Of a stretch of DNA of 64,000 nt, positions 1 to 64,000 are shown piece after piece. The position numbers and the translations under genes were made by a program. The DNA comes from Macrostomum lignano. Its lineage: Eukaryota. The notes under the pieces were generated by a model, which worked only from the letters and a program-made list of their open reading frames with translations, was not told the DNA's origin and did not search any database. Every line of letters starts with the position of its first letter. Positions within the stretch are counted from its first letter, which is position 1. The stretch is from assembly GCA_002269645.1 (NCBI GenBank), contig NIVC01000550.1, positions 264,709-328,708 on the forward strand, read 5' to 3'.

Positions 1-1043
1 GAGTCGCTAGTTTAGTTAGGCGCCGCACTAGTCAGCTGTTGCCCTCGCCTTCTCCCCAGGTTTTCTGTCTGCCGCTGGGCAGTTGCCTGTCCCTCCCGCC
101 TGTCCCTGGCCTGTCCTCTGCCCGTTTGTCTGTCTGTCTGTTTGTCCTCGTTTGCCCTTTTGTCTCGTTTTCCCTTTTTTGCAGTGCCCAGACAGCTTGG
201 TCTGGCCTGCCTCTGTTTCGTTCTCTGTCAGGCATCTCCAAATTTGGAGTGCCTTTCTGTTTTCCGGTCCCACGGTCACGAGTGCCTTCACTTGTGGGCC
301 TTTTCCCCTTGTCATGTGAGTCAGTCACATGACAAGGCCCTCTTCCTTCTTTAGTCCAAAGTGCAATGATTTCATCATTGTACGCTGGGCTCGTGTTTAT
401 GGGGAGATCACGTGCGCCCGGACCCCCCCTTTGCCTCCTCTGAGGCAGGGCCCGCTTGTTTGTTGCTAAAAATAGCAACAGAGTCACTTATGACTCTCAG
501 CGGGGGCCTTTCGTGCTATGGTGCAATCGATCCTCCCTATAAATGCGGCCCCTCTCATGGCTTGGCTCAGACAAGCGCTTTTCCTTGCGTTTCCTTTCGT
601 TCCTTCCGTTCCTACCGTTTCTAGCGTTTTCCGCGTCCCGTTTTCGTTTCTAGCGAACTCTAAGTTGTGTGCCAGTTTGCGCTTCAAGTGAACTCCAAGC
701 TCCCGACTTTGCGCGTGACTGCCTCTGATTGTTCCTGCTATCAGCTAGCAGGCCAGCTCGGATCGCCCGGCTAGCACTTTCGCTCTCGCCCCGCACAGCC
801 CGGCAGGGACTGCTGACGGGGGCACCTCTGCGCGAGAGCTGCTAAATCTGCACGGAGTGCGAGTCTCTTTCTCTCGTCTTAGTTATTTGCTTCTACGAGC
901 TCAGCACCTCACGAAGGCTGCGACTCTGCGAAGCTGGTGGCAGCACTACCGACGCTACTAGATCAACCTGGAGACTTCCCAGAGGAGCTCAAGGTGGGCA
1001 GCTCTCGCAACTGATTGGGAAGCAGCAAGACACCAGTACTTCA
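1..1043 (+). repeat. 5' LTR
   Basis: Matches 9004-10054; ends ...TACTTCA immediately before TTGGTG. Roughly ten substitutions and a similar number of 1-2 nt indels versus the 3' LTR (by eye). Confidence 0.95.
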
Positions 1044-1044
1044 T

Positions 1045-1068
1045 TGGTGACTCAGCGGTGGGATTCGA
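1045..1068 (+). promoter_or_regulatory. Primer-binding site, tRNA-Leu-like but imperfect
   Basis: TGGTGACTCAGCGGTGGGATTCGA 1 nt after the LTR; close to the complement of a tRNA-Leu 3' end (TGGTGGCAGCGGTGGGATTCGA) with ACT replacing G. Confidence 0.7.
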
Positions 1069-1150
1069 CGAGTCAACGACACGACTATCTGGGATTCGAC
1101 GAGTCAACGACACGACTATCTGGGATCCGACAAGTCAAGATTCGACTACT
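1060..1150 (+). repeat. 31-bp tandem repeat (2 exact copies, 1 degenerate) in the 5' UTR
   Basis: GGGATTCGACGAGTCAACGACACGACTATCT at 1060 and 1091; degenerate copy at 1122. Confidence 0.9.
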
Positions 1151-1208
1151 ACTACACCCAAGACAACCGCTCTTTCGAGTAAGAATTCGGCTATTCTACT
1201 AATTTGAA

Positions 1209-2376
1209 ATGTTTAACGAGAGAGAAGAGAGCCGGTGCAGCAGCCGGCTGGATCAGCACATCAGCAGTTCGAGACCTGCAGCAGCATCGGCTGCCGCAGC
1301 AGCAGCGGTCAACGACCTTGGTCAGCAGATGCCGCGGCGAAGTGCGAGAAGCGAAGTGTCCGAAGACCCGCCAGACGAGCTTCTGCCAGGTTTGGACGAC
1401 CTCGGCCAGAACATCAGGCCCCAGGATGTGAGAACGATGATGGCAGCTCTGCAGCAGCAGATGGAGCGGCCGGTAAGCAAATCTGTTAAGATTGTAAAGT
1501 ACACGCCCAGCCAGGACATCCACGTCTGGCTCGCCGCGTTCGAGCAGCGCTGCGAGATGGAGCGTATCGAAGACCCGATCGAGATGAAGCAGCACCTCGT
1601 TGCGAGTCTAGATCTGGCAACTGCTTACCCGGCTCTGCTCAGTATGCACCTCCCACGCTATGCTGGCTACGAGGAGGTCAGGCAGCGACTGATCGAGAGA
1701 TTCGCCCGCCACGGTGGCGCGGATGAATATCGAGAGCTGCTGAGGCGCCGTCAGCAAGGCAAGAATGAGTCAGCAGAAGAGTACGCTGATGCCCTGCGCA
1801 CCTTGGGAGAGCGAGCGTACCCTCGAATGCACCCTGAGGATCGAGAGCGGGAGCTGGCTGATCAGTTCCTAGCTGGCATCAGGACGACACCAGATCTGCG
1901 CGAGCGGCTCTATTGGGTCCGCCCGAACAATCTGCTGGCCGCTATTCGAGAACTCCATCGTCTGGAAGGCGCCAAGGAACTGGCGCAGCGCTCTGCTCAA
2001 CCCCGGTTCGCATGCTGAACGGGGAGCGCGACGGTGACCCGACGCCCGACGCCACCGCTCAAGCTCTCCTAGCTCTGACTGATCTGCTAGAGAAACAGCA
2101 GCGACTGCTAGACAACCTGGTGCAGCGTGACCAGCAGCAGAAACGAGTCCGCCGGCGAAAGCCATGATCTGCTATGGCTGTGGTCAGCCTGGTCATCGCA
2201 ATGCACAGTGCCCGTTACGCCAGAACCAGGGAAACGGCGAGACGGAGAGCGCCCACGGCAACGCCCTCCGCAGAGCCCAAGCCCCGGCTACTTGGCAGAC
2301 TCCGAACGCTCACCAGAAGAAGAGGATGTCGGCTGCACAGGCGCCAATGCCCAGCCCGACAATCGCTCATCAGTAA
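1209..2376 (+). CDS. gag: Gag (capsid-like domain plus CCHC zinc knuckle), interrupted by two apparent 1-nt deletions
   Basis: ORFs 1209-2018, 1913-2167 and 2164-2376 join up; retrotransposon-gag motif RRRQQGKNESAEEYADALRTL; knuckle CYGCGQPGHRNAQC. Confidence 0.9.
2229..2235 (+). other. Putative -1 programmed ribosomal frameshift site G_GGA_AAC (gag to pol)
   Basis: Canonical X_XXY_YYZ heptamer in the correct phase of the gag frame; the -1 frame is the protease ORF (2127-2771); CGGAG-AGCG...CGC-C-CTCCG stem starts about 6 nt downstream. Confidence 0.75.
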
Positions 2377-5300
2377 GTGAGGCTGAGTGCGGAGGTTTCG
2401 TGGACACCTCCGATGATCAAAAAATCCATGCGCGTGAGGCTGATCCGTACGTCACCGGCCGATTGGCGGGCCGAGAAGTCCCTTTCCTACTAGACAGCGG
2501 CAGTCGGAAAAACTTTCTTGGAGCGTCGACCTGGGCCAATGTTAGACGTCGGATGCCTCGTTGTATCATATCGCATGCTATCCCGGATTGCGTGACCATG
2601 TACGACGGTACGCAGCTACCCCTTGCGTGTAAGGTGATCATCCCGGTGGAGTTTGGTGATGTCGTCGCGGACACCGAATTCCTGGTCACGGTCACCGATT
2701 GTGAAAATTTGCTTGGTATTAATTTCATGCGTGAACACTGCCAAACTTGGACTTTGCGCAAGGAATGTTAAAGTTCAACAATGGCGCGTGCATTCCCGTT
2801 CGCTATTCGCGCCGTGAGCTTCAATCATGCCGGGTGTACACCTCCGAGAAGTGCACTCTGCCGCCGAGAAGCTCAGCGCTGTTGGCCGTCCAGTTGGATG
2901 TCGGCCACCCCGAGAACCGAGGATCGCCATCAATCGTCGAGCTGGTGAAGTCGAGACTGCACCCCAGCTGCAACACTCTGGAAGCAGCTCCAGCTCTGAT
3001 GACGATGCCTGAAGGTCGAGGCTACATCGAGGTCGTCAACACTGCTGACTGCGAGGTGTTCCTGCAGTCGGGCATCCGCGTTGGGTTGCGACACCACTTA
3101 GAACTGCCGACCTGATGTACCTGGAAGAGACGCCGGAACCTGAAGTGCGACATTTGCCAAGGAGCCCTGAAGAGTCCAGCACAGCTTGGCTAGAGGAAGT
3201 CGAGATCAACAGCGAGCTGTCCGAAGATCAACGACAGAGAGTGCGAGATCTACTAGTTGAGTGTCAAGCAGCCTTCTCGAAGCATCTGCTAGACGCTGGC
3301 CTGACACACTGGTGACCCACGAGATCATCCTGAAGGATCGGACACCAGTTGCGCTACCACCGCGCAGGATCCCGCCTCATCTGAAGGACAAGCTAGACGC
3401 CCTGCTAGACGAGATGCTGGCGAAGCACATCATTCGCCCGGCTTATTCTAGCTACAACTCGCCAATGCTGATAGTGCCCAAGAAGGACGGCAACATCAGG
3501 CTGGTGCATGACTTCAGAGCTCTCAACGACAAGTGTGTGTACCACCCGTACCCGCTGCCGCACATTCAGGAGACCTTCGCGAAGCTGCGTGGTGCCCAGT
3601 GGTACTCTAGCTTGGATCTCGCTCAAGGATTCTGGCAGATCCCGCTGCGCGACTGCGATCAGCACCTGACGGCGTTCTCTGTGATTGACCGCGGACAATT
3701 CTGTTTCAATGTTCTACCGATGGGTCTCCACGATAGTCCAGGCAGCTTTCAGCGTTGCATCAATAAGCTCCTGGACGGCCTGACGCCAAAGACTGCGCTT
3801 GGCTACATGGATGACATCGTGGTGCACTCTGTGACCTTCGAGGAGCAGCTGGACAACCTGCGGACTGTACTCCAGCGGATTATCGCAGCCAACCTCAAGG
3901 TCAAGCCGAAGAAGTGCCATTTGTTCCTCAAGGAGCTGCATTATCTAGGCCACGTCGTGACTCCCGACGGCCTGAAGACCTGTGAGGACAAGATTGCGCA
4001 GATCCGTGATTGGCCCGTGCCACAGTCCGTTACTCAACTGAGACAATTCCTAGGCCTCGCCAATTACTACCACAAGTTTGTCAACGGCTACGCTGGATTT
4101 GCTGCGCCGCTACATGCCCTGACTCGAAAGGACATCGGCAGCCTGCGGCAGCATTGGACTGATGAGCACCAGGTAGCGTTCGACACGTTGAAGAAGAAGT
4201 TGTGTTCGACTGAAGTTCTCGCTCTGCCTGAGTTTAACTCAGATCCTAATGTGAAGTTTGTCCTAGACACGGATGCCTCAGACATTCGCATAGGCGCTTG
4301 TCTTGGACAACGGCAATCCGACGGCGTCGAGCGCCCAATTGCATTCTTTAGCCGGAAGCTTCGTGATCCTGAGAAGCGCTACACGGTCACGAAGAAAGAG
4401 CTGCTTGCAATCGTGGACGCGATGCGACATTTCCGTCATTATTTAATCGGCAAGAAGTTTGAAGTTCGTTCTGACCATCGGGCCTTGCTGTGGCTGCTGA
4501 ACCAGACGCAGGTCACAGGCATCTTGGGCCGTTGGATTGAGCGATTAAGCGAGTTCCGCTTCCAGCTTCACCATCGCAAAGGCAAGGACCACGCCAACGC
4601 TGACGCCCTGTCAAGACGCCCGGAGACACCACCGGTTGACTTCGAGCACGGCCGACTGCTTGAGCACCCCGGTTCTGCAGCCCGACCCGGTGATGACACC
4701 AGCCTGGAGCCGGAATTGGACACCACACGTGAGGCCACTGCGAGAGCAGCCCGCACGAAGAAGGTCCACACTCGCAACAAGGAGGCCGAAACTGCCCTGG
4801 CCGAAGACCTGGAGGCCACTGCGCCAGCAGTCCTTCAGCACGACGACCATCGCTGCAGTCAACGCCTGGAGACCGGTTTGGACACCAACCCGGAGGCCAC
4901 TGACACCTCAGCCCTCCGCAGCGACGCCCACGCCGACTGCCGTTACTTGGAGATTCGCCCGGACAAACCTCGGAGGCCACTGCTGACGTAGACCTCCTTG
5001 ATGATGTCCAAGACTGCGGGTCTCGGAATCTGGAGACGCCCATGGACCACGACTCAGAGGCCACTGAACAAGCAGCCCTTCTGATGACAGCCCACAACGC
5101 GAATCCAGACCAGCAATGTAAGTTCAACTCCCCGGAGTTTTGCGCTGAGAGTTCTCGCCGTGTTGACAGAGGCCAGACTCTCGCGACGGCTGCAAGGTCA
5201 ACGCTCTGTCCCCCGAGCCGACAGACAGCTGCTCATCGCCTGTGCGGAAAGTCGAGTCCCCCTTTGCGACACCGCCCAGTGCTGGAGAAGACTCACCCAA

Positions 5301-8300
5301 TGACGACGATGATCGAGCCGACGGCTACGGCTGCCTGCGACGAGGCGTGCTTCACGTGTTGCGTCTCGCCCTACAGCCAAGAGTCGCCTGGGCTGTGCAG
5401 TGGAGGCAAGTGCACTGCTCCAGCTGCGGAAATTCCTGTCAAGAGAGCGACGATGAGAACTTCGAAACGAGATCAGCGATCGTACGCCGACGTTGTGAGA
5501 CAAAGTCCCTCGGAGCGACCTAATCCTGACGCCGACAAGACGGAGTCGTGTGATCAACTGCGAGCCACAGAAGCGGAGACTGAGGAAATCCGGAACCCTC
5601 AGCCATGCCGCGCAGTGCTCACTGATTTTATGAGGTTGCCGATGACGCGGCAACAGTTTGTCGACGCGCAGCGCGCCGACCGAGCAATCAGCTACGTGCT
5701 CAACTTGGTCGAGAACAAAGCCGCGAAGCCTGAGTTCGACGCCCGGTTGCGACTGACGAAGGAGCAGCGGAATCTGCTCGGATATTATGATAATCTGCGA
5801 GAGGACAACGGCCTGCTGATGATCGATCTGACTGATGGCCAGCAGCCCCGAAGGTTGTCCTGCCCGAAGCTCTAGATGCCCAGGTGCTCCAGGAGCTCCA
5901 CAGTTCGCCACTGTGTGGACACCTCGGCCAGACGAAGACATTGAAGCGGCTACGTGAACGATTCTGGAGGCCCGGATTAGCCCGTGTCACCGAGAACTTT
6001 ATCAGTAAGTGCCGCGCCTGTCTTGAAAGTAAATCCCGAAGACGAGACCGAGTACCTGTACAGAGCTTCCCTGTGTGCGAAGTCCTGGGAAGAGTACATT
6101 GCGATGTAGTAGGCCCTATCGCCCAGAAGAGCAAGAGCGGGAACTGCTACATCTTGACGCTATGCGACGCGACGTCGAAGTACCCGTTCGCCTATCCGAT
6201 GAGGAACCAGAAAGCCAAGACGGTCATCAAGATCCTGCAGGAGCGCTTGATCCCTGACTTTGGTGTACCATGCTGGATACACACTGATCAAGGAACCAAT
6301 TTCACTGGCTCAGCGTTCAAGAAGTTCTGTGACCTGTTTGGCATCCGGCATACGACGACAACACCGTACAACCCAGCTTCTAATGGGCAAGTCGAGAACC
6401 TCAACAAACAGCTGAAGAGTGTCCTCACCTGCCTCCTCGAGCGCAACCATAACGACTGGGACACCTTCCTCCCAGCCTGCTTGATGGCGCTCCGCTCTAG
6501 TGTACACCCGGTGACAGGTTTCACGCCTCACTACCTGGTGTTTGGTCGAGACTTTCGACTACCAATCGACAACGCGATCAAGAAGCTGCCGGAGTATGCC
6601 GATCTGCCTGACTATGTCAAGGACTTCCAGCGCCGCTTAGACGAAGCGACTGAGCTAGCTAAAGAACGCCTACATCTGCATCAGCAACTGCGCGACGAGC
6701 ACTATTCGAACCTGCCCGCTGCCAAGAAGCTCCAACCTGGTGACCTGGTTTTCCTCAACAACCCGGTGCTCGAACCGGATGAAGCGGCGAAGTTCCATCG
6801 ACCTCGCAAAGCGCTGTACGAGGTAGTCGAACCCAAGGGCGAGGTCGTCTACAAGATTCGCCGTAGAGTGCCAAACCCGCGGGCCAGGCGCGACGAGCTA
6901 GTAGTCCATCGCCGGAATCTGCTACTCGTCCCTGATGCCGACTACCAGCTGACTTCGGATCCAGAAGTCGACCAGGCCAAGAAGCGCTGCAGGTTGACTG
7001 ATGCCCCGGACGGTGCAGGACCCGCGACCCTGACACCGATCCCGGAGGACGATCCTGATGATGATGATGACGATGACGCATGGCCGGCCTTCCGGTGGCG
7101 CTTCCGGCCGTTGGCGATCCCGGATGTGCAGCCAGGAGGTGGACCGGTCACGACACCAGCGAACCAGGCAAGTGCATTTCGGCGTGAGCCACTGCCGTAT
7201 GGTGATCGCCATGATGGTGTGCCTGGTTTGAATGCGTCTGCACCTGCTGCTTCTTTTTCACCTGTCCATGCGTCCCCCCTTCCCGAACCTTTTTCGGCGG
7301 TGCAGTCTCCTGCGCCACCTCCTTGCACCACTCAGGTGGAAGCGTCTCCCATACCAGTAGTGGTAGGTAGGCCAGTTAGGGATCGGAGGCCGCCGGAGAG
7401 GCTTCTGATTAGCGATCCTAGGGCCAAAACGTACGTTAGTCGCACCGCCCGCATGCGTGTGCACAAATTAAAACCTTGCAGCGCAGAAATGCACAAGCGT
7501 CCGCTCCACGTGAGCTCAAGCTCCTCGTCCGATGCGGAGCAAGGGCGGCCTAGCCGTAGCCGGCGCCGACCTGGTACCCCGGTCTCGCCAGATACCATGG
7601 GGATCCCGCGGCGCCCGCTGGAGACAATTAACCGGAGACTCAGGGCTGAAGGCAACGGCTCGGCGAGGCCGACGCGCCAGGTTGATCGGCGCCCTCACCG
7701 TCGCACGCCGTCTCCCGAGCCCCAGAGGCGGAATGGGAGGCCACTCCGAACATCGGCACCCAGGCGAAGCCCTTCGCCCGTTCTGGAGAGCCATGCAGCT
7801 CAACACCCCGCTCGGGGTCAACGACACTCGCCCGAAGTCATCGACCTCACGCGCGACTCGCCATCGCCAGACGCGACTGCGCGGACACTCATGGTCGACC
7901 GGATCGCGGCCGCTTTGGCTTACGTGCAGCTGGAACAGCAGGTGATGCGGGGCTTGGCGGACATCCGCCTCCAAGTCCGCAATTCCCTTCCAGACATCGA
8001 CGGGGCTCGGCCGGCGGCCCGTGAGCGAGTCGGGTCGGAGCACCACGGCAGGCCCGGCGGAACAGATGAACGCGGAGGGGATCTCGACGACGCCAGGCAT
8101 CCCGACGCGGCCCCGTCTCCGATGTCTTGGACCGATGACACTCAGGGAGCGGCCGCATGCTCCTCAGCTGTTTGGACCGACCTGGCCGCGTCGCTGCGCC
8201 GCACCCTGCCCAGGGCCCCGCCACCATCGCCCGAACGTCCGGCGGAAACGCTCGATACCGGCACTCAAACGGAGTCGCCAATACCGGAATACCGAGCTAC

Positions 8301-8595
8301 CGTCATCGCTGCCGGCGCCCACCTGATAAGCGCTGTACTCGTCAGAGCGGCTCGGCAAGGCGGAGAAATCGTTGACCTCGGTGGCCCGATCTGGGCGGAG
8401 CTCCGTCAAACCACGGCCGAGGAGAGGAGCCGGTTATTCGCGGAGGCGGTCGGCCTGGCCGGCCCCGACCTGGAGCGGCCGAACCGGCCGTACGCTCTCC
8501 ACCTGGCGGCCGTCCGCGTTGCCCGATTCATGGGCGGCGGGGAAGAAGACCTGCCGATGCTCTTGATGACTCCGCGTCTGTGCTATTTTGACTGA
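2229..8595 (+). CDS. pol: Pol polyprotein (aspartic protease, RT, RNase H, repeat insert, integrase, long C-terminal tail), broken by single-base frameshifts
   Basis: FLLDSGS (PR); LVHDFRALN and YMDDIVV (RT); VLDTDASD (RH); HSSPLCGH...CRAC zinc finger and HCDVVGP/HTDQGTNF/NGQVENLN (IN core). ORFs 2127-2771, 2747-3115, 3115-3315, 3261-4991, 5042-5875, 5884-8595. Confidence 0.95.
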
Positions 8596-8985
8596 TTGGC
8601 GGCCGTACGCTGATGTACGCCCTGTTGACAATGAAGTTGCCCCGTTTGCCGCGCTAGTTAAGCGCCCTTATGCAGGAATTTTAAGCCGGTTGGCTTGTGT
8701 ATTCAGGTATCGCCCGCGCAATATTTAGGCGCCATTTCTAGGGTGGGCCGGCGCCCCCACACCAAATTCGAGCACTAATTTGGCGGGCTGGAGCACGAGG
8801 AATAGTTAGGCGCAGGCTATTAGCGGGTTGGCGCCCCCGCGGTATCAGGCCACTATCTTTACGACCTGGCCAGTCGCGCAATTTCACGAGCGCATTTGAA
8901 ATTTTGTGTGTTTTCTTTTGTCAGTAAATTCACGTTTACTTTGTTTTAAATAAAGCGCGCGCCGCTTCACTCCGCCTCTTTATTT

Positions 8986-8997
8986 GAACGGGGAGAG
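8986..8997 (+). promoter_or_regulatory. Polypurine tract
   Basis: GAACGGGGAGAG directly before the TGTAG start of the 3' LTR. Confidence 0.85.
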
Positions 8998-10054
8998 TGT
9001 AGTGAGTCGCTAGTTTAGTTAGGCGCCGCACTAGTCAGCTGTTGCCCTCGCCTTCTCCCCAGGTTTCTGTCTGCCGCTGGGCAGTTGCCTGTCCCTCCCG
9101 CCTGTCCCCTGGCCTGTCCTCTGCCCGTTTGTCTGTCTGTCTGTTTGTCCTCGTTTGCCCCTTTTGTCTCGTTTTCCCTTTTTGCAGTGCCCAGACAGCT
9201 TGGTCTGGCCTGCCTCTGTTTCGTTCCCTGTTTGGCATCTCCAAATTTGGAATGCCTTTCTGTTTTCCGGTCCCACGGTCACGAGTGCCTTCACTTGTGG
9301 GCCTTTTCCCCTTGTCATGTGAGTCAGTCACATGACAAGGCCCTCTTCCTTCTTTAGTCCAAAGTGCAATGATTTCATCATTGTACGCTGGGCTCGTGTT
9401 TATGGGGAGATCACGTGCGCCCGGACCCCCCCTTTGCCTCCTCTGAGGCAGGGCCCGCTTGTTTGTTGCTAAAAATAGCAACAGAGTCACTTATGACTCT
9501 CAGCGGGGGCCTTTCGTGCTATGGTGCAATCGATCCTCCCTATAAATGCGGCCCCTCTCATGGCTTGGCTCAGGCAAGCGCGTTTTCCTTGCGTTTCCTT
9601 TCGTTCCTTCCGTTCCTACCGTTTCTAGCGTTTTCCGCGTCCCGTTTTCGTTTCTAGCGAACTCTAAGTTTGTGTGCCCAGTTTGCGCTTCAAGTGAACT
9701 CCAAGCTCCCGACTTTGCGCGTGACTGCCTCTGATTGTTCCTGCTATCAGCTAGCAGGCCAGCTCGGACCGCCCGGGGCTGGCACTTTCGCTCTCGCCCC
9801 GCACTGGCCCGGCGGGGACTGCTGACGGGGGGCACCTCTGCGCGAGAGCTGCTAAATCTGCACGGAGTGCGAGTCTCTTTCTCTCGTCTTAGTTATTTGC
9901 TTCTACGAGCTCAGCACCTCACCGAAGGCTGCGACTCTGCGAAGCTGGTGGCAGCACTACCGACGCTACTAGATCAACCTGGAGACTTCCCAGGGGAGCT
10001 CAAGGTGGGCAGCTCTCGCAACTGATTGGGAAGCAGCAAGACACCAGTACTTCA
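8998..10054 (+). repeat. 3' LTR (1057 bp)
   Basis: TGTAGTGAGTCGC...CCAGTACTTCA, a direct repeat of the window start. Confidence 0.97.
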
Positions 10055-10104
10055 TAAGCATGCTTGCATTCCATTTCAGCGAACCACATTCAATTTCGGC
10101 ATGT

Positions 10105-10631
10105 GGGGGGTCTTTCTTGAAAGCAACTTACGATCGGCCATAGACGTAAGTTGGGTAAGCTACACTTACGGGTTGCTCGAAGGACTCGCAAGTGTTAGCT
10201 ATGCGTAAGATTGATCGCAACTTTACGAGTTCGTAACTTTGCACAAAAGACTTTTTCTCGAAAAGTTCGTATGTCTATGGTCTTTCGTAAGGATCTTAAC
10301 CCTACGACTGCTCGGTATCAGTCGTAAGACGAACTTAAGCACTAATCGCATAGTACGTGAAGCTTTAGTCAAGCCAAGTCAAGTTAAACTTTATCGAAGG
10401 TGGGTCTTTCTCGAAAGCAACTTACGATAGACTAAGTAAAGATATTTACAGATTTATGACCATAGACATGCAACTTTTCGTTTCAGATACGACTTACGAA
10501 CAGCGTAAGCCACGCAAAGTCTGAGTGAGTTTTGAGAAAGCGTCTTACGAGCAAACTTACGCTACACGTAAATTTCTTTCTTACGATCTAACTTACCATA
10601 GATCTTACGTGAGTTTCGAGAAACACCCCCC
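10105..10631. mobile_element. Non-autonomous TIR element (MITE), 527 bp
   Basis: Ends GGGGGGTCTTTCTTGAAA / TTTCGAGAAACACCCCCC; internal re-use of the left end near 10400; many CTTACG/CGTAAG motifs; interrupts the host repeat AATTTCGGCA...TGCATTCA. No clean TSD. Confidence 0.7.
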
Positions 10632-10899
10632 TGCATTCAATTTAATTTTGTCTCAAACGTGTCTGCTCGTCTATGGGTAAACTTTATTGACGCATGCAGT
10701 TTGTGAACTCAATTTCGGCATCTGCATTCAGTTTAATTTTGTCTCAAACGTGTCTGCTCTGCACTCAATTTCGGCAATCTGCATTCAAATTCAGCAAAAT
10801 TTAATTAACTAAACGTAAAACGAAACTAATGTCGTCCAATACATGTAGTGTCAGGGAACAAAAGCAGAAAATCGAAGTCACGTCAAGTGTGGCCCTTCA

Positions 10900-11274
10900 G
10901 TCCCCATTCATGTGCATCCTGGCCAGGCTCTCGGTACAAAGCTGAAGCAGTGATTGTACCACTGGAGACACTTGTCCTGAGTGACGCTGTCGTTCACTGT
11001 TAGATCGGCGAAGCGCATCAGCGCATCTCATCGAACTTCGAGTAACACCTTCCACCCCTTGGGTCGTTATATCGACGGCCTGATCGAACTATTGAATAGG
11101 CGGTGGCTCTCTTGATGTTCATGAGCTCTGCAAGTTGTAAATAGTCCTGCCCTGTCTCGTGGGCATCGATAAGGCGGGCTCTATCTCCGTCAGAAGCTCG
11201 TGCGTATGGTCGACCTTCTTCTTCTGACTCAATTTCTTTGTCACAGCTTGTTCTTCAATGATCTCGTCACTCAT
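10900..11274 (-). pseudogene. Internally deleted IS630/Tc1-like transposase (N-terminal HTH joined to the extreme C-terminus)
   Basis: Minus-strand translation RPYARASDGDRARLIDAHETGQDYLQLAELMNIKRATAYSIVR...PRGG, then directly VTQDKCLQWYNHCFSFVPR(C)LAR; DDE core missing. Confidence 0.65.
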
Positions 11275-11649
11275 ATCTATGCTTGATATCTACACATGCA
11301 GTCAAAAAAACAGAAAGCTGGGGTGAAGTGAAATGAAAGGATCGACAAAGCCTCTTTGGAAGTAAACTGTACATGGAATTTAACATTCGTCTGTGGTTGA
11401 ATTCGAATGTATTTTGCTGAATGGCCCGACCCCGCGGGGTTAGGGCCACAGACACTGGCTGCTACTTATTCAACTTATTCTTTTACTCAAAAGAACTCAA
11501 AAACTCAATTATTTCTCAAGGATAACTTATTACTCAGGAGGACGGTAAACTCGAAAATCATGGCGAAAAAGTTGGAGGCTTGTTTAAAAGCAGTGTTCTA
11601 TGGCCCGTGCAATAATAGCATTATTTCACGGAAAACTTTTACGTAAAAT

Positions 11650-12091
11650 TACAAAGGAATAATCTCTGAAATGATGTTAAATACCCGTTTCCTAAAAAAT
11701 AGCGATAGAGGCCTGCACGAATGCACAGCAAGCTCGCTGGCGATCAGAAACCTTTTTTGGCCTTCTTTAAGTTCCATAGAAAAGGCGTAGCACATACGCC
11801 AGCGCAGAGCGTTCACACTTCGCGATGTCAAACTTGAATGGATCCATTCGCGTCGATGAAGTCATTCAGTCGTTTCACTGAGCTCCTCTCTTGATACTCG
11901 GAGCTGGCAACGCAACACTCCTTATCCAACTGTTCCAATGCGGACACTTGATCAACATCCTTGAGAGAAAGTGCTTCAGCAGCTTTCTTGAAGTCGAAAT
12001 AATCCATGTACTTCTCGATCTCGGCACCAGTAAGTCCACTTATCATTCCGCCAGGGAAAGCGTCCAAATGAAGAAGCCAGGTCGTAGTCAT
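11650..12091 (-). pseudogene. Crypton-like (DUF3504-type tyrosine recombinase) fragment
   Basis: Frameshifted translation ...SSVKRLNDF...LAYVLRLFY(M)ELK...SPASLLCIRAGLYRYF...FNIIS resembles the L..FY.E.RK.DG..Y.P.SL..IRA.I.RYL block of CryptonA/ZMYM-like proteins. No catalytic region seen. Confidence 0.5.
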
Positions 12092-12559
12092 GCAGTCAAC
12101 TGAGAAGTCCTTTCGCCTTTCCTATATAGCACTGTTTCGTAGGACATAGTCTATGGTAGTCTGGTAAAAATGAAACAGTACCAACCATTTAGTTCATACC
12201 ATAGACTGGTTCATACATACACTTTTTCTGAATATTAAATTTTAGCTGGATTATGTGGGGGCTCCGCCCCCACACCCCCGGAACGGCGCTGAACACTACC
12301 ATAGACAAAATGCAAAATAAAAAAAACTTAAGGACGGCCTTGATGCACGGACAGAAAAACAATGTAACGAAAGCACGGCTTGGTCATTTAGCCACGCGCA
12401 CTCGTGTTATAAGCGCTGCTACACTCCCAGCCGTGCTTTAGTGCCTCATTGTTCTATGACCAAGTCTTATAAAAGCTATACATTTTGTATTAAATTGCAT
12501 TGCGATTGCTTAAACATTTAAAACACAAGTAGAAATAGATTTAATAAGAGTAAAAAGAC

Positions 12560-13027
12560 AAAGCCGACAAGAAACATTTTCTTTTCCGAGTATTTGTGGA
12601 TACCGATAATACCGATGGCGAATAAAACTAATACTTTATTTTGCACGACATGTTTCGCTGAACACACAGCATCGTCAGTTAGAATAAAATATTTGTGAGA
12701 ACCAACAGGGTAAGAGAGACGCAAAATATCAATTATAAATTGAGCATGATGTACGAAAAGCTAGAATCGCACAACCTTAATTTACAAAGTCGATAAAACT
12801 AGAAAATTCTGAGATGCACACCGCTGCCTCTCCCTGCAAATTGAACAATAAGAGAGAGTTTGCAGTCTTTGATGTGCAAGGCTTCCAATATGGATAGTTT
12901 ACTATGGTGCTCAGTGCGATCGATCACTTTAAAGTTGTGAGCGGGGATTACATTAGCACAATGGTTGCACATAAGCAGGTGGTCTTGTATCGCGCTGGCC
13001 TTGGTACGGACATAGCTAAATTTTAAA
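12560..13027 (-). mobile_element. Penelope-like element 3' fragment (GIY-YIG C-terminus plus 3' tail)
   Basis: ORF 12799-13035: SAIQDHLLMC...NFKVIDR...KLSILEALHIKDCKLSLIVQ, followed by a hammerhead core; cut at 13027 by a MITE. Confidence 0.8.
12647..12678 (-). ncRNA. Minimal type-I hammerhead ribozyme core
   Basis: CUGACGA-U-GCUG-UGUGUU-CAGC-GAA-ACAUGU-C: intact core boxes, 4-bp stem II, palindromic stem III, GUC cleavage triplet; stem I only partly paired. Confidence 0.75.
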
Positions 13028-13895
13028 GTCAGCACTTAGGGTTTACCATAGACAACAGTAAAGAAATGAAATCGATTTAGTCAAGTGCCACGTATTTAAA
13101 CCACGGAGGAAAGAACAGAATGGAGCGCTAATCTGAGCAAGTTATTTTTGTCTCGCTAGATCTTCACTTTTAACATCCCTTTCCCCCCGTTCATTCCTAT
13201 TGGCTCGTGACTGCCATAGACAAAGTATTTTTCGTCTCGTTTTCGTTTTCGTTCCCCTCTGAAAGGTATGTCCCAGCATAGTACGAGCTCGCATCAAAAT
13301 ATGCTTTCAGCCAATAGGAAAGAACGGGGGGGGGAAAGGGATGTTAAAAGCGAAAATCGAGCGAGACAAAAATAACTGGCTCAGATTAGCACTCCATTCC
13401 ACTCCCTCCTCCATGATTTAAACCCTTCCATGACTTGATTTTAGTCAAAGTGAATTTCATTTAGTCATCATGGCGGCAGCTGCAGGCATTCGCAGAGTCA
13501 CTATCTCTGACAGGACCGGCGAAGACTCATAGACGCCTTTATTGGCAATGCCGATTGGCAGCAACTAGCGAGACAGCTAAACATCCCACGTCAGTCTGCC
13601 AGAACACCAGAACTCTACAAGAACACCGCGCCCGCATTCTTGAGCGTGAACCAGAGGCCAGTGCAGCTGTCACACAGCCTCACTGCGAAGCCTGGCATCG
13701 TGAGAGCTTACGGCACATACCCTGCTGCATTGCCATGGAAGAGATTGAATTGAAAAGTGAAGCGTCGTAACAATAATTTGTTGTGTCTGTGTTCCCTTGT
13801 GTTGTTCTTGTTTAACTACTCGTATCTTAGCAAAGCTAACGACTAAATAGATTTCATTTCTTTACTACAGTCTATGGTAAACCCCGAGTGCAGAC
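13028..13895. mobile_element. Non-autonomous DNA transposon, 868 bp, ~55-bp TIRs, 4-bp TAAA direct flanks
   Basis: GTCAGCACTTAGGGTTTACCATAGACAACAGTAAAGAAATGAAATCGATTTAGTC versus the reverse complement of the right end; TAAA at 13024-13027 and 13896-13899; second ~90-bp inverted pair at about 13120-13205 / 13310-13400. Confidence 0.8.
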
Positions 13896-14044
13896 TAAAT
13901 CAAACTCACTTTTCTAGGACTGAGCTGGTCAAAGACTAAAAAACTTCACTTATGTCCAAAAAAATTGTTAAAAGGTATGCTCTTCTCTTTTCTTTAATTG
14001 CTAATGCTTGAGAGCTGCAGACGCCATAGTCTATGGTCATAACA

Positions 14045-14160
14045 CCGGGGTTGCGCTGTGGGGAAATCTCGGCGGGAAAACTTCCAGCGGGAAAACATCG
14101 CTGCGGGAAAATCTCGCGCGGGCAAACGTCGGCGGGAGAACTTCCTGCGAAAAAAACTCT
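14045..14160. repeat. Degenerate ~15-bp tandem array (GCGGGAAAA core), subterminal-type repeat of a TIR element family
   Basis: About 7 units; related arrays at 17230-17265 (reverse) and 18070-18140. Confidence 0.6.
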
Positions 14161-14351
14161 CATAGACCCATATACTGAGGTGGTGGGGCGCTTTGCGATC
14201 GATATATTGAATTGCTGGCCCTGGAGCTTCGCGATCGGTATCAATGGTTTTGGGCTGAAGGATCAATAATGTGGTTGATGGAGCATTAATGCTATTTAAG
14301 AAAAATGCAGTCCAAAACATAGCCAGTTCATCGCGCCAAAGACCGCAGCCG

Positions 14352-16057
14352 CTAGCTGTAGTATCTCACTCTAGGCTTGAAAGTCTCAGTGACATTAAAC
14401 AGCGGCTTCCGCCTCTTCCTCATGTGATCATAGCCCAGGTGCAGGAAGCGGTGCACAGCCACAGTGCTGTTGTCAGAGTCATCCATGCTCCAGTTCTTCC
14501 ACTTCAGCATGCGACAGCCGCGATCCAACCAGAGATGCTTCTTTCTCCCGAGCGGCTCTGCAAACAGGAGCGCAGGCTTCGTTTCATTTGTTATGCCCAG
14601 GCAATTCCAGCTATCCGCTCTCTGCAGACTGAATACCAAGTCGGAGACTCACTGGCTCCGTGGCAGACACTCGTCCAGTTGGTCTGCCAGTCCATCAGCG
14701 GGGAGGCCACGCTGGGTGGCAGCAGCCTCACCGGCCAGCTGCGGGCAGGCCGGCTATCTTTGTACTTCTTGTACACCTTCGTGAGAACCATCGGGCCAGT
14801 GGAGACGATAGATGTACCGGGCAGCCTCTTGGCGAGCACTTTGTGCATCATGGATCTGAAGAAGGGATGCCCCGGCACCGAGCCCATCAGGGAGTTCATG
14901 GCGCTGAAATTGGCGTCATGAATGATTCTGGTCAGCTCCAGCCGCTCCTGGTCGATGAAGGCCGCTTGCCGGGTGAGACTCGGCCCGAACGGCTTCACGC
15001 ATTCGACGTCCATGTCCAGGTAGATGCCTGCGGTTGAGGTAATGTGGGAAGCCACAGTTTATAGGAAAATGTGAGCGGATTCTGATGGAGACCTGGGAAG
15101 GATTCTGATGGAGATCTGGAAGGATTCTGATGGGGATCTGGTAGGAATCTGATGGGATCTGGGAGGATTCTGATGGGGATCTGGGATGATTCTGATGGGG
15201 ATCTGGGAGGATTCTGATGGGGATCTGGGGGGATTCTGATGGGGATCTGAGAGAATTCTGATGGGGATCTGGTGGATTCTGATGGAGATTTGGGAGGATT
15301 CTGATGGGGATCTGAGAGGATTCGTATGGGGATCTGGTGGATTCTGATACGGATCGGAGAGGATTCTGATGGGGATCTGGTGGATTCTGATACGGATCGG
15401 AGAGGATTCTGATGGAGATCTGGGAGGATTCTGATGGGGATCTGGGATGATTCTGATGGGGATCTGGGAGGATTCTGATGGGGATCTGGGAGGATTCTGA
15501 TGGGGATCTGAGAGAATTCTGATGGGGATCTGGTGGATTCTGATGGAGATTTGGGAGGATTCTGATGGGGATCTGAGAGGATTCGTATGGGGATATGGTG
15601 GATTCTGATGGGGATCTGAGAGGACTCTGATGGGTATCTGAGAGGATTCTGGTGGGGATTTGAGAGGATTCTGATGGGGATCTGGAGAATTCTGATGAAA
15701 ACCTGAGAAGATTCTGGTGGAGATCTCGGATGCAGCATATTTTGTAGCTCCATTAAAAGGTTAAAGTGCCGCACCTCCAAACCGGTGCAGGATGACGTAT
15801 CGAATGGCATCGGAGTGCTGCAGGTTGTATTTAAAGCTCAGGTAAGTCTTCAAGTATTGAGGATATTTCTTGGAGATGAGAGCCCTGGCATCGGAGTCCC
15901 GCCACAGGTAGTAAGTCCAGTTGGGGTTAAGCTTCAGACAGCTGCTGATCATTGGCCGGTAGTTCTCGTAGACCATCTCGGAGGCGAAGGTTTGATGCAG
16001 AATTTGAGGGATCTCGAATGCAGCTGGGGGATTTTCTTGCCTCTGGTTGGCAGCCTC
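14352..16057 (-). CDS. GT32 / DXD-motif glycosyltransferase (OCH1/SUR1-like); exons 16057-15775, 15027-14653, 14557-14352; 5' exon(s) unresolved
   Basis: [31 protein letters not shown]|[35 protein letters not shown]; phase-compatible GT-AG introns 15774-15028 and 14652-14558. Confidence 0.88.
15077..15727. repeat. 22-bp minisatellite (~30 units) filling a glycosyltransferase intron
   Basis: Unit GGATTCTGATGGGGATCTGGGA with variants; period 22 measured at 15189/15211/15233. Confidence 0.95.
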
Positions 16058-17276
16058 CTGTTGAACTTTATCAAATAATATTATATAGTTATCTGTTAGG
16101 TGGCTGTCTTCAGCTGTTGCATGAGCCTCCCACGAGTTGATGTACTTGTAGCATAGCAGTGCCTGAAATTACATTGTAGTTTGAGTGAAACAGTGGCACA
16201 GTCTCTTCACAGGTGACCAGCACAAATAGGCCTTGGAGTTTCGGCACTTATGGTTTTGGCCTGTGGGTTGAGCGCAGACTCTTCCCTGTCTGTCATCTCC
16301 CGCCCCAATACTCCTGGCCGCCTTAGCGTCTCTATACCTAAGAGACCATCTGCGACCATCTGTGCAGTGTCTCGCTCCTGGCTTAATGCTATTCCCCTTT
16401 AATTCCCTTATTATTTCCCTGTGGCGCTGTTCCATTCCCCTGAATTTCGTCCATACCATACAGTAGTCCAATCTTCACTGTTCCATTGTTACTGTTGGTA
16501 CGTAAGTACTTTAAGTACTTTACGTAAGTTTTTGCCCCAATTTAATTTCCTCACCCAAATGCGCGCGCAAGAGCCTGGTAGGTTAGCACACCCTACTCGC
16601 GTGATGACCCTTGCATCCGACCCTCCATTCCTCATTCTGATGCACCCAACCCATTTGCAAGCGATTGCTCATTGTTGCGCAATCATTATCAGTCAATTTC
16701 TCTGTCTTGTTCCCGATAATTGAGCCTATTGTTCTTGTTTCACTCTTCTTTCTCTGAACCCCGTCTGCCAGACCCCCGGGGAGCTGACCTGAATGCGACC
16801 ACACCCTCCAGATTCTCATTTTCCACACGTGACCCACTCCTGGATGCAGAACCCTAGCTTCTCGCACTGAGCATTTTAGGAAACTACGAGCGTATTGAGC
16901 TTTATACGTTCCCTCATATTACTCTTAGTAGTAGTCCAGCACGCTGTTATCTTCGTCAGACACAACTACAAAAGATCCCTGCTGAAACATCCTTTAGTTG
17001 GTGTAGCAGACTTCCGATGAACGCTAGATCAAAGTCCTATCTTCGGCAAATGGGGAGCAGCTCATATCGGGTAGTGACAGCCTTTGTGGTGGCCCCTACA
17101 GCGGCCCGAAAACCTGCAAAGGCACCTTCAGGCCCAAACGCTGCCTTAAAACTCCTTTACTCCGGTGGGTGATCGGAGACGAGCACGACAAGAGGCCTGT
17201 GGTGGCGCCAAATTCTATCGACTATAAGAATTTCCCGTAGCGAGGTTTTCCCGCAGCGAGGTTTTTATCTAATCTA

Positions 17277-17962
17277 CGATGGCTGTCCATAAAGTAGTGT
17301 TACTTTTCACTATATCTCTTGTTCTGCTGATTCAAATAACATATTTTTGCACAGATTTATAGCGGCAACTCTCTTCTTTATGTTAACTTTACATCATTAA
17401 AAACAGACAATGGAAACAAAATTTATAAACTAAAATGTAGCAGGACCTCAACCATAGACTTACAGTAAGTAAGCAAGTTAACAAAAATTCGAAGTGGTAG
17501 CTGACAAATGGGTATCTGGCCGCAGTGAATGCTGCAAAATGACTGCGATAGACCCATGAGCCCATGAAAGTTGAGCATGAATCTCGGCTCAACTGTCCCC
17601 TGTCCCCCAAAGGGTATATCCAAAGAGTATTGAGGTCGCCTCAATACTCTTTGGGTATATCAATGCTACTCCAATTTTTTCATAGATATCTCTTTGTCAC
17701 AGCAGCCTAACAGTCTCAGTGCATTCTATCAAAAGTTTTGATAAAAACTTTCCGCTAGCTTGTCGAATTACTGTAAAGTCAATTGTCGAGGTCCTGCTAC
17801 ATTTTAGTTTATAACTTTTGTTTCCATTGTCTGTTTTTAATGATGTTAAAGTTAGCAAAAAGAAGAGAGTTGCTGCTATAAACCTGTGCAAAATGGTGTT
17901 ATTTGGATCAGCAGAACAACAGATTATGGTGAAAAGTAACACTACTTTTTGGACAGCCCTTG
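17277..17962. mobile_element. Tc1/mariner-type MITE, 686 bp, ~200-bp TIRs, TA TSD
   Basis: TA|CGATGGCTGTCCATAAAGTAGT...ACTACTTTTTGGACAGCCCTTG|TA; central hairpin CCAAAGAGTATTGAGG-TCG-CCTCAATACTCTTTGG near 17620-17655. Confidence 0.88.
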
Positions 17963-19132
17963 TAGTTAATGTCTAGTCTAGCCTAGTTCTAATCTAGCAT
18001 AGTTTTTAATCTAGCCTAGTTCTAATCTAGTCCAGGATTGTCTATAGACTGGACTTGAAATTCCGACTGGAAAAGACCCTGCGGGAAACTTCAACGAGAA
18101 AAACTCTCGCGGGGAAATCTCTGCGGGAAACTTCGGCAAGGGGAGGCGTAGATGGTTGGCCATACCGGTGTGATCTAGAGAGACAATCAACTCTTAATGG
18201 CGAAAAGGCGTACACTTAGTCAAGTTCATGCAGATGAATTATATCGTACATGTAAAATCCAAAAATGAAACTCACCAAACTGACACAGACCAGTAGAAGA
18301 AAATTCCACCTCTTTTTCATAATATCAGACGCGGTGCTGCAGTTTGCGTTCACTTATACCCTAAATGAGGGGTTCAATAGTCGGTTTTTTCTTGCTTAAA
18401 TGTCCAGGCCACAAGTGCGCGCAGCATTTGTAATACAAAGCAGCATTGTACGCTCGTAATCAAGATATTTGTAGCCAAATTTCTTGTGCATGAAATGTAG
18501 GATTAAAACCACTTAAATAAAGCTCACTTTCAGGGAGGTTATTGACATAGATTTTATTTTGCGGGATTTAATCAATCACTTTCTTGGACATACTACAAGG
18601 ATTGTTGTATGTATCTAAATAAGCAAGCTTCTCTCTTCTCTCCCTTTGTGACTTGAGAAATTTCTTAATGAAATTTAGTCTATGGTAAGAATTGTCTATG
18701 GTAAGAACCCCCAGCAGGGGCTTCGCCCCCACACCCCCATCCCCAACTTCAACCATAGACATACAAGTATGGCTCCGGGATTTATCTGAATGCATCCCGC
18801 AAAATTAAAGTTGTTTAAATAAGATATTCTATGGGTTTTTCAGTTGGTATTTCACTTAAATCGCTCAAGCCTTCGGCTCTCGGGATTTAATCACATACTG
18901 ACCTCAAACCCATAGAATATCTTATACATATGCACACTGCCTGCGTTAAATACAAGCCGATTTATCTGTTGAAATACATAATGATTACCACAGTTTGGCC
19001 ATAGACTACGTTGTTAAATACACACTTCGTCGTGTTATAATTACTCTAGCTGCCTTAGTGGTCTAGCCAATACTAGATCATGAGCCGTTTAAGCACGCTT
19101 AATGCGCATGCACATGTACAGCCCATTTGCGC

Positions 19133-19501
19133 GGACTAGTCAGGCATTCCACTACAGGAAAAATACGCGACTAGACCATGGGTCCACGGTGCATGGACTC
19201 GACTAGTGGATTCAAGAAATCTAATATATAGAGAATAGAGAATATTAAAGATTATTAGATATTAAATATCTATATATTTTATAATTTATATTATAATTAA
19301 AAGATTATAATATTAAATAATATAGAGAATTTTAAACTTATTAATAGTGTCGAAATTAAAATGAAACGAAAATTGCTCAGATTTCTCGAGTCCACGGGAG
19401 CCATGACTAATGGATAATTGCCATGACTAGTCGAGTCCATGCCACCGTGGAACCATGGTCTAGTCGCGTATTTTCCCTGTAGTGGAATGCCTGACTAGTC
19501 C
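19133..19501. mobile_element. MITE with ~75-bp TIRs and AT-rich core
   Basis: GGACTAGTCAGGCATTCCACTACAGG...CCTGTAGTGGAATGCCTGACTAGTCC. Confidence 0.8.
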
Positions 19502-19642
19502 TCCGCTGTTAGGTGACATGTAGGTCCTTGTGTAAAACTGCTTCTAACTGCCAACTAGGCTCAGGGTATGTTCAACCAGTTCGGTAATTGACAAGAATGC
19601 CCTCAACCAAGGGTAAACTGCCCATTCCACCAACAGAGCTGG

Positions 19643-20724
19643 GGCCCGTGCTATAGAATACTCTTAACTCCTAAATCCTTAAGAGTGTCCCAACTCCTAG
19701 CTCCTAGCTGGCTTTTCTGTGCTATAGAATCAGAGTAAATTTTAAGAGCTAGGAGGCTCCTTAAGGACGTTAGGAGACTCCTGGGTGAATTTAGGAGAAC
19801 TCATTAAGGTCCGTGGCATGCTATAGAATTAGGAGAGGAAGTCTAGGAGCTAGGAGCTAGGAGCTGGCTTTTAGGAGTCATTCTAGGAGCGTGTGTCCTA
19901 TAGAATGAGAAAATTTTGCTCCTAACTCTTGACTCCTAAGCAAGAGTTCAAAGGGCCAATTTTCACTCTTAGACAAGCTGGGATTATAATGTTTTCGGAC
20001 AGTGAATCGGATTCTGATGAGGAAGGAGTCAATGATAGACGCCGTCGACAATTTAAGACAAGAATTAATTTTTTGAAGATGATTCAGCCGAGAGTGCTAT
20101 GCGTTTTAGACTTAACGAGATCCAGCTTTCAAGCCTAACAGATAGAATTCGACACAGAATCGAACATCTTTGTACCAAACTTTTCACGGCATTCCAATAT
20201 CACGTCTTGCCACATAGCAATCTTCGCATTCTTAGTTATGGTTGTACTAAACGCACCAAAGAGAACCTCTTTGCGTGCAGCGACGGCTCTCACAAAAGAT
20301 ATTTTTTAGCAATTTGCATTTTCACTCCTGAGATTCAATCCTTAAGGACCATAAAGTTAGGATTGTGATATAGCACACAATTCTCTATCATCCTTAAACG
20401 ATTGCGCAACACTCCTTGAACACACCCCCACTCCTAGGCTGCACTCCTTGCAAGAACTCCTAGCTCCTAACTCTTAACTCCTGAAATCTATAGCACACAA
20501 AATTCAATCACTCCTTGTCAAGAGTACTCTTGAGTCCTAGCTCCTAACTCTTAACTCCTGAAATCTATAGCACACAAAATTCAATCACTCCTTGTCAAGA
20601 GTACTCTTGAGTCCTAGCTCCTAACTCCTGAAATCTATAGCACACAAAATTCAATCACTCCTTGTCAAGAGTACTCTTGAGTCCTAGCTCCTAACTCCTA
20701 ACTCATGATTCTATAGCATGGGCC
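19643..20724 (+). mobile_element. Internally deleted PIF/Harbinger element with ~75-bp subterminal tandem repeats
   Basis: TIR GGCCC(G/A)TGCTATAGAAT; transposase N-terminal remnant RRRRQFKTRINF...MRFRLNEIQLSSL (19929-20200); three copies of CTATAGCACACAAAATTCAATCACTCCTTGTCAAGAGTACTC at 20488-20690. TSD not evident. Confidence 0.7.
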
Positions 20725-21961
20725 ATAGGCACAAAAGCTTGCAGGTACGTACGCAGTCATACGCACATACACTCACACAGGAGTGTACAGCGGCCCTAAT
20801 TTTTTTCTCATTAGGGATGTACCAGGCAAGCCTCTATGTTCACTGCGTTCGCTGCATGCAGAGAGTGCAGCGAGCCAATACGATTCGTTGTATGATGTAC
20901 ACTTCACCGTGTCTTAAAGGGGATGGCCCTCAAGGGCATTAACTGCACCAGCAGACCCAAGCCAAGTTACTAATTTAGCCGCAAATATGTTACCACAAAA
21001 TTTAAATTGAGCCTGGGCCGCTGGCATATCAGAGCAACACGCTAGACAACTACTTGTATTGCCCCTCTGCTCCACTGTGTTTTACCCTGACCAAAGGCTG
21101 TTGCACTCAGGGGCAATATACCAATATTGATAGGCTGCAGAGAGGAGAAATGAGCTATAACGCCAAGGTACATAGCTACTGTCTGGTAAAATTCTATTTA
21201 CTCCAATGCATTTAGCCAGTTTTATGGCCTGCTAAAATATCTATGGCAAAGCCAGAAGACAGTCGGGTCAAGGGGGCACTTGGCCCCTTTTGGGGGTGTG
21301 GGGGCAGAGCCCACACATTTGCACATCTCTAGAGAATCTAGAATCTAGAGAAATCTAGAGAAAGAAATAAAAAATCTAAGAAATTGTCTATGGCCAGAAA
21401 TCCTTATGTAGAAGATAATACATGGCTTTTAGGGTTGTATTTGTTTAAATCCCAAGAGTCAAAGGCTCCTGGGATTTAAGATAATACAACCCATAAAAGG
21501 CATGCATTATCTCACTTAAATTCCTTCCTTTTCTGGGATTTGACCTAATAAATCCCAGAACATGTGACATTTGTCTATGGCACTGCATTGTGGGGTCAAG
21601 GGGGTCAACAGAGCCCCATGTATCCAATCTCTTTATTTGAAAGTTGTGAAAATAATATTTGTCGTCTATGGCTACAACCTAGATGCTAGTCTGTGTTTCC
21701 ACTTTTTCTAATGCTTTTAATTTTGCTTATCTTTCTAAGAGCTTCTGCCTGAAATTATTTGGAAAGGACCTATAAATCACATAAAATGAGAAATTACATC
21801 TTTAAATTTTCGTCTATGGTAAAAAAGAAGTTTGCAAATTTGACTGAAAGGGATTTAACATTAACTAAATACTTATATGCATGAGTTTTATATTTATTGC
21901 AGTTAGCCATAGACAATTGCAGCAGACAGGCTGCCATGCATTTTATCCCATTTCAACACAC

Positions 21962-22206
21962 TTATACACCTTTTCAATTTTGATCCAAGTCCAGTTCTAA
22001 AAAACCACCGGAAATTCAATTCAGACAATTCAGACTGGGACAATGCCTACAGAAAATCAATAGAAACAAACCCCAGTTCAAAACATTCTGCGACCAAAGC
22101 AAGGGTTAGCCATAGACAAAATCATCCCTAGTCTGAATTGTCTGAATTGAACCTCCAGTAGTTGTTTAGAACTGGACTTTAATAAAAATTGAACATGAAA
22201 AGGTAT
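21962..22206. mobile_element. Degenerate MITE; related copy near 50800-50980
   Basis: Inverted arms with CAATTCAGACAATTCAGACT / AGTCTGAATTGTCTGAATTG and TATAC...GTATA ends. Confidence 0.55.
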
Positions 22207-23047
22207 ACTAACTATAACTAGAGACATTGATGGATAAAAAATTGATGGACTTGTATATTGAGTCTTTGTTCTGTGTATGGTTAAAATTCATGTAAAACAT
22301 TTTTCAAAGTGCCAGCCTAGTAAGAAAAATTATGGCATAGTCTTGGCCAGGTTTTAAGCAAGGCTCTTTAACATTTCCATCAAATGAGACCATGCAAATT
22401 TCTTGTGATTATACAACTTGTTTATCAATTTTGGTTCTTTTGTGCATTTTTTGTATGATTTGTTAGCTCATTTGATGGCAGTGTCAATGAACCTTTATAC
22501 CCAAGAATAGTAATGAGACTTTGGCCTTGGTCCTTGGTTAAAACCCTAGATATTCTGGACTAACGCATGCATTAGATATGGCAAAACCTAGGATACCCAA
22601 GAAACTACCAACCAATCAACCAATCAAAAATAATTATCCCTAGTCAAAAAGTACAATAATAGTCAATATATAGTAACATTGTTGAATTTTAGTATATTGA
22701 TTATAATAATATGAATACTATTGTATTCTTCTGTTTCTTACTCCTAGTGTAACTATCATCAGTTTTAAAGGTTCCTAATCATTTTGAAATTTAAGATGTA
22801 AGTACCAAGATGTCAAGGCTAATAGAGAAAATTGCTAAGATATATATCTTTATAAAGGCTTTTTAGGGGAATTGCTTAGATATATATTTTTCTTATATAT
22901 ATGAGCATATATAAATGCTCATAGGGAAGAATGTTCAAGGCTAAAAGGTCAGTTGGTATATTTAGTTATTCAAAGATTTTTTATCATTCTTTGTTTGCTC
23001 CTTGATGGGGAGAATCAATGGCAAATAAAAGAGCAGTAGCAATCTAC

Positions 23048-23177
23048 TTCAGTAATAGCCACTTCAATAACAAACCATTACCAATTTGGTAATAGCCATT
23101 TCAGTAATAGCCACTTCAATAACAAACCATTACCAATTTGGTAATAGCCATTTCAGTAATAGCCACTTCAATAACAA
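23048..23177. repeat. 52-bp tandem repeat (~2.4 copies)
   Basis: AATAGCCACTTCAATAAC at 23054, 23106 and 23158. Confidence 0.9.
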
Positions 23178-24859
23178 GTGAAAAATAGCAGTTTGTATTA
23201 ATTGATTTGCTTTAAAAGAATATGCAAATGAATAAAATTTCTAGGTGCACCACATGCACCAAAGACATCCTTTAATTGACCAAATATTATGTACATTAGA
23301 ATCTCTAAGTTAGCAGCTTGAAATTACAGAATTGACTTTTTTCTTTATAAATTGCTTTATAAAATTTTAATTTTTTAATATGTTGATATGCACTTGTTTA
23401 ATACTCTTTGCCTTCAAATTTTTCACAAAGTTTTTGCAAGTTTTAACAAATTTGAATATAGTTTAGTTAGAAAATTAAACTATATATGACAATAAATATT
23501 AAAAATGTTAATTAGGCCTATCAAACTAATTTATTGCTAAAGTTAACTACCATAAAGATATAATGTTCAGTTGTAAATCTGCTTTGTTGCTAAAGTGGCA
23601 GTTACCAAAGTGGATATTACTGAAATGGATTATATTCTAAAAGACTTATTTTTAAAAACACTAATAAACAATATAAGATATAATTTTTTTAAACTAAGAA
23701 AAAAAATGGTCCTATGTCAATGATATATTCTTAACATTGACATAGTACCATTTATACTAAATATATATATATTTGTAGCTTCCCAAATTAACATCGTCAT
23801 AAGCTTTGATAAAAATGTAGCTTAGTAACTTTTATAAAGCCAAAAGGTTATTTTATCTTAAAATCTATTTTACTTTAATTCTTTTAAATATTTTTTATTG
23901 CCTTATGGTTTATTTTCTTTTTTAAACTTCTTTATTTTCTTTTTCCTTGCTTGCTTCCTTTCTACATGTATTGTGACTTGTTATATTGTTTTTATAGGCC
24001 TACTTCTGGAAAGGTTAGGCCATTTTTTCTGAAATCAATCATATACAGACATACCAACAAATTTGTACAAAGCATTCTAGTATATGTAGACTTTGACTAG
24101 TATCCATGCTTTTTGGTGCCTGTGCTTTTTGGTGCCTAGCATTTTGGTGCCCTAGTTTGCTTTTTGATGCCTAGATTATAAAATAAAATTGGATGTATAA
24201 AAATATAGATAGTGAGCTCTAATTTAGCAATAAGTACTTTGCAGTATTTCATTACTTGAAAAAGTAAGGTATTTTTATTATTAATTTTGTTAGGCTGACT
24301 AGCTGTTTTAATTTTTAAAAAAATGTCTTTCATTTTATATAAATTTTTGTCTCACTTCAACTTCTCAAGAAAAAACATGATTGCATAACTTAAGAAATCA
24401 ATATATTAAAACTGTCAATACTAAAATAGATTTGAATTAAATGACGTGCAACACAATTGAAACGTGCATTGCAGGCTGCTGCATAGTGCGTACTTAACAA
24501 ACATACATGTAAGCTTACATGAATAGTACGAGCTACATATACATCACCTAGCTCTAAGAAGCGACATTTTAAGTGTTGGAAGATGTGTCGGCAGAATTTA
24601 ACCATACGACACTTAATTTTCTAACACTTTTTGCAGCATTAATTTAGGTGTTGGAAAATATATGTCAGCGAATGTCAACAGTTGCGACACTTTTTTTTGA
24701 CACTTTTTGCGACATTTTAAGTGTTGGAAGATCTGTCTGAAAATGTGTTGGTGAAAGTTAAAGCTGTTACGACACTTTTTCCGACACTTTTTGCGACATT
24801 TTAACTGTCGGAAAAAAGTGTCGGAAGATCTGTCTGAAAATGTGTTGGCGAAAGTTGTA

Positions 24860-25380
24860 CAGGTCGCACAACAAAGGCTTAGCAGAAGTTTTTAGTGCAC
24901 ATTGGCGCACAGCAAAACCTGATCAGAAAAATTTAGCTCACAATGAGTCACTTAAATGTATAATCTGCATATGCAGTGCATAAAATATGCTTTAAGATTA
25001 CGTTTTTTCCAAGCATATCAATAAAAAAATTGTTTCTTGGTAAGTGAAACGAATAATAAAATTTAAAATGGAATTTTACCATAAAGATAAAGCTATTTCT
25101 TTTGAAAATTTTCTAGGTGAGCTAAAATAAAACAAAAGTTTTGAGTTGAAAAAAAGCCTATATAAGGTACAAAAATTTAACCATGTTTTTAGATTTGTTT
25201 TAATTGGACTTTTACTGAGTTTTTAGTGCTACAGCATATTAGTACTCTAGCTATATATTTGTCAATAAACGAATGTAGACCTTGGCGCACAAATTCATAT
25301 TTTAGCTTTGCGCACAGTGCACACTCCAAAAATATGCTGAAATATATTCCTGCGCACACATGACACCTTCCTGAGTATGG
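24860..25380. mobile_element. Partial inverted copy of the 48348-48945 element
   Basis: Reverse-complement similarity to about 48350-48870; ends CACCTTCCTGAGTATGG. Confidence 0.75.
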
Positions 25381-25453
25381 CTTTTTTAGTATTTAGGCAT
25401 CATAAACTGAGGCACCAAAAAGTAAACTGGGGCACCAAAATGCTAGGTACCAA

Positions 25454-26117
25454 CCATAGTCAGGAAGGTGGCAGAGTGTGCGCCGGAACAAATTTTGGCC
25501 TCTCCCAAAATTGTGCGCCGTGCGCCGACACAAAAACCCTCGTGTGCGCCGTTGTGCGCCCGCCACTACCTGCCTTGCGACAATAAAAGACCTTTTTTTA
25601 CAACATAGCAACAATTTTTGTGCGCCAATATACGGGACGGTTACGGGCTATCTATATTATATTATGAGAAATTGAGATCGTTAAACCGAAAATAGAAATT
25701 TAAAAAATTTTTAATTTAATTTCTAATTTTTAAAACAAAACAAACATAAAAAGTAAGCAAATGGCAAAAACAAAGGTAAAAAAGAAAAGGAAAATATTTT
25801 TTTTTATTTTTTATTTTTTGGTAGAATGCAGTGTTACATTAGATAGAACAGTGAATAGTGTACTGTAACAAGTAACGACTTACATCGTTACATGGGATCG
25901 CCACAAGGGTAACGCTGCATGTGGCGCGGCGCCCGCCGCGCCGCGCCGCCATGCGCCGGTGTCCTCTGGTGTGCGCCGTTGTGCGCCGCTGTGCGCCAGT
26001 GCGCCGCTGTGCGCTGTTGTGGCGCGCCGCTGTGCGCCGTTGTGCGCCGTTGTGTGCCCAAAAAGGGCTTGTGTGCGCCGGAATTTTCCGACCAAACTGC
26101 CACCTTCCTGACTATGG
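25454..26117. mobile_element. Non-autonomous TIR element, 664 bp, exact 8-bp TSD (hAT- or P-like)
   Basis: TIR CCATAGTCAGGAAGGTGGCAG; TSD GGTACCAA at 25446-25453 and 26118-26125; 10-bp GTGCGCCGTT subterminal arrays. Confidence 0.88.
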
Positions 26118-28072
26118 GGTACCAAAAAGCATAGGCACTGAAAACCATGAAAACCCATGGCAGGGGCAGACCAAGGGGGGGGGGGGCCAAGGGGGCAATG
26201 CCCCCCCTCAGCTCTGCCAAAAAATCCTTAGATGTAGGCTTATTGGTATCATGCTGTATTGGTATCATGGTACCATAGGCCTAATTGTAGCTCTGGCCTG
26301 ACCAGACGTGAGGCTTGCCCCCTCCCCCTCGATAAAATCCTGGGTTCACCCCTAACCCTTGGACTAGGGGCCTAGTAGCTAGATTTATAGAGCAAAAAAA
26401 TAAATAAATGGAACTTACAAAATTACTCTATTGTTGTCATATCGTGGCATGGTGCCATTGAATATCCAAACCAAAGCTTTCATTTGTATAATTATAAGTA
26501 GGAACAAAGTAGGCTAGGCCCTAGTAGTCATTGAAAAAAATAATGTTTGTAGTTGTCTCTTTTGCTGCAGCAACAGAATATACACTTAGAACAAATAGAT
26601 TCTGTATAAGAATTGCATGTCAAAATCTCAATTGATCTCAATCTCAATCTCAATCTCAATAGGTGTAATCAATAATCAAACCCTTAATTGGCCTAATGCT
26701 GTCCAATAAAATATAAAATATACAACAAATTTCAGCCTAGCGGAGCGTGGGTCTAGATTTTGGCGCTGCTCTGAGCCGAACGCCAGTGAAAGAACTGAGA
26801 CTAAGCACTGAGCAGTTAATTGAATAAAATTAAGCCTATGCGGCTACGCCAACCAACGCAATAATTTAAAGCGCATACATTACTGCATTTATTAAATTAA
26901 CAAGCTAATTTATCCACAGAACGCTTAGATATATAGATAGAACTGCTATTTTATCCAACTGATTAAGTGATGCTTCAGATTCTACCGTCAGTCTGACACG
27001 AGCTCAGGCACGTGTCTCCAAGTTTCACAGAAAAAAAGCCGTAAAATATCTGCAAGTCAACCAAAGCTATAAGTTCTATAAAACTAACCGTCAGAGCCGT
27101 AGAGAGTTTAACTATAAATAAATAACGAAATTTTTTTTTCTGTCTATTATTTCAAATTATTAAGACGATATATTAAATTTTTGTTATAATGCGGTTTAGA
27201 AACGATCATCTGCGAGCATGTAAAATTACGAGAGTATAAAAGTTAACATGTATTTAAATGTTTACATGTAACAGGAAGTGCAGTATGCACAGAATGACAA
27301 TTTCTTAGTCAGGACGGGCTCAAATATGTGTAGCGCAAACTGATCGATGCAGATCCTCAAAGCAAATCATGAATTGCCAAACACAGCAGCAATGCAAAGA
27401 CGCAAAGTGTCATTAAGAAAGAAAACACGAGGACGAGAAGATCGAATAATATTAAACTTCCAAAAAACGACTATCAGCATAGTTTATACTCTGACTATGT
27501 TCAGTTGTTTTAGAATTCACAAGCAGCTAATGTAAAAATATAGAACTAGAAGTTTGACACATTGCAGCTTTTGTTCTATCTCTACATATAAAAATCAAAA
27601 CTCTGTCTGTGTGTCTGTGTGTCTGTCTGTCTGTGGACAATCTATTATATATGGTGGCCTTGAATTACCACTTGAGGCCCAGGTCCATACTTTTGTCCAT
27701 GCTTCTGTGATGCTCTTGGATATCTAGAACTGAGATGTCCAGGTCAGCCACCAACCAGGTCAGCTCTTGTAGCTTTTTCACAGGTGACTGAGGGGACAGA
27801 CCAGCTAATTCGAATGGTTCCTAAACTTGATTTTTATGTTTAGAATGGCAGCTAGGGTTGTCCGGATATACATGCACCATTATACTCGTATTTGTACATG
27901 ATCTTAAACACTGGAACCACTCTTTTACTTAACAAAATTTTTAAAAGAATTTTTGTGCATTTATACAAGCATTTTTGCTTGTTTTCGCTATTCACTTTTC
28001 CATTTAATTTTCCTTGTTCTTTATACTGTTTCATCACTTTTGCAATGCTGTTCGACAGACAATAAAATTTGC

Positions 28073-28320
28073 TCAATTTAGTTTATCATACCTCCTAGCC
28101 TCAATTTTGTGGCGGACAGACTGCTGTTTTATACATTTGAGTTCAGCTATAAGCAAGTAAACTCGACACAAGTCTGCTTGCTTGCTAAATTCTACTGCCA
28201 CTACTAGTTCATATTCTAATGCAAGCTCATCAATATCGAGAAATGATCGCAACACCCAGACAGACATTGAGATTAATTTCAACACTAACAATACATTATA
28301 GCTAAGATGTGGCACTCGCA
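28073..28320 (-). pseudogene. Possible decayed hAT transposase C-terminal (dimerisation) fragment
   Basis: LDIDELALEYEL...DLCRVYLLIAELKCIKQQSVRHKIEARRYDKL loosely recalls the LK.IK..LR..M...RL block; the conserved ERSFS motif is absent. Confidence 0.25.
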
Positions 28321-28522
28321 GATTTGCAGATTTATTATTTATGTAACAACACAAATGCCTTGACTCGAAAGGTTTTTCAACTGCAAACAATAACGGGATG
28401 TGATTTGAGAAAATGCCATGATTAAACAATCAAAGGGGCTGCTACTTGGCATAGTGATTGTTGGGGCCCCAACTGGCTTCTGCTGTATCAAAATTACTGA
28501 AATCAGCAGTCAGCTGGGAGAC

Positions 28523-28700
28523 AGACACGGTACCGCTTGTACAAGACACGGTACCGCTTGTACAAGACATGGTACCGCCTGTACAAGACATGGTACCGCC
28601 TGTACAAGACACGGTATCGCTTGTACAAGACACGGTACCGCCTGTACAAGACACGGTACCGCTTGTACAAGACACGGTACCGCTTGTACAAGACACGATA
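28523..28700. repeat. 21-bp minisatellite (~8.5 units) just downstream of the EXOSC8 stop
   Basis: Unit AGACACGGTACCGCTTGTACA; period 21. Confidence 0.95.
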
Positions 28701-28777
28701 CCTTTAGTGGTCAAGTATTCAGAGCGTGTCAGGCATTGCTAAGCAGAGTCAGTCAAACGCGCATAGGAATCGGCCAG

Positions 28778-31747
28778 TCACCGAGCCAGCGGCCCTGCCA
28801 AGCAGGCCGCGTGCCTCTCAACGGCTTCCCGGCAGCAGCGGCCGACCAGCTCGCTGGCCGCTTCGCCCACCATCTGGACGCTGACAACGCGAACCGGCAA
28901 GTCGCCACCGCCGGCAGTAAAAACTCGGACAATGGCGGCGCCAGGCAGCGCCTCCTCCCGGCCGTCCGGCACCGACAACAGCTGATCGTTGTCAATGGCA
29001 ACAAAGCTGGTACAAATGACGGCGCTTCCAGGGCGCAGCACGGCCGGGCGGAATTGCTCGCCGCTGGGGCAGCGCCTCACACCGACGTCAGCTGCTGCTG
29101 TTGAACGAACCGAAGGTCCGGAGTTCGAGTCATCGTGACCGGCATCGGCGGGGACTACGAGGCGCGGCAGGCAAAGGTTGGCCAGGGCGGCGCTGACGGC
29201 CAGGAGGCAGGCGTCTGGCAGGGAGCCGTCGGCGCTGAGGCAGACGGCGTCAACGTGCAGCTGCAGGCGGTGCCGCGGTCCCACGGTCAGCTGGGCGGCG
29301 TCCAGACAACCGGACTGGGCAAGAGCGTCTGACACCTGCAGGAAAGGAATTACAAATAATATAATTGCACTGTATTGTACGTATAACTGGGAATCATAAG
29401 TGCAACTTTGATCGATTTGTTTGTTTGATTTTCAATTACAGGGTACGGTGCGCTGCCGCAAAGCAGTCAGTCATGCCATTGCGCTGCCCCATAAGCACTT
29501 GAGGTACTTTGGCGCCAGAATCGATCGCGTTACCGCTGAACTGCTCAGCCTTAGCATGAATCGCGGATGTCTAATCTGCTATTCGGAAGTCAAAACGGAA
29601 GCACGATGGGTTGTTTTCCCAAGTTCAAAACTTCACACTGTCTAAGGCAACAGCACACTTCACCAGCTCAGACAACAACAACAAAATACGCGACCCTGCA
29701 AGCAGAGGTCACAGTTAAAGCAGGGGGCGTCAGATGGCGCGCCGCAGAGCCTGGGAGCGAACAAAGTCCGCTCCGTTGGCAGTGTCGAGCGCCCCAGCGC
29801 CGCACAGCAGGCAGTCCACGTATCGACGGGTCGGGCCTGACCCCGCCTGAACGGACCCTGCAAGGTGAGCAGCAGGACGTCCTGAACAGGTTGGGGGCAG
29901 TAGCCCTCGGCCCGGATCACGTGGCCCGCCAGTTGAAGTCGCCGCCGGCGCAGGATGGTGGACGGGCGCTGCAGCTTGGCCCGATCGTACAGGGCCTCGG
30001 TCCCGACGCTCTCGTCAGCTCGAAAGGCTGCACGGAGCAGCGCTGAATGCGCCGAGTCCAGTTGCCGCTCTAGCGTAGCCGTCAGCGTCCACGTCTCGTC
30101 CACGGACGGTTTCGACCACAGCCGAGCCCTTTGGCGGTCGGGCAGTGCTTCGGACTGGAGGACGACTCGGATCGAACAAAAGGCCGCCCAGGCAAGTCCT
30201 CTGCGCCGCCGGAGGTCCTCTTCCACGTGGGGCACCAGACCGCCGAGGTAGGTGAACCGCTGGCAGCGTGCGAGCCTGGTCGTCTGCCCGTCTGCGCCGC
30301 GGCACGTCAGGTCCGATGGGATGTCGGCCGGCACAGTCAGCACCTCGGTCTTCAGCGTGTTGACAATCAGACCAACGCTGCGATGCCACCTCGACCAGCC
30401 TGTCAATCTGGTACTGGGCGCCTAAAACGGACGAGGACAGGAGGGCGAGGTCGTCGGCGTAGCCAAGCACGCTTAGGCGCTTTTCGCCGTGGCGGCGACC
30501 GATGCGTCTGCGCAGCAGGAAGCGGTCATTAGCAGAGGGGAGTGCGGTCCGAAGCACCCAGTCTAGCAGCAGCACTAAGAGGAACGGCGCTAGCGTGTCG
30601 CCCTGCAGAACTCCTGATGAAGTATCGAACAGGTCAGACAGGCCGTCCGCCGTCACCACAGCAGCTCGAGTATCGCGATACAGCGACATGATACTTGTAG
30701 CGTCGATTAGCTGCTGCGGGACTCGGTAGGCTCGAAGGACGAAGGGGAGCGCGGCTCTCAGCACCGAGTCAAACGTCTTTCAAAAGTCAACAAAGACAAT
30801 GATCAGCGTAGACTGGCGGATGCGCGTCTCCTCGATGACCCGGCAGAGTGCGAGGATCTGTGTCACTGTACCGCGTTGCGGCCGGAATCCATTCTGCTCG
30901 TACCGCAGGTACGGGTCTAGCATCGACTGCAGACGATCGAGCAGCAGCCGGTTGAAGAGCTTCGCGGTGCAGGACATCAGCGAGATCCCGCGGTGGTCTT
31001 CTTTCCGCGTTGTCCCTGCCTTCTTCGGTATCGGCACGATGTGCGCGACGGTAAACTCGGTGGGCGCAGGAGCGCCATCGAGCACGCGGTTCATGACGCC
31101 TGTGACCTGGGAGGCCACACAGCAGAGCCGCAACGCTTCGACCGGGACTTCGTCGGGGCTGAGCGCCTTGTCACCTGATGATTGCCGAGCAAACAGCACA
31201 ACAGAACTTCACCAGCTCAGAACCTTACATCACAAGCTCTTAATGCCCCATCGGAAAAATATTAGCGCTCTTATCTGTTTCGAGCCTGTAAAATATTCGC
31301 TCCGGCCCAGCCGCAGCCAGAATGCCTTCAGAACACAGAAAACAGCTCAAAGCTAGAAATTCGCACCTGAACGGTGAGCGCCTGCGCCAAGTCGCTGGGC
31401 GGCCCGGGCCGGAACGCTCTCGAACAGACGGGCGGCAGGTCGGCATTTAACACGACGCCCGCCGCCAGCAGCGGATGGCAGCCCGCGGCGGCGGCGGCGG
31501 CTCCGGCAGCCGAGAGCTCCACAACGCTGGCCGACACTCCGCAGGCGAATTTCGTGTTGCCGAGCACCGAAATCGCGCTGCCAGCCGCGCCGCCCAGGCA
31601 ACCGGGGGTCACGTGACCGACACGGCTGGACGGAGAGGCCGCGGTGGCTGCCAGCCGCAGCCTGTTGGCCAGCAGCGCCTTGGCAAACTCGGCGGGGGCG
31701 GCCAGATTCCAGTCTGCCGCATCGTCAGTCAGCATCGGCTGCGACAT
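28778..31747 (-). CDS. EXOSC8: Exosome complex component RRP43 (RNase PH fold); exons 31747-31367 and 29335-28778
   Basis: GSAISVLGNTKFACGV and NADLPPVCSRAFRPGPPSDLAQ match the EXOSC8 N-half; LHVDAVCLSADGSLPDACLLAVSAALANLCLP matches the C-half; phase-0 GT-AG intron 31366-29336. Confidence 0.88.
29672..31200 (-). mobile_element. Degraded 5'-truncated RTE-like LINE in the EXOSC8 intron (same family as 38730-41351)
   Basis: QNGFRPQRGT, IIVFVDF, GVLQGDTLAPFL and LGYADDL across frameshifts; (TTG)n tail at 29672-29684 on the minus strand. Confidence 0.92.
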
Positions 31748-31857
31748 GCCGGGTTTGGAAGCTGGAATGCATCCAGATGGAGCTTTGAGCCGCTAAGGTT
31801 GTCTGAGAACTTTCGAACCTCGCACTGTCGTTAAAAGAATTTGACACAAAACTCAAT

Positions 31858-32140
31858 AGATTAGAAAATCGCCCCATACCGATTAAAAAATCGCCCCATT
31901 GCGATTAAAAATCGCCCCATAGCGATTAGAAAATCGCCCCTACCGATTAGAAAATCGCCCCTACCGATTAGAAAATCGCCTCATACCGATTAGAAAATCG
32001 CCTCATACCGATTAGGAAATCGCCCCATGCCGATTAGAAAATCGCCTTATAGCGATTAGAAAATCGCCTTATAGCGATTAGAAAATCGCCCCATACCGAT
32101 TAGAAAATCGCCCCATACCGATTAGAAAATCGCCCCGTAG
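31858..32140. repeat. 22-bp minisatellite (~13 units) with internal palindrome, upstream of EXOSC8
   Basis: Unit CGATTAGAAAATCGCCCCATAC; CGATT/AATCG inverted within each unit. Confidence 0.95.
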
Positions 32141-32621
32141 CGACAAAGAAGTTACTAGAATAATTTAGAATGCAAAGACTTAGCGAAATGGAATGAAACT
32201 CAGTGAATAAAAAAATTGGTGAATATATAGGTAAATATAATATATTTATAAAATGAGCATATAATTAAATAAAAATATAGTGAGACACTGCAAAACCGCA
32301 GACACACAGGGCTCTCACAGCACGCATGTACAGTATGTATGCAGCAGAATGGAATGATTTCACAATGCAAAATTATCAATAGCAAAACAGGTCAAGAAGC
32401 CGCAGGACAAACCAGATTAAAATACAGTAGCACAATTTCAAAAAAGATTTTGTTAAAACTGGCATGAAAAATTGTCATGCTTGAGACTCCTCTCAGCCAA
32501 ATAAAAATTATTGGAAGGATTTGAAGGTAAATTCTTGATAAAATAACTAATACGCAGAGTCTGCAATAAAACATTAGCAGCGCACTGGAAGCCCGAAACC
32601 AGATGAAATTTGCCATCCCGT

Positions 32622-33407
32622 GCAGAAAAGTCAGCAGTCGGTCACTCAGACAGCAGCAGACGGTCACTCAGACAGTCAGCAGTCGGTCACTCAGACAGCA
32701 GCAGACGGTCACTCAGACAGTCAGCAGTCGGTCACTCAGACAGTCAGCAGTCGGTCACTCAGTCAGCAGTCGGTAACTCAAACAGTCAGCAGTCGGTCAC
32801 TCGGGCAGCAGCAGTCGGTCACTCAGACAGTCAGCAGTCGGTCACTCGGGCAGCAGCATTCGGTCACTCAGACAGTCAGCAGTCGGTAACTCAGACAGTC
32901 AGCAGTCGGTAACTCAGACAGTCAGCAGTCGGTCAATCAGACAGTCAGCAGTCGGTCACTCAGTCAGCAGTCGGTCACTCAGTCAGCAGTCGGTCACTCA
33001 AACAGTCAGCAGTCGGTCACTCAGACAGTCAGCAGTCGGTCACTCAGACAGTCAGCAGTCGGTCACTCAGACAGTCAGCAGTCGGTCACTCAAACAGTCA
33101 GCAGTCGGTCACTCGGGCAGCAGCAGTCGGTAACTCAGACAGTCAGCAGTCGGTCACTCGGGCAGCAGCAGTCGGTCACTCAGACAGTCAGCAGTCGGTA
33201 ACTCAGACAGTCAGCAGTCGGTAACTCAGACAGTCAGCAGTCGGTCACTCAGACAGTCAGCAGTCGGTCACTCGGGCAGCAGCAGTCGGTCACTCAGACA
33301 GTCAGCAGTCGGTAACTCAGACAGTCAGCAGTTTGGTCACTCAGACAGTCAGCAGTCGGTCACTCAGACAGTCAGCAGTCGGTCACTCGGGCAGCAGCAT
33401 TCGGTCA
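32622..33407. repeat. 23-bp minisatellite (~35 units with variants) overlapping the Clock stop codon
   Basis: Unit CAGTCAGCAGTCGGTCACTCAGA; variant CTCGGGCAGCAGCA(G/T)TCGGTCA. Confidence 0.95.
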
Positions 33408-36400
33408 GCACCGTCGTTAGTTGCAGAATGAGCGGCAGCCGCGGTGGCCTCAGCCGTCGCAGGTGTCGTGGCAGCGGCCGACAGCATCGCAAGCTTTCTG
33501 CTGACGTCCTCCAGTTCTTCCTGGTTGCGCCTGACAGCGGCTGACAGCTGGCTGTAGCGGGCGCACAGCTGGGCGTAGAGCTCCGCCTGCTGCGGGCTGA
33601 GCGACTCGGCGGCGGACAGACCGACGTGCGCGGCTGCAGCTGCAGCGGCGGCGGCCGCGGCGGCAGCATTGTCGGCATCGTTGCTGGTGTCGTCGTCGTC
33701 CCAGATGCTGCCACCTTCCGCGGCGGAGTCTGTTGGCACCGCCGAAGACGAGGAGGCCGTCCGTGAGGCCTCAGGCGCAGCGGAAACCGCGGCAGCGGCA
33801 GCAACGGCAGAGCCAGTAGCGGCAGCGTCGGCGGCAGCGGCGCGGTGGTCGGCAGAGCCGTAGACGCAGGTGTAGGACTCAGGCCGGCCGCTCCACTGGG
33901 CATAGTTGGCGTGGGCGGACATGGACAGCCACAGCCAGTCGCCGCTGGGCAGAACGTGACGGCAGGCATGGCAGACGGCGAGGCCGTCGCGCTTCAGACG
34001 CTCGAGAAAGCCGGCAACCGTTTCCAGGTCGGCCGGGTGGCACAGGTCGAATCCGGAGCGGCCAATCAGGGCGCTGGAGCGCTGACCAATCACAAGCGAG
34101 CAGCGGGGATCCACTTCCGTGAAGCGCCAAGCCAGGCTAAGGCGGGCCTGTTGAAATGGAGAGCACAGCATCATCTTGGTTGACATTAAAGTGGAAGCCG
34201 GTGTCACATTGAGTGAAGTCGGGTGTCAGGCTGAGCTGAAGGGAGGGGGGTCAGCGGAGGCTGGGTCGGCGGAGGCGGGGTCAGCGGAGGCTGGGTCGGC
34301 AGAGGCGGGGTCAGCGGAGGCTGGGTCAGCGGAGGCGGGGTCAAGCTGAGCTCAAACCTGAAAAGTGGGTCCGGCAGGCAGCGACAGCTCGGCAGGCGGC
34401 TGGCAGTTGCCGGCGTAGCGGCGCACCACAGCGCCGATCGCGGGCCCCGTGGCCGGCTGGCAGCGCAGGAAGCCGACCAGCTCCACGGCGCAGTACTCCG
34501 GCCGGCGCTGCAGCTGTCCGAGAGACTCACCGGCCGCGGCCGGGTCGGGGGCCCGCTCCAGGGCGCAGCGGATCACGATCTGCGACTGGTCGGGGCTCTG
34601 GCTGCGCTTCAGGCACCAGGTGGCCACCTGGTCCCGCTCGGATGGGTGCACCAAAGAGTAGAACGACTCGCCTACGAGAGCCTGCGGCTCGTGGCCGAGG
34701 CAAGCGGAGACCTCCTCGCTGACAGACCGAATGGAGCCGGTGTCCACTGAGAACTGCACCAGGAAGCCGGAGTGGGACTGCGGGGATGGGCGATTCGCGG
34801 TGCTCTCAGGGGTTGAGGGTGTCTGTTCAAACAAAAGACGAGATCAACAGTCTAGTGCTGGCCTGCCATGCTTACCTGCAAATATAGGCCCAACAGTTCC
34901 GAATTGGTGAGAAACGGCGGCTTCACAGTTTCATCCAGGTCTCCAGTAGAGAAGCTGGTCTCTGCAATAGAAAACCATAACTGATCATTCATAACTGATT
35001 TAATTCAAAATTTATGTGAGCGCACCTGGAATCAAGCCTGGGCCGCTAACACATCAGAGATCACCCCACTAGACACTCATCAGATAAAATGCAAATTTCT
35101 GACTGAGAAACAATTAAACAAAAAATTGGACATCAAACCTGTTTTCACTTTTGACGAGCTAAATGGGAATTTGGACAATCAAAACGGAACCCCATAGACA
35201 TTCAAGCCAGGCCACAGATCACACCCTAGTCATGGACTCAAGCAGTTTAGCAATGTCTACTGAGGGAGGCTTGGCGATAGACTATAACTTAGAGTAGACA
35301 TTCAATATGAGAAAGACTGTTCAAAACGGGAATTTGCAAGGGAACAAACGCATTTCGAATCGCTGTTAACTTTCGACTCGATGGCAAAGTGGAATCCCTT
35401 TGTTGCGGTGGTCGGAAAAAGGACTGTGCAAGGCCGATCAGGAGATGAGAGAATTCTTAGTTGAGAAACTCGATGAAAATCTTTTCCTGACGCTCAAGGA
35501 AATGCCTGAACTGCTGACCGCCGACCGGTAACGCACACTTTGTTCACTTTTAAATATTCCAGTGGCCCTGAGATAAAAAAATACATTAATTTGGGCGAAT
35601 TCCCGTTTTGAATGGCTCTTACCGAGTTTGATTTGTCCGAATTCCCATTTAGATCGTCAAAAAGCGATACTGCAGTCAACTGACTGAAGGTTTACTTGTA
35701 TCTGTGTCAAGGAAGCCTCTATGTTCGCTTCGCGTGTACAAGTTTAAACTAAAAAATCCATGGAAATTCTTTTGAGTGTCGCTTCCTGGGGAGCTAAGCG
35801 AATATAGAGGCTTCCTTGATCTGTGCAAAGTCGCTCTCAGTCAAGGCTTTATAGCCATACATAGCAATTTGAAACGGCCAATTCTAAGCTCGCTTGCCTC
35901 TTAGTCAGAATTCGCGTGTTGTCTATGGCCCAACCTTTTTATTAGAGTGTTTATTACAGGCAAAAAACAATTGCCTGGTGATTTTAGTTTTTAATCTCAA
36001 TATGAATACGACCTCTTTGCAACGCACCAAATTGGACGCAGTGAAAACCAATTAGGAAGAAAGAAGGCACAGTAAATCTCTGTCAAGCACTCCACAAATT
36101 AGACAAACGCAAAATCCAAGCAGACTAACTAAACCTCCATATCTACAAAGCAGCGCCACCCACCGTCCGCATGCAGTCGCAGGAACTGCAGCGCGTCCTT
36201 GAGAATCTTGGCCTTGTCGTTGCGCTTATTCCTGCTGCCAATGAGGACGGCCAGCTCATTCACCAGGCCGTTAAACAGGTCCCTCCGTTTTTTCTCGTTT
36301 AGATTTCGACTGCGCCGCTTTGAGTCGCCGCCACCGCCGCTGAGCATGGCATCGCTAAGGTCGCTCTCGCCAGCCAGGGAGGCAGAGGCGGCAGAGCCGG

Positions 36401-36452
36401 AGGCGCTGACCGAGTGGCCGCTGCCGCCAAGGCGCAACGCGTAGTCAGACAT
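33383..36452 (-). CDS. Clock: CLOCK-type bHLH-PAS transcription factor, ~519 aa; exons 36452-36164, 34961-34876, 34777(or 34822)-34358, 34147-33383
   Basis: bHLH KRRSRNLNEKKRRDLFNGLVNEL; linker KPPFLTNSEL; PAS-A SGFLVQF...SVSEEV...LVGESFYSLVHP; PAS-B ARLSLAWRF...GRSGFDLCHPAD...WLWL...YAQWSGRPE; exon-19-like coiled coil QLSAAVRRNQEELEDVSRKL. All introns GT-AG and phase-compatible. Confidence 0.88.
34243..34343. repeat. 15/30-bp GC-rich tandem repeat in Clock intron 3
   Basis: GGGTCAGCGGAGGCT / GGGTCGGCGGAGGCG alternation. Confidence 0.9.
35135..35675. mobile_element. Degenerate MITE in Clock intron 1
   Basis: CTTTTTGACGAGCTAAATGGGAATT versus AATTCCCATTTAGATCGTCAAAAAG inverted arms; left arm interrupted by ~120 bp. 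Confidence 0.6.
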
Positions 36453-36999
36453 GCCAGCTGCCAGTTGGAGCGGAATTCGCCAATAGATTCACAGTTTCAG
36501 CTACACGCCACTTGCTACTTAGAGTAGGTATTTCAACTGATGCACTATCATCAATAATATAGCAAAGGGTTTTCTGATTTGCTAGTCTGCAAGCACTTAG
36601 TTGGGCACTTGAGTTGTGACATTTTTAGTATATAGGATATAACAATCAAATGTATACATGCATTTAATTTTTAGTATATTGGATGGATATTGTATGCTAT
36701 TTTCACTATGATTAGAGTATAATAGTTACTAAGGATTACAAACCCTTAGACTTTAAATTAAAGTCAGATTAGTATTGACAAAACTTGCATTCTATATTTA
36801 TTAAAAATAAACAATATGAAAATGTTGAAAAAGAGCATAGAAATTTGAAGAAAACAGGATTGTTAAAAATTTTGTCTATAGTAGCACCGATTGAACTTTA
36901 AAGTGCAGATAGCAAACAACGCATTAACCAAGAGTGCATAGCCAAGTTACCCAGCTTCAAATTTGGGCTAAGATTTGAAATGCTATGTATGATCACCCT

Positions 37000-37146
37000 C
37001 ATACATGCACAACCTTGGAAATCACCCAGCCATTTCTATTGGCAACATACACATGTAAGTTGCTATTGGCTGAGAGCAGTCATGTCAATTTCTATTCTAT
37101 TCCAATAGAAATAGCTGGGTGAATCCCTAGGTTGTACTCAAGCATG
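37000..37146. mobile_element. 147-bp hairpin MITE, CAT...ATG ends, exact 8-bp TSD
   Basis: TSD ATCACCCT at 36992-36999 and 37147-37154; inverted homolog of 49608-49779. Confidence 0.8.
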
Positions 37147-38729
37147 ATCACCCTTGTACATATATATTAATATGAATAAAATCAAGCTATTCAATGTAAC
37201 TTTTATAATGATCTAATTTGCTAGTGATCTAGGCCTAGAAAAGTAAAAAAAAACTTTTTTTAATACTTCACCTGAGTCAAAGTGAGCTTGTCAAAAGTCA
37301 AAAGTTTTAGGTTTTCTTATGCTTCTGTCTCTTTCTCTTTGACAATGTCATCAATTGTCTGTGCTTCTAATCAATTAATGAAACAAAAGCTGAAGATTTG
37401 TTATTTTTATTTTTAATTTTCAAAGCAGATGTTTATTTCTAATTCACTGATATTTTCAGTTTTCAAAAAGATAATAAACACCAAATTGTTTTAGGCAATT
37501 CACAAAAATGAAAAAGGGCTACTTATCTCTACTAATATAATTTGATCTTGATATCTTTAGATGGTCTTTTCATTAGATTAGAATATTGGAGTCTAGGCTT
37601 GATTCAAAGGAATATGCTTCTTTGTTAGTTTTTAGAGTCTATGTGATATTAGATAACTCTAAATATTCCCTGGGTTAGATGGAATTCAGATGGGAAAAAA
37701 GAGCAAAGTAGGAGTAAAAGAGCAACAAGAGTATGAGCAAAAGGGGGCAAAAAGAGGGGTAGCAAAAGGTAGTTAAGAACTAAATGAAGGCAAAAGAAGA
37801 TGGGAGCTGAATTCTCATTGAATACTAGTATATATATTTTTGTAATATTTTCAAATAGTAAATTTTTGCCAAACTCTCACTTTCCCCCAAAATTTCTATC
37901 TATAAAAAAATCAATTGTTGCAAAATAATTTCACTTAAAAATTGGTTATACTCAAAGAATATTGAGCACTCTATATAGAATGCCAACTGCTAAAGGAATG
38001 CATAGACAAAAGTGAAGCCAATTTCACTGCACAGCCAGTCACTTCCCTTTTGGCCATAGCCAAATATTTTCCTTAAAAATCTGCTAATTGATATAACATA
38101 TTAATTGATGTTTCACTAATGGACTTGTTAATAGCAAATACATATGCAACAATTCTCTCAATAATCTATTTTGAGCTTAGTAATTTGCCATTGCTTCTGG
38201 CAATTATTCATCAGATTACCATCTCTAGCCCAAAGGCAAGTGACCAGATAAAAATATCACTCACAAAAATCAGCTTCACTTTCTTGTCACTTGTTGGCAT
38301 TCTATGTATAGTGCTCAATATTCTCTGGTTATACTTATATAGTGATTTTATAATATTAGCCCTTTAAAACAAGTTCTAAGTGCTAAAAAACTATGTTTCT
38401 ATCTATAGGTAAGAGTTATAACTTTATTTTAGCTTAAAGTGTTGTAAAAAAGGCAAAAAACAATTATTATACAATTCTAAAGTTTCTTTACAAAATAAAC
38501 TTGTTATTTATTTACTAGGCCTATTTATTGCAATTTGTTATTTACTCATGATATTGACAGATAGGCTTAAGGCTTGTTCACACCATTGTCAAACAAAGCC
38601 AATTTTTGAGTGATCACACAAAATTTGAATTGATGATTAACAAATATTTGGCAATCACCTTAGTTTTTCACCATCAACTCATTTTTTACAAGTGATTAGA
38701 AGTGTTTACACTATTCAGTTTACACTATA

Positions 38730-41351
38730 CAGGTCGGAATGCTCGCCTGTTCTGCGCGTACGCGCCCCCTGCCACACGCCCTGACGAGGCTCAAGAGTTT
38801 TTCGAGCAGCTCTCAGTGCAGGTAGAGGCGACGGCGCAGCGTGACACAGCGGTCGCCCTCGGAGACCTGAACGCAGTCCTGCGTAGGTCCGAGAGGTCGC
38901 TGTTCGTGACGCCACGCGGGAACAACAACACCGAGGCACTGGAGGACTTCCTGGAGAGGCAGGACATGGTGTCGGCCAACACCCGCTTCCGCAAGCCACT
39001 GAGCGGTCTCGCAACCTTCGTGGGCTGCAAGCGGAGGCGACGGAACGCGCGTGGCAGGAACGCAACCCGGAGACAAGCACAGCTCGACCACGTGCTCGTG
39101 CGTTTCCGTGAGCGTCGTCGCGCCGTCAACTGCCGCACCATCACGCCGCTGGCTCTGCGGTCCGATCACCGGCTCCTCATCTGCGACCTCAACCTTCGCG
39201 ATCCGCTCTACCGTCCGCCGAAGCGGCCACCGCGGCGCTACTACGCGCGCTCAGAGCCACCGATACGCAGCGTCGCTTTGCTAGCGCCTTTAACACCGCG
39301 CTGGGCGACAAGCGTGGAAGTGCGGAGTATGCGGAAGTGTGCGCTGCAGTCAGAACCGCCGCGGAGCAAGCAGTCCCGATGATGCAGCCGGCTCAACGTG
39401 GGCAGCCGGTCTGGCAGGACGACCCCGCGATTCAGGCAGCGAGGGAAGATCTGGAGAAGCTCCGCTTGAGCAGGCGACCAACCCGCGAGGCAGAGGCAGC
39501 TCTGGCAGCTGTCTACCTGCAGCGCCAACAAGCGGCTGTCGATGACGCCATTCAGGCTGTCTCTGCCGCTGGGCCCGATGCCAGAGGGCGCGTGGCCTGG
39601 TCCGCCATCAACGCTCTGACGGGACGAAAGCGGCGCAATCCGCTGAACCTGGCTGGTGACACGCCGGACGAGCGTAGGAACGAGCTGCGCGAGTTCTTCG
39701 CCGCCATCGTCAACGCGCCGCCACCCCCGCTGCCAGACAGTCTGACGCTGCCGCCGGAGACGCCGCTGCCGGCAGAGGAGAGTTTCAGCGTAGCCCCAGT
39801 CAACGCAGCCGACGTTGTCAAGCTCGCCCAGCAGTCACCGGGCGGGAAAGCGCTGGGTCCGGACGAGGTGCCCATCGAGGCGCTGCGCATCCCCTGTGTG
39901 GCCGCTGAGGTCGCCAGAGTGATGAACCGCGTGCTCTTCGGTGAGGCGGCGCCCAACGAATGGACCACGGCGCACATCGTCGCTGTTCCAAAGAAGCCGG
40001 GCACCACTAGGCTTGAAGACCATCGAGGCATCTGCCTTCAGTCCTGTGCAGCGAAGCTGTTCAACCGGATGCTGCTTTCGCGGTTGCAGCCCGTGCTGGA
40101 TCCGTACCTGCGCCCAGAGCAGAACGGGTTCCGGCCCCATCGCGGCACAGTGGCGCAGATCCTGGCTCTTCGCCGAGTCATCGAGGAGGCGCGGATTCGT
40201 CAGTCGATACTGATTTTAATCTTTATTGATTTCAAGAAGGCATTCGACTCGGTTGTCAGAGCCGTGCTTCCAATGGTGCTCCGCGCGTACAACGTGCCTG
40301 AGCAGCTGATCTCCGCCGTCATGGCGATGTACCGTGATACGACAGCTGCTGTGACAACACCGGACGGCCTATCGGACTCCTTTGAGACATCCTCCGGAGT
40401 GCTTCAGGGAGATACGCTGGCGCCGTTTCTGTTCGTCCTGGTGCTTGACTGGGTGCTGCGGACTGCTCTTCCTACCGACGACGACGGTTTTCTGCTGCAG
40501 CGACGCGTGGGTCGACGTCAACCGGAGAAGCGGCTCAGCGTGCTTGGCTACGCCGACGACCTCGCCCTGCTGTCCTCGACCGTCGAGGGCGCCCAACGGC
40601 AGCTGGACAGGCTGGTTGCCGTTGCGGCGAGTGTCGGCCTGGTGGTCAACACGCAGAAGACCGTTGTGCTCTGCGTGCCGGACGACATCGAGGCTGCAAT
40701 ATTTTGCCGAGGCGCTGACGGGCAGGCGACCGAACTCCCGCGATGTCAGCAGTTCGTCTACCTCGGCGGTCTGGTTCCAGACGCTCGCGAGGACCTGCGA
40801 CGCCGCCGCGGGCTTGCCTGGGCTGCCTTTCGTTCTGTGAGGGCAGTCCTGCAGTCCGAGGCCCTACCGGACCGCCAGAGGGCGGCGCTGTTCCAGGCGG
40901 TAATCGAGACCGTCCTGCTGTACAACGCCGAGACCTGGACGCTGACGGACTCACTCGAACAGCAAGTCGATGCGGCGCACGCTGGTCTGCTGCGCGCCGC
41001 CTTCAACATCGGCGTCGAGCGAGTCACCAACGCGGCACTCTATCGCCGCGCTGGCCTGCCACGTCCAAGTGATCTACTGCGCCGTCGGCGACTCCAGCTC
41101 GCAGGCCATCTCATCCGCGCCGAGTCGTACTGCCCACAGCCGGTGCAGGAGGTGCTGCTGCTCACGCTGCAGGCACCCTACCGGCGAGGTCAAGCGCGAA
41201 CTCGGCGTTATGTCGACTGTCTGCTGGCTGACGCCGGCGCCCCGGACACTGCCGGTGGCGCGGCCTTTGTTTGCGCCCAAGCCATGAAGCGCGCCCTGTG
41301 ACGCTGACTTTTACCATCATGACAGCGTATTTTGTTGTTGTTGTTGTTGTT
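38730..41351 (+). mobile_element. 5'-truncated RTE-like non-LTR retrotransposon (partial AP endonuclease plus RT)
   Basis: ALGDLNA, QLDHVLV and RSDHRLL (EN; one frameshift near 39250); ORF 39337-41301 with QNGFRPHRGT, FIDFKKAFDSV, GVLQGDTLAPFLF, YADDLALL; (TTG)n tail; TSD ACACTATA at 38722-38729 and 41352-41359. Confidence 0.95.
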
Positions 41352-41754
41352 ACACTATAATCAACTAACTGATACTGAGCAGAATGACTAGATAGGGTTT
41401 TGAGGAGGGTGATGCAAGTTTTCATATTAGTTACATAAGCAATACTGTGCGCACATATCTCTAGCTGAGCCTAAATCATATATATTTTAGCAGGTTTGCA
41501 AAAAATGTTTTGTGCTTTGAATTAAATACTAGTATATAGTCTATATTATATAAAGGCCAACACATTTATTGATATAATTGGCCCAAGCTAACAATAAAAA
41601 CCTAATATATTACACTTTTTCTAGTATTTTGATGCTAAAGGTGCTAAAGGTTTAAGGTTATATAAAATAGTATTTTCTTGCACCTTGTTTACTAGGGGTT
41701 GCAACAGCAACCAATAGGCATACTGATTTTCACACTTGCTCATTTTGCTTATGT

Positions 41755-42475
41755 CAGGGGTCAGCAAACTTTTACCACAAAGGCCAGATAGAGAACCTAT
41801 AAAGCATGACTACAGTTAGGAGGAAAAATAAGATGAGGGACTAAAAAGAAAGGAGATAAGGGAAAGGAGAGGTAAAGGAATGAAGGAGCAAAGAGGAGAT
41901 AAGAGAAGATGAGATATGAATTAGGTTAGAAACATACATGCGCAACCTCCAAAATTCGGTCAGCCATGCGACTTAGATTTAACAAAAATATGACGTAGTT
42001 TTTGGCCAAAAATGCGACTTACATGTAAAAAAACCCTAAAGCAAAATTAACACAACTTTGGGTAAATGGCAGGAATAACTATAACTGCCTTATTAAGCCA
42101 AAATGCCTTATCAGCTACTTAGTAATACTTCTTGGTTATTTTTTTGGGATGGCATTTTTGCGACTTCCTTGGTTGGCTGCCAAATTGGTTGGCTGGATCG
42201 GCCAACTCGGCCGACTGTTGCGCATGTATGGTTAGAAAAGTAGAAAAGAGGAGAGAAGGGAAAATGAAAAGAGAGGAGAGGAAAGACAAAGGAGAATAAA
42301 GAGAAAGAGAAAAGAAAAAAGGGACAAAAGAAAAGAAGAAAAAAGGAGAGAAGAGCAATGAAAAGAGAAACATAAAGGGTCAAATTACAATTGTGCAATT
42401 TCAAAGGACTGCAAAGACTAGATTAAGGCTCTGTAGGCTGCATATGGCCTGTGGGCCAGAGTTTACCAACCCTTG
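41755..42475. mobile_element. hAT-type MITE, 721 bp
   Basis: CAGGGGTCAGCAAACT...AGTTTACCAACCCTTG; flanks GCTTATGT / GCTCATGT (7 of 8 match); purine-rich low-complexity interior. Confidence 0.8.
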
Positions 42476-43189
42476 GCTCATGTGATAGAAAAAAAAAATA
42501 TTTAATAACCTGACTAGTGTGATGACTAATTAATTTTGAAGCAACAGTTAGACTAGACAGAATTATTGAAATACAAAGTCAACTCCTCTATTGGAGGAGA
42601 AGGCGTTAGAACTCTCATTGCCAGAATTCCATTTCCTGAAATCTGTCAGCTGAATCTCATGACCAGAATCCTATCTTCCAAATTGTTTCTACAAAACAGA
42701 AATCCTTTCTATGAAACAAAACTTCATCAAATTCTCTTTATGAAAATGAATTCTATTAAAATTCTCTCTGTTAAACAACATCTAACAATATATCATCTTT
42801 GCTAATCAATACTAATAAATTGAAATCAAAATCACTTGTTAGGGTTAGAGATACACAGAGCCACTTATTAAAACAAAAGGCACCAATACTAAAAAAATTT
42901 AACCAATTGAACCAATTGATGGCATAATCTATTTCTCTTTCAGTCAGTATCAGTCTTAGTAAAAGTTAACAAAATGGTTATGCAATCTAAATTAACCCTT
43001 TAATACACAGCAACTGACCCCTTCTAATACACAGCGGCAATTAGAAGTTTAACCCCTCCCCCCATATTTATCTATTACATCTTGCAAAAATGACTAGCAA
43101 TCAGTGCCCCTTGTTGGGGAGCCAAAAAATGCAATACAAGTTTCTTTAATAAACTACACATAGCATCTCTTTGCAATATACCTTAGCAG

Positions 43190-44100
43190 TCCCTTGTAAG
43201 CCTTGACATCTTAGCAATTCCCCCATAAGCCTTAACATATCAACTCCCCCCTTGACATCTTAGCAATGCCTTGAACTCTTAAAAAATCTCTCAACCATAT
43301 AACCCTAACCCTAACGCTAAATCATTGCCATTTTGGTAATTCTTCCAAAGATTTATTATAGCATGACAGCATTTTAGTGACTCCCAAATGAATCTTTTAA
43401 CTTTGACATGACTCTTCTTTTATTTTTTACATTACACTTTTTCTATCAGTGACCTATCCTACAAGGAGCCAACAAATAAAGGAATAAAAATTGAATAAAC
43501 TACATATAGCTTCTGACTTTAGCCTTGACATCTCAGTTATTCTCCCATGAGCCTTGACATCTTAGCTATTCCCCTGCGAGCTATTATTTTTTTAAAATAA
43601 TGCTTATATCTTTATTACGAGTACATTATGCTTCTTCTATCAGTGCCCCCATGGCAAGCCAACAAAGAATGTAATAAAAAATTGAACAAACTACATGTAG
43701 CTTCTGACTTTAGCCTTGACATCTTAGTTATTCTCCCTATAAGCTTTTATATCATAGTAATTCTTCCCAAGAATCATAGCACACAGTTTTATGTGACATT
43801 TTTTATATGATGCTTTGTTTATGTCTGATATGATGCTTCTTATGTGAAGGCTTTATTCTACTTTTGAATAAACTACCTGTTTAAACTAAACTACAGCTTT
43901 TCTTTGTAATAACCTCAGCAATCCCTTATGAGCCTTGACATCTTAACAATGCCCCCAATAAACCTTGAAATCTAAATAATCCCCTGTCAACCTTAAAACA
44001 TCTAACCTTAACCCTAAACCTAAACCTGACCTAAATCTAACCTTAACCCTAACCCTAAAGCCTTGACATCTTAGCAATTCTTCTCTCCTAAGCCTCGATA
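43190..44100. repeat. Degenerate dispersed/tandem repeat region
   Basis: AGCCTTGACATCTT(A)GC recurs about 6 times, with short AACCCTAA runs. Confidence 0.5.
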
Positions 44101-44329
44101 TTTTAGTGACTCTTCCCCAAGAATCATGTGCAGCATTACAATGGATGCTTATTAAGTTCCTAGAAAATGTAGCCTAAAAATGCACCAATTAAATGAAACT
44201 TTACCAGCAGTTAGGGTTGGATGTTCTGTTTGCTTGTAAAATTTCAGCTTAATTGGTTGCAATGATTTGTTGCAGTGGCCAAAGGTTGGCTAAAAAAGTG
44301 CCAATCTTGCCATAGCTGACTGACTGCGA

Positions 44330-45050
44330 CAGGCGAGTGGCAATCCTGTTACAGTTTTGGCTAGGTAGCTATGCGGCCACCTGCTTTCAGGTGCTGCATG
44401 AGGCTCTTTAGGAACAAGTGCCATCCTAGTTGATAGTATATGAGTGGTTTGCGCACTTCTACTGTGGCTTGGCCACTCTAGACAACGATCCTCGCAAGGG
44501 GCAGCCAAGTTTGGCAGTGTCTGACAGAGTCATTGCTACTATTCAATGCCATGTGGAAAAAGATTGGCAAGTTTCAATTTGCTGGTTAGAGTAGCTCATT
44601 GGGATGTGGGATTCCACCATCATTAAGATCCTGCACCAGTACCTTGGCATAAGGAAGCTATCCACTCACTAGGTATCCCACCAGCTCAGAGCTGACCAGA
44701 TGCGAGCCAGAGTTGAGTTTGCCAAACTCATGGTGGCCAGGTTTAACAGAGGCCACTCAAAGTTGGTGGATAACATCCTCACTGGCAATGAAATCTGGGT
44801 TTACTTGTATGACCCAGAGACCAAAGAGCAGAGTTGGCAGTGGGTCACCAATGAGGAAGATGCTCCTCTCAAATTTGGTCACAAGTGCAGCATCGGAAAA
44901 GTGATAGTGGCCATTTTCTTCCAACGCAGTGGCATCCTGCTACCAGTGCTGCTACAGCAAGCCACAAGGTGCCACAGTGATGGCAGAATGATATAGCACT
45001 GTCCGCTTGCCTTAGGTTCTGCAGGCACTTTCATAGCAGCAGCCAAAAAT
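44330..45050 (+). pseudogene. mariner (DD34D-type) transposase relic
   Basis: ILHQYLGIRKLSTH*VSHQL and ILTGNEIWVYLYDPETKEQSWQW...GKVIVAIFF; stops and frameshifts. Confidence 0.85.
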
Positions 45051-45679
45051 GCTTGACAAAGGCATCTTCTTCTATCAGTAATAGAAAAATAGTCATTCAT
45101 AGCTCAATAGCAATGTTCTAATTTTATACTAATATATATATATTTACATACCTAGTAGCGTAGGCCCTACCTTATTCTTATAATTCCTCCAAAATAAATA
45201 GGGCCTAATGACTAATGTATATCATTAAATAAACAATAAATACATATAGAATTGCTTAGCCTAAGCTGGGCTAGAACTTTTGGACTGTTGCCAATTCATA
45301 AACTCTAAGCTAAACTATTTAAAACTATAAAAGTATAGTTGTTTTATTATTTTTAGCAGGTTTTTAGTCTATTTCACTTTAGGCCCTACTTCTTTTTTCA
45401 ATGATACATAAAGCAATGGCAATTAACTAGGCTACACTGAGTTGCCTTTCTGACTGTCTCCTTTTTGATCTGTCACTTTCCCCTTGCCCTTTACCTGTAC
45501 TGCTATAGGCTACCCTTCCTTGGCTTATATCATATGGCTATAAGATAAAAGATAGGTCCTTTTGCTATTAGGCCTAATATTAAGCCCTAGTTTAGCACAA
45601 ATTCTCACATAACCTAATCACAAAATTTTCTATTTTCTCATTTTAGACAATAAATAGTAACACCCCTAGGGCCTATCAT

Positions 45680-47225
45680 TAGGGATAGCGACATTTGCCT
45701 ACGGGATGTTTGCCAGCTGACGTTTGCCTGTGGGAAGTTTGCCAGTCAACATTTGCCAGCCGACATTTGCCTGGGGGACATTTGCCAGCCAACGTTTGCC
45801 TGCAGGACATTTGCCAGCCGACGTTTGCCTATAGGACGTTTGCCAGCCGACATTTGCTAGCCAACAGCAAGTCGGAGTGAATGTGATACTGAAATATTCA
45901 CAGTTTAGCTGTTTTGGAAAAAACAATTTTAGTCCAACTTTTTAATTGACGGCTAACTTATTTGCATGATGTGTAAATCAAAAACAAAATCTATACGCTA
46001 TAAATTAATTAATATTTAGCAGTTTATCATCATCTTTGAATGTAAAAATATTATTATAAAGTTTACTTCTGCCAGATTTGTTTGGCTTTTCCCAGTTTAA
46101 GATGTTTGATTTTGCATGATTTGCGAATTCATGATTTGTGATTTAATGATTTGTGAATGAATTGACACGAAAATTTAAATGGGAATCTCCAGTGAGCCAA
46201 GTTTTAAGCAAATAAGATAACTGCTAAACGATAATTTTAAATTGAATATTTCCCAGTTCATGGGAGATCCAAAAGTAAGCAAACTAATTCCTACAAGCGC
46301 CTTGTCAAGTGCATGCTGTCATGGCCAACAACAAGCATGCACTGACATGTCTATAGCCACCTTCTCTTCCCTAGCCACACCAAAAATTAAAACCTATGCC
46401 CCATTGTATCATTTTGGAGGGGTTTTTAGGGGTATAGCTAGATTGTTGCACACTTTGAATGTCTTTGGCCGAAACCAACGTCTGAGCTATAACTATTTAA
46501 TGCTATATTTAGCAGTTGTAATTTGTAACATTAAAAAAACTTAATATATACTTGTAAAAAGTTTGGTGTATGCCCCACCATTTTCAGCTGAGTGGCAAAA
46601 TAATATTTTATTGATTGCAAATAAAACACCAACATTACGAGTTTCGAATAGTGTGTAATAATTTGAAAATTTGAATTCAGTGCTTGTGTTTCTATGGGCC
46701 TTTCTTCATATTGCTAGTTCTGGTTCCAGAACCAGAACCAATTTGTGAAGTATAACTTTTTGTCTCCATAACTAGAAGGAGATACGTGCTATAAAGTTGC
46801 ATATAAAGTTGAATGACAATTGCCAAGAAGAAAGTGAAAAATAGTGCTAAGTGAGGTTGTTAAGGCAGTTAAACATTCAACAGAATTAAATAGGCCCTAG
46901 TTATACTATTATTTTTCTTGGAAGATCTGAACCAATTCTAATTCTGGAATTGGTAATAGGGCCATAGGCCTATGAAAAGCCTCTATGATCCGGCCTGAAG
47001 CCTCTTCACATTACCAATTCCAGAACCAGAATCGGTTTGCATCTTCTAAAAAACAGCAGTATAGGTCTATAGGGCAGGCAAACGTCCCGCAGGCAAACAT
47101 TGGCTGGCAAACGTTGGCTGGCAAACGTTAGCTGGCAAACATCGGCTGGCAAACGTCGGCTGGCAAACATCCCGCAGGCAAACATCGGCTGGCAAATGTC
47201 CAGCAGGCAAACATTGTAGACCCCT
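45680..47225. mobile_element. ~1.5-kb non-autonomous element bounded by inverted 15-bp tandem arrays
   Basis: (GTTTGCCAGCCGAC)n at 45692-45865 and (GGCAAAC...)n at 47075-47215 in opposite orientation; small nested inverted repeat at 46929-47038. Confidence 0.65.
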
Positions 47226-47921
47226 ATCATTCCGACATTAGTAGAGACAGAGACTTAGGCCTTTCTAGCCTTTCTAGTAAAAAACATTGTGTATTTCATC
47301 GTTATTGTAGAAACGTGTAGAATAATCATTCTAAAAAGCATAAAACATAAACATAATGCTTTCAAAGCCTAAAATATCAGCGCTGAAAATGTTAGGCCTA
47401 TATAGTATATTTGACATGCGATGCATAGTAAAAAGGGTCATTAAAATTTTGGCATGCTTGGCGTGCATTAAAACAGTTGAGTAAAAATGTTGGCGTGCTT
47501 GGCGTGAATTGGTAGCTTTTCTCATTTTCGATTCCGGCCTCTGCCTCTGCCTCTGGCCTCTGCCACCTTCCTGAGCATGGGGCTTTTGGTAATTAGGAAA
47601 AAAACCGTTAAAAAATAAAACGTAACGTGATTCAATTTTAAGCGACTTAAAAAATAAACAAAATTTCCCGCGTTTAAAGTTAACTGCTAGTTATAAGTAG
47701 TTATGATTGATAATAAAGTCTTCATTTTTACTAGGTTAATGCAGTGTACTTTTTTTAAAATAATAAATTATCATATCAATCATGCCTTTGCGTCACCGCG
47801 TCACTGACATCTAATTGACTTTTGCCACATACTTTTAGAAAGTCGTCCTTGACTTTTAGATTATGCTACTATAGCATAGATAGTTAATGTAACTAGTAAT
47901 AAGCTAAACCATTAAACAAAG

Positions 47922-50900
47922 ATGGCACCTAAGGCTAAGGCCGATAATACGACAGGTAAGCTATCATTTCTTTTGAGTACACAGCCATAGACTAAACATT
48001 CTTCCTTCTATTTCTAGACCATCCTAGACTAGATAAAATAACTAAATGTGAGTTGTATGACTCGAGGTGTTCGAGCCAGGCCAGGGCTAGGCCTACTTAT
48101 GGTCTGTCCTAATGTGGTTGGCATTATTATAATTCTACATGCTTTAGCAACATAATTTATTAAGTTTATTGGCTAGTTTTCACTTGTTTAAATTTTTTAA
48201 TTATTTATAATATTTAGCACATATAATGAATTTTAGTCTTAATACAGTCAACTAGGCAGTTCCTGGACACTTCATCATCTTCACTTATAAATTAGCTGTT
48301 TCTTACATGTATTTGCTTCTTATATGTGATTTCATGCACCATATTTACCACACTCAGGAAGGTGTCACATGTGTGCGGGAATATATTTCAGTGTATTTTT
48401 GGAGTGTGCGCTGTGCGTGAAGCTAAAATATGCATTTGTGCGCAGAGGTCTACATTCGTTTATTGACAAATACATAGCTAGAGTACTAATGAGCCGTAGG
48501 CCCTAGCACAAAAAACCGAATAAAATATAATTAAAACAAAATTAAAAAAATGGATAAATTTTCGTACTTTATGTAGGCTTTATTTCAACTCAGAACTTTT
48601 GTTTTATTTTAGCTCACGCAGAAAATTATCAAAAAATAGCTTTAGCTTTACGGTAAAATACCATTTTGAATTTTATTATTCGTTTCACTTACTAAGAAAC
48701 ACTTTTTCATTGATAACTTGGAAAAAACTTAATCTTTAAGCATATTTTATGCACTGCATATGCAGATTATACATTTACGTGACTCATTGTGGACTAAATT
48801 TTTCTGATCGGGTTTTGCTATGCGCTAATGTGCGCTAAAAACTTCTGCTAAGCCTTTGTTGTGCGCCCTGTGTGCCACTTCGCGCACATTTTTCGTTGAT
48901 GTGCGTAGGAATTTTCCGCCATAATGTACACCTTCTTGAGTGTGGCATATTTATAATAAAATTCTAGGTGGGGGTAGGCTGGCCACTTCAGTCTTGAGGG
49001 GTAAAGTGACCATCTCTGTACCTGCACCCCTCTTGGATCCACCACTAGGCCTATCCTCCACCACTATCCGCCACTGTGGGACAAAACATTATTGATGACA
49101 AATTTGTAGTTTAGTCTAGCAAATGCTGCCTGATAGTTACCAATGGTGATATGCAGGAATTCTCCAAACCTTTCTGGAAATGAACAACTCTGATTGGGCT
49201 AATAGCTAAGCAAATGGTAATGTGTAATCTTTTCTGCAAACCAATTTATCTATAGACGGGTTATTCCATGATAAGTAAAGGTCAGATGGGATCCCAATCC
49301 CGATCCCGAAATCTCAGGATCCCAAGGAAAATTGGATTCCTGCAGGACTAGAATCCTGACCCTAAAAAACACAAGAAAGGGGAACAGGTCTTTTGATTAA
49401 AAATTTATAGAATTAGTGATTACTTGAATGTATTTTGTTTTACCTTGTACTCATTACATTATTAATTTGTTGGTTACAAAACTTTGCATCAATTTTGTTG
49501 TATTCTACTTTTTGATCTTGATATTTTTAGCTCAATTTTGTTTAACTTTATATGGACCTATAAGCTACAATACACTAAAAGACCTGATCCCAAATCCCGA
49601 TCCCGGTCATGCTTGGGCACAACCTAGGGATTCACCCGGCCATTTCTATTGGCAACACACACATGTAAGTCGCTATTGGACAGAATAGTAGTCACGTGAC
49701 TGCTCTTAGCCAATAGCGACTTACATGTGTGTGTTGCCAATAGAAACAGCCGAGTGATTCCCAAGGTTGCGCATGTATGATCCCAATCCTGAGAAAAAAA
49801 TTTTTCTTGATCCCAATCCTGCTCAAAGATTTCAATCCCGTCCAACCTCTAATGATAAGGTCATCAAAGGCATAGAATTTTTTTTTTAATTATTTGCAAA
49901 TGTCTACAGACTCTGTACCATGCTCGACCTTGCAATTGTTGTAGCCAAGTGTCAAAACCTAATTTGTCTATAAAGATCTTATGAGTCACAACAACTTCTA
50001 CTAAACAAAGCCAGTCATAGAACTCCACACACATTATAGAACTACTTGTGGTTGATTTTGTCTAGCTGGAAGATCCCTGGCTAACTTGGTAGTGAATAAA
50101 GCTCTATTTAACTTCTTGCTAATAGTTTTATTTGTTACTTGTGGTTTGATTGGAAAGTTTTGACAAAGGTTGGCATTTAACTATAAGTACTTTACTATAA
50201 TTAGGGGATTCACTTCCACTTCAGCTTTGATGAATGTTTGCATTTCTTGATCCCACTTTTTTGTTTTGTACCTACTCTTGGTTGCTTCTCTAGCCTTCCA
50301 GATTATATAATTATATACACTGTGGTTCTTTTTATGCCTAACTAGCATGCCAAGTCTGCAAAGTCTTCTCTTTCAAATTCTCCAATAATTCTAGCTCTAT
50401 CGGCATTGCTAATCCTATTGTTTGTCTAGTGCTGCTGACCATAAGGCTCACCAACTTGATGTTTGGCCATCACAACACTCTGCCATCCTCCTCTAGCAGG
50501 TCAACTGAGTTTTCTTTGTTAGTTGCCATATCTATTTTGAAAGGGAATTGTTTCTTTTGAACTTCTTGATATTCAATCTAGTGAAATATATATACATGAT
50601 TCAACCATAGACAGTTGTGTCAGTTTTTATTGAAATGTTTGTGTCTCTTTTGAACTACATTTTGTCTTTATTGATTTTCTTTTTGGTCTCTCCCCCATAA
50701 GGTTTTGTAGCAACCAAAATCCTATGTTTGAATTTCTATGTCTGTGTTCTTTTAATTGATTTCTGGTTCTGTTGATCCCCTTGATTCCGCCACAGAAGCA
50801 AGCTTTAACCATAGATAAAATGCCAATGTTTGAATTGAAATGGCTGTCTGTTTTGAACTGGGGTTTGTTTTTATTGATTTTCCATAAGTGTTGCCCCAGT

Positions 50901-53900
50901 CTGAATTGTCTAAATTGACTTTCTGCTAGTTTTTTTAGAATTGGACTTTGATCAAAATTGAACATAAAAAGGTATAGTTTCTGTAACAAAGGTAAAACAT
51001 ATCAATGAAAAAGGCCACACTCTGGATCATGTATAAGGGATGTGCAAAAAAGTTTTGGCAATTGGGTTCCCAATTGCAAATAAATTGTTAATAAATATTT
51101 AAACTCTATTAAAGTCTTCCTCTCTAAATGTAATCTCTGCCACATTCTATGCATTTCTAATGACAATAGATTCATGCCTCAAAGGCAGCACAGTACTCTG
51201 AAGCTAGCATGGTGTTTAGCTCTGAATTCATGCAGCAAGCCAGGTCCTTAGGCCACTGAAAATGGCATCTAGCCATGTATTTGGTCAGCTTTAGGAAGGC
51301 CTAGAAGTCGCAATGTGCCAAGTCAAGATGGTATAAAGGGTGCAGTATCACTTTAAGCTTGTTATCAGCCAAAAGCTTATCATGGCTGCAGTGTGGCTAG
51401 AGGTGTTGTTGTGGTGCTAGTGAATTCTGCCACTTTAGAGGTAGGTTAGCTGCTTTTCCATGATTGAAGCCACAATTTAAAGAAAAACCTTACTAGTATA
51501 AATGTGGCATTGATGTTCTGTCCATTTGGCACTATAAAAACTATTCCTGGCCCATTGATGCTGAAAATGATAACAAATATCTATGTCTATGAGTGAAACC
51601 CAGGTTGTAGAACAGTTGAACAGTCTTTATTGGAACCAATCCAAACCTTGTTTTGTTTCTTATTGGGCACTTAAAAGTAGTAAAACCACTTCTTGTCACT
51701 ATTCACAACATCAATAAGTTGCTATTGCCACCTTTGCTGAAGCATTGCAGAAATTCTTGGTTGCATCAAACCATCTCCTGCTTCTGCTCTGCAGTGTGTA
51801 GGTGTGGCATCCAATGGGCTATGACCTTGCAAAGGCCAAGATGTTCATGCAAGATAGTTTAGACACTGCCACCAGAAATGCCTATTGTTTGGCTAAGTAG
51901 TGCAACAGTGATATTGCAATCTTTGTCCACCAGCTATCGCATAGCTACAATGTTCTGCTTGGTTGTGGATGTTATTGGCCTCTCAGAAAGCATTGACTAG
52001 CACTGACCAATTCAATCCAACAGGTGACGGTGCGGTATGAAGGGGCCTGATCTGCTACAACTTGGACTAGCTTAGCATGAATTTTGGTGGCATTTTCTCC
52101 AAGCTACAATTGTATTAAAACAAAATCTGTACTGATATATATATATATATATATATATAAGGAAAGCAGATGTTTGTCATCTTTTTCAGCATTAATGGGC
52201 TAAAGATAGTTGTTATAGTGCCAAATGGATAGGACATATATATATATATAGCAACAAAGAGTAGCATAGACAAAAAGAGATCTAGCTAGTCTTTGCATAG
52301 ACACGTTTGCAGAATAACTGAGAGGGACAAGTCATGGCAGACTGATCAGCAGTGATATTTTCCATTTGAAGGCTGAAAACAAGACTATACATTAAGCAAA
52401 ATGCTTTAAGAAACAAAAAAATCCATGCAATAAGCTGAAACTTTATGAACAAACGTAAAATATACTCATATTTATGAGATTAAAAAATGGTTGCATTTAA
52501 ATATTAATTTAAAAAGTTATGAGCCAGTTGCCAAAACATTTTGCATACCCCTCATAGTATATATCCAAAATTTTGGGGATGTGTGTATTCTTACTCAATT
52601 TTTATATATATTTGTAACTATTCAATTTTTGTTTAGGCATGCACCTAGCATGATCTGGACTATATGAAAAGGTAGCAGTTAAGAGGTGATGGGAGTGTGA
52701 ATAAAAAAACCAATATATTAATTGAATATGATTGAACTTTGTGTGATTGCAAGTTGTAAAGAAGTAATAGACAGCACTTATTTTATAATTGTGGAAGTGT
52801 AGCTCGTCTAACAAATAGTAGGAAAATAAACGTCAACAAAAACATAAAAAGTAAACTTTGTTTAATTCTAGCCAACACGTTTTGTCAAACATAAGACTTC
52901 ATCAGGGCAAATTCAATCAACCTAAGATCACACCACCAATATATTTAAGCAAAAATCACTGTACAGTCCAGAGGCGGGTCAAAACAGTCTGGTAGAATTT
53001 AGAAAGTGCCAAGTACACAACAAAGTGAGAGAGAGAAAAAAATAATAAATAGGCACGGCTCTGCTCACAGTACTCTTAGCTCACGCTCTACCCCATTGCC
53101 AGCAAGCTGCACATTCAGGTTGGGTTTGTGCATTCTGATATACAAAGCTTTGATAATCTTAAGCTTATGGTCAAATTTGCACCCATCCAACACTCTAAAG
53201 AGCTGAATCGGTTCACCGTCACAGCATTTTTTACAAACAAGCAGACTTTTTGCAAACTTTTTGCATTGCAAGAAAGAATTCAGCAAAGTTTCTTGCGATG
53301 CGAGACCCAGGCAACTGGAGATAGATTCTTGGGACGCTCTGTTGGTTCTCCCATTTTTTGGCAACGCTTCGCTTGACTTCAGGAAAAAAAAAGGAGAAAA
53401 CGTTTAGCAAATGGCTTAAGTGCATCGTTAGGATTGTGTTTCGCACCAAAAAGATCGGTCGCTATGCTAGCAGGCTCAAGTCAGCTGTTCCACTTGCTCT
53501 AAGGGCTGGTGTTGTTTACCAATTTAGCTGCTCTGAGGATCAGAGTGTTTCCTACATTGGAAAAACGAAGCGACACCTGCATACTAGAGCTAGGGAACAT
53601 TGGCTAAAAAGCTCTGCAATTAATGACCATCTGCTTGTTTGTAAAAAATGCTGTGACGGTGAACCGATTCAGCTCTTTAGAGTGCTGGATGGGTGCAAAT
53701 TTGACCATAAGCTTAAGATTATCGAAGCTTCGTATATCAGAATGCACAAACCCAACCTGAATGTGCAGCTTGCTGGCAATGGGGTAGAGCGTGAGCTAAG
53801 AGTACTGTGAGCAGAGCCGTGCCTATTTATTATTTTTTTCTCTCTCTCACTTTGTTGTGTACTTGGCACTTTCTAAATTCTACCAGACTGTTTTGACCCG

Positions 53901-56711
53901 CCTCTGGACTATACAGTGATTTTTGCTTAAATATATTGGTGGTGTGATCTTAGGTTGATTGAATTTGCCCTGATGACATCTTGTGTTTGACGAAAGGCGT
54001 TGGCTAGAATTAAACAAAGTTTACTTTTTATGTTTTTGTTGACATTTATTTTCCTATTATTTTATAATATACATGTAAATGTCAAATGTAATAATAAAAA
54101 AGGTCCTGATTGTCAGAATATAAAAAAGTCTTTTATTAATATTGTTATAACACAAAAGTAAGATTGTATGACTTTTAAATTTTAGCATGACATGACAAAG
54201 TTGTATTTCCATTTTTTGCATACTTGGTGTACACCAAAATTTTGCCCAAAAAACTCTGGCATACACCAGACACCTTGACTATGACTAGTCACTTAGGTCA
54301 TGTCTCATTAATTTATTAACTATTTTAGTCTTAAAATAGTTCATCCTAAGACCATTTTTGCCATAAAATTCAAGCAATTAAAAAGTCTTTACACAAGTTT
54401 TAGTAATTTTGTAATTGGAATTTTTTATATTATGAGGTTTTGTAAAATACCTTTTGTTGACCATAAATGTCAATTAGATAAGCCAGATAGGCTAATAGTT
54501 ATATTATATATAGTCCTATATAGATCCAATCCAGCAATCCTACTCCTATAGCTAAGCTAGCATGGCTCATAGCTAGAATTGCTAAAATCTTATAGCTTAA
54601 ATGAAGGTGTTAAGATGTCTAGATTCATATACAATTGTTAATATGACAAGTATTGTATAAAGGGATTTCTGGGATGTCAAAGCTTTTAAGAAGGCTGTTT
54701 AAATGATATTGCTTAAAAAGGTTGAGCCAAAGCTTATAGGGGATTATACAGAATGTATATAAAAGACCACTAATATGTTTGGCTAGATAGGCCTAGCTGG
54801 CATTTAGGACAGATACTTTTTGTTTTAAACTTTTTTATTATATAGAGTATGTTTTATTATTATATTTTAGAAATGCTTCTTTATAAGAAATGTTTTACTT
54901 AAAAAAATTGATAAAATGTCAATCTATTGACATTGTTTTAGTAACAATAAAAAACATTTTGAAATAGATTTAAATAGCTTAGTAACATATATGTTATATT
55001 TAAATGTTTTTTATTTGTGTATCTGTACCATATATTAATACTATTGAATAATAATAATTGATTACACTTTCCTAATGGGCAGATATGCAACTGACAACTC
55101 AGCCACAGCTATTATGGGTAGGCTGCCTAGGTTGAAATGCAATTGAAACGCTCTACATTTGTCCGCCGTCACTGTCTATGGTCAATGCAAATCTGCTCAA
55201 GACTGATTTAAGCATGAGTAAAATTGGATAACTTTTCGTCTCAGTATATTTCACTGCGAGAGCAAACACAACATGAATGAAACACGAAATAAACGAAAGA
55301 ATTCAGTAAATAACATGGTTAACGTGGTTGGATAGTTCATCAATAGTTACCTGAAATACATGGTCGTAGTTAGAAACTGCAATCCACAACACATCTGTCT
55401 AGCGTGGTGTAATGTTGAATGTGCTTGGATTGGACAATTCTGCGTCAATCAACTGCTGCTGTCTTATGCTCAGACCAGTCCACTGACTAACTTCTTCACC
55501 AGGATCACGATGTCCAAGTTGCTGCAGAAATGCAATCTCATTCATTTCTAAACTGCTAATATCTTCCTCTAGTATTGATTCCCAGTGAAAAATGGCTAGT
55601 TCCGAACCTTTAAAGCTGTTTAAATCTTATTTTTCTCTCGACCCACCCACCAGGAGAAGAATGCTTCAAACTCTATTTGGGTTTCAACCATAGACAGTCT
55701 CCGCGGACTTCGAAACCGCCACTAAGCATATAGCTAAAGCTTTTTCAACCATAGACAGTTTCTGTGGACGTGAAACCGCGTTGTGCGTCCGCGCTTCAGC
55801 CTACCCATAACACTAATATGGACTGGCTGTTCGGACTCGGCCTCGGCGTTTCAGTTAATTTCAGTCCTCAACAGCCAGTCTATATTAATATATTGCAGGG
55901 CACATCTGAAGGCTGCATATGGCTATTTAGTCCAAGGACTAGGGAAGGGGGTTGCCACACACTGAATTACCCCAGCTAAATGCTGGTTCCCATTTTATAG
56001 CTAGTTGAACTGAAGCAATGTAGAGTTAAGTGTCTTGCTTTAGGACACAAATTGTTCCAAGTTGGTTGAGAATCGAACTTCCAACTTCACAACATCAGTT
56101 GTGGATCTGACACTCTAACAAACCCTGTATCCATAACAAATGGCATATAAATGAATATTTACCTGCATAGCATGGTATAATATACTCGTATGCTGCACAT
56201 TCTTTAGGGTATTGTCTACCAATCTGGCCACTTTGGAGTACTATAAATCAAGTTTTCTTAAATTCAGTTATAAACCTTTTCTATACCCGCAGTGACAAAG
56301 GCGCTCAAGGCCAAGGGCCAGCAGTTAAAAGGGGCGCAGCAGCTGCGTAAGCGGAAGATCCGGGCCTCGCCGCGGTTTAAGCGGCCAGACACCTACCGCC
56401 CGCCCCGCACCCCCAAGTACGCGCGCCGCTCACTGCCCCGTCGCAACTCGCTTGACGCATTTAAGATAATGCAATACCCGCTGACCACCGAGTCTTCAAT
56501 GAAGAAGATCGAAGAGCAGAACACCCTTGTGTTCATCGTTGACAAGCGGTCCAGCAAACCACTGATCAAGGACGCGGTGAAGAGGCTATATGACATTCAG
56601 GCCAGCAAGGTGAACACCTTGATCCGGCCGGACGGTCTGAAGAAGGCCTATGTAAAGTTGAGCGCAGAGCACGACGCGCTTGACGTGGCCAATAAGATTG
56701 GCATCATCTGA
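47922..56711 (+). CDS. RPL23A: 60S ribosomal protein L23a (uL23), 150 aa; exons 47922-47955 and 56293-56711
   Basis: [12 protein letters not shown]|GTAAG donor joins in phase 1 to CCGCAG|TG, giving [14 protein letters not shown]...[23 protein letters not shown]...[18 protein letters not shown]...DVANKIGII; AATAAA at 56768. Confidence 0.93.
48348..48945. mobile_element. Non-autonomous TIR element, 598 bp, exact 8-bp TSD
   Basis: CCACACTCAGGAAGGTG...CACCTTCTTGAGTGTGG; TSD CATATTTA on both sides. Confidence 0.88.
49608..49779. mobile_element. 172-bp hairpin MITE, CAT...ATG ends, central CACGTG
   Basis: ~60-bp near-perfect arms; AGTCACGTGACT in the centre (CACGTG at 49693-49698); flanks ATCCCGGT / ATCCCAAT. 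Confidence 0.8.
51620..52110 (-). pseudogene. mariner transposase relic
   Basis: [38 protein letters not shown] and [11 protein letters not shown], with stops. Confidence 0.8.
52874..52905 (-). ncRNA. Degenerate hammerhead ribozyme core (minus-strand pLTR copy)
   Basis: CUGAUGA-A-GUC-UUAUGUUU-GAC-AAAAC-GU-GUU; the conserved G of GAAA is changed to A. Confidence 0.6.
53970..54001 (+). ncRNA. Degenerate hammerhead ribozyme core (plus-strand pLTR copy)
   Basis: CUGAUGA-C-AUC-UUGUGUUU-GAC-GAAAG-GC-GUU; stem I GCC/GGC; stem II and stem III each carry a mismatch. Confidence 0.65.
55750..56135 (-). mobile_element. tRNA-derived SINE (decayed)
   Basis: Minus-strand head with B-box GTTCGATTC, then TGTGTCCTAAAGCAAGACACTTAAC, typical of tRNA-SINE bodies; 3' limit uncertain. 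Confidence 0.6.
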
Positions 56712-57479
56712 GCTCATCTAGCTTGGCATGATCAAAATTTCAGAATTTAAACTGGCTTAAATGCTTGAATAAACTGAAATTGATAAAAATTAAACTGTTC
56801 GCTCAATTGCTGCTAGTTGGATAAATTGCATTGGCTTCAGAATAGGTTATTTCTCTTATTATTAACGCAACATTTGAGGCGACTCATTCGGCCACTGTAC
56901 TTTTCGACTAGGAAAAATTCGTCTTTCCCATTATGCATTTCTTGAAATACGACTCCGGGTTTGGATCGAATCAAAGATCGCACCGCCGACCGAAACCGAG
57001 GCACCGGCTACCAACGTCAGTCAGCAGGCTCGCAGTCAGTCAATAAACGCCTCTCATTGCTGCTCTGATGCCTGCAGCTGCTGTGGGCAGTAGACTGCGC
57101 GAATGCTTTGAATATAATACAGTATATCTAAAGAAGTGAACTGCACAAGTGCCAGTGGGTTTGTATTTCTAAATAATTTTGTACTTGAATTTAGAAAATA
57201 AGTAAAAGCCAACGAAATTTGTGATTGAAAAAGTCAGAGTGTATAGCAACGTGAAAGCCTTGGGCTGGCTGTGAGAGTTTGTTACAGTACGAGTAGAAAG
57301 AACAGCTTTGAGGTATGATGGTTTGTAGTGCTGTTCAGTAACAAGCGTTTGGAATAATTGTACAGAGTAGTGATACATTTGCCTATGCATCTTTATAGAT
57401 TTTTATTCATGCCGGCATAAAATTCAACAAGTTCGGGAGTCATTAAGATTAACCGGAACCTCTTCTTTTATTTTACTTC

Positions 57480-60400
57480 CAACTTGTGTATCCATCATTG
57501 ACCAACCCCCATCGTTCACCTAGCTAACCTCTCCATCGTCGAACCACATCATTGACCCATCCATGAAAATTTCCAGTCAAGACGACCCTCCGCAAACAGT
57601 CCGTCACCAGGTCGCTTACTTGACCGCCACCGGGTTCGGCCGCAACGGTATCGCGCAGCTGCTCCCAGTTGTCCGGGCCGACTGGCTTGCGGAGCTTTAT
57701 TAGTTCGCCCACAGGCACTGGCTCGACTGTCGGCTCGCCGCTCGGCCCCTGCTGCCGGTCCGTAAACAGCTTCATCCGGTCAAATATGGTGGACTAACAG
57801 TCGGCGCCTGCAGCCGGTAGTTTATTGGGCCGACCTTGACGATGGTATACGGACCGGGCCATCGGTTTGACAGCGTCTCATGCACTGTCCGCGTTTCATC
57901 GCTTTGTGCTTTAGCATCACTCGTTTGCCGATCTTGAACTTGATCGTCTCAGCTCTTCAGTTGTATAGAACTCGTGCTGTGACCTCTGAGCAGCGTGCAG
58001 GTGTGCTCGCACAACCTGGAAGCCGCGCCGGATTCAGGCCTGCAGCTCCGCGAAGTCCTGCGGTGCTGGTCTTGCTTACCGAGCGCTAAATCGACCGGCA
58101 GTCTGAGCTCCAAGCCCCGCAGTACCTTGTACAGCGACTCGCCTGCGGAGCTGTGCGCAGCTGAGCTGTTGTAGGCCAACACGACATAGGGCAGCAGGGC
58201 GTACCAGCTTTGTCTGATTCTCCAATCAGAAGTCCGCTGAAACCATGTTTGCCATAAGCGTCCTGTCAAATCTCTCTACGTCTGAGGTGAAACGGTAAAG
58301 TCCGCGACTTTTTCACACAAAGCAGTGCGCATGTCTGCTTAAAACTTCAGTCTCAAGCAGTGAAACTCGTGACCTCGGTCGGAGTGCAGGACCTCAGGAA
58401 CAACCATACCATAGCACAACGCTGGTCATCAGGGCTTGGCTACAGTCTAGACGTCGATTTGGCTGAGTTTCGCAGTCTTCAACCACTTTCAAAACGTATA
58501 TGTATCGACGAAGCATAAACTTTCTAAACATAATGCTTGCCTGACTCCCTGACTGACAAAAAGGACCCATGCAATTGATGTCGAGCTGCACAACGGCCCA
58601 GGGCCTTGGCGTCAGGAAAGGCAGCAGCTTCTGAACCGCCACGTTCACTAATGCCGGAACTTGAAAATCCGGCTAGAGCTTTGCATGCAGAATCTGCTCC
58701 TGTTCTTGCTCCTCGGGCAGATAGGTGATCTGGAACTGTACTGCAGCTGCTCTACTGAGTGTCCAGCAGGCTGTTCTCCTTGCCCGGCCAATACATGATC
58801 TCCAGCGGTAACTCTTAGATGAGCTGCAGCCAAGGTACCAGCCGACCTGTAAGCTCCTTATAGTGTTGAGCTGGTGAACACCTGGATCGTGCTGTTGTTG
58901 CTCAGGTACATGCAAAACCGCTCCGTCTTGTTTAGCGCCCGATGCATAGGCCACATGCATGGCCTTCACACTCCTGGCTGAGCACCGCACCCAATGCGAC
59001 AGCACTGCTACATCACATGTATCGCAGCTGATAATAACGGACTTGCTAAGGTCGGGTAGCGGAAGAACCGGAGTGTGGGTCAGCTTGTTCATAGCCGCAG
59101 CATGTTCAGCTGTCCACACAAAACTACCAGTGCCTTAGTGAGCCAAATGGTGCAGCGGCTTGGCGATATCGGAGAAGTTGAGCACGAATTGACAATAGAA
59201 GCTGAGCATGCCGATGATGCGCCGGACATCCTCCTCAGATTGAGGCTCCGGCATCTGCCTGATCGTCACAACCTTCTCCGCAGCCGGTGCGATGCCGCTC
59301 TCAGAGACTTGGTCTCCCAGGTAAGTGACGCTCCGGTAATTAAGGAAGCTCTAGCCGGGATTCAGTTTCAGCTTGGCTGACCGCAGTCGTTGCAGCACAT
59401 TGGACAGTGACTCGATGTGGCTCTCAAAATCCTTACTGAAAATGATCAAATCATCGATGTACGCTATGACCTCTTCCCAGCTCAGGCCGGTCATGATGAG
59501 CTCCATTTTTCGCTGGTACGTCGTGGGCGCGTTGCACATGCCGAAGCCCATTTTTCGGAATTGCATCAGCCCGCTCGGTGTGTGGAACGCCGCGTCAACA
59601 GCCGATCCTCCTCACTTGAAGGAAGCATTGGCGCATGACGATCGTGGAGAACCAAGAGCAGCAAGCCAAGGAATCGAGAGCATGCAAATGCGGCAGCGGA
59701 ATGGCATCCTTCCCGGTCAGGTTGTTCAGCGCTCGCGAGTCAACGCAGACACGGATGTTGTTATTTTTTTTCTGACGATCATCAGGTTGTTGACCCACGG
59801 GCTAGTAAAAGGTTCGATAACGGCTGGTTGAAGATGATCTGGTCCGGCTGTTTCTGACTCTGCTAACACTGAGCTGCGCGGTGTCCCAGCTGGCGTCAGT
59901 AAAAACAAGCGCCTCCTCGATGTGGGCGTCGACTTCGAGTGTCTGTTCCTGACTGCACACTGACCCTTGCGATGAGCTCCTTCATGAGCCTCTCGGTCGT
60001 CGGTAAAATGGGTCGTCGGGTGGTCTTTCTGCTGAAGTAGCGCTGATAGAACTGACGCGACTGACTGTCGCCACGATAGCTCCTCGAGCCGAGCCGCCCG
60101 CTGCAGCAGACTCTCCAAACTACAGGTCTCTGCGTCCTCTGCCTTGAGTAGGTTGTCACGGATGTCAGTCTTAATTAGATGCACAAGCTTAAAGTGTACG
60201 TCCCAGTCTTGCTGATTTACAGAATCTTTCGGCCTTGCCTTATGATGAAGCAGCTTAAGGTTGAAACAGAGCTCACAAAGAGTCTCAGTGACTCCTCGCT
60301 TTCTCGAATAGAAGTCATTCATAGTCTTGAAGCTGTCGGATTCACCTCCAATAGAACGTTGTGAGGTCCGCTTTGATGTTCTTGAAGCTCTTCCGTCTTC

Positions 60401-60885
60401 TCTCATCGAGGTCCCAGACATCCTGCTGGGCTTCTCCAGTTGCAGCAGCTTCAATTCGACGCAGAAGTCTTGTCGTTATATTTCGCATCCTCGGAAAATT
60501 CTTCGAAGATACGCAGCCATTCTTACGTCAGTGCCGTCCGAGCCACTAAACTGGCGGTAACAGAGCGTTCTGGGCCATTAGCTAGTGCACTACGAGCGTA
60601 TAGCGTGGAACTATCGCTGCCACCAATGTAAGAGCCGAGAATATAAGACAAAGTAAAAGAATTATATTTTATAAATTTATATTTATAAACTGTCAGCGAT
60701 TCAAATAAATGTTATAAAATCTTTTTTCGCACTTTGAATTCCTATTGCTACGCGCCTTGACGGGAGCAGACAGCTAGTAGGCGTATTTTAACAGAAGTAG
60801 ACCCTTATATATATAAGGCGTATATACTCGTAAATATAATATACAGAAATACCCTACAGAAGTAGGGTGTAATGCAGTATTGCAC
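57480..60885 (-). mobile_element. Decayed Ty3/Gypsy element (gag, RT, RH and IN remnants, PBS, probable 5' LTR at ~60627-60885)
   Basis: ...TTACA-T-TGGTGGCAGCG (tRNA-Leu PBS, 60615-60625); gag 59726-60454; SPWVNNLMIVRKK, VCVDSRALN, FGMCNAPTTYQR, IAYIDDLIIFS; LPLPDLSKSVIISCD; PRPWAVVQLD, LPYVVLAYNSS. No protease or 3' LTR seen. Confidence 0.88.
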
Positions 60886-63800
60886 AATTAATGGGCGGGG
60901 ATTGTGTAATAAAAATAATTGGCTACCCTACTATTCGCTAGTCTTCTTTTATTCTTCTACAAAACTCATAGAGCTGTAGATTTGCTCAGTGAAAGAAGCA
61001 TTACTTGGTCCTTCCACGGGTTGCTGCTGCTGCAGCCTCCTCGTACAGTCGAAGGCCTTTTGTGCTATAGTAAGAGAAGATTGAGCAGAGCGTCTATTAT
61101 ACCGCAGCACAATGGGCCGCCCTGCACAGGAAAAGCTGCTCAATATATTTGGCTGGTTACTGTATGAGAAAGAACCACAGTAGCACAACAGCTTGCAGAG
61201 TTTGAGTTACTAAAGACCCAATTCATCTTGTGGCAGCTAACTACAGTTAAAATATTTGAAATCGGTATTAAATGATTGATTGAGTGATTGATTGCAAGTA
61301 AAAATGAGAACAGGTAAGAATATTGAATTGCATCTTCGTGTTTCTTGCCTAATGCAAATTCTAATAAGCCCAATTCTTATCTCTACTTGTAACCCGATTA
61401 AAAAATTCTTAAAGTGAAGCAGTAAAATAGGCTTAGAAGGCGTAATCGCATGGTGCCTACACCAAGTGTCATATGTGAAATTGGTTCACTAGCTAACTAG
61501 ATCAGAGTCGTTTCCGAAAATTTCTGTAAGCCTGTTATTTTTGGTGGTAAGAGAAGTGAATGGGACCGCGCACAGCTGCAGCTCGCTCGTTTGTATGCGA
61601 GCTGGAATCAACCGGTACTTCATAGAAGACCTTCAAGAAGACTTTCAAGGCAGCCATTAAAGCTCTGAAGAATTAATCTACGCCTATGATGCATGGCGAC
61701 GATGAGTAGCCATCGCTTGAACCCGAGGACATGGCGAATTTGCGCGCGTATTTGGACCGCAGATCGCCGCAGAAACTGCAGCAGGAAGTGTTTTCCTCCT
61801 GAACTTACACTTCGGCTTCCGTGGACGCGAATAGGGCCTTAAAAGGATGTTATTCCGCGGGACACGACTGCATGGACTGGAGGTGTAACGTGCATCGATG
61901 TGGGTGAACTCTGAATTCGCTGATGCCGGGAAATCGGGAATATTCCCTTTGCACGACAAGTCGGTGTGTCCAGTTAAAGCGATAAAACTGTGTCAATTAC
62001 ATGTAGCTTCCAACTGAGATCCCTCTGATCATCTCTGCAGTTTCAGGTTGCAACAGTTACAGGGTATACCTGCTGCTGTTAATACGCATTAGTTTTCAGC
62101 CGTTGGTTATAGGCTCAAAAGTTTATAATACTTAGGGTGCACTTAGGGATCCTCAAGCGCAAACGGGTTGCACTCATCATCGAAGTCCGAGGAAACACCC
62201 TTTACTGATTTCCCGGTAAAGGGGCGGGCTGCTCTGGCGAGACCCCTCTTTTGAAAAGTACAGAAAAGTTTCTTAGATGAAATTCCTTAGATCATCAATA
62301 CCAATGACTTGAGTTGGGATCAATTCAGCCCCTATATCTACATCGTAGCCGCTTCGTCGCAAATTAGGAGACTTTGATGTAGGTTCAACATGTTGCCTTC
62401 CAGCTTGGGAGGCCTACATGTACGTGGTCAGCTAGTTTAATTTTCTCAGACAGTGCCAGTGCAAGTATAAATTAAGTATCATGCCAGTGTTCTGTGCGGA
62501 GCAGCTTCTTCGGTAGAACCGAAGCGCACTGCCGGTTCCACAGGGCACCAGACCTCCAGTAGAGTTGGTAGGGCTGGTAGCGAGTATTGATAAACTTCCA
62601 TGATTCCGTGGCCACTAAAAAGCAATGGGCAGAGGACCATGGTTCAGCCAGTCACTGCTGATAATGAGTGGAACTAGTTGCTCAAGGATGCTGTTTGAGC
62701 CATCCAGATGCGGGCCTGTAACGTTCTGGGCTACCAGTGGTGTCCTGCAAGTCCGGGGAGGGTAAGGCGACGATTAGCGGGTAAATCCGACATACAGTAT
62801 TGTGTGTATACGCTCGTATAGAAGCTGTGCGCTGCTAAGTCCGATTCTATTTTGACAGAGTTGCTTCAAAACCGATAGTCTATAGTTTGTGTATCCAAAA
62901 AGTCCGCTTCATTTTGACAACTTCTAAACAATACTGAACAGTTTACAATCAACTTTGACTGCTATCTTGTTACGTCTGTTCTTGGTTGTGTATATTTTTC
63001 AGAAAAAAGATTGTAAACATATAGCATTGTTAACGATTCAAAAGAAGTGCTCTTGTTCTCTTTGTCTAGACTAAAAGTTGTACAACATTAAATGAGTGAA
63101 CGAGTGAATGAATAAAGGAAAGTAACAAGATAGCAGAATGAAAAGTAAAAGTAGTAATTCAGGCAGTCGTTTGATTATAATTTTGCTCACTAGTATGTCT
63201 CGCCGGTGGGCAGTAAACGTCCGACCTGTTCGACAGTGCGCGATAAAAAGCTGCTGCAGTTTTGGGCCAACTCGCGCTTCAAAGCAGACTTAAATTCGCG
63301 ATTAAGCACGCGATCGAGTACTCAGGAACGGGCTGTATGGCGGCATGCAGGCGTTTGATTTCGACATTGCCTGGGATCTCGTAGTCTTCGGCATCATTAC
63401 AAGGTAAAATACGAGCTAAGTAATGATACTGCATTGTCGAAGAGCAATTTTTCAAACTATTCCCTGGAATGCAGTTTGAAAGTTGCCGCTAATGGTGTGA
63501 AATAATCACCCAACCTCCCTTTCATAAGTGTGGAAGTGGACTAATCTAATCGCAGGGAAATCCCTTCAGCGAACGAGTCTGTCTAAACACGCTCAACACT
63601 CCAAACCAAACCTAGCTATAGCGATCATCGAAGACACGTGTCGAAGCCCAACTCGTCACTGTAGATTTTGTGAGGAGCAACAACCTTATCAAACAAAGCC
63701 AGGTCACAGAACTCCACGCGCGCGTCAATTACCCGTGAGGGCGTTTCATACAGCAGAAAAATCCCTTGCTAACTTGGTTGTGAAAAGGCTGCGTCGAGTT

Positions 63801-64000
63801 TCTCACCGACTGTTCTATCCTTTACTTGTGGTTCGGTTTGAAAATTTAGACGAAGGTTGATGTTCAATTGCTTCAATACAATGAGTGTGCATTCATCTCG
63901 ACCTGAGCTTCAATACATGAGCGTTCGAATTTCTGGATCCCATTTACGAGAATTTACTTAGCGCCTCCCTTTAGTAGCTTTTCCGGCCTTCCAGATCCCA

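Follow-up and report, generated by a model that had tools for sequence, protein, structure and literature searches.

ORF3, the third gene of an LTR retrotransposon in the flatworm Macrostomum lignano, very probably has dual expression, i.e., as an extension of Pol and from an mRNA of its own that is capped with the spliced leader of the host. The product of this accessory gene may be a nuclear regulator of the unspliced genomic RNA, an assignment made tentatively and by analogy. All coordinates refer to the window, i.e., the entire analyzed stretch of 64,000 nucleotides.

The host element of ORF3 is a young Ty3/gypsy LTR retrotransposon. As far as they lie in the window, both LTRs are bounded by TG...CA, a primer site and a polypurine tract are present, and the gene order protease–RT–RNase H–integrase is that of Ty3/gypsy (Pfam). 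The alignment of the two LTRs contains 10 mismatches and 12 gap columns over 1053 columns. The following features form the backbone:
1–1043, plus strand: 5' LTR, starting a few bases outside the window and ending in CA
1045–1062, plus strand: primer-binding-site-like stretch, beginning with TGG directly behind the LTR
1203–4556, plus strand: gag, protease, RT and RNase H (ORF list), the frame being interrupted at several points in the window copy
5899–6924, plus strand: integrase with HHCC zinc finger, DDE core and C-terminal domain (Integrase_H2C2 and rve above the Pfam cut-off; motifs)
6925–7488, plus strand: integrase linker of 188 codons, acidic and Pro-rich, also lying upstream of the ORF3 acceptor
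7489–8595, plus strand: ORF3 (368 aa) from Met 7489 to the stop at 8595, in the Pol frame and the first long ORF on the leader-capped mRNA
8990–8997, plus strand: polypurine tract (sequence), kept across alleles
8998–10054, plus strand: 3' LTR (TG...CA)
Within 1203–4556, RVT_1 and RT_RNaseH exceed the Pfam cut-off and Asp_protease_2 falls below it; gag is labelled by position alone. Clades recorded in the Macrostomum host are Mag, CsRN1, Gmr1/Osvaldo and Mdg3/Micropia (PMC12801592, accessible part); the 120 Pol relatives listed here include no named reference elements. The GC content of the DNA is 62–64 %.

Integrase and ORF3 are spanned by a single open frame (5836–8595, 919 aa), and the remaining five frames contain 5–26 stops across the tail. 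Located in this frame are VHRRNLL (6904–6924) and RPVRDRRPPERL (7369–7404); 556 codons follow VHRRNLL and 386 follow the Tyr behind the RPVR motif, the latter in agreement with the ~385 codons that a preliminary description of this DNA had given for the frame beyond the usual integrase end. The tail module of ~550 aa proposed there has to be shortened: the 556 codons exist, but the module comprises 368 aa, since 6925–7488 represents a Pol-like integrase linker, the synonymous divergence of which tracks that of integrase rather than ORF3. Likewise, the proposed fusion to integrase holds with respect to the reading frame, but the same stretch is in addition expressed separately, as a gene that possesses an acceptor, a start codon and a putative poly(A) signal of its own and that is exchanged as a cassette. 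The integrase core was matched in 106 of the 120 Pol relatives and its end was reached in 49, where the tail behind integrase has a median length of 84 aa and attains at least 300 aa in a single case. No Pfam match was obtained for the tail of the window copy. The fusion to Pol has stayed in frame in many copies: of 65 fusion-frame sites (redundant loci included), 39 are open, 24 frameshifted and 2 interrupted by a stop. The fusion frame is retained in three clades and the acceptor–7 nt–ATG spacing in all alleles examined, both also in a lineage with ~54 % Pol identity.

Separate expression of ORF3 is indicated by the following features:
7105–7224, plus strand: block conserved at the nucleotide level (codon scan), containing a GC-type 5' splice donor at 7167/7168
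7168–7481, plus strand: GC-AG intron, its 314 nt not divisible by three, precisely absent from genomic copies L013, L080 and L109
7476–7481, plus strand: 3' splice acceptor TTGCAG, with the leader joined at 7481/7482 in contigs of runs X9, X11 and X3
8949–8954, plus strand: AATAAA, putative poly(A)-type signal, the sole AATAAA in the element and upstream of the polypurine tract
In three of seven runs, these three belonging to two studies (X9 and X11 of study P4, X3 of study P3; three of four within one subset of runs), the spliced leader of Macrostomum is attached 7 nt before Met 7489, and contigs of the other four (X1, X2, X6, X16) cross position 7481 unbroken; these data consist of assembled contigs, their RNA nature being guessed and no listed run being on record as RNA. 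Loose letters at the junction are identical to the 3' terminus of the 35-nt leader as published, and the acceptor fits the YTNCAG motif described together with the leader (PMC8629364). The genome contains 74 matches to the leader, followed by a GTAAG donor in five of six of one sample and in none of six of another, and the last 12 leader letters are absent from the 178 element-derived loci examined. With an acceptor of this type and a leader encoded elsewhere, the ORF3 mRNA is a spliced-leader trans-spliced transcript. Use of the acceptor at 7481 is also evident because genomic copies, found in two distant clades, lack exactly the GC-AG intron ending there. AATAAA occupies the same place in all 11 alleles in which the polypurine tract was found (13 examined). 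The terminal AUG of the leader is out of frame with ORF3 (8–68 codons) in all 14 alleles checked; therefore, ribosomes would start at Met 7489.

Of the 30 degenerate codons in the conserved block, 27 are invariant, compared with 140 of the 310 in integrase (p 1.3e-6 by Fisher's test, the block being picked after the scan). Since it lacks unusual folding (z -0.6) and a double change occurred in 1 of 42 pairs, conserved RNA structure in 7085–7245 is unsupported, and the data do not establish a response element. A joint between LTR and acceptor does not occur in the four runs examined, and cis-splicing of this kind was therefore rejected. A joint of 7163 to 7990 in run X1 corresponds to genomic deletion copy L014 rather than to an intron, and allele branching accounts for the contigs that end near 8973, which are thus no evidence of cleavage.

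The alleles of ORF3 mostly share 24–50 % identity with each other and are exchanged between backbones that are 94–98 % identical, with a sharp cassette edge 36–131 nt behind the ATG. Co-variation of ORF3 with the LTR was rejected, since copies whose ORF3 DNA is unrelated have LTRs that are 94–96 % identical. Purifying selection acts on ORF3, with dN/dS below 1 in each computable pair (coarse method) and 0.06–0.69 for the C-terminal domain where computable (e.g., dN 0.11 and dS 1.65 for L066/L069). Against this divergent background, several features of the protein recur:
7489–7790, plus strand: basic Arg/Ser/Pro-rich N-terminal region; in 16 of 16 alleles, 19–26 of the first 100 residues are Arg or Lys
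7837–7851, plus strand: VIDLT, candidate SIMb (PIAS-type SUMO-interaction motif), followed by acidic and Ser-Pro residues
7939–7977, plus strand: motif of an amphipathic helix in one or two copies, matched in 11 of 16 alleles (pattern composed after the alignment was seen)
8173–8232, plus strand: short W-x2-L helix with PPx[ST]P behind it, the latter in 16 of 16 alleles with P244, P245 and P248 invariant
8251–8274, plus strand: LDTGTQTE, candidate LC8-type motif (TQT at 8263–8271, Asp at -4, Glu at +2)
8284–8592, plus strand: helical C-terminal domain of ~100 aa without known relative (AlphaFold2 model)

The Arg/Ser/Pro-rich segment described earlier contains RRTPSP (7699–7716) and RRSPSP (7762–7779). 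Conservation of the two binding-type motifs across relatives, suggested as a check in the preliminary description, was found far above shuffles in 13 alleles that are less than 75 % identical, related and distributed over about three main clades; the looser patterns [VILFYC]IDLT and [TICV]QT were composed after the alignment was seen. The SIM-like PEVIDLTRD, assigned with reference to the SIM core of PIAS1 (PMC3901395), has [VILFYC]IDLT counterparts in 10 of these alleles (~0.0 expected from shuffles), and IDLT is missing in L062, L072, L088 and the L147–L160 lineage. In case of the LC8-like motif, TQT occurs in 7 of the 13 (0.72 expected) and proline-free [TICV]QT in 12 (0.85 expected), the position of the anchor shifting between clades with up to three copies. 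LDTGTQTE of the window conforms to all listed preferences of LC8 ligands (PMC6607443): TQT is not preceded by proline, position -4 is Asp, and position +2 holds one of the favoured residues Asp, Glu or Pro. An ELM-style pattern with K/R at -3 matched none of the 13 alleles. Canonical LC8 (DYNLL) genes are present in the host. Judged from these motifs, ORF3 probably binds SUMO and LC8. Inspected by eye, most alleles show no obvious canonical export signal.

The helical end domain, earlier predicted at about 110 aa, was modelled with five helices (AlphaFold2, mean pLDDT 86). The proposed fold search yielded no clear match: Foldseek against PDB and viral models returned nothing at E <= 0.001, and the best VIA-align result, with a Z of 5.6 and an rmsd of 4.5 across 89 residues, lies in the range of unrelated helical bundles. 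Among 1.84 billion representatives, a profile search found four matches (three of the own family and an unrelated repeat protein). Of the PDB sequence searches, one found nothing and the other a designed protein at E 0.44, and a word-indexed search for longer relatives yielded one protein among 7995 candidates scored, which is weak evidence of absence. Cullin-repeat rows from the fold search were not adopted, nor was an HD-domain lead from the Atlas (score <=0.85, recognition below threshold). Homology with the corresponding ORF3 domain in lineage P0007 is not claimed, since hhalign gave a probability of 0.1 % and the profile scores fell within the range of shuffles. The fold search with that domain reached a best Z of 7.9; the helix spacing in its model equals that of the window domain.

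In errantiviruses of insects, env is the third ORF behind pol and is expressed from a subgenomic RNA spliced in cis from an LTR donor. ORF3 shares the position behind pol and the subgenomic spliced RNA, but is trans-spliced and lacks a signal peptide or conserved transmembrane segment. A hydropathy scan of 16 alleles revealed neither signal peptide nor transmembrane anchor, the N-terminus being devoid of hydrophobic stretches; the best 19-residue value (1.69 in the window allele, 0.75–1.3 in most others) coincides with the first helix of the C-terminal domain. Chromoviruses carry a chromodomain as targeting module at the integrase C-terminus, in frame as is ORF3. In contrast to this module, ORF3 is separately expressed and ends in an all-helical orphan domain, with no chromodomain match (Pfam) in the tail or in 16 alleles. 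The earlier view that the tail is neither env nor a chromodomain thus agrees with both analyses.

The closest precedent for ORF3 is CERV of the Caenorhabditis elegans element Cer1. According to the accessible parts of two reports, the 2.4-kb mRNA of Cer1 is spliced and can carry SL1, the 8-kb RNA does not (PMC3315495), and CERV is required for genomic-RNA export (PMC10309623), the text of the latter never mentioning SUMO. As far as these sources go, CERV and ORF3 are both non-env accessory ORFs that take the place of env in a gypsy element, with a spliced mRNA that may carry the host leader and a genomic RNA that skips the site; the spliced subgenomic RNA typical of CERV/Rev-type proteins corresponds to the leader-capped ORF3 mRNA. 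A nuclear regulator is shown for CERV and may be assumed for ORF3. The mRNAs differ in that CERV is cis-spliced from gag-shared exons and a 3' exon, whereas the ORF3 leader is placed directly on an acceptor ~7.5 kb inside the element, without gag exon and resembling that of a downstream operon gene. Unlike CERV, ORF3 is in frame with Pol and occurs as alleles that are exchanged; in place of the Cys loop of CERV, it has motifs of the SIM and LC8 types. The profile search revealed no likeness to CERV or Rev, and no clear match emerged from the fold searches. LTR elements of bdelloid rotifers also carry non-env ORF3s as lineage-specific cargo in this slot; those described in the accessible text of PMC5408684 are captured enzymes (GDSL esterase, DEDDy exonuclease), differing from the disordered motif scaffold with orphan helical domain of the flatworm.

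An accessory host-interaction factor, as proposed in the preliminary description, is the best reading in view of motifs conserved on a divergent background, the kept frame and the absence of env or chromodomain features. A regulator of genomic RNA is ranked slightly above transport, targeting to SUMO-rich chromatin and anti-silencing; a specific function in helping the accumulation and export of this RNA is held tentatively. AATAAA at 8949 would end the ORF3 mRNA before the polypurine tract, and therefore it could not be retro-copied. With donor, acceptor and poly(A) signal inside the element, genomic RNA would therefore have to skip all three. LC8 may dimerise the free protein, which could be recruited via its SIM to SUMO-marked sites in the nucleus and bind nascent element RNA via the Arg-rich region, thereby favouring full-length RNA as CERV does for Cer1, and the Pol-fused form would bring the module into the particle. 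Counting against the regulator, an action on RNA of a near-invariant backbone alone leaves the retention of old, very different alleles unexplained, the open in-frame fusion fits a role on Pol, and the leader form, absent from four of seven runs, is not found everywhere.

In a somewhat unlikely alternative, ORF3 would act as anti-silencing factor, i.e., as SUMO/LC8-binding decoy or competitor of host silencing complexes, with alleles kept by host conflict. Deeply diverged alleles are indeed swapped between near-identical backbones, a separate mRNA permits expression apart from Gag-Pol, and both motif types recall piRNA-guided silencing in Drosophila, in which a complex dimerised by LC8 takes part as well as a SUMO ligase with effectors that contain SIMs (PMC8490990, accessible part). 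However, dN/dS values below 1 reveal no positive selection by the coarse method, and the lack of LTR co-variation is unlike a sequence-specific anti-silencer. One may speculate further, with less probability, that the element is a two-gene operon, from which trans-splicing by the host excises ORF3 as the downstream gene, and ORF3 a counter-defence scaffold mimicking SUMO/LC8 silencing complexes, its alleles forming an ancient, swapped library under balancing selection; such an operon would be the animal LTR-element counterpart of phage anti-defence cassettes.

It is quite unlikely that the Pol-fused form is the working form, as a C-terminal tether taking the integration complex via dynein (LC8) into the nucleus and onto SUMO-rich chromatin, with the leader mRNA secondary. 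The conserved fusion frame, the position at the site of chromodomains and other targeting modules, and unspliced RNA over the acceptor in all seven runs (RNA nature guessed) are consistent with such a tether, but an mRNA that is a mere by-product leaves the constant acceptor spacing, the sharp cassette edge and the conserved AATAAA unexplained, and in a sister lineage Pol ends in a stop with a separate ORF3 behind a like acceptor. A functionless open frame in GC-rich DNA, with chance motifs and splicing noise, is very improbable. Although stop codons are thinned at this GC content, chance can produce short motifs and numerous peptides with TQT fail to bind LC8 (PMC6607443), such a frame is refuted in the main by leader junctions in two studies, purifying selection with near-saturated synonymous sites and motif retention, the confident fold adding to this.

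ORF3 thus represents a third gene of an LTR retrotransposon that is expressed without an LTR-derived donor, by direct leader trans-splicing at an internal acceptor, and is at the same time readable as Pol extension. This predicts the expression mode of other ORF3s in trans-splicing hosts, including the sister lineage in the Macrostomum genome with its acceptor of like type. Few examples exist of counter-silencing or Rev-like proteins of animal retrotransposons, and the cassette provides a natural experiment in which alleles on near-identical backbones share only short host-binding-type motifs and one fold. Roles of ORF3 are testable in the host, because transgenesis is published for its genus (PMC5730564, accessible part). 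Literature searches retrieved no description of ORF3 or its trans-splicing; earlier classification work and preprint supplements may bear on novelty. Within the parts accessible, element splicing and extra ORFs are unmentioned in the text and supplements of PMC12801592 and the main texts of PMC8775202 and PMC13524379 (word search), and ORF3 or its trans-splicing is not described in PMC9911081 and PMC4558846. Several public "hypothetical proteins" can be reassigned to a transposon: PAA48053.1, PAA89952.1 and PAA74962.1 of M. lignano, annotated as hypothetical host proteins with no link to retrotransposons, are alleles of ORF3. They are stand-alone gene models of 366–416 aa, two of the three beginning at the Met that corresponds to 7489.

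The window starts within a Ty3/gypsy LTR retrotransposon with reverse transcriptase (RT), RNase H and integrase in gypsy order, and includes the following features:

1-1043 and 8998-10054: LTRs (10 mismatches and 12 gap columns in 1053)
5836-8595: single open frame
7489-8595: ORF3, the last 368 codons of this frame
7837-7851: VIDLT, putative SUMO-interaction motif (SIM)
8263-8271: TQT, putative LC8 anchor

All motifs and coordinates reported for the integrase tail in the preliminary description proved correct upon rechecking of the sequence, and its distinction of the tail from env stands, as neither a signal-like N-terminus nor a conserved transmembrane stretch is present. A Pfam search of the tail yielded no match. 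The tail comprises 556 aa, compared to a median of 84 aa in the 49 of 120 listed Pol relatives that allowed measurement. When the same genome was searched at the DNA level, 123 candidates were scored and 40 of them gave 42 matches, 14 of these near-identical; the final 121 residues, used as a protein query, gave 73 matches (identity down to ~32 %), many of which end open frames of 1200-2215 codons. Twenty of the protein matches were retrieved for their long frames and diversity, together with 40 further sites out of the 67 matches of a motif scan. All retrieved loci taken together, some representing the same place twice, contain 80 motif sites, 65 of them with an integrase end upstream. Stops in most copies, considered earlier as an argument against a functional tail, were not found: the frame continues from integrase into the tail at 39 of these 65 sites, is shifted at 24 and is interrupted by a stop at 2. 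Therefore, the integrase-ORF3 fusion is the normal state of the family rather than an oddity of the window copy.

Contigs of the sequencing runs align gap-free to the window over 7481-8990. Several gag-pol frameshifts are present in the window copy (1203-5880); since the contigs show small gaps there, these may partly be assembly errors. Intact polyproteins contain an unannotated spacer of ~430 aa between RNase H and integrase, much longer than usual (window ~4560-5860; residues 795-1230 in copy L061). At the 3' end of the LTR (position 993 of the window, likewise in many loci), two versions exist among copies whose interiors are near-identical. Four near-identical copies (L005, L006, L007, L009) share an ORF3 frameshift leaving 151 codons.

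Conservation of both short motifs was examined in 13 ORF3 alleles (versions in individual copies) less than 75 % and mostly 24-50 % identical. VIDLT, the core of the PIAS1 SIM (PMC3901395), is retained as hydrophobic residue plus IDLT in 10 of 13 alleles, and a proline-free [TICV]QT in 12 of 13 (strict TQT in 7). Relative to a PPx[ST]P element, the LC8-type anchor lies downstream in one clade and upstream in the remaining ones, and two or three anchors occur in certain alleles; this shifting position and multiplicity point to selection on the motif, not on an alignment column. The window TQT, which has Asp in position -4 and Glu in position +2, is a candidate LC8 ligand; these residues are favoured in LC8 ligands, though many peptides with TQT fail to bind (PMC6607443). 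In copy L088, which lacks IDLT, both the W-x2-L helix and the LC8-type motif are present in duplicate. The first 100 residues are basic in 16 of 16 alleles. The last 100 form a predicted compact helical bundle (pLDDT 86) without relatives outside Macrostomum lignano among 1.84 billion representatives searched, and the fold search proposed in the preliminary description, performed with the model of this domain, gave no match.

Alleles are near-identical up to the Met at 7489 and diverge sharply beyond it. The invariant DNA ahead of this Met consists of a pyrimidine-rich stretch ending in CAG, followed by 7 nt and ATG, a fixed arrangement suggesting a splice acceptor. In assembled contigs of coded sequencing runs, taken as RNA by guess, 11-17 foreign letters are joined at 7481 (X9 and X11 of study P4, X3 of study P3), i.e., in three of seven different runs. 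They correspond to the 3' end of the M. lignano spliced leader, which is 35 nt long and used with the acceptor motif YTNCAG (PMC8629364). The X9 contig also breaks at 7481 in a second comparison, and no variant among the examined copies accounts for this break. Contigs of X1, X2 and X6 cross 7481 without a break, as does that of X16, which showed no foreign letters there among the matches listed. The leader was found in none of 178 element loci examined; spliced-leader genes with a GTAAG donor are present in the same genome (5 of 6 places retrieved from arrays or clusters). At several other genomic places (L081-L086, L194) the leader is followed by non-donor sequence, as expected of retro-copied trans-spliced mRNAs. 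Read from the leader's terminal AUG, all 14 alleles examined reach a stop after 8-68 codons; read from Met 7489, 11 of the 14 stay open for 350-470 codons.

In three genomic copies (L013, L080, L109), precisely the sequence between a GC donor (7168) and this acceptor is missing; retro-copying of cis-spliced RNA is the best explanation for them. Since L080 and L109 are 99 % alike, at least two intron-loss events in different clades are represented. The intron measures 314 nt in the window clade and 311 nt in another, so its removal uncouples ORF3 from Pol. The donor-containing block has 30 degenerate codons, 27 of them without variation, versus 140 of 310 in integrase; a conserved RNA structure was looked for in this block and not supported. 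One acceptor serves three RNA fates: unspliced, cis-spliced and leader-spliced. The only AATAAA of the element, 34-36 nt upstream of the polypurine-tract motif in all 11 alleles with a tract found (13 examined), presumably functions as poly(A) signal. Among public gene models, three that correspond to related alleles represent stand-alone proteins (366-416 aa).

Substitution rates, counted by the Nei-Gojobori method for 13 pairs drawn from 10 elements (some pairs being saturated), differ strongly along the element: window and L076 show a dS of 0.02 in integrase versus 1.23 in the C-terminal domain, and L066 and L069 0.02 versus 1.65 (dN 0.11). In 7 of 11 within-lineage pairs, read as having such a break, 94-98 % DNA identity over ~7 kb ends 36-131 nt past the ATG and returns just before the polypurine tract; the remaining four (three among L066, L067 and L069; L063/L076) can be aligned across the greater part of ORF3, with lower identity overall. 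Integrase and ORF3 trees agree in three main clades and conflict inside them (AU test, p 6e-12 and 2e-5, with groups named after the trees were seen). Together, dS contrast, sharp identity breaks and tree conflict indicate that ORF3 alleles, old and under purifying selection, have moved between closely related backbones; template switching is the probable route. The LTR goes with the backbone, not with ORF3.

Whether ORF3 is separate elsewhere, as asked in the preliminary description, has a divided answer. It remains fused in frame with integrase in a lineage with ~54 % Pol identity (L145, L147-L160), whose helical domain is homologous (E 1.8e-7 in a profile comparison of few ORFs) and which shares the CAG, 7 nt, ATG spacing, carries a VDTN[VI]Q motif and lacks IDLT. 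It is separate in the sister gypsy lineage P0007 (L133-L143, L166-L190; 58 % RT identity), where Pol stops first and an ORF3 of 236-284 aa lies directly behind a YTNCAG acceptor. In many P0007 alleles, acidic residues follow a SIM-like motif (LIIDL or LVVDIDL), and mixing of alleles can be seen in this lineage; sequence comparison did not link the P0007 domain to that of the window family. A further gypsy lineage (L144:2528-3517, minus strand) has a separate Gln-rich ORF3 of 330 aa without Pfam match.

Splice sites and a probable poly(A) signal within genomic RNA would create the problem solved by Rev and by CERV, the accessory protein of Caenorhabditis elegans Cer1: genomic RNA would have to escape donor, acceptor and probably the poly(A) signal. 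Spliced Cer1 mRNA can carry SL1, which the 8-kb RNA lacks (PMC3315495), and the product of the spliced mRNA is required for genomic RNA export (PMC10309623). Given this escape problem and the Cer1 precedent, a nuclear RNA regulator is ranked first for the ORF3 product, as a tentative choice that is possible rather than probable. An anti-silencing factor, ranked second and rather unlikely, would better account for the allele library, and the pair of SIM and LC8 motif mirrors a Drosophila silencing scaffold (PMC8490990); however, the parallel presupposes flatworm equivalents of this scaffold, and no positive selection was detected by the above counting in the 13 pairs. Ranked third, and quite unlikely, ORF3 would act as a tether on integrase. 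The nuclear RNA regulator is compatible with both other roles, and these with each other.

Spliced accessory ORFs and SL-bearing retrotransposon mRNA are already known (Cer1, PMC3315495; ORF3s of rotifers, PMC5408684). The literature search (one earlier classification paper being outside its scope) yielded no description of ORF3, of its exchange between copies or of a leader spliced directly onto an internal acceptor downstream of pol, and none turned up in PMC12801592 and its supplements. That ORF3 constitutes an operon-like counter-defence cassette appears unlikely.

Elsewhere in the window, ORFs resembling non-LTR-type reverse transcriptases were recognized by eye (29660-31200 and 39112-41301), long inverted pairs are formed by 30118-31202 with 39814-40891, and tandem minisatellites (repeat unit 21-23 nt) occur at 15069-15727, 28502-28732, 31833-32181 and 32554-33360.

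Follow-up and report, generated by a model that had tools for sequence, protein, structure and literature searches.

In Tc1-like elements, Sleeping Beauty and Tc3 among them, the inverted repeats contain direct repeats that are bound by the transposase (IR/DR). Subterminal motifs are found in hAT, CACTA, and PIF/Harbinger elements, and include AAACGG in Ac/Ds and a 12-bp motif in En/Spm. Octamers with host functions include the Ruby motif CTGTTTCA upstream of nematode 21U-RNAs, and the bacterial uptake and Chi sequences.

The octamer CCATAGAC is over-represented in a 64,000-nt stretch (the window) of contig NIVC01000550.1 from the Macrostomum lignano assembly Mlig_3_7, and it shares features with each of these systems. 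Like the Tc1-like IR/DR repeats, it is a short conserved core, a putative protein contact, within variable inverted repeats, and in two elements each arm has a pair of sites (spaced 165 nt in a MITE at 17274-17965, and 187-246 nt in an element at 18695-21640, called X). The 17274 element has TA on both sides, gene fragments in the vicinity weakly match HTH_SB and HTH_Tnp_Tc3_2, and we take GGTTTACCATAGAC to resemble the Sleeping Beauty repeat core GTTTACATACAC. Unlike in Tc1-like elements, the position and orientation of the M. lignano motif relative to the ends vary, some clusters hold four to six copies, and no intact transposase or canonical CAGT termini were found. The subterminal repeats of hAT, CACTA, and PIF elements are similar in having many 6-12-bp words in both orientations, irregularly spaced within a few hundred bases of the ends, and in the presence of the word in non-autonomous derivatives; in one cluster here a second word, CTTACG, is repeated 13 times as well. 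None of the transposases of these superfamilies was detected in the window, however, and none of their target-site duplications was seen. As in MITE- or transposon-derived satellites, the core occurs both in dispersed elements and in arrays (7-bp units at loci L002-L004 and a 39-bp unit at locus L012), but arrays and elements here have only 11-13 bases in common. The Ruby motif, uptake, and Chi octamers are likewise sharply defined 8-mers in regional clusters, on both strands and with unrelated flanks. Unlike them, CCATAGAC has no fixed downstream partner, no conservation in the homeolog, and no excess beyond one island and the arrays.

Frequency and distribution of the octamer

CCATAGAC has 29 exact matches in the window, 16 on the forward strand and 13 on the reverse. 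An exact-match scan recovered all 29 starts listed in the preliminary description and none extra. Dinucleotide shuffles yielded 1.2 copies on average and never more than 5. Markov models trained on the window after masking of tandem arrays predicted 1.2-1.6 copies at orders 1-3, 3.2 at order 4, and 7.1 at order 5. The frequency in the window is approximately 10-20 times too high, and the octamer ranks first among the over-represented 8-mers of the window under the order-4 model. The excess far above chance that had been claimed is evident against both the shuffles and the order-4 model, and enrichment against a higher-order background, which had been set as a check, holds through order 5. All 24 one-mismatch variants are found at 0-7 occurrences each in the window.

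A purine precedes the motif in 27 of the 29 copies (A in 17, G in 10), as previously described. Among the same copies T is favoured at positions -5 to -3, and C is never found at either of the two bases 3' of the motif. Apart from the motif itself, no second word is enriched at a fixed distance from it in the window; the enrichment of the reverse-oriented motif upstream corresponds to three divergent pairs, 50-95 nt apart. The near-palindromes noted earlier were also found, at 12144 and 14024 (CCATAGTCTATGG), as was the tandem duplication at 18678/18694, with a 16-bp unit.

Contrary to what had been implied, the copies are not spread evenly over the non-coding DNA. Twenty-two of them lie inside one 12-kb block of transposon debris at 10.06-22.2 kb (density over 10056-22200, 1.8 copies/kb); between 22.2 and 35 kb the window has none. 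The 8.3-kb intron of RpL23A contains five (0.6/kb). Two others, 35192+ and 35921- (35192..35928), are in an intron of a bHLH-PAS gene whose bHLH exon is at 36129-36452 and whose PAS exons are at 33383-34834. Regional clustering is thus seen directly. Eight further loci of M. lignano, totalling 170 kb with tandem arrays removed, contain 6 copies versus 3.9 expected; they are a small sample, biased to genes containing copies of one LTR element. The enrichment is therefore regional, without a genome-wide excess outside arrays.

Arrays of (CCATAGA)n with a 7-bp unit are present in L002-L004, and the 39-bp minisatellite unit of L012 contains the motif. This unit and copy 21386 both contain GGCCATAGACAAT. 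The overlap between arrays and dispersed elements is 11-13 bases, and window copies match the 39-bp unit at no more than 13 bases. None of the 29 window copies has a second array unit or a C directly after the motif.

Text searches of a paper library found CCATAGA in no Macrostomum paper, a single match for TCTATGG in an unrelated Fasciola paper, and only primer noise for the raw octamer. The M. lignano genome paper, which describes a genome that is more than half repetitive, mentions no such motif (PMC5730564).

Within the window, none of the 29 copies is in a mapped exon, LINE, or LTR element, in agreement with the preliminary description. Outside the window, absence from exons is not absolute: a copy at L002:12930 belongs to the coding sequence of a Usp gene, where it encodes P-I-D. 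Another, at L007:15123, is within a variant of the window's LTR element.

Elements that carry the octamer

Cluster A consists of four copies, 10138+, 10273-, 10460+, and 10669- (10138..10676), plus the variant CCATAGAT at approximately 10596. It lies directly 3' of the 3' LTR of a Gypsy-like element, the LTR ending at about 10055. The 13 occurrences of CTTACG, in both orientations, are in the same 500-bp stretch, which looks like the subterminal-repeat region of a DNA transposon. Cluster B has three copies, 12149-, 12199+, and 12299+ (12149..12306), and adjoins a G/C-rich palindrome at 12253-12286. The DNA similarity of clusters A and B to cluster C extends only to the motif and a few flanking bases, with at most 14 identical bases. 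One reverse-strand copy (14029..14036) is in the 13-nt near-palindrome at 14024-14036, and the tandem duplication provides two more on the reverse strand (18678..18701). Three copies, 21664-, 21812-, and 21907+ (21664..21914), match no family.

Four inverted-repeat elements have the motif mirrored in their structure (13027-13896, 17274-17965, 18695-21640, and 55114-55807). The first, on the forward strand, has 56-nt arms (13027-13082 and 13841-13896) that are 88% complementary, each with GGGTTTACCATAGAC about 20 nt from the outer edge (13046+ and 13870-). The motif and the preceding 7 bases are identical in both arms, and the next 4 bases differ. A flanking TA is readable only if the arms are allowed to differ by 2 nt. 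The arms enclose a hairpin insert (13095-13422), whose loop contains motif copy 13214+, and an ORF with a helix-turn-helix (HTH) domain at 13511-13750 (HTH copy 2). The MITE at 17274-17965 has inverted repeats of about 200 nt and TA on both sides. Its left arm has an exact motif at the inner end (17452), 178 nt from the element end, and the degenerate CCATAAAG 165 nt outward of this, at 17287; in the right arm, CAATTGAC occupies the place that matches the exact motif.

Element X is approximately 2.9 kb. Copies 18753+ and 18999+ in its left arm (18695..19020, forward) are mirrored by 21573- and 21386- in its right arm (21375..21640, reverse). Identity between the arms is only 58-61%, yet each motif pair is intact, and the two longest runs of identity, TGGCCATAGAC (11 nt) and CCATAGACA (9 nt), contain the motif. 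The chance of both 8-mers remaining intact at this arm identity is p ~2-4e-4. Within this one element, the motif is conserved above the level of its flanks.

The 694-bp element (55114..55807) has terminal repeats TTATGGGTAGGCTG and three copies, 55174-, 55688+, and 55749+, at roughly 50-120 nt from the ends. TA adjoins its left side, but there are 8 extra bases on the right. The element is short and non-coding, has terminal inverted repeats, and is present or absent at homologous sites, as is characteristic of MITEs. A hairpin (foldback) MITE at 21973..22193 has copy 22110+ between its arms. It belongs to a family of three copies at unrelated sites, and its relatives have CCATAGAT (window, ~50812) and CCATTAGAC (L005, ~5700) at the place of the motif. 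Together with CAATTGAC and TCATAGAC, these are decayed forms at homologous places, providing direct evidence of decay after insertion.

The octamer had been described as having unrelated flanks and residing in several element families rather than one SINE. The motif is indeed found across different families, and inside the window most flanks are unrelated, but comparison of flanks reveals hidden families: 13046/13870; 55174/55688/55749/50605; 18753/21573; 18999/21386; and 22110 with its two decayed relatives. About 12 of the 29 copies could be placed in no element. Among BLAST-detectable inverted-repeat arms the association is weak, with 3 copies inside arms versus 2.5 at random and 11 copies within 60 nt of them versus 5.5 at random (P = 0.014).

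The distance from the motif to the element end is about 20 nt in the 13027 element, 50-120 nt in the 694-bp element, and 178 nt in the 17274 element, and the motif points inward in the first and outward in the second. Neither its position nor its orientation is fixed in the terminal inverted repeats of these three elements. Since distance and orientation vary and some clusters have 4-6 copies, subterminal repeats of the hAT, CACTA, or PIF type fit better than classic Tc1/mariner ends.

HTH gene fragments and the homeologous locus

Decayed HTH gene fragments adjoin three of the motif clusters. HTH copy 1 (11021..11254, reverse strand) is a decayed ORF with a weak match to Pfam HTH_SB (E 2.4e-4; score 21 bits, cut-off 43), and it is 52% identical in protein sequence to the ORF at 13511-13750 over 29 aa. 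The family has five dispersed, pseudogenised copies in approximately 250 kb, as identified by tblastn. A weak but concordant match to HTH_Tnp_Tc3_2 (E 0.0055) was obtained on a copy stitched across frameshifts, and a separate mariner DDE fragment is located at 44673-44993 (Pfam E 0.0023). Every Pfam match to transposase HTH domains is under the curated cut-off. Pfam searches of frame-by-frame translations downstream of the HTH copies gave no matches, so that no DDE domain was detected beside them, and neither an intact autonomous element nor an intact transposase came to light. A PDB sequence search with HTH copy 1 returned nothing significant (Sleeping Beauty, E 1.2). The HTH copy at L005:17783-17938 has no motif in about 3 kb of flanking sequence on one side.

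The ORF at 20069-20365 was read by eye as the N-terminus of a Harbinger transposase. It has no Pfam match and zero homologs among 1.84 billion proteins, and the PIF/Harbinger assignment was therefore dropped. The window contains no tRNAs and no Rfam families at the gathering score, and a search for miRNA in the island gave only sub-threshold noise.

HTH copy 3 and its motif span 50270..50612. The ORF (50270-50452, reverse strand) contains stop codons, and the motif, copy 50605+, is 150 nt upstream. This copy sits in the 16-mer TTCAACCATAGACAGT, an extended sub-motif that is exact both at this site and in the 694-bp element.

The homeologous locus L005 (20 kb), a diverged duplicate, contains no exact copy of the motif. 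It lacks the segments that bear four of the five RpL23A-intron copies, namely a 2.2-kb segment (50364-52547) and the 694-bp element. An 84-bp MITE adjacent to this element is missing from L005 too. The fifth copy, 28 nt into RpL23A intron 1 (47985..47992, forward strand), corresponds to TCATAGAC in L005, a substitution.

Origin of the octamer

From the sequences compared here, we consider the chances about even that CCATAGAC is a cis-element of transposons, probably the core bound by a transposase, and common to diverged DNA-transposon lineages. It would be the conserved core of a predicted protein-binding site situated in inverted repeats, terminal or subterminal, of several M. lignano lineages, and non-autonomous derivatives (MITE-like and hairpin) would carry it too. 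Protein binding to the motif is inferred, as are the identity of the protein (a transposase) and the superfamily (Tc1/mariner); the likeliest binder would be the HTH DNA-binding domain of a Tc1/mariner-type transposase. Selection within a lineage would hold only the contacted 8-11 bases while the remainder of the repeat drifts, so that lineages would share the core alone and flanks would look unrelated. The local excess would result from many elements nested in one 12-kb transposon graveyard and one long intron. Inserted copies would decay neutrally, and elsewhere in the genome the core would have been amplified into the 7-bp and 39-bp tandem units.

If this is correct, the motif would give access to a set of DNA transposons and MITEs in a flatworm used as a regeneration model, and would be a simple marker for annotating otherwise unclassifiable Macrostomum MITEs and satellites. 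The putative binding core and the HTH gene family would point to an endogenous cut-and-paste system, one recently active because insertions differ between homeologs. Transposon-based transgenesis in M. lignano has so far been unsuccessful (PMC5730564).

The idea of a protein-binding site survives for mobile elements and does not for the host genome. A genome-wide site under selection had been proposed. The other loci show no excess, L005 lacks the motif at all five intron places, and paralogous copies plainly decay, and there is thus no sign of selection at host loci. Neither an excess in non-repeat DNA nor conservation at homologous positions was found in what is a small sample, and the motif does not seem to represent a host genomic signal of a new kind. 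A host protein, such as a heterochromatin, insulator, or small-RNA-cluster factor, could nevertheless use the motif in repeat islands and satellites, with transposons carrying it or having acquired it. The sharp definition of the motif, with one-mismatch variants at background level, agrees with this, as do its presence in unrelated repeat types (MITEs, 7-bp array, 39-bp minisatellite), the retention of both copies in the diverged arms of X, the strong confinement to one 12-kb island, and a position and orientation in elements so unfixed as to be unusual for a transposase site. We regard it as unlikely, given that the sole alignable homeologous position is not conserved, other family members have decayed, and no excess is present in the 170 kb sampled from other introns and intergenic regions. 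Slightly less likely still, a host or domesticated transposase-derived protein may recognise CCATAGAC and mark repeat islands and satellites as heterochromatin or small-RNA-source loci. Such a protein might promote breakage there, which would explain the seeding of the 7-bp and 39-bp arrays and the frequent indels abutting the motif. Common descent without function, in which a single old repeat, or micro- or minisatellite arrays based on CCATAGA, left the copies as relics scattered by rearrangement, with the 8-mer surviving by chance and ascertainment, is about as doubtful as a host protein. The arrays in L002-L004 and L012, the GGCCATAGACAAT common to the 39-bp unit and copy 21386, and the 15% of the genome made up of simple and tandem repeats (PMC5730564) speak for it. 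In arrays, however, the 8-mer is followed by C, which is not the case for any window copy, and no partial neighbouring units or array-matching flanks were found in the window. Decay of an old repeat predicts many one-mismatch variants and related flanks, neither of which is observed, and both motif pairs are intact in the approximately 60% identical arms of X.

An artefact, whether from errors in assembly or polishing or from local base composition, might be considered in an assembly based on long reads, but is hardly credible: the excess holds under Markov models to order 5, independent contigs also contain the word, as do three paralogous contigs that differ slightly around it, and the word is located in structured inverted repeats. 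The preliminary description also proposed the scar of a sequence-writing process, in which transposon excision, repair, or reverse transcription wrote the octamer at unrelated sites. We consider this improbable. No duplicated TA or other target duplication surrounds the motif, copies within families are embedded in longer homologous blocks, and the clustering in mirrored arms is unlike that of random scars. Four of the five copies comparable with the homeolog are inside present/absent segments of 0.7-2.2 kb and the fifth is a substitution; the L005 comparison revealed no motif as a small insertion with a duplicated target against an empty site. In favour of a scar, motif copies are often abutted by indels, and one paralog pair, 10138 versus 10429, suggests, ambiguously, a 7-nt insertion between CGAT and AGAC, giving CGATCGGCCATAGAC. 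Short templated scars do exist in this genome, as comparison of homeologs reveals TA replaced by TAGGCCTA, by TAGGCCCCTA, and twice by TAGCTA, and TAC replaced by TACGAGCTAC. In the window, TAGGCCTA and its relatives behave as small TA-flanked insertions, and octamers of this type look like excision footprints.

Abundance and distribution of the octamer

The 29 exact copies of CCATAGAC reported in the preliminary description were recovered at the same coordinates, 16 on the + strand and 13 on the - strand. Dinucleotide shuffles gave a mean of 1.2 copies and never more than 5. The excess holds against Markov backgrounds derived from the window itself with tandem arrays masked (1.2-1.6 copies expected at orders 1-3, 3.2 at order 4 and 7.1 at order 5), and under the order-4 model the octamer ranks first among all 8-mers of the window. 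The motif is sharp: its 24 one-mismatch variants occur 0-7 times each in the window. A purine precedes 27 of the 29 copies, T is favoured at positions -5 to -3, and no C is found at +8 or +9. The near-palindromes formed by motif copies and the tandem duplicate at 18678/18694 are likewise real.

The enrichment is regional. Positions 10056-22200 hold 22 copies (1.8 per kb), the RpL23A intron five and the bHLH-PAS intron two; segments 22.2-35 kb and 56.3-64 kb hold none. As described earlier, exons, the LINE and the LTR element of the window are free of the motif (0 of 29). A genome-wide excess of dispersed copies was not borne out by the loci compared. The comparison sample was eleven other M. 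lignano loci (RpL23A-locus paralogs and six sites with copies of the window's LTR element), and the count over eight non-redundant loci, a small, gene-biased 170 kb with two tandem arrays removed, was 6 copies versus 3.9 expected; three of the six represent a single site, within a variant of the LTR element, and a fourth is a chance match in coding sequence.

The motif core may have been amplified into tandem arrays elsewhere in the genome. CCATAGAC recurs in a degenerate (GGTCTAT)n array at loci L002-L004 (L002 2300-2960), split by a MITE of about 400 bp, and in a 39-bp minisatellite of 28 units at locus L012. The array-splitting MITE has G/C-rich terminal repeats (GACCTCGGGGCAGGCGCGTCGC...) and a 22-bp tandem repeat inside. 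L012 has three minisatellites in the 5 kb downstream of a copy of an LTR element, at 16968-18056 (39-bp unit), 18960-19661 (30 bp) and 21427-22110 (35 bp), with 20-28 copies apiece; of these units only the 39-bp one contains CCATAGAC.

Inverted-repeat elements and a candidate binding domain

The flanks were described as unrelated. Within the window this is mostly so, but many copies nonetheless lie inside inverted-repeat elements. The element at 13027-13896 carries GGGTTTACCATAGAC in both of its 56-nt arms, about 20 nt in from the outer edge, and encloses an ORF encoding a helix-turn-helix (HTH). A TA-flanked MITE at 17274-17965 has arms of about 200 nt; in the left arm an exact copy lies at the inner end, with CCATAAAG 165 nt outward of it, and the right arm has CAATTGAC. 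In element X, an inverted-repeat element at 18695-21640, the arms align at constant offset and pair copies 18753/21573 and 18999/21386; the arms are only 58-61% identical, yet TGGCCATAGAC and CCATAGACA are the two longest stretches that they share unchanged, and at that identity both 8-mers would be intact by chance with a probability of about 2-4e-4. The element at 55114-55807 has 14-nt terminal repeats and three motif copies near its ends. The hairpin MITE at 21973-22193 carries copy 22110, at whose place two other family members read CCATAGAT and CCATTAGAC. Positions 50600, 55683 and 55744 share the 16-mer TTCAACCATAGACAGT exactly.

In motif cluster A, the hexamer CTTACG/CGTAAG is interleaved with CCATAGAC copies: 13 of its 19 occurrences in the window fall, in both orientations, in a 480-bp stretch (10127-10609) that looks like a transposon subterminal-repeat region. 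The words GGGATTTA/TAAATCCC occur seven times in 3.3 kb (18563-21857), form small hairpins and are the only well-conserved block between the element X arms besides CCATAGAC. G/C-rich palindromes of the GGGGCTTCGCCCCCACACCCCC type recur beside motif copies (12253-12286, 18702-18745, 21285-21318 and 21590-21618), and a similar GGGGGGACATGTCCCCCC core is present in the MITE splitting the 7-bp array of L002. For the ORF inside element X, a PIF/Harbinger origin was dropped, as a homolog search found none.

ORFs at 11021-11254 (-) and 13511-13750 (+) have DR.RLIDA...D..QLA..LNI.R..A in common and are 52% identical. Since tblastn finds further stop-ridden copies at separate places (50270-50452 and two in L005, the homeolog of the RpL23A region), the HTH family is a dispersed transposon gene. 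Pfam matches to HTH_SB and HTH_Tnp_Tc3_2, the latter with a copy stitched across frameshifts, are concordant, weak and below curated cut-offs; no DDE domain was recovered for these copies, and the HTH ORF had no significant PDB sequence match. Three of the five copies lie 150-900 nt from motif copies. Clusters A and B (10138-10676 and 12149-12306) share no DNA similarity with the HTH-bearing cluster C beyond the motif and a few flanking bases (≤14 identical bases), while the HTH peptides are still similar, as expected if diverged relatives have kept a binding site together with the domain that binds it.

The homeologous locus and the origin of the motif

L005 is 85-97% identical to 47.2-64 kb of the window, and its 20 kb contain no CCATAGAC copy. 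Absent from it are a 778-bp block at 55114-55891 (a 694-bp element and an 84-bp MITE, with three motif copies) and a 2.2-kb segment with copy 50605; copy 47985 aligns to TCATAGAC. Judged by these missing segments and this changed site, the copies belong to segments that can move or be deleted and that decay once inserted; they do not behave as the conserved host protein-binding sites under selection that had been proposed. The duplicated loci differ by a second insertion as well: L005 holds, at 7905-9258, an element of 1.36 kb whose terminal repeats read CCTACTGGGATGCAACTC... and which the window lacks at about 54775.

With middling confidence, we regard CCATAGAC as a cis-element that DNA transposons and MITEs carry, probably a transposase-binding core; it would thus be a further instance of a familiar kind of feature. 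The nesting of such elements within a single block and a single long intron would account for the local excess. Assignment to a Tc1/mariner transposase is doubtful. The core of the Sleeping Beauty repeats (GTTTACATACAC) and the site in Tc3 resemble GGTTTACCATAGAC, as a lead only; the subterminal repeats of hAT, CACTA and PIF are a nearer likeness for clusters with 4-6 motif copies, cluster A also iterating its hexamer. Distance from element ends and orientation vary between elements, about 12 of the 29 copies were placed in no element, and the motif is only weakly associated, in statistical terms, with BLAST-detectable repeat arms. Two further readings are each improbable: that the repeats carry a binding site for a host protein, and that the copies share an origin without function. 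That the octamer is the scar of a process writing this sequence is very unlikely: CCATAGAC stands without duplicated flank, inside longer homologous blocks, and departs from the TA-flanked pattern described below; one paralog pair only (10138 vs 10429) suggests a 7-nt insertion. An artefact is barely credible. The motif is of moderate interest, chiefly as an aid to the annotation of Macrostomum repeats and to the search for a transposition system endogenous to the worm.

Where the window and L005 differ by a small indel, the difference is strikingly often an insertion flanked by TA: TA to TAGGCCTA, TA to TAGGCCCCTA, TA to TAGCTA (twice) and TAC to TACGAGCTAC. TAGGCCTA and TACATGTA, with 11 sites each across 10.8-62.4 kb, rank second and third in over-representation among the 8-mers of the window; these and TAGGCCCTA have unrelated flanks too and 22 counts on both strands versus 2-3 expected. 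Footprint-like sites occur at window 54788 (TAGGCCTA) and in L005 opposite window 54282, 61102, 61474 and 62001. Words of the TAGGCCTA type resemble footprints left at many sites by the excision of cut-and-paste transposons that target TA.

Genes and other repeats of the window

A Gypsy-like LTR retrotransposon (1 to about 10055) is followed by glycosyltransferase exons (14594-16168, -), with a 22-bp tandem array of 30 copies in an intron (15077-15730), and by an RNase PH exon (28778-29335, -). Immediately 3' of the last coding exon of the bHLH-PAS gene (33383-36452, -), and overlapping its final 25 bases, is a 23-bp array of 35 copies (32629-33407). A LINE (38.7-41.3 kb), a short interstitial run of degenerate telomere-like repeats (CTAACCCTAAAC, 44002-44059) and a mariner DDE fragment (44673-44993) precede RpL23A (ribosomal protein L23a). 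Its short first exon (47922-47957, ATGGCACCTAAGGCTAAGGCCGATAATACGACAG|gtaag) lies 8.3 kb upstream of the last (56292-56711; 94% identical to an M. lignano protein), across an 8.3-kb intron; the public annotation of contig NIVC01000550.1 calls the last exon alone, as a 'partial' 138-aa protein. This contig, of assembly GCA_002269645.1, carries a cluster sibling of the matched protein and is 100% identical to window 46295-64000, which places the window in M. lignano. Endonuclease ORF fragments at 53325-53807 (GIY-YIG by Pfam, E 2e-6; Penelope-like by eye) and 12802-13035 (by eye only) were read as Penelope-like retroelement remnants.
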